Assembly: GCA_024137785.1 (NCBI GenBank)
Contig: JAHRHZ010000020.1
Coordinates: forward strand, 57,712,903-57,776,902
Origin: Ginglymostoma cirratum
Taxonomy: Eukaryota
DNA: 64,000 nucleotides
Reading direction: 5' to 3'
Part shown: positions 1 through 64,000 of the stretch, piece by piece
How positions within the stretch are numbered: position 1 is the stretch's first letter
Layout of the letters: the number at the start of each line of letters is the position of its first letter
Made by a program: the position numbers and the translations under genes
Notes under the pieces: model-generated
Database searches by the model: none
Told to the model about the DNA's origin: nothing
Seen by the model: the letters and a program-made list of their open reading frames with translations, nothing else

Positions 1-630
1 GGAGTCACCGGTAGACAGGATAGTGAAGAAGGCATTTGGTATGCTTGAGTTTATTGGTCAGTGCATTGAATATAGGAGTTGAGAGGTCATGTTGCGGCTG
101 TACAGGCCACTTTTGGAATACTGCATGCAGTTCAGGTATTGCTGCTATAGGAAGGATGTTGTGAAACTTGTAAATCTTTTCTGAACCTTTTCAAGGATGT
201 TGCCGAGGTTAGAGTGTTTGAGCTGTCGGGAGGGATTGACTAAGCTGCAGCGATTTTCTCTGGAGAATCGGAGGCTGAGGGGTGACCTTACAGAAGTTTA
301 TAAAATCATGAGCACGGATCGGGTAAATAGACAATATCTTTTCCCAGGAGTGGCAGCGTCCAAAAGTAGAGGGCATACATTTAAGATGAGGGGGGAAAAG
401 ATTTATAAGGAACCTAAGGGGTATCTTTTTTCTCAGAGGGTGGTGTGTATGGAATGAGCTGCCAGAGGAAGTGCAGAGGCTGGTACAATTACAACATTTA
501 AAGGGCATCTGGATGGGTGCATGAAAAGGAAGGATATGGGGCAAATGCTGGCAAATGGACTAAGTTTATTGAGGCAGTCTGGCCCATGTGGACCAAAGGG
601 TCTGTTTCTGTGCTGTAAATCTCTATGACT
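1..630 (+). mobile_element. CR1-clade LINE 3' fragment (HER1-like), decayed
   Basis: ORF 197..457 has the CR1 ORF2 C-terminal signature FSLE.RRLRGDL.EVYKIM..DRV....FP...SRGH.FK...FSQRVV. It ends in a ctctatgact tail. Confidence 0.9.
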
Positions 631-1688
631 GACTCAGTGGTTCGTTGCTATCGCTGCAATGTAGAAAAATCCATTTGATTTGGCACATCTTAAAGTTGTG
701 CCAATGTATAACACTGGAGAGATTCAGATTATCAATCTGTATTGTCACACGTTTAATACCATTGATGGGCTGCTACTCGATGGGGCTTTGTCCTAATTCA
801 AAATGTTACCTCCAAACCTCGGATAAGCTAGTTTCAGTCTTGGGTCAGGCCTCATCCAGGAGATGCTTTTGCCAATGTTTCTGTCCAATCAAAAGTCCTG
901 GTCCATCCCCAACACAAGTGCATTCCACCTACTGCCCCTTCTCCAAAATCCCTTTCCCCTCTCCTCCCTTGTTCTTGCAGATATCAAGATTCTGATTGAA
1001 ACATAAGCAGTAGGAGCTTCATTGCCTGTAGTGGGCACAGCCAAAACAAACTGAGAATTTTCATTATCAATCGCCTTTGAGTGTTAGGACATTGCATTTG
1101 CCTTCAAGCATTTTGTAGTGTTTGCCACTTTGTAGGTCCATTGTCCAACTCTTCTTACTGTCACTGATACCTTTTGACATGCTTTTACCACATCCAGACG
1201 ACGTGACGATTGCTTTGTAGCCTTTCCATTCTTGTATTGCTGTATGCCCTGAACTTGTTTACAGTTGTAAACAAAATCGGTAAGGTTATCAACTCCTGAC
1301 TCGTACTTACTCCTTATCCATTACATTTTTTTTGCAAAATTTGAATTAATTCCTGAAGACTCTGTATCACCTTAATTCCTTGTTATTTCTTCTAGTCCAT
1401 TTATACTTCCCATTCATTTCCCTCCAGACCTCTGTTTCCAACCCTCAACTTCGGACTCTTGCCAAAAGTCAACACACTCTTCCTTGAATCCCATCTCCTA
1501 GACCAAAGTTCTCACCAGTACCAACCCTGTCAGCTGCTGGCTCTGTGCATTTTTTCAGTGTTTGTTTTCTTTCTGCTTACTTGTCAAATGCCATCGAACA
1601 TTTATTTGTTCAAGGTACCAACGAAATGGACGTTCTTCAAGATTTGAAGAACAATCCATAATTTGTGTTCTTCACAGTTCAAATTACT

Positions 1689-2136
1689 GTGTATGTTGGT
1701 GTGTTCGCCGAGCTGGGAGGTGTGATAGCAGATGTTTCATCCCCTTATTAGGTGACATCCTCAGTGCTGTGGAGCTTCCTGTGAAACGCTGTCGTCTTGT
1801 GCTGGTTTGAATTTATATGGTCTGGTTTGAATTTATATGGTCTGGTTTTTGATGCTTCCAGTAGGTGCCGGTGCCGGTTCCGCCTCTGGCTGTGCACTGT
1901 AATCGTCGGTATATCAGGTTTCACAACATACAGCCGGAACTGGCATCTACCAGAAGCAGCAAAAACGGGACCATATAAATTCGAACCGGCACAAGGAAAC
2001 AGCATTTCACGGGAGGCTCTGTAGCACTGAGGATGTCACTTAGTAAGGGGGCGAAACATGCTATCAAACCTCCCAGCTCAGCAAACAACGTCTCTACAGT
2101 CTGCACCCGAGCTACAAATCTTCACTCAAACCTTGA
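1689..2136. mobile_element. Penelope-derived inverted two-arm element (family A) with a hammerhead motif in each arm
   Basis: Arms ~1702-1880 and ~1932-2088 are reverse complements. CTGAGGA-stem-GAAAC occurs at 2027-2057 (+) and 1734-1764 (-). Flanked by the 9/10 direct repeat tcaa(a/g)ttact at 1679-1688 and 2137-2146. Confidence 0.8.
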
Positions 2137-5100
2137 TCAAGTTACTACAGTGTGGTTTCATGTATCTGCTGCATTAGGTAATTGATCTAAGCTGGTGGGG
2201 TGAGCATACAGCACAGCTGTGTCACAACTGGTAACTTTGCGAAGTAGTTGTGACAGCACTACATGGAGTGGTTGGTATTTATTACCAGACAACAGCAATA
2301 ATCAGTGTTTACCCCCTGCTTTTGGAATCTGAACTTGGAAATTGATTTCAGTTAAGAGTACAACCCGCCTTGATTCAGCAAAGTTCACTCTGTCTTTAAA
2401 CTAACAAAAGAGCAATTTCAGTTAGACTTCAAGCAATGATCCAAGAGAGTTCTCCTACCAAAAGCTTGAGCACACATTACAGGCCAGCTCAGTGTGGAAT
2501 AGGTGGTGTGCTGTGTTATGAGAGATGCCATCTTCTTCAGCAACCCCATGCCCACGTTCAGACTAAGCCTAGAAGATTCCATACAACTTAGTAAGGAACA
2601 GGGCAATCCTCAACCAATGCCTTGGAAAGGGATCTTGTCAACAACTTCACTGTTTTGTTATTGACCCATGGGCAGTACTGACGAGACAGCACTTGGTGCT
2701 TATTACTGGTTGCCTTGAAGACATTGAGTCAGCTAGTTATGTTTCAAAATGGTGGATTAATGAATTTTTCATGAAGGATATTGGTGAATTGGGTTTTTTA
2801 ATAATCCAGTGGGCAGCTACAATATCCACGAACAGAATTATTCAGTTCAGTTGTGTTTCGTGACATTTGAAGTCCTGACCTCTGACTTGCTGGTCAAGTG
2901 CCATAACTTGTTGTGTTGCTGTTGTTCAGAGTTGTCTATGAAGAGTAGTTCCCCCTCGCCCCCACCCTGCCTTGTCCGTACATGTTCTGCACTTCATTCT
3001 TCCCAGACGAAGTGCAGTACCTTTTTAAACGTAGAATAAAGCTTGTACTCTTAGCCAAAAATGTACCTCTGCTAAGTTGATGCATTGTTCCATTCCTCTG
3101 CCCCATTGTTATGTCAAAAGCTTCTAATTAGTTCTAAATGATGGGCGCCTTCAGAATTAGGATTTTGACTGTGTCTTCATTCTCTTTCTAAATTAACTCC
3201 CTACTTGTGGATCTGTTTTAAAAGGCAGGACTCCTTTGACATAGCAGAAATGGTCAGATTCCTGAACAGTAAACCAATGGGAAGACTCCTGAGACCAATT
3301 GAGTTAATTTTTAGGGATCAAAGTCTGTCTGTTACATTGCAGTTTGTCACTGTTGTTTAGACTTATGCACAAGATATTTTATCCTTAGCTTCTCTAGCTA
3401 CCTAGTGCATATTCTGCTATCCATTTTGCTGAAACTTATTACGTAAACTATAACAAGGTTTAGCTTGAAACCATAATCTTAGTCATACTTCTCCTGGAAT
3501 CTGCGATAAGAACAAGTTGAGAGAGAAAGTAGTTGCATTTTTAAAATGCCTTGTGTGATCTCAGGATGTCCCAGAGTAATCGAAGTATTTGGAATGCCAA
3601 TCAGTGTGTTGATTTGTAGAAAACCAATAGTGAGTGACTAAGCAGGGTTAACCATCAATGTGACAGAATCAATTCAGCATGCAGCAGGCACCAAGGGCTG
3701 AGTGGCCTGCTGCTCTTCCTAATATCTCGAAGTTGTTGTAAGAAGCCATGATCTGGACTTGGAGCCAGTGAAGTTTACTTGTGAAGTAAATCCTTCTTAC
3801 CTCCACAGGATCAATAAATGAGGATGTTAGTTTGAATAGCGTGTAAGCCCACTCTTAGGCATGGGGTCCAACACCTGTCTGTCTAGTGTCACTGGCCTTT
3901 TAAGACACAATCAGTTGCGGCTGCTGGCAGCAAGGTTACTGTGCGTTGACTACCATCTTGGGTTACCATGGTCTTGTTATTGTAATACCTTAAGAACATC
4001 TTTGCCCTGTCTTACCTGTATGACATAAGGAAACTCAAATCATGACCTTTCATTCTCAAAAGGTTTAATCAAAGCCAACGCTTTAAGCTGAGTGCTATCC
4101 TTCAGCACTGCAAGCAGATAGCTTTAAACATTTCCCCCGCCCCCAGCAAACAAATGTCTGCGAAAACAGATGATGCAATGCTTGTGATCTAATTAAGGTG
4201 AATTATCTAGTGTTGATATTGAATGAATAGTCAGTTGGTGAGAGTTCTAATGTTAGAGATGGGTCTCTGGGAAGGAACAATTCGGGCAGTTAGTGTGTGT
4301 TTTGAACAGTATCAGGCCCCCACCCCAAGCTAATTACTTTCTGCTGATGTTGGGTTTTGGTGCTGACCTCTTACAACTTCCAGCATGTGAAATACTGGTT
4401 GAAACAAAACCGAAATGTGGTTGCTGTGATGTGTGTTCACAGTTCTTGTGACAGGCTTAACACATTGCAGTGTTCATATGACGTGTGGAGCTGGCTGTTT
4501 TAAAAACTGAAAAGCTGGAGAAATGTGGCATCTCTCAGCATTGTTACAGAGAAACGGTTAATGTTTTGAATATGAAGACTCTGCTCCATGCAGCAATTAA
4601 TCTGAAACCAAAGCTTTGTGTAACTATGATTGCATGGTAAATGAATTTGTCTCAGGGCCAACATTTCAAATGCTATCTGTAAACAGTCTGCCTGTGTTTC
4701 TTCCATCCTGAACCAAGCAGTGGCTTCTCTGTTTTAAGTTCTGTTTTAAAGTTCAGTGGAGCTATACTGTAGCCTGGAGTAACTTAGTTGTGACCTGATT
4801 TTCCCTGCCCCACTTAACCGATCGTCCTTCACCTGCTACCCGTACTCTTAGCTTATTTACATGCCTCAGCACAGTTTGCTCACTACATTATACTAATAAA
4901 GAGCAAGAAGGGATAGCAAAGGAGCTTAAGACAAGAATAGTTCCCAGAATGGGCTTTGTAGAATTTGACAACAGCCCTTGGTATTTACATGAATGGCTTT
5001 CTCCTGTGTGTAACTGAAGCCTTCGTATCCACACTTAATGAAGAAATAGCTGAATGAACACACTGAACTGCTTTTCTTACTTAAGGTCTGTCTGGGATCT

Positions 5101-5244
5101 TCACTGATTACTCGTTTTGTTGAAAAGTAACGGGCAGAGAATTGATGGAACTTTTTCGCACATTAGTACGTGTTTGACTTGGTCATATGAATGCACTTGA
5201 AGAAACATGTACTCATTTCTCTCCTTTCCTTCAATAAATTGCAG

Positions 5245-5742
5245 AAACAATCCCAGTATCCTCATCAACAGATTGGCAAGCGGCTTTTGGGTTTGGCTCC
5301 TCCAAACAGCAAGAGGATGACCTGGGTTTTGATCCATTCGACATCACCAGGAAAGCCTTAGCAGACCTGATAGAGAAAGAACTCTCAGTCCAGGACCAGC
5401 CTTCCAACACAAGCCTCACTTCCCTCACCTCACTACAGACCCCTCCGCAAACTGCAAACAAAGGCATTGGTGGCTTCTTGACCCCCTCTGCTGCCACAAC
5501 AGCCAACTCCATAGGCAACTCTTTCCCCAACTCCATATTACCGCGGAGGTTCCCAGCTTTTCAGCACAGAGCCGTCTACAACTCGTTCAGTTTTCCGGGT
5601 CAGGCACGGTACCCGTGGATGGCCTATCCTCACAATAGCATGATGCACTTGAACCACACAGCAACGCCCACCTCGAACAGTAATTTCTTGGACTTAAATA
5701 TACCACCTCACAGCACAGGACTTGGTGGAATTCCTATATCAG
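5245..5742 (+). CDS. CNOT4: CNOT4 internal coding exon (498 nt, phase 1-1) containing the CAF40-binding motif
   Basis: Acceptor ttgcag|aaac at 5244/5245 and donor TCAG|gtaggt at 5742/5743. It translates as (E)TIPVSSSTDWQAAFGFGSSKQQEDDLGFDPFDITRKALADLIEKELSVQDQPS...HRAVYNSFSFPGQARYPWMAYP..MHLNHTATPTSNSNFLDLNIPP..TGLGGIPIS, which I recognise as vertebrate CNOT4. EDDLGFDPFD.TRKALADLIEKE (5313-5381) is the metazoan NOT4 CAF40-binding motif. Confidence 0.96.
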
Positions 5743-5934
5743 GTAGGTGGCAACCGGTGGATAATTCTAAATTTACCAACTTGCTGTACCCTTTTACAAA
5801 TGAATGTATAAAAGCACCTTGTACTGGACTTAGCTGTCAAGGGTCATTGTTAGAACTGCTCCTAGAGATGGGTTTTGTGATTGCTTATGTATGACTTGAC
5901 TTAGATCATCTTCATTGATAAATCCTAGCAGTGC

Positions 5935-6230
5935 TCAGGGCTTCCCAAATGGCTCAGCTGGGAGTCACAGTAAATAACCGTACTAAGATGTTCCAGATAT
6001 GGATTTGCAACCAACCCTATGCTGACAGTTAACAGTAAGTGTTGCAATCAAGCTCTCAACCACAGGGCTGCAAATGGAGGAAAGCCAGTTGCTGATTGCC
6101 TCCCAATGAGGAGAGGATTCAGCTTGATTCTGAAGCCACACTGTCTGCCCACCTCTAAAGAGTGATAAACTGAAATGCTTGAAGGTGGTTGTACTCAGCA
6201 GGCCTGTGAAGTTTTCAGCTCAAACCTTTT
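5935..6230 (+). mobile_element. LF-SINE-like relic
   Basis: tRNA-like head atggctcagctgg and degraded similarity to the LF-SINE body as I recall it. Heavily diverged. Confidence 0.35.
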
Positions 6231-6429
6231 GTTCCCTTTTCCCATCTACTTAACTCGTGACATTAGTCGATCTTTGAGAATTTGTTGTTGAGTTCTGTCC
6301 ATGTTTATGATTGATTACGTGGATGTGCGTAGAAAGGGTTTCTGGCATATCTCATTCAAATGTTTCCATTGTACTGTTTCTGGAATGCTTGCAGTCACGC
6401 TTTTAAGTGGGAGAGCTCCAGTTTGAAGA

Positions 6430-7260
6430 AAGCTTGAATGAAGTTTGTATACCAGAGTAATTTGACTCTCCTGCTTAATGCTGGCTTTTCATCTAGTGCT
6501 GAACGGACAGCAGCACATGCTGTCATGTTAAAAGGTCATCTAACCACTGTGTAACCTTGGTTATTTCATACCCCATGCGAGTGTTGAAGGTACACAAATC
6601 GAATGCCAGCAATACTTGTGTTAGATCAATAAACAGAGACCCACTGACAGCAAATAGTCTGCTCCCTTCAGCATTTGGAGAAATTAACAAATAGTGGGTT
6701 GTTTCCCATGTATTAGCGAGAAAGCTGTTGTGATCAGCCAGATAGTTCTTTTACACCGCTGCAAATATCTAGACAATGTGAGACATTGTAGGAGTGAAGA
6801 AAGAACATGCTGATAAGACAATTTGGCATTTAATATCTAGTTAGGTGACGTGTTGTCTTCTCAGCTCCTGCAGTTAGCATGTGTTGCTCGAAGTGCCAGT
6901 TTGGCACAACACTGTCCTTTCTGTTGAGCAGTTGGCATTGGATATTTATGAAAGTCACTTTTAAATTTCCTCAGGAGTTTTGGATCTTTTTGATGTGCTG
7001 CATCAATCCTGATTGTGTCACATCGGTGTTGCAGCAGCAGATCGATATAGTCTCCACAGTAAATTAATGCCACAAGCTGTTGTGGGTATTTGTGGCATTA
7101 TTTCGTAAGCTGAAGTTGGTGAGCCCACAAGGGGGTGCTGTCAGTTCATTGTTGAGCAAGTGAGATTTCACTGAGCTGGAACTAATGATTGATTCGCTCA
7201 GAAGCACATCGAGGTGTGGTACGTTGAGACTAGAAAAGTAGAATTTCTTTGTGAAAATCA
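6430..7260 (-). mobile_element. Old Penelope-like RT/GIY-YIG fragment
   Basis: Minus-strand ORF 7064..7261 has VPHLDVLL, resembling the PLE RT LPFLDV motif. Otherwise very degraded. Confidence 0.35.
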
Positions 7261-7533
7261 ATTAATGCAATGAAAATGATTCAAAGCCTGTTGGCTCCTC
7301 TACCGACAAGAAGTCCTGGTTATATTAATGCTGTCTTAACTGAGAATCCTCCTTTGAGGTTTCAGTCCTATTATGGATTGCAGTATGTGTCCCACTTTCT
7401 TCCACCTTTTTCCCTGTTGATTCTCAGGGTCCCTAAGGTAATTACTCCTTGATTGGTGTTCACTTGGTACCCTTTGGTTATGCTAATATTAGAGCATTCA
7501 TTTGTTTGTCCTGTTTTCTCCTCCCCTGTCCAG

Positions 7534-7585
7534 ATTGTGCTGACTGATACTGGGTCACGATTCCTTGTGTGCTAGTACTGCTGCA
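7534..7585 (+). other. Candidate 52-nt cassette (poison) exon of CNOT4
   Basis: About 30-nt pyrimidine tract + CAG acceptor (7531-7533), branch-like gctaat at 7482, donor GCA|GTAAGT at 7586. In-frame TGA at 7545-7547. Confidence 0.5.
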
Positions 7586-8879
7586 GTAAGTATCCCAGAC
7601 GTCAGAGCTTTGTATGATTTTGAGTGGCTGTGGGATCCAATCAGTATCTCTGCCAAAAGCTATTTTGCTGCCACCCAACATTTACAAGCTAGACGATTCA
7701 ATGAAACTCATTTGGAATGCAATTACGGTTGATTCCTGAATGCTTTTATTTTTCAATGCTTTTATTTTTTTAGATTGATTGGCCACAGCATTTTGAACGA
7801 TGTCCCACTGCTGTCCTGATATTGTTTCAGTTAGCTATTTGGCATAGGTATTTTGAGGTGGAAATTATCCAAGCATTGATGCCTTCACACCTCATGTTTT
7901 CTGTAGCATATGTGAAACAACCCCATCAGAATCTGCAAGTTTTAAGGGCCAGTATCAGTGAATTGTGCCTTATTTGCCCTCCTTGGGTCAACCCATGATA
8001 TCTCAACAAGAAACATCTATTTTCTGTTGTCAGTGAAGAGAAAGCACCTAGCAATGACAGGGACACTTCAAGCAATATCTGTCTGCTGTGCATGATTTGC
8101 TCTCTTCCAGATGTCCCTGCATTCACTAACACCTCGATTGGTGTGTTTTGAACTGTTTTTTCCAAAGACAGTGTGACAACATACATTTACTGGGAAGATT
8201 ATCTGCCATTCAGAGTTTTGCTGCTTTCAGCCTTATGAGCCTTTTAATTTATTTCAAGGAGCAGTCTGTTGATCTTTTGTCTGATGGACTGTTCATCATA
8301 AACTCAATTTTTATATCTATAATGTAAAATTCCACATATCTCCACTTCAATGGGATCTAAGCTAACTCCTTACTCAAGTTGTGTCAGCACGTCACCTCGG
8401 CTTACCTGCTTTTCTTAATCTTCTCTCTTTGAATCACAAGCAGATTGAGGTGCTATGTGGTATGATGAGCAGTTATCTCTTGTTTGAATTATGGGGAAAA
8501 AAATGCTGAGCAAATAACCTTTCTCTTTGATAATAAGCAGGCAATTCTTAAACTCATTTCATTATCTCTCGATGAACCAATTTAGAGAAGCCTTTTTCTA
8601 AAAGGTGTCCATTTCGTCCTTTCTTTCCTGATGGTCCCAGTTCCAGTTTGTGTATGAATGCTGAGATGTTCAAGATGTTGTCAAACTGCCTGTTACTTGT
8701 TGGAGAGCATTGTAATTTCATAATTGGATCTTAACTTTGCCTATGTTTACACAGACATTGCAGTAAAAGAGATTTACAACCAATTGAGAGCTCTGTCTCT
8801 ATTTGCTCTGCTCCTTTATACTCCTTAGCCCTCCCACAAAACTTAGTGCTCAGCTGCAGCATAACTCAGTCCCCTGGTC

Positions 8880-9010
8880 CAACCTGCCATCCGAGCTATT
8901 TTTTAATCCTGTTCAGAAATGTTATGGTCCATGTCTGGAGCAGGGTGGGACTTGAACCTAGGCATTCTCACCAGCAAGTAGACATACTACCACTGCATCA
9001 CAAGAGCCCA
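8880..9010 (-). mobile_element. tRNA-derived SINE fragment
   Basis: gggacttgaacc (B box on minus) and actaccactgcatcacaagagccc (A-box head on minus). The same family recurs at 43940-44062. Confidence 0.6.
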
Positions 9011-9269
9011 CCCACCATTGCTGGTCCCTGCAGCTAAGGTTAGTGCTGAGCAGCCAACCTTGGCTGAGAGTATCTAATGCAGTGGCAACCTGTAACTGTA
9101 CTCGTGTGTGGCTAGCATCACATTGCACGTCAAACCTCATTTGCTGATCACCTGAAATATCTTTGCTTTTGTGAACTCTTGGCCTTTTAACCTCCAAGTT
9201 AAGTTGCCGTGTGTGTGTGTGTGTGTTCTCAAATTCTTCCCATGCTCTCGTGTCTCATTATTTTTGTAT

Positions 9270-9570
9270 GTGTTGTCTAACCTCCACATCTCACCCAGTT
9301 CCCCTCAGTTGCTCTCCACATCTTTATATGTGTTCCCCACCCTTGACTGTACCATTGACAATCCTGTCTTGATGCATCTAGCCCCCCATATTTGCTATGT
9401 TTAATTCCCTTCTCCTTCAGCTCCTCCCTGAAACTCTTCTCTTCAACCAGGATTTTAGTGTCAAGCTTCCCAATCTCTGGTTTGTTCAACAGTTTTCTTC
9501 CAATGGCCCTTGGGGTATTTTGCCATACCACGTTAATGGATAGAAATGTAAATGATACAGTTGTGTGGAT
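9270..9570 (+). mobile_element. L2-clade LINE 3' fragment
   Basis: C/T-rich body with ccttcagctcctccctgaaactcttctcttcaaccag and an L2-like tail (cttggggtattttgc...gttaa...aaatg). Confidence 0.5.
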
Positions 9571-10682
9571 CAATTATGGTCATTTTTGGATCCTAATTGA
9601 GAAACCTATAAAGAAACCTGAAACAGCAGTGTGATCATGTGGAAAAGAGGGCCCTGGTGGTGACCAGTCATTAGTCTGGTGACTGATTCGCAGAAACTGG
9701 TGTTGGGATCACTTTCTGTAATACATGTTAAGCTGAATTGAGGAATGCAGATCATAATTTGAATGTTCGCATAAAAATCAAACTTAGCATTGATGAACAA
9801 AGCAACAAGCTTCCAAAGAAATCTTGTCAGACAGATTAAATGTCTGCAGACTTGACACTTAAAATATATTGAAGTATTGTGTTACTGCAAAGAAACTGGA
9901 GATTGCACAATGGGCAACAGGAACTGTGACCAGTGACACACTGCAAGTCTTTGAAGGTGTTAAAACCAACTGAGAAGACCATTCAAAAGTCATACAGGGA
10001 GCTTGACTTTATTTTGGAATTGGACAAAAAGAGTGGAGATAGTTGGGGAAACATCATATTGGTCTGTGAAGGACAAAGACAGAAGCCTGGTATCCTGCTG
10101 AGCATGAAAGGCACAGATCCACTTTTTTCTCTTCAAAAATGTAGTGCAGTTGCAGAGTTTTCAAATTTGGTTCCAGACTTGCAGTTTTGTATTCTGCATA
10201 TATCTATATACTACTTGTCAAAATCTACTCACCCTGCCGGATCTCTTCACAAAAGAATAAGGACACAAGGTCGAGTTGCGGCTTCATATTAGCTTGGGGA
10301 GTGACTGATTGATTGATTGGTCTGTGATATCGCTTGTGTCTTTCAGTGCAATAGTGAAATCATAACTTGTTTGTTACAAAGCAGAATGCCTTGTTTGTGT
10401 TGTCTTCCTAGTTGCTCTGAATTAATGCAGTCTCCATATTTTAATCAAATTCAAGGAATAACATGAATGTTGGCAAAACTTAGATTTGGATCGGTGATAA
10501 GTGCTGTCCCTGATTAGAGGAAACGTGTCTGTTATGATACAGCTTACAATATAAAGTAAGGAGATGATGTAGCAGTGATGCAGTTATAGTATAGTCATGT
10601 TTCCTCACATTCCATACACCTCATTTTTAAAACCTAATCTGCTGTCATCTCCTTAATACTTCAAGATTATTCATGTTGGGCA

Positions 10683-10990
10683 AGGTCTTCCGAGGGAGTC
10701 CAAAACTACAAGGCACAGGTTTAAGGTGAGCTGTGAAAGATTTAAAAGGGATCTGAAGGATGACTTTCTCGCACAAAGGGTGGTGCGTGTGTGAAACAAG
10801 CTACCACAGGAAGTGGTGGAGGCTGGTACAATTACAACATTTAAAAGGCATCTGCATGGGTACATGAATAGAAGAGTTTAGAGGGATATGAGCCAAATGC
10901 CAGCAAATGGAACTAGATCAATTTTAGATATGTGGTTGGTGCGGCCGAGTTAAACCGGAGGGTCGGTTCATGTACTGTACAATTGACTGT
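10683..10990 (+). mobile_element. CR1/HER1-like LINE 3' end
   Basis: Clearly similar to 345-630 (gaagtggtggaggctggtacaattacaacatttaaaaggcatctg). Confidence 0.85.
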
Positions 10991-11529
10991 GTTCTACTCA
11001 TTGCAGCTTTGAGCCCTTCACAACAGTTTTCCCCTCTACAGTTTCCTTCATAATGTTGACCAAAATGTGGAGTAGATGTAAGAATGAAAATACTATTTGG
11101 TCCCTTGGTACTTCTAGTGAAATGATCTGAACTGCTGCTCATGGGCTCTTGATAGCTGGTGACTTGCACTGAGCTTGATTTTTAATATGAATTCATCGAG
11201 AGCACTTTAACACTTTGATCATTACGCTTCCTGCACATATCAATGCCATCTGGATTTTGAGGGGGGCAAGAGAGGAACTGACTGGAGTTTTGTTCTTCTC
11301 ATTTTAAAAATGCAGGCAGTGATATAGTACACCGTTTTTGTTTGGCGCTACTATTGGCAGAATATAAAGGAATTCTGTGCAGTTAACCATTACTGATGCA
11401 GAAGAGGTTGTATGTTTTTTTTTTTGGGAGTAAGAATGTCTGGCTTTCATTTAAGAATTAGGGGTCTATGCTGCTGCAGTTGTTGAATTTGCCTCCTTCC
11501 CTGCTCCACCACACCCCATCCCCAAGCAA

Positions 11530-11845
11530 CCCGACCTCAGCAGAGTATATTGGATCAAATCAGGGTTTAGTTCCACTGGCACTACCAGCTTGTCCCTAGC
11601 TCACCCCAATGACCATTCTTTTATGTGTGAATTTAGTAGTTGTCAGACATTTAATTAAGCAAGATGGTTGAACCCTGCCTCTTCCTGCTGGATTTTCGTG
11701 TGAGCTTCATAACCAACTTGGATTCCTCCACATTTCCCTGAGACCAAATGAGAAACATGTATTGAGATCGGTCTCGATCCTAATGCGAGGCTATGTGCCT
11801 CTTGAATATTTCTAGCTTACTTACCAAAATGCCACTCAAGGAAGT
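11530..11845 (-). mobile_element. LF-SINE-like relic
   Basis: Degraded reverse-complement similarity to the LF-SINE body (ctcaccccaatgaccattcttttatgtgtga). Confidence 0.35.
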
Positions 11846-12721
11846 TATTTACATGCACTATATCACTGTAAAAATGTCAACATAGATGTACTGCCTGTGT
11901 CTGAATTTCATTGATGGATGTAGCAACTTGTACAGTTGAATTCAGTTTTGATTTCACCAAGTGCATCAAAATAGATAGCATTGCCATGTGATCCCACTTT
12001 GTGGCCCAGTTCTTTCGGAAATCTTTGATTACCAAGACAAGGGTTGTTTTGATGGAAAACCCAAATAACTTCCCATCCCTTGCATTGTGTGATTAACCAA
12101 TTTATTGTGTTTTGCAGCCACAGCAAAGAACTTATTTTGCACAGCTTAGCTCATGGGTCAGCACATGAACTAATGTGTGCAGTACCTCCAAGTGGCTCTG
12201 CAGCTGCACAGCTTAGGGGGGCATTGTTCGGCAGTAAATCCACAAGTGGTTTTCTCTAATAACAGGATGGTGCTGTCAAGCTGAGAAGATGTTTGGCCTG
12301 CCACTCAAATGAGTAATATGATCGGCATTTCATTGACCATTTTCAGCTGGCAGTGTGCTGCTTGTTCTCAACCAGCCTGTTTGTTTGCAAACATCAAGTA
12401 ATTCCACCTTTGTTATTTTGCCATTGGAAATACTTTATTAAATGATCAGACTGGGCCTGTATTTGCTCTCACTGGAAACTATGTAAATAAATAACCAAGA
12501 ACTGTTTTATACAGGCAAGTGGAATTTGTACTTTGGACCTTTTTTCATTAGGAGACTGACCATATTCTGCATCCCTCAAGACAGTGCACCAATCAAAATC
12601 TGCCTGCCTAGTCTGAGAATTAAGATGTTGATCCACTATTTTTGTAATATCTCCCTGCCAGTCACGGCCCAACCAGTCAGCCCCCTGTTTTTGTTCTAAA
12701 ATGGCATGTCTTTATTTCAGT

Positions 12722-12935
12722 AAAATAAAGATGCTGTGGCATGCTGGGGGAACTGAAAGTAAAGCAGAAATTGCTGGTGAAACTCAGCTGGGCTGCTCAC
12801 ATCCGTTGGAAGAAAGCAGAGGTAACATTTCAAGTCTAATTCTGAACAAGAGTCACGAGACTCAAAACATTAAGTCTGCTTTCTTTCCACAAATGAATCT
12901 GGACCTGAGTTTTGCTAGCAATTTGTTTTGAGTGT
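12722..12935. mobile_element. Compact palindromic Penelope-derived element (family D) with degenerate hammerhead
   Basis: aaagcagaaattgctggtgaaactcag...gaagaaagcagag and ctgctttctttccac...ctgagttttgctagcaatttgtttt form inverted arms. The centre ctgaacaagagtcacgagactcaaaacattaa is a decayed CTGAAGA-stem-GAAACGTT. Confidence 0.65.
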
Positions 12936-13582
12936 TTCACAAATCCTAGTTCTGATGAGTGCAAAACCAATTGCTTCAACTTCCACTCTCCATTTAGCAA
13001 TATTTAATCATTTTCCATCAGCTGTCACTGAGTGAACAGTGAACTAAGGAACAGGAACCCAAGCCAAGTTCTCACCCCTTCCTTGACAAGAGTGCTGAGG
13101 CCAGTTACTGAGCCTTGGAGGCCAGGCAGTGAAAGCTGGGATCTGATGCTTATGAAAGTTCATGTGATGTCTCTTTGGTATCACCATAGAGGTTGCTTAC
13201 TTTTGGAATGTTTTGCAAAGAATTGTGCATTTTTAAGTGTCTTGTATTTCGCATCTCCAACCATAGTTTTCAACCAGGGTGAGCTAATTTTGAGGAAATG
13301 ATGTGAGTATGCTCATAACATGATGCTTCAAGCATTTGGGTTAGGAGAAAAGGAAAGGGGTTGGGTTGATTTTTGTGATTGGATGTTTGCCTCTGACTGA
13401 GCTCTGTTATATTTGTGTCTGATGCTGACAAGAATTAAAAGTATCTTACATTGTGTCTGAGCAGGATTCAACTACTGGCCACTCGAGCTGTTCAGCACGA
13501 AAGTTAGTGGATACTAGAAAAATGGGTTAAATCAACTTTGAAGACAAACTGATATTGTATTTGGAAAGCAGACAAAGATTTA

Positions 13583-16510
13583 GTTTATTCTGTCTCTGGC
13601 CATGAGCATCGCTGGCTGGGCCAGCTTTTATTGCCCACCCCAAGTTGACCTTGAGAAGGTGATGGTGAGCTGCCTCCTTGAACTGCTGCAGTCCATGTGC
13701 TGTAAGTGGCTGTTAGGATGGGCGTTCCAGGATTTTTACCCAGTGACCATGTACTTCCAAGCCAGGATGATGAGTGGCTCGGAGGGACAGTTGAGATAGC
13801 AATATTCCCATGTATCTGCTGTCCTTGCCCTTTGAGATGGTAGAACTTGTGGATTTAGAAGGTGCTTTCTAAGGATCTTTGAATTTCTGCAGTACATCTT
13901 GCAGACAGTACACATTGCTGATATTGAGCTTCAGCAGTGGAGGCAGTGGATACTTCTCAATGGGGTGCCAATCAAACAGGCTGCTTTGTCCTGGATTGTG
14001 TGAAGCATCTTCAGTGGTGTTGGATCTGCGGTTATTCAGAAAAGTGGGCAGTATTCCATCACATGCCTGACTTGTACTTTGTAGATGGTGGATAGGCCTG
14101 AGTGAGTTATGGAGGTAAATCACTCACTGCAGTCTTCCTAGCCACTGCATTAATATGGCAAGCCCAGTTGAGTTCCTGGTAACGCCCAAGATGTTGTTAA
14201 TTTGGTGAAGGGGGTTGGTTGTTTAGTGACAATGCCATTGAACGTCATGGGGTAGTGGTTAGATTGTCTTGGTGGTTGATCATTGCCTGGCATTTGTGTG
14301 GGGTGAATGTGACTTGCACTTTTCAGCTCATCTGGATATTGTCCAGATCTTGTTCCATTTGAACATGGTCGTCTTCAGTATCTGAGGAGTTGCAAATGGC
14401 GCAGAGCTTTGTGCAAACATTGCCGCTTCTGACCTTATGATGGAGGGAAGATCCTTAATGAAACAGCTGAAGATGTTTGGTCCTTGGACACTACCCTCAG
14501 GAACTCCTGCAGAGGTGTCCAGGAGCTCAGGTGACTGACTTCAGACAACCACTACCATCTTCCTGTGTGCCAGGTTTGACTCCAACCAGCAGAGGGTGTG
14601 CCCTTGTTTCCCCACTGACACCACTTTGGTTCAGGTTCCATGCCACGTTCTGTCAAATGGGGCCTTGATGTCAAGGGCCGTCACTCTCCTCTCACCTCAC
14701 CTCTGAAATTTAGCTCTTTTGTTCATGTTTGAATCAAGGCTGTAATGAGGTCAGGAGCTGAAGAGAACCCAAACTGGGCATGACTGAGCAAGTTATTGCT
14801 GAGCAGGTGCTGCTTGATTGCACCGATGACACCTTCCGTCACTTTACTGATGATTGAGAGTAGGCTATTGAGGCGGTAATTGGCCAGGTTGGATTTGTCC
14901 TGCTTTCTGTATACAGACATACCTGAGCACTTGGCCATTGTCAGATGTCATTGTTGTAACTGTACTGGAAGAACTTGGCTAGGGATACACCAAATTCTGG
15001 ACCCTGCCTTCAGTACTATAGTCATTCCAGTATCCAGTGCCTCGAGCCCTTGATCTCAAGGAATTGGTTCAACTAACTGAAGACTGGCGTCATCTTGGGG
15101 ACTACAGGAGGAGGCCACGGTGAATCATCCAATAGCTTTTCTGGCTGAAAATTGTTGCAAATACTTCAGCCTTATCTTTCGCACTCAGGAGCTGAGCCTC
15201 CACCCTCTCTCTTCTCCTCCTCCTCCTCCTCCCCCCCCCCCCCCAAATCATTGGGCATGGGGTTATTTGTGGACACTCCTTCTCCACTGTTTTTTAACTG
15301 CCCACCACCATCCATAACTAGACTGCAGACCTTAGATCTGACGTACTGATTGTGGGAACACTTAGTTCCGTTGACATTTGACATGCAAGTAGTCCTGTTT
15401 GGTAGTTAGACCAGGTTGACATGTCATTTTCAGGTGTGCTTGGTGCAGCTCCTCGCATGCCCTTCTGCATTTTCCATTGAACCAGGATTGATCCCCTAGC
15501 TGAAAAAGAAACTGCAGATGTTGTAAATCAGAAACGGAAACAAGTTGCTGGAGAAGCTCAGCAGGTCTTGAAGAGGAATCGTGGTTTATGCTTTGGGTCC
15601 AGTAACCCTTCCTCAGAACTGGTAGCCAGGAAAATGTCAGTTTGTATGCAAAAGTTAGGGATTCTCAATGTGAAGGCAGGACTTGATCTCCATGAGGACT
15701 GTGTGATGGTCACTCTCAATGATACTTCATGGGCGAATGCATGTGCAGCTGGCAGATTGGCAAAGATGTTTTTTTGTTTTTTTTTTTGTGGTTCCCTCAC
15801 CACCTGCCACAGATTCAGTATAGCAGCTGTGTCCTTTAGGACCTGACCAGCTGAAATGAGTTGTGTTTTTGCTGAGCCGGACATAGAAGTCCCCCACTGA
15901 GAGTTCATTTTGTGTCCTTATCACTCTGTGCTTCCACCAGGTGTTGGTTAGCATAGAGTAAGCTGAGGGAGGGTGGTTGTGGTAATCAGCAGGAAGTTTT
16001 CCTTGACTACATTTGACCCGATGCCATGAGACATCGGGTCTGGAGTCAATAGTGAGGACTCCCAGGACAACTCCCTGCTGACTTTTTTCCACTGTGCTGC
16101 CACCTCTACACCTCTGTACCTCTGTTGCTTAATCAGTCTCTGAAAAAGCTCCCCCATTTTGGCACTAGCCCCCAGATGTTTGTCAAGAAGACTTGGCGGG
16201 GTTGACAAGGCTGTTCTTTGCCATTGTTGTTTCTGGTACCTAGGTTATACTCGGTGGTCTGTCTGGTTTTCTTTCTTTGTCGAGACTTCATAGCGATTGT
16301 TATAATGATGTGGCTTGCTAAGCTATTTCAGAGGGCAGTTAATGATCAACCATATTGCTTGTCGGTCTCTGGTCACATGCAGGCCAGACCAAGTCAGGAT
16401 GACTGATTACATCTGAACCACATGATGGGATTTGAACCTCACTCCAGAACATTAGCTGAGTTTCTGGATTTATAGTTGAGCAATAATTCTACTGGGACAT
16501 TGCTTTCCCC
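13583..16510 (-). mobile_element. CR1/L2-clade LINE, internally deleted, with tRNA-like 5' head
   Basis: ORF 14723..14938 reads NLANYR..SLLSIISKV.EGVI..IKQHLLSNNLLS.AQFGF..SAPDLITALIQ (RT N-terminus), with endonuclease-like remnants at 15730-16100. 3' tail gggcaataaaagctggcccagccagcgatg. The 5' end carries ggttcaaatccc (B box). Confidence 0.85.
15502..15660 (-). mobile_element. Penelope-derived end fragment nested in LINE
   Basis: The minus strand reads agttCTGAGGAagggttactggaccc aaagc, a decayed family D hammerhead, followed by the ctgagcttctccagcaact...atctgcagt tail. Confidence 0.6.
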
Positions 16511-17089
16511 TTCTTTTATGATGCAGGTAGACTGTAGAAATGGTATATTACACCTATGCAAACCAACAACAGTACAATATCTTCCCAAAATTGGAATGTG
16601 CTCCGAGAAAGGTTGTCAGTTGGAGTGCACCAGGAATTTGTTTTGTAACTGATTGTTCAAGCTGTTTGAGTCGAGGATATTACACGAAAATTATCTTGGC
16701 ATGGTATTAAAGTATAGTGGAGTACAGCTTTTCCCCATCGCATGCCAGACCTGATTCAGTGTGTAGGTTTGATGGAAAGCTTGCGCTGTTGACCAAGTCC
16801 AGATCAAGATGTTTTGAGATGAAGGTTCGTTACCCAGCCTGTCTGGACAAATCTACAAAATGTTCTTGATGTAATTGAAGTGTTTCGGTACCACTGGAAG
16901 GCCGTTCATGTCAACAAGTTGTGTGCTGTATTCATAGAGGAAGCCACGCTCTTGCACAACATAAATGACAGTATTGAGAAGATTGAATCTTGGAAATGAA
17001 TACTGTCATGAGGCAATCTATTTATGGATCAGGTTGCACAATTTCTGAAGCACTCTTGTGCTTAAACATGCCTTCTGTTTAGATAATGA

Positions 17090-18470
17090 GTAATGAAAAT
17101 GTAAGAAATAGCAGGAGGATGCCATTCACTCCTTCATGCCTGCTCTGGCATTTAGTCAGATCACAGCCACCTGTCTCTGAAGCTTCATATTATTTGATCT
17201 CTCTCAATTTCATTTAACTCCAAACATCTGTCAATCCAGTATTTATTTGGTAAACATCCACAGTTCTCTGGGGTGAAAAGTTTCAGGTCTCTGAACCCTG
17301 TGAGTTTTTAAAAAAAAACGTCCTGTCACTTCAAGCCTAAATGGCTGACTCCTGATTTTAAGTGTGATGCACGTACATGTTCTGAACTCCTCAAGCAGGT
17401 GAAAAGAGCAACTAAGCATCTATCCTGTCAGTCCCCTTAAGAATGTGGTCTATTTTGGTGGGGCCCTCTGATTTTCCTAGGTTCTACAAAGTACAGACTT
17501 GATCTCCTCAATTTTTGCTTTAATAGGACAATTTCGCACTTCATGAATCAACCGAGTAAACCTTGGTGTATGTCATATATCCTTTCTTGAATAAAAAACC
17601 ACAACAGAATTCCAGGTGTGGTCTCACCAAGATCTCAAGCAATGGCAGCAATACTTTCTTACCTATCTGCTCTAAACCCTTGGTAATAAAGGCTAGCAGA
17701 CCATTTGATTTCCTAATTGCTTGCTGTGTCTGCAAATTGACTTTGACATACAGGGGGATCCAGGTTTTTGAGTATTGTCATTTCCCATTCTTTTGCCAAT
17801 TAAGAAATATTATGCATCTCAGTATTCCCAATCAGGATGGATAACTTCATACTATTCCATATTAAACACAGAAACGTAGAACAAAAGTGCAGGAGTAAAG
17901 CCTCTGAGACTGTGCCACCATTCAATATGATCATGCTGTTTCAGTATCCCATTCCTGCCCTTTCCCCATACCCTCTGATTCCTTCAGCCGCAATGGTCAT
18001 GTCCAGATCCCTCTTGAAGATATCGGATGAGCTGGACTCAACAGCTTCTTGTGGGAGAGAATTCCACACGTTCACAACTGTCTGGGTTTAAAAAAAAAAA
18101 TTGTTCATCATTATTTCAGTGTTCAATGGCTTACTTATTATGCTTAGACAGTGACCCTTTTGGTTCCCCAACATCAGCAGGAACATGCTTCTCGCATCTC
18201 GCCTGCCCAGTCCCATCAGATTTTTATGTTTGAGGTTCCACCGCCCCCCCCCCCCTCCCAATTCCTCTAAATTCCAGAGAGTACAACCCCAATCGATCCA
18301 GTCTTTCCTCATATGCCAGTCCTGCCACCCTGGGAATCAATGTGGTATCACTGTGGTGACCCTTTGCTAGACTGCCTCAATGACCTGAATGTCTCAGACG
18401 AGGAGACCAAAACTGCGTGCCATACTCGAGGTGTGGCCTCACCAAGGCCCTGTATAACTGCAGCAAGGCT
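17090..18470 (-). mobile_element. Two adjacent CR1 LINE 3' fragments
   Basis: ORF 17541..17735 AIRKSNGLLAFITKGLE...LVRPHLEF and ORF 18088..18312. CR1 3' ends at ~17095 and ~17865. Confidence 0.85.
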
Positions 18471-20139
18471 TTCTTCAATGTTTCAATCCTTATTCTGAGC
18501 AGACTGTTGGGTTTTTCACTATTTCAATTTTTTTTGGGCCGTCTACCATGAAGTCAGTCTCTGAATATCTGCTGTTTTCTTAGTTCCCATTATTATTTCT
18601 TCTGTCTCCTAAGACACCACATTTTGTATTTTTGGCCTGTTCGTTCCTTTTGCTGATCTATGGACGGTTACAATGTGTTTGATCTTCCTCATTTACTTCC
18701 ATCCTGTTTCCTCTTTATTCTTCATCCTTTGAATTTTAAAACTGCCCTGTCTGCCATTCCTTTTGATAACATTATGAACCTCTTGTTTTAATGCTATATT
18801 AACTTCTCTAGTTAGCTGCAATTCACCACCACTTTTTCCATTGGATTTTTTCCTGAAGGGAGTGTCTATTTGTTGCCGTTACGTATCTACGATCAAGCTA
18901 TTCATCTAATTTCCCAATCTGTCTGAGCTAATTCGTCCCTCATACCTACAATTCTCTTAGTGAAGGAGAAGGTCCCATTAATGGCCTACAATAAATTACA
19001 GTGGAAAACTTAACTGTGTCCAAGTGTTTCTGTTGCATTTTATATTTGTTTCTCTTGGCAAGTTCTGTCAATTTCATCAAACAATGCAAACTATCACTTC
19101 TTGTGCAGGAGGAGATGCTTTGCCATGCATTGATGCTTTGCTTTTCTTTGTGTGTTTTTATTTTCCTTCATGGTCACTGTGCATCTCTATCTTAGCACCC
19201 GTTTTAACCCCACCACCTCTACTCAAAAAAAAAACAAAACAAATGCCTTGATCTTTTGTTTTAGCAGATACCAATGCAGGAAAATCCAACTTATCTTTGC
19301 ACTATTTTACACATGACTTGCAATCTATCTAGCTTTCACAATAGTTGTGGAAATAGTTAGTTATTATTTTGGCTGCTGGTGTTTCAGATAGTGATGAACA
19401 ATAATATCAAATCTCCAAGTTTACAAGCTGTCAAAATATATTAAAATTACTTGGATTATTGATCTGTTGCAGCTGAAATTACTCTTGTGTAAGCAACTAT
19501 TGTGCATGTCCATGGGATGTCTTCCTTTTCAATACCAAAGTTGCAAGTTTGGTAATCTCCGCATTGCAACTCTGAACCAAGGTCTGGTAAAGGGAAGGAA
19601 TAATGTTCAGGGTGATTTGGTATGTTAAACAGCGTTTTGGCTCAGCCATGCTCTGAAAGATGAGTTGGCAATAGCAGACAGAAAGAAAGGTGAATTTTTT
19701 TTGTTTGTCACTGAAATGTTTTATATCCAAGTTCTGAATGTAGCTTTGCTGAAATCTTGAATGTAAATTTCTTCAAAGGTACCTTCAAAAGTCTTGGGTC
19801 TGAGACTTCGTTTTGAACTATGCAGTACGTGTCCTCTTATTTTATTGATACTTTACCTCTGCAACTGCTTCCATCAGATTGGAAGTCCGTGAATATAATG
19901 CTGCTGCTTGAGACAAGCAAGAACTTGCAACATCAGTCATGGGGGGGGTGAAATATTGGCATCTATTACGGAGGAAGTATTAACAATACATTTGAAGTCT
20001 AGTGTGATGACAAGAAGTTTACTTGATCAGAACAAGATGAATTAAGCATTAAAATAAAAGAGAAAGGAATGAGAAAAGTGAGAGAAATCAAGGGTCAAGG
20101 TCAAATAAGGCCTCAGTGTAAAATAATAGGAATGGGACA

Positions 20140-21610
20140 TAATGTTAAAAGGGCAAGCCTGAAAGCTTTGTGCCTTAATGTGTGGAGCATTCACAAAATT
20201 GATGGATGAATGAATTAATCTCTCAAATGGATAAAACAATGATGATATGTTTGGAATTTGGGAGACGTGGCTGCAAGGTGACCTGGGGTGGGAACTGAAC
20301 ACTGAGGGCTATTCGTTATTGAGGATTGACAGATGAAAAGGAAATGGCAGTGGGGTTGTGTTGACGGTTCAAGAGGAAATTAACTCAATACTCAAGAAGG
20401 ATATTAGCTCTGATGTGGAATCTTGATGGGTAGAGCTAAGAAACACCAGGACAAAAGACATTAGTGCAGGTTGTACATAGACCTCCAAGCAGTAAGGGTG
20501 ATGTTGGTATTGGCAGTAAACAGGAGGTTAGAAATGCCTGCAAAAAAGGAATATCTGTCAGTATGAATTACTTATCAGCATATCAAATTCTCAACAATAC
20601 CATAGAGGAGGAATAAATGGCTTTTTTTTCCAAATAACAGACAGTAATTGGTGGCATGCTGCAGGGATCAGTGCCAGGAGCCCAACTATTGACACTTATA
20701 TAAAAATGATTTAGATGGTGGGAATTAAATGTAATATCTCCAAATTTGCAGATAAAACAAAGCTGGGTGGGAGAGTGAGTTTTAAGGAGGATGCAGAGAT
20801 GGCTCAGTGTGATTTGGACAAGCCAATGTAATATTGATTAAGTGTGAGCTTATCAACATTGGCAGGCTAATTATGTCAGGCTATAAGTTGACAGCAGGGG
20901 CATGTGCAATGAGACCTGGATGTCCTTGTACATGAATTGCCTGAACTAAGTGTGCAGGTGCAGTGGATGGTGAAAAAGACAAGTGGTATGTTGGCCTTCA
21001 TAATAGGTTTTGGGTACAGGAGCAGGGATGCATTGCTGTTACACAGGGCCTTGGTGAGACCACACCTGAAATATTGTGTGCAGTTTTGGCCTCCTTTGCG
21101 GAGGAAGAATGATGTTGTCATAGAGGGAGAGCAACAGAGATTTCCAGGACTGATTTCTGACATGGCAGGGCTGACTGTTGAGGAGAGGTTGAATCGATTA
21201 GGATTATGTTTGACTTCTAAATAAAAGAATAGGGGGATCTTACAGAAATGTTTAAAATTCTGATGGGGTAGAATGATGGCAGGAAGAATGTTCCCAATGG
21301 CTAGGGAGTCCAGAACCAGAGGCTAGTGCCGAAGGACGTGGTGTAAACCGACTTTGAGTACGAAGAAAGATTTCTTCACCCACGGAGTGGTGACTGTTTG
21401 AAATTTGCCACCGTAGGAGATGGTCAAGGCCAAAACACTGTGTAAGTTAAAGGGAGTTGGATATCACAGCTGGGGATGAAAGGGATCAAAGGATATGAAG
21501 GAGGGGAAGAAATAGGAGCAGATGATTGAATTGGATGATCAGCTGTGATCATAAATGGTGGAGCTGACTCTAAAGGCTGAATAACCTACTTCTGTCTTCT
21601 ATGTTTCTGT
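20140..21610 (+). mobile_element. CR1 LINE (endonuclease remnant + RT C-terminus), internally deleted
   Basis: ORF 20937..21224 VKKTSGMLAFI..GFGYRSRD.LL.LHRALVRPHL.YCVQFW. Tail ttctatgtttctgt. Confidence 0.88.
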
Positions 21611-21929
21611 AACTTTAAGTGCTGCAAGGGCCAGTGCTGGAGCTTGAGCAATTTAAAATCAACACTAAGGACTTAGATTTGTTATTTTCTCAACCTAAAT
21701 TTTGTGATGTTACAAAGCTGGTTTGGAAAGTCTATAGTTGGGAGGGGACGGAGGCTGTGAATATAGTTTGAGTAGCTGTAAGATGATAGATGAGGTACAA
21801 TGCAGTGATATGTAATGGTGTCATTCGTTAATCATTAAACAAGCAGAATTTTTTTTTTTTTTTTGAACGATGTGAAACTTTCTGCTGATGTTGTGTGGTG
21901 GTCATACAAGAAATGCAGAAAAACTGCAA

Positions 21930-22660
21930 ATGCAGCAGGCAGTTCTGGAGGGAAGTAGCATGTCGGCCTTAATGCAACAAGTTTAGCATACAGGAATGAA
22001 CAAATTTTGCTACAGTTGTATAGGAATCTGGGTGAGATCCCTTCTATGAAATGCATGCAATTTCTTTTCTCTGATTTAATGAATGATATAATCGCATTAG
22101 AGGCAATAAAGCCAAGGTTCAATGAATTGGTCCCTGGCTTCAGGAGCTTGTCTGATGGTCAGAGAGACAATAAGGACTACGGATGGTGGAAGCCAGAGTC
22201 TGTAGGTGTGAGGCTGGGTCCTGACGAAAGGTTTTGACCCAAAATGTTCACTTACCTGCTCTTCTGATATATTGTCTGATGGTCAACTTAATTTCCTCAG
22301 CCCAAGTTCCTTTGTGGCTTAATTCTGAAGAGACATGATAGGGTAGATGCTGGGAGATGGTATCTGCTGCTCTTGATTTAAATCATAGGGGCATAGCCTT
22401 AAGGGTTGCTTAGTTTAAATTGATCAGTTGAGGTGATGCGTTATCTCCGAGTGTCGTAAAGCTCTGGAATTCTCTCTACCCAACAGAGTTGGGTGAGCTT
22501 CATCACTGAATACGTTAAAGGTGGGGGATAGACCATTTACTGATCTCTCTGAAATTGGGATGTGGTGGTGGTGTTGAGTTGAAGCCCATGACCATTGATA
22601 TTCAATGGTGGAGCAGGTGCAGTGGGCCATATTGTAGTCTTCTCTTGCTTATTTTTCTGA
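21930..22660 (+). mobile_element. Old CR1 LINE 3' fragment interrupted by a Penelope micro-insertion
   Basis: MLQLYRNL..P.MKCMQF motif and CR1 3' UTR aatggtggagcagg...gggcc. Confidence 0.7.
22162..22271. mobile_element. 110-bp inverted Penelope-derived micro-element with 14-bp TSD
   Basis: ttgtctgatggtca occurs at 22148-22161 and 22272-22285. Inside are a minus-oriented PLE tail and a plus CTGACGA-aaggttttgaccc-aaaatgtt (decayed hammerhead). Confidence 0.7.
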
Positions 22661-23339
22661 ATTAAAGATGCTGGAGATGTGAAATTGCTGTTTTTATTTT
22701 GGTAGAAACTCAAAAGGTCTGACAGTATCTGTGGAAAAAGTTAATATTTCAAGTTCAATATGACTTCCTTGTGCTCCTCCAAAGAACTGCTTCGTTGTCG
22801 ATTCCTGTTTGGCCATGAAATTGGCAGCTTGTCCCAGTTTTCCTCCTCTAATTTTTTAATATCAGGATATCGTCCCTCTCTAATTTCCAGCCTATGACTG
22901 GAGTAGTGTGCGTCAAGGGTCACTTCTCCAGCCTGAGATGTTTAAATTCTAACTTCATGACTTCGATAAAATGCTGATGTGTCAAACTTTCCTGATGCTA
23001 TCAAGCTGTGGAAAGGATACACGCTGCAAGTAAATGAAGACCGTCTAAGTGAATGGGTTACAAGGTGATAGATGAGAAATGATCTGAGCAATATGAAGTT
23101 ATTCACTGCTCAGAAGTCAAAAAAAAATCTGCTGCCTTTGTGTCAAATGATTTCCCTCTAGTGTCGACTGAATGTCATTTAGAAATTCTTAATTGTCTCT
23201 GTTTCTTGTGCCACCTTAGGCAGTGAGTTCCAGATCAATGTCATTCCATTGCATTAGAAAAAATTCACATGTCCGGCTTGTTGACCAGCAACTGAGATTT
23301 ATGTCCCCTGGTCTTGCTGATAATCCAACGTGTCAATTC

Positions 23340-24130
23340 CCTTTAAAATCTTAAGTTTCAAAAAGATCACGCTCATTTTCCTAAATTCCAGTGACTATAG
23401 GTTCGCCCTTTTTGCATAAGACATCCCTATCATCCCAGGAATCAGTTCAGTTGAATCTCTCCAGTACAAGTCTTGAATTAAGGGTCCTAAACAGAGTGGT
23501 GTACTTCAAGTGAGAACTCTCCAATGCCTTATACAATTTTAGTAATTGTTTCTATGCTCCATCCCCTTTGCAATAAAGACCTGCATTCTATTTGACTTCC
23601 AAATTAGTTTCTCATCATATCTTGTGATGTATGCACAAGGACAATCGGTTCCCTCTACCGTATCATTCTGCAGTGTCTTTGTATTTGAATAATCTGCTTT
23701 TCTTGTTGTTGAAGTGGACAATCTCCCATCTTCCCATATTACACTCAATATGTGCCAAATGTTTCCCACTGTCTTCATTACAGATTCCCTACGCAGACTT
23801 TGATCCTCCTTGTAATTTGCTTTCCAGCCCATCTTAGACAGATTTGCAGATGGTATAACATATTCAATCCCTTCACCTAAGTAATTAACATAGATTGCAA
23901 GTAATGTCCCAGCACTGATTGCAACAGCACTCAACTTGTTACAGTTTGCCAACTCCAAATGATCCATTTCTCCTGACTTTGTATCCTGTGAACTATCTAA
24001 TTCTCTCTTCTCTTCCCCACCTCCCCCAACCCCAGCTGGGTTATCGTATCAACCCCAACAGCACAGGCTCTTAACTTGCATAATAACCTTTAACGTGGCA
24101 ACTTATCAAATGCATCTTAGAAATTCAAAT
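23340..24130 (-). mobile_element. Old CR1 LINE RT fragment
   Basis: ORF 23539..23967 LLAIYVNYLGEGIEY.I...NLSKMG....KSNRM.VFIAKGMEHRN, a decayed CR1 RT. Confidence 0.75.
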
Positions 24131-25383
24131 ATGCTACCTATTTTTTCTATTCCACTTCAGCCAACACTTGTTTTCTTACCTTTTGTAATTGCCCTTTGTT
24201 TTGCACTTAAGGCTCTTTCAAATCTATTTCTCATCTTTCACCTGTGAAATTATTCTTTAACGTCATTGAGGATGCTTTTATTGTGAGGCCAGTAATTAAC
24301 CTTGCCTCAATACACGTTACAAAGTTTGAAGTAGCCTGTTCACTGGTTCCAAATGTAGAGTTGTAAGAAACGGTCCCAAATACACTATGCAAACTAATTC
24401 CCCCAGCTACTATTGCTAATTTGATTCTTTCACTCTGATTGAAGGTTAAAATCTCCCATGATTATTGCAGAACATTTCTTTTAAACTGCTGTTGTTTCTC
24501 GCACTGTGTTTTATAGTGTAGCTTTGGCCCTATAAATGCTCCGACTGTTGGCTTTCCTTAGCATTTTTTCCATACCCAAATTGATTGTACACCTTGATCC
24601 CTTATGCCAAGATTATTTTTCACTCCCCTATACTGACCTCATTATGGAGTAGCTGTTCTTCCGATATTACACACAGCTCTGGGTATTCAGATGTCAGCCA
24701 CAGTCACTTTGCTACTGTGTTGGCTGTGATGTGATCTCAACACAAATAGAAGTATCAATTTACACCTCTTACTGAGAATACAGCATGCATTCAGATTCTT
24801 TGGAAGTTGTGATTGTCTCAGTTTAGCATGAATGCATGACAAGCCGATTTGAGTGAATATCGTAGTGTCTGCTTTTTTTTTTTTTGTCCTGCTGTCTCAT
24901 CTTCAGAAACATCCAAAGTCAGCTCAAGTAAAAGTAACAAGCATGGGGCTGGATGAACACAGGTCAAACAGCATCACAGGAGCAGGAAAACTTGACGACG
25001 TTTTGGGCCTAAACCCTTCATCAGAAATGGGGGAGGGGAAGAGGGTTCTGAAATAAATAGGGAGAGAGGGGGAGGCGGATAGAAGATGGATAGAGGAGAG
25101 GATAGGTGGAGAGGAGGCAGACAAGTCGAAGAGGCGGGGATGGAGCCAGTAAAGGAGTGTGTAGGTAGGGGGGTAGGGAGGATGGACAGGTCAAGGGGGC
25201 GGGATGATGTTAGGAGATGGGGGTGTGGCTTGAGGTGAGAGGAAAAACAGGTTAGGGAGGTGGAGATGAGCTGGGCTGGTTTTGGGATGCGGTTGGGGGA
25301 GGGGAGATTTTGAAGCTTGTGAAATCCACATTGATGCCATTGGGCTGCAGGGTTCCCAGGCTGAATATGATTTGCTGTTCCTG

Positions 25384-25783
25384 NNNNNNNNNNNNNNNNN
25401 NNNNNNNNNNNNNNNNNNNNNNNNNNNNNNNNNNNNNNNNNNNNNNNNNNNNNNNNNNNNNNNNNNNNNNNNNNNNNNNNNNNNNNNNNNNNNNNNNNNN
25501 NNNNNNNNNNNNNNNNNNNNNNNNNNNNNNNNNNNNNNNNNNNNNNNNNNNNNNNNNNNNNNNNNNNNNNNNNNNNNNNNNNNNNNNNNNNNNNNNNNNN
25601 NNNNNNNNNNNNNNNNNNNNNNNNNNNNNNNNNNNNNNNNNNNNNNNNNNNNNNNNNNNNNNNNNNNNNNNNNNNNNNNNNNNNNNNNNNNNNNNNNNNN
25701 NNNNNNNNNNNNNNNNNNNNNNNNNNNNNNNNNNNNNNNNNNNNNNNNNNNNNNNNNNNNNNNNNNNNNNNNNNNNNNNNNNN
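25384..25783. other. Assembly gap (400 N) inside the inverted repeat
   Basis: Run of exactly 400 n. Confidence 1.
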
Positions 25784-25913
25784 TCTCCTTTACTGGCTCC
25801 ATCCCCGCCTCTTCGACTTGTCTGCCTCCTCTCCACCTATCCTCTCCTCTATCCATCCTCTATCCGCCTCCCCCTCTCTCCCTATTTATTTCAGAACCCT
25901 CTTCCCCTCCCCC

Positions 25914-25949
25914 ATTTCTGATGAAGGGTCTAGGCCCGAAACGTCAAGT
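25914..25949 (+). ncRNA. Minimal type I hammerhead ribozyme motif (intact core)
   Basis: attt-CTGATGA-a-GGG(tctagg)CCC-GAAA-CG-TC-aagt. Both core boxes are intact, stem II is GGG/CCC, palindromic ACGT replaces stem III, the cleavage triplet is GUC, and stem I is a 4-bp attt/aagt. Confidence 0.75.
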
Positions 25950-27234
25950 TTTCCTGCTCCTGTGATGCTGCTTGACCTGCTGTGTTCATCCAGCCCCATG
26001 CTTGTTATCTTGGATTCTCCAGCATCTGCAGTACCTTTTATCTCTCAAGTAAAAGTAATTAAGCTTCCTGGCATAACCTAGGGACAGTCCAAAACTAACA
26101 TGCATAGATCAGAGTGAACAAGACAATGTTTTATGAACTTTGTTTCAGAGGTAGACTTTCTCCTATTTATTTCCAGGTCAGTGTTCAAAGTTTGTCCAAG
26201 TCTGCATTTGCTGAGGATGTTTTATCTCTTAATCACCAACACTGTTTTTCACCTCACTGATCACCACAAAATATCTTGGATGCGCTCCTCAGTCTTATTG
26301 TCGTCTAACCAACTGTCATCACCAGACAGAGGGATAGGTGTAACGCATATGTAACAAAAACCATGTGTGGTGCTGACTGCTGGACTAACTACTGTCTTCT
26401 CATTTCAAAGCCAAAACGAAGGATTTATCCAACGGGTGCCTCTCGGGCATCAAAAACCAGCAATCTCTCGTGAGTCTCCAGTCTAACATGTAGCAGTGAA
26501 GTAATCACTTTTTTTTCCCCATTGCAAAGGGACACACTCTTGCAAAGAGGTTAACCAGGCAACTTTTCAAGATGTTTTACACCACTCTTCCAGAAACCAT
26601 TAGCACTACCTTTTAATAAACATCAAGATTAATTTGAAACCAGTGAGATAACCCAGAATCAATGAGAAGAGAAACATTTCCTTTGCAGAGTTTACCTCAG
26701 TGACAAGTAATTTACAACTTAACCGCAATGCCTAACCTGACAATGGCAACCCTGTTCAGTGCCAACTCTGATTTAAAAAGTAGACCAGCTACATGCAGCC
26801 TGATGCAGACCACAAAGACAGGAAGAGATTCCAGAATGGGTAGTGAGTAATTGCTATGGAATGAAAGCTGACTGAGCAATTACTGTGTAGGTGTGACTCA
26901 TGAAATGTATCAAAAGCCTTGGCTAAGGCACAGGAAAAAATGCTACCAGTGCATGGTATGGACTAGGAGGTTGGAGATTTGGTACAGATGGGGCAAGAGG
27001 TGTTCCTTTTAGTTTAACTTACAATAAGCCAAGTGAATTAATAACATTACCCTTCAAGTGTACGAAACCAGTTTCAGTTAGAGTTGGTAGTGCAGGTGGT
27101 TTGCTGTATGACAGCTTATAACAGTTCGTGGAGCTAGCATAATCCTAGGCAACAGTACCTATAACCACTGTCTGCTCTTTGAATCTTTGTCTAAGAGCTG
27201 TTAAGGTGGAATCCAAGATACAGACATTACAGTG

Positions 27235-27336
27235 CATCAGTTCTGAGGAAGGGTCACCGGACTTGTTACGTTAACTCTGATCTTTTCCTCACAGATACTG
27301 CCAGATCTGAGCTTTTCCAGCAACTTCTGTTTTTGT
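27235..27336 (+). mobile_element. Penelope-derived end fragment (family D), hammerhead with GAAA box mutated
   Basis: agtt-CTGAGGA-a-gggtc(accg)gactt-GTTA-cgtt-aact. Stem I agtt/aact is retained. Confidence 0.65.
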
Positions 27337-28899
27337 AAGGAAATAAGCGGTCTAGCTGCATATTTTGACCCAGGCGGCAGCCATGGCTTTGGGGTTAGAT
27401 AGTTATTTAGATTTTGGATAAAAATAAATGGGGGACAGGAGGATTTGGCTGTTGGGTCATGAAAAATGATCTTGGTTCAGAGGGTGGAATTAGCTTGGAT
27501 ACAGCAAAAAATGTGAAGGCAAGTCAGTGCTAAAATAGTTTAAGGGGATCATGAATGTAGCAGTGCAAGTCTTTGACTTGAGTATGAGCTACTTGTTATT
27601 GGTTTAGATGAGAACAAATGGAGGGAGCTTGAGCAAATTGGCTAACCACTGGTACAGGATACCATTCAGATCAGAGTAAAAGGGATTGTTGATGGTATGC
27701 GGTGGATGTTGTTATTATTGAGAAATAGATATTGTTCTGTGCAGCCTCCAACTAAAGTTTAAGGACATCTCTCAGCTGGTGGAATAGGGATTGTGGGTGT
27801 GGGGACAGAACTCAATTGTGCGGTCCACGTAGCGAACAATTACAAGAAGTAGTAATGAGGTTCTGCTGAGATCTCAAGCTGGAGTCCAGTCTAAGTAGCA
27901 GAAATTGAAAGGCTGTTAGTTCAGGCGGTAGTCTAATGCTTTGTGACAGATATATAATTGCAGGAATGGAGTGAGGTAGACTTTTTTATTTGGAACGTTA
28001 CACTTAAACGTGTTCGTATCAGTGTTTTAGTGACTTAAGTAACTGGTGCAGGTAGGGGTGGGGTGTTGAGTAAGGGTAAATTTCAAGTTAATGAGAGAAG
28101 TCAAGCGATAGAGCAGTGTCACAATTTAGTTAAAATAAACTGCCAGGAAGGGCTTCAGTGTGGTCATGGGGATGTCTAGAAAAATGGACGAATCAGCAAT
28201 GAGATGAGGTAGGTTCTGACAGATAGCAGCCAAGAAACTTGTAGAATTACTTTGAGTAACCAAGGGCAGAAAACACTGGTAGGACTGTTTTAGTGGCCCC
28301 TTGAGCCATTATCATCTTGAATTGAATATGAATAGGGAATTGAAGTGGCATGTCAGAGGGTAGTATGGAAGTGTACACTTCAGAAATTAGTGTGGAAGTG
28401 TACACCTGAGAAATTGGGCGTATCCACTTATCTAGAAGGACGATGAGATTTACGACAGTTGTCTGCAACGGTGAGAGTCACCAAATCGGGAACAGACTTT
28501 GCCAGGTCTCTCATGATGTACTGAAACAGGGCTAATTAATCTCATATGAGAGAATATTCCAGAGAAGTGTGATCAGGACCTTCATTAAATTCTCATGCTG
28601 AGCATGGTGCGGTTACATTCAAAATGTGAAGGGAAAAGTTGTTTAAGGCAGATTGGAAAATTAAATTGTTGACCATTTAACCATATAAATATTAAAAACA
28701 CATTTAATTCCGGAATGAAAAAATATATACATTTTCTTCAATAAAAGCTCCATTTAATAAGCCCTGACTAGCGGAAATGTTAGTAGATTAAAAGAATCCT
28801 AAAACATTCCCAAAAGAGTAGTAAGTAGCACAGTAAATCGAGGTTTAGAATAGGATGAAAGAATAGAATAAGTATGGAAACAAATTGTTGGAAAAATGT

Positions 28900-30050
28900 T
28901 CAAATCAGTTAGTAGGGAAGTAATGGTACATGTAGAAAATCAAAATCTTATCAAGCAGTCAGCATGCCTTCAGGAAAGGGAAATCATGTCTGATTTAATT
29001 TATTTGAGCTTGTCAAGGAAGGCTTAACCAGAGTAAATTGACGGGAATGAGATGCCTTGTGTTTGACAAGGTGCCCCACAAAAAGTTAAGTCCTAAGATA
29101 AGAACCCACAGTGTTGGAGGTAGCATATTGACATCGATAGAGAATTGGCTAACAGGCAAGAAGCAGCAAGTGGGGATCAAGGGTTTGTTTCCTGGTTGGC
29201 ATCCTTGAATCTTTGGGGTTCCACAGGGATCAATACTGGGACCAGAACTGTTTACAATATATATAAATGACATGGAAGAAGGAAGTGAATATACAGTAAC
29301 CAAATTTGCAGATAACATACAGGTGGAAAGGCAGGTTGCAAGGGGGATACAAATAATTCACGAAGCGTCATTGATAGGTTACATAAATGGGCAAAAAGTT
29401 GGCAAATGAAGAATAATGCAGGAAAATATGATGGTGTTTGTTTTGGAAGGGAGAACAGAACAGTATTTAAATGAAGAAACAATGCAGAAAGCTGCCCCAA
29501 CAGAGGCTTGTCAGTACTTGTGCATGAAACACAGAAAGCTAGCACCCAAGTGGAGCAGGTAATCTGGAAGGCTATTGGAATGTTTGCCCTTATTTCAAGG
29601 GGGTTGGAGTAGGAAGAGTAGGAAGTCTTACTGCAGCTGTACAAGGTGCTGGTGAGACCATGTCTGGAGTTGTGTGAGCAATTTTGGGCCTCTAATTTGA
29701 GAAAAGGTATTACTACTTCGCAACAGTTCAGAGTTCACTAGGATGTCTGAGGAGCAAAGGTTAAACAGGTTACAACTCCACTCACGAGTTTGGAAGAATG
29801 AGAGGTGATCTCATTGAACATAATCTCAGAAGAAGGAGGTGCCAATTTAGGACCAAGATAAGGAATTTCTTTAGGATTGAGTAATTTGAACTGCTTGCCA
29901 CAAACAATTCTTGATCTCAGTCAGGAAATCCAAGATGCTGGGGAAAAGACATGAAAGTGAGTGAGAGGAATGTAGGATTAGCTGTGATCTGATTGAATGG
30001 CCGAGCAGGCTCAAGTGGCCACATGGCCTACTGTTCATTTCTTTTAGGTC
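28900..30050 (+). mobile_element. CR1 LINE RT to 3' end (older 5'/ORF1 remnants upstream from ~26800)
   Basis: ggggttccacagggatcaatactgggacca (GVPQGSILGP), aaatttgcagataac (KFAD.), ctggtgagaccatgtctggag, and the 3' UTR gattgaatggccgagcaggctc. Confidence 0.88.
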
Positions 30051-30254
30051 ATGAAGAGTATGCCCATGTATGTAAAAAGGAAATATTTAGTTGAACTAAA
30101 TTTGGGTCCCTTCGAGGCAGGGTCAAGAAAAATCTTCCCAGGAATGATGGAAATCAGTGTCAATAATTCGTATGTTTTTATAATAGCATAGGCCTCTCGA
30201 CATGGCAAATTGTCAGAGCACTTGAGTTAAAATTTATTTAATAAAACAAAGAAC

Positions 30255-32220
30255 AGACCCTAGATAGCTGAAACAAAAGCTGCTGGAGAAACTGAGTAGG
30301 TCTGGTAGAAAAAAGTTAATATTTCAAGTCTAGTGACCCTTTTTGGGGGGCCATGTTAGGTGGGGTTGCAGGGTGCAGAAAACTAGTGAGGACGGTGCTC
30401 AGGGACCGAGAAAGAGAGGAGAGGCAGACAAAGGGAATGTTTGTGATCAGCTAGGAGGGAGTTAAATGTCGAATGGGTTCTAGCAGGAAGTGTAAATTTA
30501 AAATTAGGTTGGCTGTGCTGGGGCCAACCCGTACAGATGGTGGGTAATGAACATGGAGGGTGTTCATGTTAGGAAGATGTTAAACTGTTGAATCCTGAGG
30601 GCTGTAAGGTACCTAGGTGGGCAATGAGGTTTTTTTCTCTGGGCTTGCATTGAGCTTCACTGGAACACTGCAGCAGATCAGAGACAGAAGCGTTGGCATG
30701 GCAGCATGATGTATTGATGTAGCTGGCAACTAGAAGCCCGAGGTTTTTTAACAAATGGAACCGGGATGTTCCACAAAGTGGTCATCCATCTACATTTCAT
30801 CTCCCCAGTGTACAGGAGACCACATTGTGAGAAGCAAATACAGTAGAATCAATTGAGTGAAGTGCAAGTACATCACTACACTTCACCTGGAATGTGTGTC
30901 TGGAGCGCTGGCTAGTGAGTAGGGAGGATGTAATTCAGCAAGTCTTGTATCATGTGCGATTGTATAGGAAGGTGCTGCGGGTTGTGAGGTGGAGGAGGGT
31001 GGACAAGGGTGTTGCGGAGGGAACTGTCCCTGTGGAAAACTGACAAAGGAAGAATGTTTCATGGTGGCATCCTGTTGGGAGTGGTGGATTATGATCCTTT
31101 GGATGCAGATTCTATTGGGGTGAAAGGTGAGAACAAGGGTGTCCCTATTGTCATGGAAATGAAGGGAAGGGGTGAAGAAAGAGTTCAGGGCATGTATCAG
31201 ACAAGCCCGAGAGCCTTATCAACAAAGGGTGAAGAATGCCACTCCTTTCAACCGAGCATTATCAGAACAGATCTGCCATAGAAAGTGAGAGAATGGAATG
31301 GGGTCCTTCCAAGAAGCAGAGTGTAAGGATGTGTAGTCAAGATAATTTTGGGACTTGGTTGGTTTCTAATGGATCAGCAGTCCAGCCTATCCCCAGAAAT
31401 AGAAACTGAGATGGGAAGGGTGGTGTCAGAGATGGGCCTTGAAGGTGAGAGCAGTGTGGAAATTGGAAGCAAAATAAATTAAGTTTTGCTGGTCAAGAGG
31501 GAAGCAGCACCAAACCAATGTCCGTTGTGAGGAGGAACCAGAGTAGGATTACAACAAGAAATGTTCCACCCACCTGCAAAAAGAGAGCCAGAAGTAGGAC
31601 CCATATGGGTACTCGTGGCCACGTTTTTGACCTGGAGAAAGTGAAAGAAGTTAAAGGAGAAGTTACTCAAAATGAGGATGAGGCCGGCTTGGTGGCAGAA
31701 GGTGCTTTTGCATCGAAATGATTTGGCCACCTTTCAGGAAAGAAGCAGAGAGCCCTCCAATGAACCTGATGTGCAGGTGATTGTGGAGAGGAGTTGCATA
31801 TCCCAGGTGAAGAGGAGGCAGCTCGTGCCAGCAAACTGGAAATTTTGACACTGGTGTAAAGAATTAGAAGAGTTACAGAGATAAGTTGGAAGGACTGTAC
31901 AAGGGGAGACAAAATAAAGGTCATGTCAGAAGAAATAAGTTCCATAGGCAGGAACATGCTGAAACAATGGGTCTTAATGGATCTACCCTGGCAGTCCTGT
32001 TAGTTAACTTTTTGGGAAGAAAATAGAAGTGGGCTCTACAGGATTAGGGGACTACAAGATGGAAAACTGCAGGACTGAGATCCCCAGGTTAATGTGAAAA
32101 TATTAGCTGCTGTTAAGTGGGTCATGGTCTGGTAGAAATGGAGGTGATGTCTGAGAGCTGGCACTTGGCTTCTGCAAGGTAGAAATCAGTATGCCAGACA
32201 ACCACAGCACTGCTGTTCTT
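30255..32220 (-). mobile_element. Decayed autonomous-type Penelope-like element (RT + GIY-YIG pseudogene)
   Basis: Minus ORFs LILILSNFSFNFFHFLQVKNVATSTHMGP...LFAG (PLE RT, canonical LNNFSFN..HFLQ.KGVAMGT.MGP) and EKNLIAHLGTLQPSGFN (GIY-YIG end). PLE tail with decayed hammerhead at ~30280-30345. Multiple stops and frameshifts. Confidence 0.8.
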
Positions 32221-33054
32221 GCTGGAGGAGGGAAGGGTTCCAGTGGTGCTGTAGGTGTGTTGGGCATTGGTACCTATGAGTTGATGTTTCTTGCTTTCTT
32301 TGATATATGAAAGGAAGAGAGAAATTTTCTTAAAACGAACGAACAGCCGAAAGTAGAAGAACTGAGATGCAGGAAAGCTTTGACAAAGAATGAGGTGGAT
32401 TGATGGAGATTAGAACTTTCTGGAACATTTCAAAGGAAAAAGTGTATTAATAGATTCATGGAACCAAAAACATTTCAATTTTAATCACCTAATAATACAT
32501 ACAGGATTTTTTTTAAAGTGGTAGCTTCATAGATATAAGTGTGGCTTTTAATCTTCCAAAATTCCCCAGTCCTGGAAAGGTCTCTGGATTGAAATTCTCC
32601 TCTTCAAGTAGCAGTGTTAGATTTGTTGTGAGAGGAAGAGAAAACGAGGGATAATACTTGAATCTTCAAGAATCTCTAACTTTCAAAGGAGATAGAAGGG
32701 AACTGGAGTTAGTGCTCTGTCTGATTCTTCAAAAAGCATTCATCAAAAAGTTACATGACAGGCAGTATTAAGAGTTTAGGGTTTATGGGACTGTGGATAA
32801 TCTTAACATGGAATGAATTTTTTTTTAACTGGGTAGGAGTAGATGACATTTTTTTGGAATTAAAGCATCTAATTAGGGATTGCTGCAAGGATCGTTGTTT
32901 GGGTTTCAGAGATTTATGGTCTTTATCAATAACTTGAGAGAGGGGATGGGGTGCAATATTTTTGTTTCTGTCTTCATTATTGAGGTTGCATAACATCTTA
33001 CTAATAGCTGCAAAAAGGGAGAAAGAAGACCGAGAATTCCAGCTTCGTAGTTTG

Positions 33055-33662
33055 TTGAAAATGGAGTCACAAATAGACAGGCTAGTGGAGAAGTATTGGA
33101 GTTGGGATGTCATGTTCTGGCTGTTCAGGACTTTGGCTCGGCCACTTTGGAATACTGTGTTCAATTCTGGTCTCCCTGCCGTAGAACAGATGTTCTGAAA
33201 CTTGAGAGGTTTCAGAAAAGATTTACAAAGATCTTGCTAGGGTGAAAGGTTTGAGCTATCGGGAGAGGCTGACTAGACTCTGGGGCTTTTTCCCTGAAGC
33301 ATTGTAGGCTGAGGTGTGACCTTAAATCATGAGGGGGCACGAATAGGGTGAATATCCAAGGACTTTTTCCCAGAGTAGGGGAGTCCAAAACTGTAGCGCA
33401 TAGGTTTAAGGTGAGGGGGTAAAGCTACAAAGGGACCTAAGGGGCAACTTTTTCAGAGGATGGTGCACGTATGGAATGAGCTGCCAAGGAAATTGGTGGA
33501 GCCTGGTACAATTGCAATATTTAATAGGAATCTGGATGGGTACACGAATAGGAAGGGTTTACAGGGATATGGGCTGAATACTGGCAAATGGGATTGGATT
33601 AATTTCGGACAAATTGGACCAAAGGGTCTGTATCCATGCTGTCCGATTCTGATTCTATGACT
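33055..33662 (+). mobile_element. CR1/HER1-like LINE 3' fragment
   Basis: LFRTLARPLWNTVF.SG motif. Similar to 1-630, ends attctatgact. Confidence 0.88.
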
Positions 33663-33699
33663 ATAAAAACTTGGTGAAATTATAACCAGGGAAACTGCT

Positions 33700-34800
33700 G
33701 AAGCTGAGGACTGACAAGTCCTTGGGTCCCGATGACTTCATCCTTGGGTTTTAAGAGGTTAATAATGAGGTTGCAGGTGTATTGGTGCTAACTTGTCAAA
33801 ATTTGCTCGATGCTGGAAAAGCTTCTTCAGTAAAGTAGCAATTTGAGGGAGGGAGGGAGGCAGACGCCAGGAAACTGTCTGCTCGTTGACTTGGTACCTG
33901 TCACACGGACGGTGCTTGCATCAATCATTAGACGTTGTGGCTATGCATGTAGAAAAAGAAATCAAAATAATTGAAGAGTCACTATAGTTTTATGAATGGG
34001 AAAACTCATTTAACCAACTTCTTTGCAGGAGTAACTGATGTTGTGGATAAAGGGGAGCCTGTCGATGTACTGTTTTCGGATTTCTAGAAGGTGTTTCACA
34101 AGGCACCACATGAAAGGAGGAGCTCATGGTGTAGGAAGTGAAATATTAGCATGGCTATAAGATGGACTGGTTGACAGAACAGTTTGCCTAAGTGGATCTT
34201 TTTTTCTGCTGAGGGAGTATGTGACAAGTGGATTCCTACAGAGGACTATGCTGGGGCCTCAATCTTTAATAATTTATAACAATGACTTTATTGTTAACCG
34301 TGCTTTAAGTATGGTTGCTTATGTTGTAAATGACATGACAATAGGTAGGAAAATACGTGGAGAAGATGACAAAGGTCCCAGACTGGGGCAAATATGAAAT
34401 GCTTTTATTTTGGTAGGAAAACTGGAAGGTGTCTTTTTTAAATAAAGATGAGACAGATAAATAAAACCAAGAAATGTGGGTGCTGGAAATCTGAAACAGA
34501 GCTTGCTGGAGAAACCCAGTAGTCTGGTAGCGTTGCGGAGAGAAAGCAAGGTTAAGGTCCAGTAACGCTCCTTCAGGGACATGTTGCTGAAAAAGAAATG
34601 AGGGCCCGTTATACACAGACCTCAGTTAAAATGCAAGTGCAGTGAGCAGTTAAGAAGACCAAAGACAGACTTTGGTGAAATCCTTCCTGGGGTAGTATAC
34701 AGAGATTGTATTCCTGACCAGAGTGCTTGCATTTTGAAAGGGTGCAATGAAAATTTAGTAGGTTGATGCCTAGAATATGAAGGGTGAGACGCACAAAAGG
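33700..34800 (+). mobile_element. Old CR1 RT fragment with nested PLE end (~34455-34580, minus)
   Basis: gacaagtccttgggtcccgatgacttcatcct (KSPGPD..HP), gattcctacagaggactatgctggggcctc (G.PQGS.LGP). Confidence 0.7.
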
Positions 34801-35404
34801 GTTAACATTCCCAAGTTAAGAATGATGTGATTGCCTTCAGATAAATCCAAAAAAAATCTGCCCTGCAAAGCACTTCTAGATTCTCAGGGTAAGAGGTGAG
34901 TTGTTTTGAACTGCGATAACAAACTTATTGCCTGTGCCCTGTGATTCTTCGGAGTTCTTGACCATCAAGAAATAAAGGTCCTTTGTCAATGTGTTCATGA
35001 CTGAGTCCCAGAAATAGATCGATGAGAATGGAGGAATTTGAAGCTAGGGCAAGAAAGTGGAATTGATTTACAAGTAAAGCTAAAATTTTTGCATGTTACA
35101 TGGGGCACAGTGGGGTGTGCAGACAGCACCTATATTATTTAAGTGAAGTAACAAAGGTACAGATTGAGTCATGGGAAGAGTCTGACCATTTTGTTTGGAG
35201 ATTCTTCACCTTTGCTTGGAAATTTCTGTACCTCTTGCTGAGTTCAGCCTTATTTCAATACCCCCAAATATTTTTCATCAGTGATCACTGGAGCAGCTAA
35301 GTGTTTGACCTTCCCTTAATGTGTCAGCTTTAGCACACAATATTTCTGTTCATTGCATCTCATTTGATTGAGAATCTTACCCATGAATGACACAATTGAA
35401 TGAT

Positions 35405-35575
35405 GTTAAAGGAGAATAGTGCAGATAGTTGAAATCAGAAATGAGCTCTCGACCATCTCTTCAGACAAGGCAGCATCTATGAAGAGGAGTCGTATTGGAC
35501 TCTAAACATTAACTCTGTGTCTCTCTCCATAGATGCTCCCAGACCACCTGAATTTCTCCAGCACTTTATGCTGTG
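35405..35575 (+). mobile_element. Penelope-derived end fragment (family D), decayed hammerhead
   Basis: atgaagaggagtcgtattggactctaaacattaactctgtgtctctctccatagatgct...tttctccagcact. Confidence 0.55.
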
Positions 35576-37059
35576 GAATTAATACTGTGTGATACACAAT
35601 CTCCTCTGAGTTCATTTTCTTTTGAATTTGAGGAAGAGCTGCAAAGTTGCCAGGGTATGTGAGGGAGATGTATGCCCAAGGTACGCTATTTGGTGATCTG
35701 TAAGGGGGAGGCTGCTCGCTGTGTAGAGCTGCACTTAGGACACTGGGAATGAAGGCAAGAGCAGTGTAACACATGTTTATACCGTCATCGCTATGTGAGG
35801 TGCCTAGCCTTGGTTCTTCCTCGCTGTGCCCAACTTGGCATGTTGCTGGGCCGTATGTTAATTTGCTGGCAGTTTAAAAAGTCTGGTCAAGGAGAGCACC
35901 ACTGCAGGTTATTTGATTGGTCGACATAGAAAATGACTGCTGTGAGCTAAAACAGGTTGCTTCAGTTTGTGTGCCTTTTTTACTTTACAATTATAGTCAA
36001 ATTTCTGTTAAAGTCAAAACCTCGAGCAAAACTTGAAATACTGAAACTCCTAATTTACTGTTACCTTCTCTCAAAATTGTGCACACGTGCTCTCCCGTTT
36101 CCAAGTTGCCTTGCAGTTATCTTCTGGGAAGCAATCCTATCAACAGCTCACAAACAGGCTTGTCAAAAATAAATACAACTTGGGGGAAGACAGTGTGGTT
36201 ATGAGCACATCCCCAACTCTAACTCTGCAATTCTCCAGATCAGATGTCGTTCAAACAACTACTGGCATGACCTCAAAGCAGACTGAGCTTCATTTCTGCA
36301 TCTCTAGGTTGAAAATCCCTTTGAGTATTGGAAGTTGAAAAGATTACCCCCCCCCCCCCGTTTGCCCTGGAGCCTTCACCTTGCATTCAGAATGGGCTGT
36401 GGTAGAACTGGATGTTTTCATCTTGCACAACTATTTATTTGATTGCAAACGAATGTAAAATCCATTTCTCATAATTATCCTATCTACGTTATTAATCCCA
36501 AGTCTCCATGAAGATTGTCCATTTTTCTGCCTGTTCACTCCTCATTGTGCGTTGTTATCCACCAATGTTACACCTTCAATGACATCCTGTCACTGAAAAA
36601 TATTGTAAATTCCTCCTCTGACAAAGCAGAGTGCTAAGAAATCACTGGCTACTTTTCTTTAGACACAGCATTTTCCACTTATCACACTTCCCTGTTTGCT
36701 GTTACCAAGATATTTCTATGTTCAATTATTCTATCAGCTTTAAACTTGATTCCTGGCTCTTGCAAAGAGTTCTGACCAATACCTTGAAAATTGAACTAAC
36801 TGTAATATAAATGTAAAATGCCAGACACAGGTCAGGCGTTAACTGCAGAGGGAGAAACTGTTAATGTGTTATGTTTTTAATCTTTTAATCAGATAGTCGA
36901 GATGAGCATTTTTTTTTAAGCAAGTGGTGAACCAGTGGAAAACGTGGAGACTCTGAAAGGCTGGAGGGCAAGTGTTATACGTGACCAGAAGAATTATAAT
37001 GGGACAATTTTAGAAACAGGCTGGGTACAGAATCTGATTCCAAACAAAGGAACAGTGGG

Positions 37060-37330
37060 CCATAAGACGTAGGAACAGAAGTAGGCATTTGACCCATCCT
37101 TCCATGATTAAGCTTGATCTGATAATCCTCAACTCCACTTTGCTGCATTTAACCTCCTAATCCTTGCTTCTGTTAGTAATTAAAAATATGACTGTCTCTT
37201 TTGATTAGACTTAGCAAACTAGCCTCCACAACCCTCAGTGGTGAAGAATTCCACAGGTGCACAAGATTGAGAGGAGAAATCCCTTCTAATCTCTCAAATG
37301 GGTGACTGCTTACTATGAATCCTTTCTTGT
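37060..37330 (-). mobile_element. CR1 3' end
   Basis: ccataagacgtaggaacagaagtaggcattt...gatctgataatcctcaactccacttt...gaattccacag. Confidence 0.75.
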
Positions 37331-39555
37331 GCCATGTGGTCTGAGGCACTCGTAACAGGAAAGGACTTCTCAGGATGTGATTAGTCAGAAGGCTGTACAT
37401 TTTAAGAAAGATCTCCAGAAATTTGTGACTTCAGGTCCACGGAAGCTGAAGGCATGGTTCAAAAAGTGAAATGAATGATGTGTGTGAAAGGCCCTGCTTA
37501 GCAATGAACAATGGGGTGCACTTAGTATTTTGTATTTCCTTGAAGGTTTCAGGTTGTGTCCCATGTTTTTCCACTGTTATTGCAGGGTGATTTTTCTCAT
37601 TTTTAAGCAGTGTCTGTGGCTGCACTAATTTCTTAAATTCCACAGGAACATTAATTTGCAGTTCCCATTCTTCTAGGTTAAATTGCAATGCCCTAGAGAA
37701 AATAAAGTCGCGATTTTACATGTAGTTGCACTCATAATTAGTCACCCTGACAGACTTGCATCCACCAGTAATTCATTTGTGTTAGCTAGTTGAGTGATCT
37801 CTGAAGACACCATGCAACTTCGATAGGATACCAATCTCGAGTTGGGAGGTTTTGTTTTCCATGGTTCAAATGAATCGGGTCAAAGATTTCTGCTGTCAGG
37901 TCCAAATGAAGTGCTCTCGCGCTCAATCCATGCAGACTGCAAAGGCATTCATGCCACAACTAGCATTTTTCAGATACAAATGTTTTCATGGTAACTAATG
38001 GTTAAGATGCATTGGGAATTGGATCTGATAATGAGATTTTCAATTTCCCTGGCGCTATCACGAAGGTTGGCTAACAGACTATTGCCAACTTTTGAAATGG
38101 AGTAACTTGGACTTTTGTATTGGTGCGATTGTTGTGCTCTGGTCGTTAGGCCTAATTTGTGCCGTATAGCTGATAAGAGCTGTAGACCAGTCAACAACTT
38201 GACAACAAAGGCATAGTTTTTTATTTAAATGCCTTTGGTTTTTAAACTGGTAATAGTTGGTGTGATAACTTGAGTTTATTGGGAATTAAAAATTCTCTAG
38301 GTTAGAAACCTGAATATGTTGAAGGGAGGTCTCTCACTCATTTGTGTAAATCATCATTACCTGTTTTGATTAGACAAGACAGTGAATGGAGTAACTCAAG
38401 ACCATACTCCCATCTTGAAATTCTTATAAGCAAATTATATTCCCAGTACTCAACTGTTGAAAACCTATGAGACTGCAGCTCATCTTTGTGCTGCACATCT
38501 AATTGATCTCGGAACCACTGAAAGCCAAGTCACATCGCTCAATAATTCAGCAAATAGATTTGGTTGACGCTTAGATACTTAAGCCAATTAACTAAATGGT
38601 AGCAAAACTATTCACCTGCCTGTTGTGCTTCCTTCCAAATCTTTGTCTAACCCTGGAATATTCAGTTTCTTCACTGCTGGAAGTACTGGTCAGAATGAAG
38701 ACTTTAAATCATGGCTGTTAAGTGCTCAAAGAGTTGCAAGTGTCTGCACATGTGTGGTTGAATTCGTTATTTCGAATCGTTCAGGATAGGAGTCTTCATC
38801 CTGCTTTCAGTTTGGGGTATATTTTTAAAGCTGTGAGGACAACACTAAAGCTGAAGGGAGTGAGAGACCAGTGAAATGAGATTGCAGTTGGAATAAAATG
38901 TTATTTGACATTAATTTTGCCAGAAAGGATTGAAAAGCAGTAAGTTTTTTTTTCACGACATGAGAGACTCAGTTAGCAAGAATTGCATATGCTGGAGTCA
39001 GAGATAACACAGTATGGAGCTGGAGGATGCTGCCTATGTTCCTGGGCAGAAAAGCTGGGGCTTTTCTCTTCAGAATGACGAAGGATGAGAGGTGACTTGA
39101 TAAAAGTGTACAAAATAATCAGAGGTATAGATGGAGTAGACAGCCAGAGACTTTTTCCTCGGGTAGATGATACATCTTTTCACTCAAATGTTTGCAAAGA
39201 TTTTGGAATTATTGACCCTTGAAGGTCGTGTCCGTGATTGAATATTCAAGTCTGAAAATGATACTGATTTGACGCCTCGGGCAGTTGAGGCAGATTGAGA
39301 GCAGGGGAATAAATGGAGTTGAGACTGAAGTTCAACCATGATTTTATTGAATAGCAGAGTAGGCATTAGGCATTGTATGGTGAACATCTGCTATTTTGCA
39401 TGTTCTTACTGCATAACATTTATTTCAGCAACCCCAGCCATGTCCTCAGTCACAATATGAACAAAATATCAAAGATACTGGGGTTGTTCACCCCTGTTTA
39501 AGTTGACTAGTTTGTTTAACCACCTGTCTTATTTCAAGGCAGCAAAAATTAGAGG

Positions 39556-39760
39556 TAACAAGCGTGGGGCTGGATGAACACAGCAGGTCAGGCAGCATCA
39601 TAGGAGCAGGAAAACTTGACGTTTCAGCCTAGACCCTTCATCAGAAATGGGGGAGGGGAAGAGGGTTCTGAAATAAATAGGGAGAGAGGGGGAGGTGGAT
39701 AGAGGAGAGGATAGGTGGAGAGGAGGCAGACAAGTCGAAGAGGTGGGGATGGAGCCAGTT
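39556..39760 (-). mobile_element. Young 205-bp Penelope family B fragment with 9-bp TSD and intact hammerhead core
   Basis: aattagagg occurs at 39547-39555 and 39761-39769. The minus strand reads atttCTGATGAagggtctaggctGAAACGTCaagt. Near-identical to 24935-25150. Confidence 0.85.
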
Positions 39761-40032
39761 AATTAGAGGCCCTACTGAATGCAGATAAGTGCTTTTCGTC
39801 CAAAGTCATCTCGCTTCAGGGCTCAAGCTTTGTTTTCCCAAGTACACATTCAAAAGTAACCGAAGATTTGAATATTCAAATGTAGTTTCTCTTGGCTGTG
39901 TAATACTGATGTTAAACAGTTTCTTTGTATATGTGCGGATGGTGGAATGCTTATAGGCTCCCGACCTCTCCCCTGCGCCCCCTTCCCTTTTCCAACAAAC
40001 AACATTCAACTATTCCGTTATATCAACTCATT

Positions 40033-40533
40033 ACAGGAAAGATGTGGAGGTGTTGGAAAAGGTGCAGAGGAGATTTACCAGGATGTTACCTGGAATGGAG
40101 GGAAGGTCTTACGAGGAAAGGTTGAAAGAGCTGGGGCTTTTCTCTTCAGAATGACGAAGGATGAGAGGTGACTTGATAAAAGTGTACAAAATAATCAGAG
40201 GTATAGATGGAGTAGACAGCCAGAGACTTTTTCCTCGGGTAGAGGTAGCTATTACGTGGGGGCATAGTTTTAAATTTGAGCGGAGGTAGATACAGGGGAG
40301 ACGTCAGAGGTAGGCTCTTTACGCAGAGTGGTAGGGGCGTGGAATGCATTGCTGGAGAGGGTAGTGGAGTCGGCCTCATTAGGGGCATTTAATCTGCTAT
40401 TAGATAGGCGTATGGATGATAGTATAAGATAGGGGTGGAGGTTAGGTAGACCTTAGGATTAGGGTAGAAGTTTGGCACAATGTCGTGGGCCGAAGGGCCT
40501 GTAGTGTGCTGTGCTGTACTGTTCTTTGTTCTA
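40033..40533 (+). mobile_element. CR1 LINE 3' fragment, relatively young
   Basis: [54 protein letters not shown]. Tail tgtactgttctttgttcta. Confidence 0.9.
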
Positions 40534-41319
40534 CGGTGTTTTTAGTTGGATTGCATAACATCGGGAACTTTGAACTCAAAGTTATACAGAGATACTTCAG
40601 ATTCCTGACTCTGAATTTACTGTATCGTGTGGTTGAATTATCTGAAACATCTAGGCTACTTGGTTGTTTCTGTCAGGATGTATTGAAGCCATGTATGGGA
40701 CATGTGTTCACCCTGTTTGAAGTTTCAGAACAAGCCCAAGTGTTGGTGGAGAGGAAATTCCCAAGTAGTGCCTTCCTCAAACAATGGCAAGGCTGTCAGT
40801 GTGGTCTCTGTGGAGTTCTGTATTCAATTTGGTCATTGCAGTTGTCATACTTATTTACTTGACTGCGTATTGATGTAGGCATGCGTAGTGAAATTGTAAC
40901 AAATCTTGTCAGGCTTTAATGCTTCAAAAAAGTATTGATTTTTAATGGAAATTCTAGTCTAACCAGACAACTGCTGTCAGTGGTACAATAATGAGCCTAT
41001 TTCATGTACATCCATCCTGATTTTCTTTTTAACTGGCTTTAGTGGGAATACTTAAACAGTACCTTTTTAAAATAAAGTTCGAATGGGTAGTTTTGAAAAC
41101 TACCCTTGCTGAGCATAATACAGACTACTACTAGCCAACTGCAAACACCTCTTTGAACATTGAATTCTTGCAGTATGTCTTCCATGGTTTAGAAATCATT
41201 CTGTTCCAATCTTGAGCTCACTGGGAAGTATGAATAACTCCGAGGTTCCACAAGGTGTCAACCATCTGCTCAAGACAGTCAATGTGACACATACATAGCA
41301 GCCCGCCCCCTCAGCCCTT

Positions 41320-41690
41320 GCCAGATGCACTGCCTGGTGTCTTGCTGAGTTATACAGAAGGAGGTTCACTTACCAGCCTGAGTCATGCTGGCTGATCTTG
41401 GCCAGCAAAGCAGATTATTAAAACAATTGGTCTTGCTGTCCTTTTTTTTTTTTTCCCCCCAAAGGTTTTAAAACAAAAACTGCTCTCATTCTTGTCCCTC
41501 TGTGTTAATTGATTGCAACTGCAACTTGGTTCTGTGAAGGTAGAATAAAGATCCAGTCAGCTGTGAAACTCTGTAGGCAAACAACCTGTCCACCCTTCAT
41601 GTGGACTGTGTGATTTAATAGCGATTTGGGTTTGTTAGCATCTGAGAGATTTACCCGAAGCACAAGTCGCATTTGAGTAAAGATGGGAGA
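41320..41690 (+). mobile_element. LF-SINE-like relic
   Basis: gctgagttatacag...gctggctgatcttggcc...acaattggtct...cagctgtga...caacctgtc, degraded similarity to LF-SINE as recalled. Confidence 0.4.
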
Positions 41691-42342
41691 CGTGCAGATT
41701 AGAACCTGGTCAGGCAGAGGACGCTGGGAGAAAGTCTTTGGTTAAAATGGAAGAGAAGGCAGGTGTCACTTACGTAATATTTTATCTAAAAATACTGTCC
41801 TCCCTCTTCAACTTACCACAACCTTAACCTTAACAAAGCAATCTTCTCACTTCTGTTACTGCCACATGCACTTCTCTAGCAACTTTGAAACTCCAACCCC
41901 TTCCTTCTTCCAACTGCCACAACTCATTTTTCAAATTCTTAACCACAGTTAGTGTCACTCACCTAGCATCCTTTCCTCACTAATCAACATGGCACCGACT
42001 TGCTCCAAACTAATTGGCCTCCTGTCTGCATGTGCTACCAACCAACTATTCCAATAGTCCTATTTCGTTCTTCATTCCAGACTCCCTTAGCTGCACTATG
42101 GATAGCTGAATGTTTGTCTCAGCCATGCTCTGAGGTTTCTTAGAATTGCTTGATTTATTTTCTTTCTCATCAGTCATCTGCCCCCCCCCACCACTTCCCC
42201 TTTCACTGAGTTTGCAGAATTGGCAGCCAATGACAGGCTCAGATGAATTCTGATACCACTGTTGTTTGGTGTGATAAATGGCAGTGCCAGTATTTCTGCT
42301 GTGATGTGATATACAGGGGTATTATATACTTGCAATATAAAA

Positions 42343-42938
42343 ATAATTGCTCAGTTGTACAGAGCTTGCTTTGAGAAAAGAGGCTGTCAAAGCTTTTGCC
42401 TTGCATGCATCAGGACAGAGACAATGCCAAATTTTCAAGTGGAGCAATGCTTTATGCTACATGAGGGAAAAGTTTTGTTGGCAAGTTGGCTCTGAGGTGT
42501 TGCCAAGGAAAACGGCCCAGGTATTGTTTTGTTCAATTCAAAAGAGATGCAGCGTCTGGACATTTCCTTTTTCCTGCAGAGGATGGGTCTCTGTAAGTGA
42601 GCCACATTGCAAGCCTGTCTGATCTTAAATTGGTTGTTTAATAATTCTACCTGTTGTGAAAATCTGTGTGGTTTGTCATGTGATCCACCGGCCTTCAGGA
42701 TGTGCAGCCTGACCTGGTCCAGAAATAGACCTTTTTATTTCCTGAGCCAAATAGGGACATGGTCGACTACAGCTCCCTGGTGCATTTTCCATTATGCCTC
42801 CACTGATGAGTTGACTTGCCAATCAATGAGCAGCTTTTTTGGCAATTTCATTTGTTGCTCTCTTTAATTTGGTGTTCTCGAGTCTGTCTTCATGAGTGCA
42901 AGATGAAAATCTTAACAGCATGTCTCTCTTTCCTTTCC
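42343..42938. mobile_element. Penelope-derived inverted two-arm element (family C) with 12-bp TSD
   Basis: tgcaatataaaa occurs at 42331-42342 and 42939-42950. Both ends carry a decayed ctgtc-CTGATGA-gtgcaagac-GAAA-agctt-gacag motif in opposite orientations. The internal minus strand encodes a NNQFKI..ACNVA-like GIY-YIG remnant. Confidence 0.7.
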
Positions 42939-45113
42939 TGCAATATAAAAGTAGCTTCAAAGAGAATTCCTTTAGCATGTTAACAAGACCAGGGAGGACT
43001 CTTATGCAATTTAGTCAGAAGGAGCCCTGAACAAGCTGCCTTTTGCTGTTAGGAAGGGAGCCTTTGCGTTCTTGACCAAACTGGTTATGCCCATTATAGC
43101 CCAAGTTGCATCTCCATTAATTTAAGGTTCTGTATACAAATGTGAGCATGCGCAGGCAATTACTTTGAGGTTATTGGCTGACCTGTAGCATGTCAATTCT
43201 TGAGAGCTCCTCAAATGGCGTTGTAAATGTCAGGTGGAGCACTTTTCAAGCATACAGCTGTTGAAAACCTGCTCAGTTCAAATTTCCTTTCTTTGATTTG
43301 TGTTCAATTTGCAATGTGACCAAGGTTTAAATAAAGCACTCTTGACCACTATATCATCTGCATTCTTAGAAATAAATTATGTTCTCTGACTTCAGTTATT
43401 TCTTATGACTGTTATTCCAGATGATAAACATACTTTTGGTGGTTGTAGCCAAGCAATCTGTTCATTTAATTACTTAAGTAGTTAGCTCTCAACCAAATCA
43501 TGATTAGAACCTGCAGTTTGTGACTGAATAACTTAATCTGTTTTATGGCATCTACAGGAATTGAATTTGACCTTTCTGAAGCCACTGTGCCATCGGCTTC
43601 GATCAAAAGCTCCCCTCCTAACTATTAATGATTTTCAATAAAATAAGCTAGTTAGAAAGCAAGGCTCGAGCTACTAAGGCTAAAAGTGACTGCATAAATA
43701 TTGAGGTAAATATACATATATTGATTAACTAATGCAAAGGAAGGATTGCAAAATGAAGACAGTGTTAACTGAAAGGTCAATCTTGGAGGTGGTGATATTA
43801 TTCAAGGGATATGTTTACTTGTTTTAATTCAGTTAATTTCCCATGAGGCGATGAAGAACAGCACCAGCTGACCTACACCTACCCTCCCAATCAACTCCTT
43901 TGGTGTTGATCTGTGGGAGGAAGTATATAGAGCAGATGAGCTGTAGATATTTCTAACCAACCTATTCAAACATGTTATGGCGTACTTCTGTAGCAGGTGA
44001 TACCTGATCATGGGACTCCTGACATAGTGGTAGGGACACTACCACTGCAACACAAGAACCCCATGTGGATAACCGGTACAAATAATGAAATTATCAGCAA
44101 TTGTTAATTTGAGGTAACTGGACTATCATGAAATTGAAATAATGCTGACGTGTTGACACACTGGTCCCAATGTGTACATAATTTGAACAGATTAAAATTA
44201 GGTTGTTTTGTAGGATTTCCAAAGCTCTGCCCCTGTTTGAGAGGCAGACAGAAAGGAGTGACTGGAGATAATGTCATTCGATGGACAGGACTTTCTGTTC
44301 ACTATCAGGCCTTGTGGTAAAGATTTTTCTTTCAACACTTGCTCTGAATTTATTTTCTTTACTTTCTATTCCCTCTTCGAACATCCAGAAACTGTTGATG
44401 GAGCTGTGATTTGCTTTTTCCAACCATGGTGACATTGCAGGATTAACAGAATGAATCTTGGGGTTGGATGTTAAATTGGTTTCAATGAATATTGTAAAGA
44501 AAATGCATGTTAAAACCTGCAGAGCCCAAAGTTTATGCAGGAAACCACTTGACTTCCTAATTGCCTCATAAATGTTTTTTTTGCATTTGCTTCTGGCTTT
44601 GTCATGTCAGTGGCCTGCAGGTATGTTGATTTAAGTAAACAAAGGCTTAGAGTTCAGGGAGGAATCTTTATTGTTAGGACTGTGACCAAGGGATTTTGGA
44701 AGTAAGAATTCACACTGGGCCAGAGCAATTTTCATGTACCCAAGACTAGAAACAGGATACAGGGGATGTGAATGTGTTGCAGTGGATGGGATAGAAATGG
44801 GATCCAGGGATTATGCAACAACCTATGGAGACTGAGTGCGCAGAATATGATGAGTGTAATGAAATGGAGAATGGACAAACAAGTGATCTCTCGTGCAAAA
44901 CTGAAACAGTGAGCAGGGCAATGGCAAGTATGAGAACCCTAGTAGTAATAATGGAAATGCCCCCTTTTAATGTGAGCAAATCGAATGAATGTGGGCTAGT
45001 GAGTACAAGACCCCTTAAGTGGCATGGAGTCAAGACCAGTAAAAGTCCAAAAATAATCTGGCAATGCCCAGTTAATTTTTGCTTTTCCTTTTATTTTATT
45101 TTATTTTTTTCAG

Positions 45114-45320
45114 ACAGCAGCAGTAATGTGGCAAGTTTAAATGTGAAAGAGTGGCAGGATGGTCTACGGGCACTGTTACCAAATATTAACATCAATTTTG
45201 GGGGACTACCAAATGCTGCTTCCTGCTCTTCAGTGAACCATGCAGCACCAACCTCATCCAACAGCACCAGCCTGAACTGGGAGAGTGGGAGTGGCTGGAT
45301 GGACCCAGCAATTATAACAG
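45114..45320 (+). CDS. CNOT4: CNOT4 penultimate coding exon (207 nt, phase 1-1, skippable in frame)
   Basis: Long T-rich tract + cag|ACAGC acceptor and ACAG|gtgagg donor. It translates as DSSSNVASLNVKEWQDGLRALLPNININFGGLPNAAS...SLNWESGSGWMDPAIIT, matching the CNOT4 KEWQDGLRALLPNININFGGLPN block, and is in frame with the upstream exon. Confidence 0.95.
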
Positions 45321-46299
45321 GTGAGGCCAACAGATCATCTCCATTCAGCTCACTCCTTTTACCCCTGTACAGACCCAGTCTGGATCCAGTGGTTCAAACT
45401 TGAACTACAACCAAATATAAAGAAGCCATACTGATGGGCAGAATGATCACAGATTTTGATGTTCAGCTTTGAAATTGGAATCTGTATCCATCATTTTTGG
45501 GTGTTGCTGGGATCAGATGAGTAATACTGCAGAAAGTGGAGCTTCTACTCCTGTTACCTTATCCACGGTCATCTTTGTGATTCCTGGTGTTAGGAAGTGT
45601 CCTGTCAGTGAACCAGGTTCAAACCAGTCCTGACTGAATCCCCATGTTTAATAGTGTGTTTAGGGTCATTTTGACTCAGCAATTTGTAGCGCAGGACGCA
45701 TTGAATCAGTTGTTCAGTTCACTGTTGGATTTCTGGTCATTGTTTACAGTGAAGTGTCATAACTTTGTGAAGTACTCTGCAAGAGGTTTGGAGACTTCTC
45801 TTCCATCCTCTCTGGCAGGAGAGGATATTTGAGCTGATGTGAAAGGCTGGCTGGGTTCAGGTCTGCCACTCATTGGAAAAGTCTTGGCTTCAGTTGGAGG
45901 TGTTGAGTCAATATTCCATGAAATGCGCTTAACATCCATTTCCCCCTATACTCTCTTGCTTCCTATGCTGTCAATGACCTACCACTTACACAAACTGGAA
46001 CTGAGTTGAGAATGGGACTAAAACTGAACTACAGTAGTCTTCAGAAATTCTGTAACAGGCACCCTGTACAATTGAAGGAAACTTGCTAGACTCCTTTAAA
46101 ATATAACTATACAGAAATTGTCTTAGGTTCAGTCAAATTTGGTTAAGAAGCATTACTGTCCTTCATAGAAAGCAGCTTCTTTCTGACAAGTATTGAGGCT
46201 CAAGGATAGACCAAAGCTAAAGCTTGCTGAAGATGTACACTCACTAAACTTTGACATCGGCCATGGATGTTGCTGGTACATAAGAGATTTGTTGAATTA

Positions 46300-46620
46300 T
46301 TGTTTCAAATTCCACACTGGGAACTTGAATACATCCTAGGCTATCACCAGTGTACCACTGAGGAAATGTTGCACTGTTCTGCCCAACCTTCCAGAGTAAG
46401 TTAACCAGAACCCTGTCAAGCCTTTTAAGTTGGTATCAGGTCTCATTGCATGGTTTAGAAGTACTCGCAGTATTTAGTCTCATTAAAGCTGTAAGCTTAT
46501 CATTGTATCAGTGCTGTCTGTGAAACTTTAGTATAGACAAATTGTTTGGATTTCTACAGTACAACATTTACCATGCTTGCGAAGTGCTTTGGGACATAGT
46601 GTGAGGTGCTAACTTTCTTA
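46300..46620 (+). mobile_element. DeuSINE (SacSINE1/AmnSINE1-like) relic
   Basis: ccagtgtaccactgaggaaatgttgcactgt (Deu core) and tail aagtgctttgggacat. Confidence 0.55.
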
Positions 46621-47939
46621 AAGTCCTTTTGTACTTAATGCTCGTTAAACAGAGCCATTTATGTAATAGTCTAGTTTACCTAAGCTGCCCCATTCTCTGA
46701 TTGCAAGGCCTGAAAAATGTGCCAATTAGGTGTGGGAAGACTTTTCCCAACATTGATAAGCTGGCTTTATTAAAGATGGCCATCGTGATACATCCACAGC
46801 TGTTCTGTCGTTATGCTCCTGACGTACAGCGGTGCTGAAGAGTTGTCCTTTACTTTCAATATCAATGGGAGTTGTTAGAAAATACTCTTTAAAATATTCT
46901 AATTCATGTTGCAAGGCCTCCCCTCCAGCGATTTACGCAAAGATTTTTGCTAGCAATAAATTTGGTGTACTTCAGCCTTTTGATTTGCATTCTTGCATCT
47001 GCATCTGCAGTATAGCCAAACAGAAGACAATATCAATATGCAAACTGCATCTTGGCTGTAAGGTTTATGAATACAGCTTAGCCTGAACTATTTGTAGCAG
47101 GCTGTTGAATGGAAGTACAAACGAGTTGAGATTTTTCAGCTTCTTACCACCTGGTGTTGCTGTTGGTCACATGCAGTCTTTGAGTCACTGGTTTACCCAG
47201 CTGGCTATTGTTTTGTTTCAGTCTGGGATCTGCAGCGCAGCTGAACAGATAACAGTCTGACCCCGAGCTGATTTCTAGGAACCTCTGTTAGGGAATGGTC
47301 AATCTTTGGGGTGTCTGACTCCTTCACTTGGTTGGGCGATGTGTCTGTCTCCTCCTCCCTTGCCAGATGTGTGGCTGTTTTGCTTTTGGCTTTTTTTAAT
47401 CTCTTGTTTTGCGCTCCTATCCATTATTCGTTGTTTAACCATTGAGTTTGTACAAGTTTGGCAATACAATTATGGCAATGCAGCCATTTTTGACTAATGC
47501 TGGAAGTACTCAGCATGTCACGCAACATGTATCAAGAGAAGTGGAGTTCATGTTTCAGATTAGTTACCTCAGTCATCTTGGATCCATTTTGAAAGTAGGG
47601 TCTTTTAATGATAACTAACTGCACACTTGTCTGAATGCTTCTTTTTAAATTGGATTCTTTGTCAGAAAGAACATGTCTTTGTTAGTCATCCTCAAAATAG
47701 CTGACACAACATGGGTATTGCTGTGGTGACACAGTTTTAGCCACTGCACTAATTATAGTAGAAAATGTTTTGCAGATATAGACCAGGCAGATTACGGGTA
47801 TTGATAGCACGGTTTGACATTATTTTGTTTTAATATCCTTCATTTTTTTTTTTTTTTTTTTGTTTTTTGTTTTGCATCATTTGTTTTTAATTATAGCATC
47901 ATTTTTGCATTGTCTGTATGTGTCACCATATCTAATCAG

Positions 47940-47981
47940 CGTCCAGTCCAGTCCAGTCCTGTCCTGCCCTACCCTACCTAC
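47940..47981. repeat. Degenerate pentamer microsatellite (GTCCA/GTCCT/CCCTA)
   Basis: gtccagtccagtccagtcctgtcctgccctaccctaccta. Confidence 0.8.
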
Positions 47982-50900
47982 ATGCCAGACGTGGGTGTGG
48001 GCAAGGTGTTTTACCTTTAGGGCTTGCTTCCTGACCTCCCCTTTGGCCCTTGCCTCCCTATCGGACCATATTGTTCCTTCTGGGACTCATTCTCTTCCAG
48101 TTCTCAGTTTTTAGTCCAGCATCTGCAGTTCTTTAGTTTTAGTAATTTTTCGTTTTCAGGTTTAGTTTTCCCTTCAGTATTGGCTCTGCCCATTGATGCT
48201 TGCTTCCCTCCAGAACTTGAATGGAGATCCTGAGATCTGCGCTGGTGCCACTAGATGGGGTCTGGGCAATGTAATGTTACAGGAATTTAGATTTTGTTTA
48301 TTTTGAATTTGTTTTATCTTGCCAATTATTTCATTCACCAATGTAGGCATTTACAATTTTTTAGGTACAGACAGTGCTGTAATTCAGCTTAGAAGGTTCA
48401 TGTGTACATGTTAACTTTTTCTAAAGGATTGCTGTACGGAACCTAACCCGAGTGTTAACAGGAATCAATGCTTCGCTTAGTCACAGCCTTCAGCCCAACT
48501 TCAAGTGCCAACGCCCTGTGGATAATACACACCTACCCCAATTCAATACAAAACCCTTTTAATAAAGTTTAGAATTCAGTAGCTGATGAGGTACCAACAT
48601 TTTCATGCAGCTTCTTTGTTTTTAAACCCAGCAGTTGTGCGAAACTTCTGTGTTCATCAATTGCCACAGTGGCTCGTGATTCATAGCATGAGGTTTTCCA
48701 GATCCATCCATCTAGAACACTTTCCATTCATGACCAGCTTCACTGTCCTGCCACCACTATTCCCTGTGCTCTCCACACACCTTATTCCCTGGCTCTCTAC
48801 CCATGCTGGTCCACTGTGTAATTGGAGCTGTTGGCTGTTCGGATCAATCAAACCCATCACAATAGCTGCTGTCTATATTGCTGATATTTCTGTGATGATG
48901 TTTGGAACTTTCACCTGCTACACATCATTTTGGTGAATAAATTAAGCAGGGGAGTCAAGCCCATGTAACAAGGAAGAAACATTTGCACTTTGCTATTCAT
49001 CTTAGTTTGATCAACAGCTGTACAATAGGGTCGCATTCGCATGCATAGGTCATGCAACTGAGTGTTGAGATTATTGTATTGTCAACAGTATTATCATTTA
49101 TTATCATTTCAATCTGTGTAGCAGCCAAGATATTAAGCAGTATCTTCACAAATTTATATATTCTTCACTTATCCTATTCAGTTTTGTTGAGTTTTCTGTG
49201 GGTTCTTTCCTGGTTATTGATTATATGGCAGGGTCAGGCAATCTAGCTAGTTTCTGTCTTTAGTCAGTTCTGAGTTAATTCCACCCAAACTAGGGTATTG
49301 TACTGGACATCAACATGTAGTTTGCAAAATAATCCCCTACAGGTGAAGCATACTTTGGAAGAGCACAGTTTGGGCAAAATTGGACCTGGTGGTTATGCCC
49401 TCAAGTGAAATAGCCTTCTCACAGTTAGAATTTGACAGAATCACTTTTGAAAAGGAAATTAGATATATAGCTGAGAATTTCTGCTGCTTTTGTGAAGAGA
49501 ATGGGCAAGGGGTTTGTCTTATTTACTCTTTGAAAGAGCCAGCATAAGCTGGCCAAATGAGCAAGTTCACTGTTATGTTTCTAGGAGCAAGCAACGTCTG
49601 AAAGTTGTGGAGAGAAATCTATGGAAAAAGAATTCAAGTATGGCAATGTATTTCTCATCCAAGGTTTGTCAAAATTTCAGGTGAAGGAACAAAATGTGAG
49701 GCTGCAGGACATGGGCAGGACTTGTTAACTGTCTTTGGAACATTCAAATCTCTGTAGAATTACATGCAATATACAGCACCCGAATAGACCATTCTTCATT
49801 TTATTCTTCAGTCAGTCTTGTCCCCTCCTGACTAATCTCATTCTAGAATACAGAACCATCCATTTGGAGCTTTTGTCAAGTAAATTGCAGGGCCTCTGAA
49901 ACCTTGTTCTTTTACGGAATGCTGCTTGCTGAAGCCTGAACAAGAAGAAATCTGGCTTTTAGGATGTACCTGTCAATTCTGTGATGAATTTGAGAGTTTG
50001 TATAGTTAACCAATACTGCAAGAAAATGCAATTAGGGAGTTGAGTTTTTATTTCCCTTTGGGGTTCATATTTGGGAAATTCTGCCTTTTTTTTTTTAATC
50101 ACAGCTGCTCCTGTGTATCTATGTTGCTATATATTTGAATTGATTCCTTATTGTGGACTGTCCAACTAGAGTTGACAGCTGATATGCTTGGGATTGCCTT
50201 GTCCTGTGAGAGAGAAGGATGAGCAACATTAGATTACAGTGACTTGACCTGCGTCAAACCCAGTCAATGGCTGTTTGGCTCCTTCCATAACTCAGCAACC
50301 AAAACTGGAGTGTTTAGAGAGCGAATCAAACTTTCTCTGCCTGCTTGCTTGTTTCTTTGATATGAAACTGCTTATTTTACTGCAGTGCAAATTGTCTGAA
50401 GCAGTTAGAGAAATTTGTAGAATTAAATGGAATAGACAGTATGAAGAGGGCAATTCATCCCAGCCAGTCTGTCTCTGCTCCAGTTGAGCCTTCCATCAAT
50501 TCTCTCAAAAAAACGCCCTCAACATTGCCCTCCCAGTCAAATATTTAAATAGACTCCTTAAAACCATCTGTATTGGTCACCTTGGCTTTTCCTTGCAGCT
50601 GTCAGTTTCATATTTTTAGTACTAAGTAAAGAGTCCATCTAATATTGATGACCACTAGTTTTGCTCTTCTGCACAAGTTGTAGAATTACATTCTACCTAC
50701 TGTATCAAAACCTTTTTTAAAGGGTTGTATATTAAGTTGCTTTCCAGCCATCTCGTTTCAAGAGAAACCTGTTTGATGCAATAAATTTTTGTAGTCCCAG
50801 TACTGATACAAGACATGGGTGAACCCAATGATCCCTACTTGTCCCAGTCTAATTGACTTGACTTCTTGTGATGGAGCAGTGTGTAATTTCCTTTATTTTG

Positions 50901-52849
50901 GCTGCCACTTCTGTCCATGTCATGTGAATGCGTAAACCCATCAGTGATTCCATCCCAGACCAATTGAAACCATCTCCTTCCTGTATTGCAACAAAGGTTA
51001 GAATGGGTAATCTATGGAAAATCTGCTTGAACATCCATCAGAATGAAATTCCCCTGAGAAATTCCAACTTTGTTATGGATTATCATCAGAGGTATAACTG
51101 AATGGTTACACAATCCAGGCCAGGATTTTGCTCAAACGTTACGTGGTATGATGTTATTTTAATATTTCAGACTACGTATCATCCCAGAGTGAAAATTTTG
51201 ATGGGGCTAGGGAAGAGTTGTTGAGCAAAGGGAGAATTTTTTAATCTGCTGAATTTGCTTTGAAGAAAGCAAAGGTGTCATAGGTTGTGGTAGCAATTGG
51301 GCAAGAACAAATGACTGTACTGACTAACGGATAAAAGAACAAATAAATGGATCAAAATGCCTTCTTAAGCTCCATGGCTACCATTCCTTCCTTGCCCGCA
51401 ACCCCAAGACCTCATCTTGCACGCCACAGTTACAAAATTCCTTTTTCAGACAGAAATTCCAATGATGCACTCATTAATACCATTTTTCTTTCTCGGATGC
51501 ATGTAAAAGGTAACAGCACTGTGCGCAGTTTTTACTCCGTTGACCTGGCCAATAAACCCCATAAATTTTATTTGCCGTGTACAATGGGATTATTTTGGTG
51601 TGTGGATCCTTAGCTTTTTTCTTTTCTGCAGCAGCTTAGCAATTTCCACTCTCTTGCCCTTGAGGTTGTTATACAGTTCAGAGAAGTTGTTACTAGCCAA
51701 GATTTCTCCCTTGCATTGGAATTGATTGGGCATTTATCTCATTATACGAAGAACCTTGCTCTTTTGCAGATTGACTCCATATTTCCTACAGTGACCTCCA
51801 AAATTCCAGTTTGTAAATACAAATATTAGCTCTTCTGTTTGGCCCTGAAATTTGGAAATTGGACTTAGTGGTGGTTAGCTGTTTTAGGGCATTCAATATA
51901 GTTTGTTGCTACCCGTTTGATTCCTGCATCTATTTGTGTTTAATGTTGTCGGGGCAATGCCTATAAATAGTATGGTTATCCCATGTTTTTGAAAATTGGA
52001 AACTTATTCAGAGATTGCACGAGTTACCTTGAGAGCAGATGATCTGTGGCTATGAAATCCAACTCCGATATCTAATGGGTCTAGTAGTCGTGGCTAGGCA
52101 GGGGAGATTTTTAGCACATTCTCCTTTCTGCACTGATTTCAGCTGTGGTCACCTTAATATTGACCTTGCTTTCAATCCCATCAGCTAAGCCGTTGCAAAC
52201 AGTGTCATGGTGTTGTTTTGAAGGCTCTCGGACACAACCGTAAAGATCACAGGAGATGTTAAGTTGATGGGTTTGAATATATTTTTAAAGTATTTTCTGA
52301 ATAGCAGAATTAATGGCGTCCCAAGTGTTGAGTTTACTTTGCATGCAAAAACTCAACAGGGCAGAGATGAAGTTTTCAGTGTGTGTGTGATGAAGTGCAA
52401 TCATAGAGCTGCTCCCTTCCAATTGAAATGTCAATCTTGGAGTCTTTAGAGCACAGTTTATTTGGGGTTAACTCAATACTATTTTGGGGGAATAATCCAA
52501 CTTTTCAATGTCGGCAGAGGGCAGATTCTCCACCCGAATAGTAGGTTTCTCAGGCCGTGCAACTCCGATTCTGCTTTGCAGTACCTTACAGTTGATAAGA
52601 GTTTGATAGCAAGCAAATTGTACCATCGCCCCCTAGCAAGGTAGAACCTGCTATGCAGCCCACCCTCCTCCACTACGTCCCAATCCTTCAGGTCAGCCTG
52701 CATGGGTGGCAGGGGACAGTGGAAGGAATTGAATCTGTAGCTGTTCTAAGGTGTTGGTCAAATCAAAATAGTGTTTTACAAACCCAAGTGATTTTATCAG
52801 ATACCAAATGGGTAAACCTCAACACGTCTGTCTTGTAACTGGTCCTAGA

Positions 52850-53230
52850 CATGGAGTCTCAGCAGGAGAACAATCAAATGGTTGAGTGCATGCTGGCTGT
52901 CCAGCAATCCAGCCAAATCCCATTGCCTCGATTCACCACCATACCCAGCAAGGTTCTTTTCCCTTGTTTGACAGTCCAATCTCCTTTTGAAATAATTGAT
53001 GATTTCATCCTCCATTGCCTTCAATGATGAATTCCAAATTGTTACCATTCACTGCTTAAAAGGTTCTTCCCTTCATCTGCCTATCCCTTTACACTTTTTT
53101 CCCAAAACTTTAATCTGTGAACCCTAGTTCTTGTACATCATAGGAATGCCTTTCTTTGTCTCCCTTATCCAAACCCGCCATAATCTTATGTACCTTTTAA
53201 TCATGTTTCCCCTTGATCTCCTGCTCCCGA
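52850..53230 (-). mobile_element. Old CR1 3' fragment
   Basis: Minus frame VTIWNS.LKAMEDE.INYFKRRLD, the CR1 ORF2 terminus. Confidence 0.7.
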
Positions 53231-53711
53231 GGTGAAGTTTTTTTTCTGGTTCAGAATTGTTTGTGCTGAGGAAGAATCAAGCATAGCAGGGGTTGCTGTA
53301 GTAAACATCTAATGTCTCCATCTCCCCTCCCGCACACACAGAAATAATTTACCTGTTCTACTGCCATTTGATTTTACTAGTCTCTATCTCTTAGTCCAAA
53401 ACCATGTTGTGAAGTTCCTAACTGAGCCATTGTTTGCTGCTTTAATGTGGCATACCTGATTAGCAATTAAATGTTTAAGTTGTAGTTCTGTTATCACTTT
53501 CATGGAATAACTGTAATGTCCACTACACGGTGTCTGCCATTTTTTCACAATGAGTACAGCACCATATTTTTTTAATCAGTGTTTCAAATTCCTATCAGTT
53601 GAAAGAGTGGGTGGAGAATTGCTCAGAAGTGATGAACCTTGATATTTAAGTTTGCTTGAGAGGGGAAGGCATTCACTTGAGATGTCACTAAAGGAAATAG
53701 TGCATCCTTGT

Positions 53712-54297
53712 ACACCAAGTGCTAACAGATTAATGTGCAGCAAGTTCCCCTGGTCATTCCATGTGTCTCTCTGATCACTGCCAAACACTGAAACTCCGGC
53801 AGTCTCCTGCCTCAATTTCCTGTCAGTGGTGCTCTGAACGTTGCAGCTCATGTAGTATCAGTGCAGATACTGCAAGCTGTGTGTTTTTCTGCTCACATTG
53901 GAAATGCCTTGCTGCAAGTGTACTCTGATTTTTAATGATCTGTTGAGCATGCCAGCACATTACCAGTGACACTATCATGCAAAGTGCTTCATTTACAATT
54001 GGTTTGATTCCAATCAGCCTTGGCGCAATCCTTTTTCATTTGTATTAATGTGCTTTACAGTTCTCTGGTTCTTTTATTCAAGTGTGGGACAAGTGTTCAC
54101 CATTGTCTTCCGGCACGGTCTTTGAAAAACACAGCTTGCAGTATCTGCACTGATACTACATGAGCTGCAATGTTCAGAGTACCACTGACATGAAACTGAG
54201 GCAGGAGACTGCTGGAGTTTGTGTTTGGCAGTGATCAGAGAGACACATGGAATGACCTGGGGAACTTGCTGCACATTAATCTGTTAGCACTTGGTGT
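53712..54297. repeat. Inverted duplication, arms 53712-53889 and 54124-54297, 234-bp spacer
   Basis: The arms are reverse complements with 6 substitutions and two 2-nt indels by manual alignment. Confidence 0.95.
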
Positions 54298-55487
54298 TCT
54301 TTTCTCTTCCACTAGAGTTGAATTTTGTACGTGCTGAATGTACCCCCAGTATCTGACGCAAAACAGGAAATGTTGAAGCTCAGTGGGTCTGGCAGCACTA
54401 ATGAGGGTGGGAGAGAGACGAAGTTTTTTGAATCCAAAGCTGCCACTTCTGATTTCCTCGACTGCACCCTCTCATCTATCTTTGCTGTAGTGTCCTCCTA
54501 AAATCATTAATTGTCTCTCAGCTCAGCTGTTTACTCCTCCTACAGCCCTCATCTCTGCACCCTTGAGGGCAAGTGGCATGTATTACAAACGGTCGTGGAA
54601 GACAAGTGCTTTAGTCATATTATCAGATCTGTCTGAACCACATAAACTAGTATTGGGCTGTCCACTAAAATTGTACCCTATTCCAGAGAGAACCTGGAAT
54701 TCCAGGTTCTGTTTGGACTGTAAACTGCCATCTTAATATCCTCTTTCCCCTTTATTTCCACATTCCTCTCCAACAAGAAACGTTAGGAACTCATCAATTT
54801 CTTTGCCACTAACATTAAGACTGTCTGATCAGTTGCTTCTCCGTCTTTCCAATGCTTATTCTGTTAATTGAGAAATTGACAGCAATGTTTCCCTATTTTA
54901 ATTATTCTAAACTGGGACAACTAATGGTTCACATGAATGAAAGGAATAGCCAGAGTGTCTCTATAAACGCATAAAGCTCTGTTTGCCAGGCTTCTTAAGT
55001 GAATTCAGGAACAACTCCTCGTTCCACTGAGTTAAGATCTTAAGCTCAGTATTGTTCTTTGGTTTTTCTACCAGCCAATCTATGGCTTGAAATCTCGAGT
55101 TCAGTGTTTGCAATGTAGCTTCTCATCAATGAGCTTCTAGTTTTTAAAAAAAAAGGACTCTAATAAAATTTCCTCCTCTATTATTTAATTGCGCTGCCCC
55201 TAGGATTTTAGTGGAGTATAATGGATGCATAACATTTTCCTACTCTATTAACCTGAACTGTATAAACAACATTTAGATTGTAAATTGTAATTCAGATTTC
55301 TGTTGTGTAGTCATAGTGGAGTATGATCCTACTAGGGACATAGCGTAACACTGGGATACAGTACTAGTGGGGACAGGGCTGTCACTGTACAACACAGGTA
55401 CAGTACTAGTGGAAACTGAAGTGTACTGTCTATTATTTACCAGTACATTAAACCTGGAGATATCAGTTGAAGAACATGACATACTTA

Positions 55488-55770
55488 CATAAAAACATAA
55501 GAACTAGGAGTAGGCCATCCAGCCCCTCGAGCCTGCCCTGCCATTTAATAAGATCATGGCTGATCTTTTTGAGACTCAGCTCCACTTACCCGCCCACTCA
55601 TCATAACCCTTAATTCCTTTACTGTTCAAAAATTTACCTGGCCTTGCCTTAAAAACATTCAGCGAGGTAGCTTCAACCGCTTCACTGGGTAGGGAATTCC
55701 ACAGATTCACAACCCTTTGGGTGAGGAAGTTCCTCCTGACCTCAGTCCTACATCTGCTTCCCTTTTATTT
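55488..55770 (-). mobile_element. CR1 3' end, relatively young
   Basis: acataagaactaggagtaggccatccagcccctcgagcctgccctgccatttaataagatcatggctgatc...gggaattccacagattcacaaccctttgggtgaggaagttcctcc. Confidence 0.85.
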
Positions 55771-56285
55771 TGAGGGAATTTTCCCTTGTATCAGTGACGA
55801 GCAAAACTGTGTGACTACAGAATATGAAGAGTCGATTGTTATTGTAAAGCCATCCCCAATGTGGATAAAGAGTAAATATTGGGAAACTGCTTTGAGTTGT
55901 CGAGCACATTTCTCACCATTTTCCTCAAAGCAATTTGCAATCAGTCATTTCTTTTTCAAGTTCGCTGACTGTGAAATGTTGGAAAGTGCAGAAGCCACAA
56001 AAAGGTCTATTTAGTATTTCAGTAGATGACCAGACACTCCTGTTTTATGGTTTTATTTAACAGATTAATATTGCCAAATACACCAAAGCGTGCGATTAGA
56101 TCCTTGATCACTTTTCTATTGAATTCCTTCTCATTAGCGATCAGCAGAAGTGGGCCGAGTTTCCATTTGTGTGACCGTTCTTCCCAGCTCAATATCTCTG
56201 GTTTCATTATCGGTTCAGGGTTGTTGCCGTACTGATTTGGATCCTTCTTGAGTTCTGACTGCTTGAAAGCAAACCAGACGCCTTT

Positions 56286-56410
56286 TAGAGTCATAGAGCT
56301 GTACAGCATGGAAACAGACCCTTCGGTCCAACTCGTCCACACTGACTAGATATCCTATATTAATCTAGTCCCATTTACCAGCACTTGATCCGTATTCCTC
56401 TAAATCCCGT
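56286..56410 (-). mobile_element. HER1/CR1-like 3' end
   Basis: agagtcatagagctgtacagcatggaaacagacccttcggtcc, the reverse complement of the tail at 590-630. Confidence 0.8.
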
Positions 56411-57072
56411 CTATTTGTTTGGCTGTCCATGGTACCAGGGTCCCTCAGATCTCCCAAGCTGTCAAGAATCAACTCGCTTGACACATGCTTAGACCCAGCC
56501 TGGTGCTATGCAGCCTGTGTTCTGTAACCCTGACCCACCACCACCTCACACTCGAGCTTTAAAAAGAGACGGACCAGAACACTCCTCTTCCCTCCAAATT
56601 TGGAATCGTTAAGCGTTCATCTTCATCTTCCTTGCCCATCAGGTGTTCCTCAGAAACTGCTTAGTATCACAAATTGATGTTCTCATCCTCATTCTAATTT
56701 CTTGATCCTTCCTGAACCACCTCAATTCACTGATATTCTACACTCCCCTTCCAATTTGGTATTTGTTACATTGATTGTTTTCAAAGGTGCTACTTTTTTT
56801 GTTAAAAAAATTAACTTCCTGTTTTTAAGTTGTTTGAACCATCCTCTATCCCTTTTAGTTGCTTCATTCCTTTTCATATTCTATCGTGCAGCTGTAGTCA
56901 AGGATTATGCCGTAACTACTTTTATGACTTCAATCATTGGTGTGGGCAATGGGCAGCAAGGGTTTGTCCACTTTGATGAAAACTGGATTAAAATTCCAAA
57001 CTCTCTTGAGACACTCTAGATGTTGGGACTGTTTCAGAGCAAAGTAGTGAGATTTCATGAAGTGGTTTAGAA

Positions 57073-57161
57073 CTGGGATAGCTCTGCATTGGGGGTCACT
57101 TCATTCATCAGGAGCACAATTTCTTGAAACTCTGCCTGCCGCTTCAAGTAACCTGTAGGTT
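57073..57161 (+). repeat. 89-bp direct copy of CNOT4 3' UTR segment 58496-58584, inserted in a decayed CR1
   Basis: 88/89 identical by manual comparison. Confidence 0.95.
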
Positions 57162-57481
57162 TGAATAAAGGAAGAGACACTGTTCTTACTGTCAGAAGAG
57201 TTGGTGGCCAGAGGAGATGCTGTTTAAACAACTGGCAAAGAAGCTGTGGGAATGTCTTTTTTTTTTAAAGTAACGCGTCATATATGGATGGCTCTTCAAG
57301 CGAACATCCATTTCTCTGCCATTTTTGAAGGACTTGTTTTTAGGACAAATGACAGACTTGCAGAGCTGTGAAGGGATATGATGGTTGAAATGGCCTCTGA
57401 GAATTATATTTCACTAAAAACTGTGTTATTAAGCATTCAGGTGTTCCAACAGTACCAACATGTTGTCTGCTCTCTCCACAG

Positions 57482-57777
57482 GTGTCCCAGCATCTACGGG
57501 GAACAGTTTAGATACTCTGCAGGACGAAAACCCTCCACATTGGCTGAAGTCGCTTCAGACACTGACAGAAATGGACGGCCCCACAGCAGCACAGACAGGG
57601 CACAGTAACCCCTTCAACACACAGATTCCCTTACACAGAGCTGGCTGGACCCCTTACCCTCCACCCTCCAACCCAGGCAATTTCCACTCTCCACCTCCAG
57701 GCTTCCAGAGCACCTTCAGACCCCCCAACAAAACCCCCACAGATCTTCTACAGAGCTCTACATTGGATCGTCACTAA
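57482..57777 (+). CDS. CNOT4: CNOT4 last coding exon to stop codon
   Basis: Acceptor ctctctccacag|GTGTC. It translates as GVPASTGNSLDTLQDENPPHWLKSLQTLTEMDGP...QIPLHRAGWTPYPPPSNPGNFHSPPPGFQSTFRPPNKTPTDLLQSSTLDRH*, the recognisable CNOT4 long-isoform C-terminus, with TAA at 57775-57777. It contains a PPPGF (GYF-domain ligand-type) motif. Confidence 0.96.
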
Positions 57778-58705
57778 GGAAAACTGAATTACTCCCTCCT
57801 TCTCTCTTCTTCTGTCTTTCTCTTTCTTTTTCCTCTCTCCCTCAGTACAAACAATCTCAGTTCCTGATCAGTGCCAGATGCAATGCAATCGCAGCATTAT
57901 GTTAGAATTACCGGGAGATTTTTCTGCTCACCAGTCTTTTGACAGCATGCTGCGCCCCCCCCTTGGGTGGGCTATAGTGCCTCCTGCTGACCAGTGTCTG
58001 ATCTACAAGCGCTGCCTAAAATAATAGAATTTCACAGCATCAAACAAAGCCATTTGGCCTATTGTGCCTGTACCTTTTGCAATATAAAATTATGCCTCAC
58101 ATTGCAGTCAAATTCACCAAAAGTGGTTGTGTGTGAAAATTTCACAGTAACGTACAGGAGAGCTGGTATCCAAGTTTATCTTTAATGCATAATTAAGAGT
58201 TTGACTTCGTGGTCAGCAGGAGTATGGCATGCTGGGTAAGCATTTTGATTCGTGGTAATAAATGGGCATGTAGCTGAGGAGTGGATGAGTTGACTAAAAC
58301 GATTTGATTTTTTAATTTTGACTTTAGCTTAAATAATACAAGAAATATGTTTTAAAAAGCATTCACAAATTTAATACCTAGACAACAATAAAAGAACTGC
58401 TGAACACAGAGTGGTATATACTCATTTCTTTATCTGTCTTTCTCTGTGTCTGTCTGTCTCTCTCTTGGCATTTAAAATTCACTGGAATGGGAGCTCTGGG
58501 ATAGCACTGCATTGGGGGTCACTTCATTCATCAGGAGCACAATTTCTTGAAACTCTGCCTGCCGCTTCAAGTAACCTGTAGGTTCTGGACATCGTGCAGT
58601 ATTTGAAGAGAGTGTGGTTAACCTCGACGCTAAAACTAAAAAAATTGTACCTCTTCAGATTCGAAACTAAATCTTAAATAATAAAAAGAAAATACTTGAC
58701 CCTGC
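57778..58705 (+). other. CNOT4: CNOT4 3' UTR (approximate end)
   Basis: Repeat-poor stretch after the stop codon, with AATAAA at 58257, 58387 and 58680. The last is followed by a GU/U-rich element. Confidence 0.65.
58680..58685 (+). terminator. Polyadenylation signal AATAAA, probable main CNOT4 3' end
   Basis: AATAAA followed about 20-50 nt later by tgctgtgttttgtctacctgtgtgtctgttctttc, a GU-rich downstream element. Confidence 0.6.
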
Positions 58706-59169
58706 TGTGTTTTGTCTACCTGTGTGTCTGTTCTTTCATTCACCTGCGTTCAACACTCACAAGCCAGTGTAGCCTTGTCAGGAGGTCTATGATCTTGTTT
58801 CTTGGACATCAGACACGTTATACAGATTTTGAGCAGGGGACCAGGATGAACAACTCATGTAGTTGCCCACGCTATTGAAAAACCGCTTGTACACACTGGT
58901 CAATGCCTGAGGGGACATGTGGAAATGGAACTACCCACTCTTTTTTTTTCTCCCCCCACCAAAAAATTTCAACTCATTCTTCTGATTTCCACCCTGCATA
59001 TAGCAGAACTGTAGAGATTCCCACTCACTAATGGTAAGCCATTAGTGATTAGGATTTCTTCAATAATTCAAGCCCCCCAGTGATGTTGTGCAAATATCAG
59101 TCCAGCTCCTGAAGAGTCCCTATAAATAAACATATGAACCAGTTTCAGAGATCTCACTGTAAATCTTAT

Positions 59170-59485
59170 TGTTTCCTTATTCTTTCTTGGAAAATGGATG
59201 TCACTGGCAAGGCCAGGATTTGTCACCTGTCTATAATTTCCCCAAAAAACACACTGACTTTGTATGTAGTTTGAGCATAGTTGACACCGGTTTTTGCCAC
59301 TGCTGTGGAGTCTGGCAAGCACAGTAGATTCTCTTCCCTGGAGAAACAAATCAATTTTAAACAGCATGTTCTGTGGTCACCATTACAGGTTTCAATACTA
59401 ATTCCACCAGCTGTGATGGTATTTGAGACTATGCCCTATCTTTGCCTAGATTTCTAGTCCAATAACTGCTGTAGCAGCACCATTC
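59170..59485 (-). mobile_element. tRNA-derived SINE (same family as 62005-62310), decayed
   Basis: ggatgtcactggcaaggccagg (tail on minus) ... ccaccagctgtgatggtatttga (head on minus). Confidence 0.5.
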
Positions 59486-60806
59486 TGATTCCTGCCCCCA
59501 CAAACAAAATCTTTTTGTAAATATTAATCCAGTTTCCCAGTGCACTTTATGGTTTGTAAAATCAGCTTGAGGATCACTTGTAAGTATTAACCTAGCTGCC
59601 ACCTCCATCTTGTGAATCTAGCCCTTCTGAAAGGATCCACAGAAAATAGTGAAAGCTTCCTGAGGAGCCTTTGCCATTGTTACTGTTTGTTCCATATGAT
59701 GGACTTGCATTTCCCAAAATAACAACTTTAAATCTCTGAATGAAACAGAGAAAGGGTCCTCCAAATCAAGGTTCTGACTCACATCAAAGGTTTATCATTA
59801 TCAATGTTGAGTACTGGAAATGACGTGTTTGGTCCCAGAAGGAATGTAAGCTAACCTTCAAACAGAGGGGACCAGAGGTAAGCTGTTATCATGAGTAGCT
59901 GTCCCATTACTGTTGACGAAGAGAGATTGAGACAGCATTGATGGCCAGCCAGCACCTTCCCCCTTCATCCCCGAATGAGGTATATTAACAAGACAGCAGG
60001 GAGGAAGGGGTGAGAAGATCTGTGGAGGTGAGCTGCACCATTTCCCTGGGAGAAGACTAGGATTTCCCCTACATCAGCCTGAGAAAAGAGCAAAGGCTGT
60101 TGGTACCAAGACCATCACAAGAAGACATCGGACCCTGGGATGTGGGAGTGCACTGTGTCTATTCCTCCATTCTATAGAATATCTCTGGAAGTGGTATAGT
60201 ATTCTCATCTGTCATTGATTGTGTAAATCTAAACTGATGCTTGTCAATAAACTATCAGAAACTGCAATAAATCGTCAACTGCCTATGAGGTAAATGTGAT
60301 CATAAATGGAATAAAATCAACACATTAACCACCATATCTGAAGGCAGAAATTTTTCTTCTAGTGTACATAATCAAGGGAGCTGAAATCTTGCAGTCAGCT
60401 TGTTATATTTCCCCCAAGAAGAATTGATCTTTCTCCTTGGCATCTTGTAATATTTAGAGACTTGCAGACTGCTGCACTCTGATTGTAATATGAGTTTCCA
60501 TGCTGCTGATGCAGCTCCAAATGGCCTTTATCACGGCACTCCATGACCTGGAAACTCGGTCAGTCCTGGCTCCACAAATAGGCTTCCTTCTGACATCCAG
60601 TGCTTTCTGTTGGCTAACATTCTAGTCTTCTTCATCTTTAGAAGGTCCTCTTGTACTGTTCTACACACTGTAGCTGACGGATTTGTCTTTTTTTTTAAAA
60701 CTTGCGTTTGCTAGCGTAATATTTTCTGGGGTTTTGTTTTTGCAGTTCAGTGCTTCTGTGGGCCTTGTATTCCTCTTTCCGCAGTGCTGTTTTGCTGCTG
60801 TGCTGC

Positions 60807-61162
60807 TAGAATTGTAGAATTCCTGCAGTGCAGAGTGAGACCAGTCAGCTGTCCATTCTGCCCTGACCCACCAAAGGGCACCCCACCCCTGTAACCCTGA
60901 ACAGGGTTTTCAACCATGGCTAACCCGATCCAACCTGCACATCCCCCAGCACTACAGGGCAGTTTTTGCCACAGCCAATCCACCCAGCCTGCACATCCCT
61001 GAACACTATGGACAATTTAACATTGCCATTCTACTGAATGTGCACATCTTTAGACTATGGGGAGAAGCCAGAAAGAACATTCAAGTTCCACAGTTTCCTG
61101 AGGCTGGGATTGAACCAGGTTCCCTGGCACTGTAAGGCAACAGTGCTAACCACTGTGCTACC
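60807..61162 (-). mobile_element. HE1-like V-SINE with internal tandem repeat
   Basis: tRNA head on minus (gggtagcacagtggttagcactgttgcc...ggttcaatccc), three ~45-bp units ending ...tgcacatc, LINE-type tail tctacaattcta. Confidence 0.8.
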
Positions 61163-62004
61163 CTTAATCCTCTTCATGAATTTCCCTCAGCTCTGTGCTC
61201 AGATCGCTGTGGTACTGTACTGTAACTGGTCGTCACCTGCTATTTGCCTGCAAATCTGGGGATCCATTGGCTGTTGCCCTCATGTACGAAGGTGAAGTCC
61301 ACATTCAGATGAGTGAACATTGCTAGGCATTACGGTACATAACTATATGAAAGGGAAAGTAAAAGAGGACATCTGGCACTCCACATCTCTGGGTAGGGGG
61401 TGAGATGTTGCAGGAGTGGCTGTAATTCCATGTGATCTGACAACACGAAGATGGTGGATCATTGTATACATATGCTAGGATAGCTATGTTTACAGTAAAG
61501 ATATAACTGACCGTTTCCACCAGAGTTACAGAGATAACCAGGTACAGGCAAGCAGAGCTAATGTGTTTATATACTGTCACAGAAACATTCAGTTAACAGT
61601 CTTAAGTTAAGTGAGCACTCATTTGCTCACTCTGCTTGGCAAGAACACTTCAGTCTGGTTTAGAATTGAGCTGAAACCAACTGGAAGTTGGTTCCATGCC
61701 GTTAACTCCTGAACAAAGGAGTGACCATGGCTGCAATAAATTAGAAATATATTGATGCATGAGAATATCAGTGCTGAAGGTATGTGACTGAACTAGAAAT
61801 GCTGGGCCCTGTGTTAATAATGAAGTAGGATATCAGTGCAAACCACCTGAATACAGCTAGAGAACTTTGGCACAAGTGCTTCAATGTAAACAATGTGGGA
61901 GGGAGATGCTAGACTCATTATCCTCTGTCTACATCAAAACCTTCCCAGGACATGTACAGTACAGGATTAAATACAGAATAAAGTTTCCGCTACACTGTCC
62001 CCAT

Positions 62005-62310
62005 CAAGGGACCCATGTTCAAATTCCATCAAGGTAGCCAGAGTGCTTGCATTCAGTTATTAACATCTGGAATGGAAAGTTAGTCTCAGTGATGATGACC
62101 ATAGAATTATCATTGATTCCACGTTTAAAATAAAAGTCCATCTGCTTCACTGATGGCCTTTAAGGTAGGAAATCTGCCATCCTTCCTGGTCTGGCCTAAG
62201 TATGACTCCAGACCCACAGCAATGTGGTTGACTCTTAACTAGGCTCTGAAATAGACAAGCAAGCCTCTCAGTACAATTAGGGATGGGCGACAATTGCTGG
62301 TCTAACTAAC
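62005..62310 (+). mobile_element. tRNA-derived SINE sharing body and tail with the LINE at 13583-16510
   Basis: gttcaaattcc B box; ggtctggcctaagtatgactccagacccacagcaatgtggttgactcttaact; tail caattagggatgggcgacaattgctgg. Confidence 0.75.
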
Positions 62311-62729
62311 AATGTCCATTTTTTGTACATGGGTAAAACCGTTAAGAGCCTTCTCCTGTGTGAGATTCCTAATTCTTGCCAAATCATGAGCAGCTGTGTG
62401 ATGTGTTGTATTGCCACCTGATCTAAACCAAGTAACCAAAAAAAGATAGACATTCACATTGGAATCTGACCCCACCTCTGGGAGCAACAGACTATGATGA
62501 ATTGTAGTCAATATTACTCTGTACTCAACAAAGTCCAATCCTCATGAGATGTCAGTCTAGTTCATGTGGTCAAGTTCTGAAGGAGAGATTGATGCCCCAG
62601 TCTCCTGGCTCAGACAAAATGCCTCTGATGCAGTTCCTGTTTGTAATTTGCTTCCAACCTTTCTCACGTTTGGAATGGATTGTAGTCTTAATAAGAATGG
62701 TTAAAACCAACTTTGACCAACTGTGGTTC

Positions 62730-63120
62730 AATTGGCCAGAGAAAGCAGTGGCTCCAAGTCCCACTGTCGGCACTGGGCTCAAAGAAGTCAAAGCCGATGA
62801 CCAGCTAAAATACTAATGGAGTGCTGCAGTGTTGATGATGCTGCGTTTTCTATTGAAATGATATACTGGGGCCTGGTCCTCCCTCTCAAGTGGGTGAAAA
62901 AGCATCAATATTCAATGTGTTAAAGAGAAAAAGGGGAGATATCCCGATATCCTGGCCAATGCTAATTCCTGAATCAACATTTGGAAATGTTTTATTACCA
63001 TTTCCTATTATTGTTTATTAGAGCTTGCTGTGTTATCATTTCATACATTGCAACAGTAACTGTATTTCAAAACTGCTTAATTGACTGTAAAGTTCTCTGG
63101 AGCACCCTGTGCTTATAAAA
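62730..63120 (+). mobile_element. DeuSINE (SacSINE1/AmnSINE1-like)
   Basis: Deu-domain-like ggagtgctgcagtgttg...ccctctcaagtgggtgaaaaag...aggggagat...tcctggccaat...gagcttgctgtg...acattgcaacagtaactgtatttcaaaa...ttgactgtaaag. Confidence 0.75.
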
Positions 63121-63529
63121 AAAATAATAAAATTGTGAGATTTTGTCAAAACCAATGCTTTTATTACTTGTTGCAAAAGGATTATTACAGGTTAGCTCCA
63201 GCAACAATCTCCAAAATAATTACTGGAGAATAAATGGGATAATCATCAAAATCTCTAAACACTACTAAATATAAAACAAAAAAACAGATTACTTCCAACT
63301 GCGCACAGGCTAAACTGCTAATCAGTATTTATTTAGAGACATAATTATAGTTACATTAAGCGTGGCTCGGTGGTAAATATCGGTCAACCTTACATTACAT
63401 ACAGAAAAACCGATGCTGAATTTCACTCAAGATTTTCTTAGTAAGTTTTTTGAAAGGCACTGGCATTGTCATAATTGATGGATGATTCACACCTTTCAGG
63501 CCAAAGCCCTGCCTTTGTTATTGCCCATC

Positions 63530-64000
63530 AGAAGGGTCCAGGCCGGAAACATCAGCCTTCCTGCTCCTCTGATGCTGCTTGGCCTGCTGTGTTCATCCAG
63601 CTCTATACCTTGTTATCTCAGCTTTAGTTACTGAGCATCTTGCCCTAGTATAAAAACAGGCTTCCTAGGAGCAAGAGATAACAAAGTGTGAAGCTGGAGG
63701 AACACAGCAGGCCAGGCAGCATCAGAGGAGCAGGAAAGCTGATGTTTCGGGTCAGGACCCTTCTTCAGAAATAGGGAGGGGGAAGGGAGCTCAGAAATGA
63801 ATAGAGAGAGGAGGGATGGGGCTGGGGAAGGTAGATGGGATGGTGATAGGTGAGTGCAGGTAGGGAGTAGTGGGGATTGGTCATTGGGATGGGTGGGGCA
63901 GATAGGTGGGAGAGAAGACGGACGGGTTGTGTCAGGTCAAGGAGGCGGGGATGAGAGGAAGGGTTGGTCATGGGATGAGGCTGGGGGTGGGGAGATTTTA
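63530..64000. mobile_element. Two Penelope family B-like ends facing tail-to-tail; the minus copy continues beyond the window
   Basis: 63530-63619 (+) and 63675-63764 (-) are reverse complements. The minus copy has an intact CTGAAGA-a-GGGT(cctg)ACCC-GAAAC-ATC core at 63741-63768. Confidence 0.8.

Follow-up and report, generated by a model that had tools for sequence, protein, structure and literature searches.

What are the hammerhead ribozyme motifs that are scattered over this shark locus, and how were the sequences that carry them copied? The window, i.e., the whole stretch analyzed, comprises 64,000 nt of Ginglymostoma cirratum (GCA_024137785.1, contig JAHRHZ010000020.1, positions 57,712,903-57,776,902 of the forward strand). 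In this study, we propose with considerable confidence that its motifs are the pseudo-LTR (pLTR) ends of three EN+ Penelope-like element (PLE) lineages, present as truncated, mostly decayed copies that were likely made by reverse transcriptase (RT) from uncleaved RNA. Families B and D are assigned to a Neptune-type lineage and family A to a Poseidon-type lineage, while the older family C is probably a PLE lineage as well. Both this motif class and its location in Penelope pseudo-LTRs have already been published (PMC4209133), and the finding itself is therefore ordinary. Our literature searches yielded no report of PLE hammerheads in sharks; the supplements of PMC4209133, PMC11167929 and a 2026 preprint, as well as Dfam and Repbase, may list such families. 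Penelope is merely listed as present in the whale shark paper, in the part available to us.

Architecture and abundance of the motif

At the family level, CUGANGA and GAAA boxes are present with a NUH site and the G10.1-C11.1 pair, of which C11.1 is mostly T in family C as a consequence of CpG decay. A palindrome occupies the position of helix III (15.2-16.2), reading ACGT in families A, B and D and AAGCTT in C. The family motifs thus fit the type described by Cervera and De la Pena (2014), which supports the initial annotation in identifying them as minimal type I hammerheads whose helix III is replaced by a palindrome. Its claim of a paired stem I with differing letters also holds for all four families, B and D being related: stem I is AGCA/TGCT in A and AGTT/AACT in D (both 4 bp), TTGTC/GACAA in C (5 bp) and (A)TTT/AAG(T) in B (only 2-4 bp). 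Families A, B and D carry an additional nucleotide between A9 and 10.1 that is absent from C, which combines a 6-nt palindrome with a 2-bp stem II. In family A, an ATG stands where stem II begins, and the predicted cut lies 28 nt after it. Monomer folding of six window copies gave no signal (z-scores -0.66 to +0.89).

The bare pattern CTGANGA-N4-40-GAAA occurs 10 times in the window versus 9.15 +/- 3.0 times in 40 dinucleotide shuffles, so that the "about a dozen" motifs noticed before amount to a count at chance level, although five of the 10 do belong to the families. Family profiles yielded 20 window matches at E<0.01 and none in the reversed window. This corresponds to about 3.1 remnants per 10 kb, compared to 3.4 per 10 kb in a genome sample of 60 evenly placed stretches; an estimate of several elements per 10 kb is hence right for remnants, but not for intact motifs, since the full motif is kept in 2 of the 20 window copies (both core boxes in 5) and in 18 of the 98 copies of the genome sample. 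In the same 60 stretches, the full minimal-hammerhead descriptor, which permits an extra nucleotide after A9, gave 15 matches in 291,399 unmasked bases versus none in the reversed sequence and none in 10 shuffles. Exact patterns matched 18,664 (B), 692 (D), 135 (C) and 36 (A) times in the genome with every control at 0, and the tail of family B has 156,717 exact matches genome-wide. An Rfam search of the window returned no hammerhead family at E<=1. The only Rfam match, MIR7723, was discarded: its 75 bits fall short of the gathering score of 200, and it sits on a hairpin of two inverted B copies.

Copies in the window

All six stretches cited in the initial annotation are located at the coordinates and with the flanks given there. 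The core, intact as a family motif, is mostly broken in the window copies, including the cited C and D copies. Family A is represented by a pseudo-LTR with a long tail at 1934..2133 (+) and its inverted partner at 1689..1877 (-). The former has its boxes at 2027-2056 and the ATG where stem II begins, and the cited stretch 2022-2063 (+) keeps both boxes, the NUH triplet being lost. The latter has both boxes (1735-1764), while its palindrome has decayed from ACGT to ACAT (stretch 1725-1770, -). RT protein P0124 aligns to both copies, with residues 4-38 on 1803-1699 and residues 26-53 on 2052-2135.

The single fully intact minimal hammerhead of the window (25914-25949, with a predicted cut after 25945) belongs to a family B copy with a long tail at 25784..26047 (+). 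Across a 400-N stretch it faces, head-to-head, a 5'-truncated family B copy at 24931..25383 (-), in which the GAAA box is broken and the end of the GIY-YIG ORF (25276-25383) is identical to the ORF of a further locus (L091) in 36/36 aa. A truncated B copy at 39547..39767 (-) retains both boxes, ACGT and GUC with a shortened stem II (39614-39648). Two older B-type copies stand tail-to-tail at the end of the window: a short one at 63530..63624 (+) that begins inside the ribozyme, and one at 63676..64000 (-) that runs off the window and has both boxes and a decayed palindrome. A weak B-like remnant lies at 22219..22270 (+; E 0.0009 with one query).

Family D copies comprise a head-to-head pair of short decayed copies at 12751..12931 (12751-12838, -; 12838-12931, +), a pseudo-LTR with an upstream TATA-like stretch and a broken GAAA box at 15504..15661 (-), a decayed remnant at 22702..22798 (-), a decayed short copy at 34468..34577 (-), a head-to-head pair of decayed D-like copies at 35448..35573 and a weak D-like remnant at 47495..47571 (-). 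The short copy at 27233..27339 (+) begins at the 5' edge of the ribozyme and has lost its GAAA box (cited stretch 27239-27274, +). At 30265..32226 (-), a D pseudo-LTR remnant (30265-30344) is preceded upstream by decayed RT and GIY-YIG coding sequence (30554-32226; matches of E 5.6e-14 and E 7.6e-19). Family C is present as an old pseudo-LTR remnant at 42372..42473 (-), with both core boxes broken (CTGATGC and no GAAA in 42384-42418, -), and, head-to-head with it, a second copy with a broken core at 42777..42945 (+).

Coding link and lineage assignment

Sense-strand RT/EN remnants are found within 1.5 kb upstream of the motif at 21/30 (A), 15/30 (B) and 12/30 (D) genomic loci, 1-2 of the D matches belonging to neighboring B copies; downstream of the same locus sets the counts are 0, 1 and 1. 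The proposed mobilization by PLE RT/GIY-YIG proteins is right. A separate non-autonomous system is not supported: the RT and GIY-YIG coding sequence itself ends in the motif in A, B, D and probably C, making these truncated copies of autonomous elements. The Pfam GIY-YIG domain is detected above cut-off (E 4.1e-5) on one locus (L025), and two family A fragments show RVT_1 and GIY-YIG matches, both below cut-off. For the B ORF, the best 120 longer relatives measure 779-1626 aa, and most of them have RVT_1, many also GIY-YIG.

A C-x2-5-C-x2-C linker, a feature of Neptune/Nematis (PMC8557442), is present in the B ORF and 54/55 of its relatives, compared to 0/13 among A relatives. Family B would accordingly be Neptune-type, and D is placed with B by 50-62% amino acid identity; the clade labels as such rest on the linker motif. 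The claim of four unrelated families does not stand either, as the B profile matches 30/30 D copies and the D profile 26/26 B copies: B and D are homologous, which leaves three lineages. In the case of family C, PLE profiles match at 2 of 59 loci (E 2.4e-6 and 1.1e-3; reversed control 0) and homology is colinear up to 1.3 kb upstream, whereas tblastn for RT/GIY-YIG upstream gave 0/30 loci. Based on these two loci and the colinear homology, C is probably the end of an RT/GIY-YIG element too. Among 19 hand-picked longer stretches, including same-strand pairs 1.4-6.4 kb apart that were taken as full-length candidates, none proved to be a full-length pLTR-ORF-pLTR copy or a partial tandem; the longest open RT-EN frame in this set is 461 aa.

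Copy ends and their possible causes

For family B, ends were sampled on one contig from its first 90 plus-strand matches, of which 17 were dropped for masked junctions. Among tail-anchored copies, 28/73 B 5' ends fall at -36..-25 and one at -100..-37, while 21/29 D 5' ends fall at -42..-25 and none at -200..-43. We found no literature report of such a fixed 5' edge at the first base of the ribozyme. In family A, 0/30 ends map to the ribozyme edge. Many short copies thus begin at the first base of the motif and not at the predicted cut, indicating that they were likely copied from uncut RNA.

Cervera and De la Pena proposed that the copied RNA owes its 5' end to hammerhead cleavage and is then circularized and copied. 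For these families we regard this as very improbable. True 5' ends at the cut are ~2-4 times as frequent as background (599 exact cut-site starts, 22/30 of those inspected being true ends, as against counts of 245 and 155 for two control offsets), and the motif is retained in three lineages with differing stem letters. However, ends within 4 nt of the predicted cut make up 4/73 in B, 3/29 in D and 0/30 in A, as opposed to 28 B and 21 D ends at the upstream edge. Dimer cleavage is treated by Lunse et al. (2017), as cited in PMC6765202. In 7/7 natural copies the double-hammerhead fold is less stable than the best two-strand fold by 7-30 kcal/mol (in models that ignore core contacts), and ribozyme mutants leave in vitro insertion unchanged (PMC11167929).

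In 18 B copies, TATTTA starts 31 nt ahead of the A in CCATTTC; in six D copies, TATAAA starts 29 nt ahead of the A in TCAGTTC. This constant spacing of 29-31 nt despite differing sequences argues against processing of RNA or DNA as the cause of the 5' edge, whether by splicing at an acceptor, by an RT that stops or switches template, or by endonuclease cutting at the AT-rich stem I edge. We still rate processing as a real, if unlikely, explanation: the D. virilis intron reaches up to the 5' end of helix I (PMC4209133), the edge of D is immediately preceded by CTGAC, a pyrimidine tract and CAG, and the anole endonuclease favors ATT (PMC11167929) where the B edge is ATTT. The splice-acceptor variant is rejected for B, which has no AG at the edge, and is unlikely for D, in which short copies share no upstream leader and several retain the AG.

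The 3' ends are bimodal in three families, at 64-80 and 109-123 nt after the ATG in A, and after the predicted cut at about 58-74 and 98-110 nt in B and 66-78 and 95-121 nt in D. No shared continuation beyond the tail was seen among 60 loci. In the sampled copies, 5' truncation, an inverted partner and an optional 30-40 bp tail are all present, and an inverted copy is joined within 40 nt in 30/54 short B and 15/27 short D copies.

Short copies outnumber long ones (54/72 unmasked B, 27/29 D) and have the fixed 5' edge in common, as would units that are themselves transcribed and copied by PLE proteins in the manner of SINEs or retrozymes. A fold-back seam recurs in 12/20 loci of one control set, and pLTR-derived tandem retrozymes have been described, including in one cartilaginous fish (bioRxiv 10.64898/2026.07.22.740005). 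Nevertheless, such non-autonomous, ribozyme-tipped retroelements seem quite improbable here. The short copies do not differ in sequence from the ends of ORF-bearing copies and carry no upstream TATA-like box, copy lengths above the 5' edge are continuous to >1.2 kb with coding remnants, and the window contains no head-to-tail tandem array with hammerheads.

RNA runs X21, X22, X1 and X2 were examined over 25790-26050, where no pile-up of RNA starts or ends was found. X21, the one deep run (33,070 reads), is unstranded with both directions equal; X22 comprises 10 reads, and X1 and X2 consist of contigs. A depth step of X21 at 25916-25924 was rejected as an RNA end, as read-through of DNA copies would give the same. 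The polyA run contains a few joints that go back (22/33,070 reads for one), which tandem DNA copies would yield likewise.

A model for copying

Under the preferred reading as truncated ends of coding elements, a TATA/Inr promoter in the upstream pseudo-LTR would start the RNA on the first base of stem I. The RT/GIY-YIG protein would cut the target and prime cDNA at either of two internal sites, ~70 or 105 nt 3' of the predicted cut. Priming in the first pseudo-LTR of the RNA would lead to run-off at its 5' end and to copies of 100-140 bp, whereas priming in the last pseudo-LTR would give longer, 5'-truncated copies with ORF remnants. Priming on both sides of the break, followed by joining of the cDNAs, would produce head-to-head pairs. 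Ribozyme cleavage would require a dimer, probably with the protein assisting, and would rarely precede copying. In vitro, the anole protein extends both strands, and its template is mostly uncleaved RNA (PMC11167929). Lacking a TATA box, the short copies are likely dead by-products. As family A has no 5' edge, the run-off step is not general, and as neither a full-length copy nor a shared continuation was found in these sets, the start site is deduced from copy ends only. The internal promoter without TATA of D. virilis Penelope (PMC2377424) counts against a TATA-directed start.

The tens of thousands of short Neptune copies of 100-140 bp may, in a reading that we consider evenly balanced, preserve a fossil record of Penelope copying in vivo. 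RNA would start at the first base of the ribozyme and be copied uncut in a strong-stop-like run-off, and a dimeric enzyme would prime both sides of a double-strand break with head-to-head fusion of the cDNAs. The hammerhead, cutting about 1 in 100 templates before copying, would then act as a 5'-end switch or brake rather than as a tool to free the template. The role of PLE hammerheads is called unclear in PMC8557442 and PMC11167929. With young copies numbering roughly 100,000 or more, this genome lets end positions be resolved to the single base. Given the fixed 5' edge, the slight surplus of ends at the cut and the inverted pairs, this role could be tested with sequence plus one CAGE experiment.

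Comparison with known systems

The shark motifs share with the minimal hammerheads of PLEs (PMC4209133), which occur in Xena, Poseidon and Neptune of fishes, the core boxes, the short helix I, G10.1-C11.1 and the palindrome for helix III, and in A, B and D also the extra nucleotide between A9 and stem II. The accessible text of that source names no sharks. Several families per genome, mostly solo truncated copies and opposite-strand pairs a few hundred bp apart are likewise common to both. In contrast, one B variant alone reaches 18,664 exact matches compared to ~4,000-9,000 motifs in coelacanth and Xenopus, and the palindrome length, stem II and missing extra nucleotide of family C as well as the 2-4 bp stem I of B deviate from the published type.

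Family A resembles the Poseidon element PAc of Anolis carolinensis (Frangieh et al., 2024, PMC11167929), whose ATG also sits where stem II begins, with no Cys linker and a cut 26 nt after the ATG. The long 3' end of A, 109-123 nt into the ORF, corresponds to the RT start of PAc at 111-118 nt, and two preferred 3' ends are seen in B and D as well. No fixed 5' edge such as that of B and D is described for PAc in the text available, and PAc has been characterized biochemically, whereas the shark families are known here from sequence.

Like the Neptune EN+ PLEs (PMC8557442; pLTR anatomy in PMC3846280), family B has the order RT, Cys linker, GIY-YIG, and the heavy 5' truncation, the inverted 5'-truncated partner and the optional tail are typical of EN+ PLEs as well. 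The putative TATA and Inr of a rotifer pLTR can be likened to the shark pLTR box, yet neither a full-length nor a partial-tandem copy turned up in the 19 shark stretches. Finally, the type I hammerhead, the short units and the link to PLE pLTRs recall non-LTR retrozymes (PMC7229834; bioRxiv 10.64898/2026.07.22.740005). Retrozymes, however, are tandem arrays with a hammerhead per unit and a circular RNA, while in the shark, ends of coding elements occur solo or inverted.

Results

Coding origin and lineages

The small hammerhead-bearing elements of this shark are best read as three lineages, all of them the ends of coding Penelope-like retroelements (PLEs): the Poseidon-type family A, the Neptune-type families B and D, and family C. 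Remnants of reverse transcriptase (RT) or GIY-YIG endonuclease (EN) were sought by tblastn with natural ORF fragments at 30 loci each for A, B and D. Sense-strand remnants lie at most 1.5 kb upstream at 21/30, 15/30 and 12/30 loci, respectively (one or two of the 12 family D matches being adjacent B copies), and downstream of the same loci at 0/30, 1/30 and 1/30. In Pfam, GIY-YIG of family B scores above the cut-off and RVT_1 and GIY-YIG of family A are sub-threshold; the longer relatives of the family B ORF are mostly proteins of 800-950 aa with RVT_1, many of them also with GIY-YIG. Within the window, a family B copy (24931-25383) bears the end of the endonuclease coding sequence, and a family D copy at 30265 continues into decayed RT-EN sequence of about 1.7 kb.

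The initial annotation had counted at least four unrelated families. However, the profiles of B and D cross-match completely at the DNA level (30/30 and 26/26), with an amino-acid identity of 50-62%, whereas those of A and C match neither, bar one C locus with a D-type copy in its flank; since B and D are homologous, the four families reduce to three lineages. The Cys linker given for Neptune and Nematis in PMC8557442 is present in B and in 54/55 of its relatives, and in 0/13 relatives of A. Among named proteins, those closest to the family A RT come from carpet sharks (65-77% identity). The next named relatives of this RT (locus L041:2082-2654, minus strand) come from the parasitic flatworms Sparganum, Spirometra, Trichobilharzia and Opisthorchis at 50-59%, which may hint at horizontal transfer.

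Copies of the old family C can be aligned over as much as 1.3 kb of upstream sequence (62%), and the translated upstream regions contain RT and GIY-YIG-like words; PLE profiles matched 2/59 of its loci (control 0), and tblastn alone 0/30. What family C has preserved best lies upstream of stem I (loci L061-L090): a TATA box some 40 nt from it, together with two CCAAT boxes. No master copy of these elements was found among 19 longer stretches.

Motif state and abundance

At the family level, stem I pairs as AGCA/TGCT in A, AGTT/AACT in D, TTGTC/GACAA in C and (A)TTT/AAG(T), with 2-4 bp, in B. As palindrome the families have either ACGT or AAGCTT; the cleavage triplet is GUC in A and B, GUU in D and UUC in C. 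A, B and D carry an additional nucleotide after A9. All six stretches cited in the initial annotation lie where it placed them. Of these, 25914-25949 alone is fully intact; the cited family C copy has both core boxes broken, and the cited family D copy is without GAAA. Nor does the bare two-box motif carry a signal by its count (10 in the window vs 9.15 +/- 3.0 in 40 shuffles).

The family profiles detect 20 copies in the window at E<0.01 and 0 in the reversed window. Among the 20 copies scored for motif state (19 profile matches plus 22219-22270, the 28-nt match at 54371 being omitted), 5 keep both boxes and 2 keep boxes, palindrome and NUH. Sixty evenly spaced 10-kb stretches, with 291,399 of 600,000 bases unmasked, served as genome sample and gave 98 profile matches (B 48, D 43, A 4, C 3); the full motif is present in 18. 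A de novo descriptor search for minimal hammerheads in this sample gave 15 matches against 0 in reversed sequence and 0 in 10 shuffles; all 15 belong to B, D or C, so no additional abundant family appeared in the sample. Across the genome, exact ribozyme patterns occur 18,664 (B), 692 (D), 135 (C) and 36 (A) times and exact tail patterns 156,717 (B), 20,996 (D) and 155 (A) times, with controls at 0; each count uses a single pattern and is a lower bound.

In 7/7 natural copies the double-hammerhead fold is less favorable by 7-30 kcal/mol than the best fold of two strands, in models that ignore core contacts, and the predicted family B monomer fold pairs CUGAU with GUCAAG. These modeled energies would be compatible with low or protein-assisted ribozyme activity.

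Copy ends

The 3' ends of A, B and D are bimodal, with two classes about 35-40 nt apart, which is the known PLE tail. A small number of B copies, and of RNA reads, run beyond the long tail with identical letters (flanks of loci L447, L391 and L295), probably into what comes next in the 5' region of the master element.

To ask whether cleavage sets the 5' end, copies were chosen by a pattern lying entirely 3' of the predicted cut (negative offsets lie upstream of it). For B, the first 90 plus-strand matches of contig C1, less 17 with masked junctions (n=73), comprise 28 ends at -36..-25, 1 at -100..-37, 25 at -24..+18 and 19 farther upstream. For D (first 30 matches, 1 masked), 21/29 end at -42..-25 and 0 at -200..-43. 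Family A has 0/30 ends at the ribozyme edge, and 18/30 copies reach >200 nt upstream. The B/D edge coincides with the first base of stem I. From the start of a TATA-like box to an A in initiator-like context the distance is 31 nt in B (18 copies) and 29 nt in D (6 copies); we take the context of this A to match the initiator consensus. A putative TATA and Inr are described for the pseudo-LTR of a rotifer PLE (PMC3846280), and Penelope of D. virilis is TATA-less (PMC2377424). Many short copies (B 30/54, D 15/27) are joined head to head to a second copy in inverted orientation, and this partner often starts at the same edge too.

Genome-wide pattern counts of family B starts at single offsets gave 599 matches for the cut, compared with 245 for +10 and 155 for -8. 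Locus checks gave 22/30 true 5' ends at the cut, 0/20 continuing upstream at +10 (4 masked, 12 with one common fold-back seam) and 20/20 true ends at -8. From these counts and checks there is a roughly 2-4-fold excess of 5' ends at the cut, to which A-rich microhomology could contribute; by a rough estimate, cut-site starts make up on the order of 1% of copies, whereas the upstream edge accounts for about 40%. The seam shared by the 12/20 loci (L412-L428) is perfect and lies 10 nt 3' of the cut, and matches of this type are often paired about 450 bp apart. Either a snap-back that recurs or a small subfamily that is copied whole could account for it.

Genomic setting

The surrounding genome comprises 4.36 Gb. 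One open frame of the window, 44795-45403 (+), is presumably CNOT4-like, judging by its appearance. Another, at 5238-5894 (+), has a match (E 0.0015) to the CNOT4 peptide of PDB 6hom. Since both look like CNOT4 exons, most window copies probably lie inside an intron of a CNOT4-like gene.

Other repeats share the window. A fold-back element of about 590 bp (53712-54297; arms of 77 nt at 99% and 96 nt at 94%) is without a hammerhead and has no second copy within the window; it is MITE-like. Near-perfect direct repeats (99%) of 118 nt (39050-39167 / 40126-40243, 1.1 kb apart) and 89 nt (57073-57161 / 58496-58584, 1.4 kb apart) are present, the former presumably resembling a LINE fragment, and repeated fragments at 112-630, 10694-10978, 33146-33642 and elsewhere are what we take to be the 3' end of a CR1/L2-like LINE. 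An Rfam match to MIR7723 (63533-63761, minus strand; 75 bits vs a gathering score of 200) falls on the hairpin of two tail-to-tail B copies; such hairpins are a possible source of small RNAs or of false miRNA calls.

Discussion

In this study, we show that the copies are of coding origin, in C probably, are truncated and tailed, occur in inverted pairs and, in B and D, possess a fixed 5' edge. The initial annotation regarded the short units as a non-autonomous, ribozyme-tipped system. Short copies are indeed a real class and the majority, yet they have no promoter of their own and no separate sequence identity of theirs was seen, which makes such a system improbable. For truncated ends of coding PLEs, the biochemistry of PAc, the Poseidon of Anolis carolinensis, suggests by analogy that RT would start internally with both strands being extended, on a mainly uncleaved RNA template and with a protein-assisted ribozyme. 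The promoter and transcription start would then lie at the ribozyme edge, short cDNAs would be made by run-off at the RNA 5' end, and two cDNAs would subsequently be joined. The deep RNA run, unstranded and with no pile-up of ends, speaks neither for nor against this scheme.

Families A-D are further members of a published class of PLE hammerheads (PMC4209133; review PMC6765202). No publication on shark PLE hammerheads or their ribozyme 5' edge was found in the literature searched. The hammerhead anatomy of A-D matches the consensus in PMC4209133. That study also describes opposite-strand pairs and a predominance of solo copies from truncated PLEs; it reports that monomers did not cleave and that dimers cleaved at a low level. 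Family A resembles PAc (PMC11167929). Its ATG stands where stem II begins, a triplet fixed by the search pattern itself; independently of that pattern, the N-terminus of the shark RT protein P0124 maps onto the family A ribozyme and tail. The family A 3' ends fall 109-123 nt after the ATG in 16/30 copies, and the PAc RT starts at 111-118 (PMC11167929). Retrozymes, in contrast to the present copies, are tandem arrays (PMC7229834; bioRxiv 10.64898/2026.07.22.740005).
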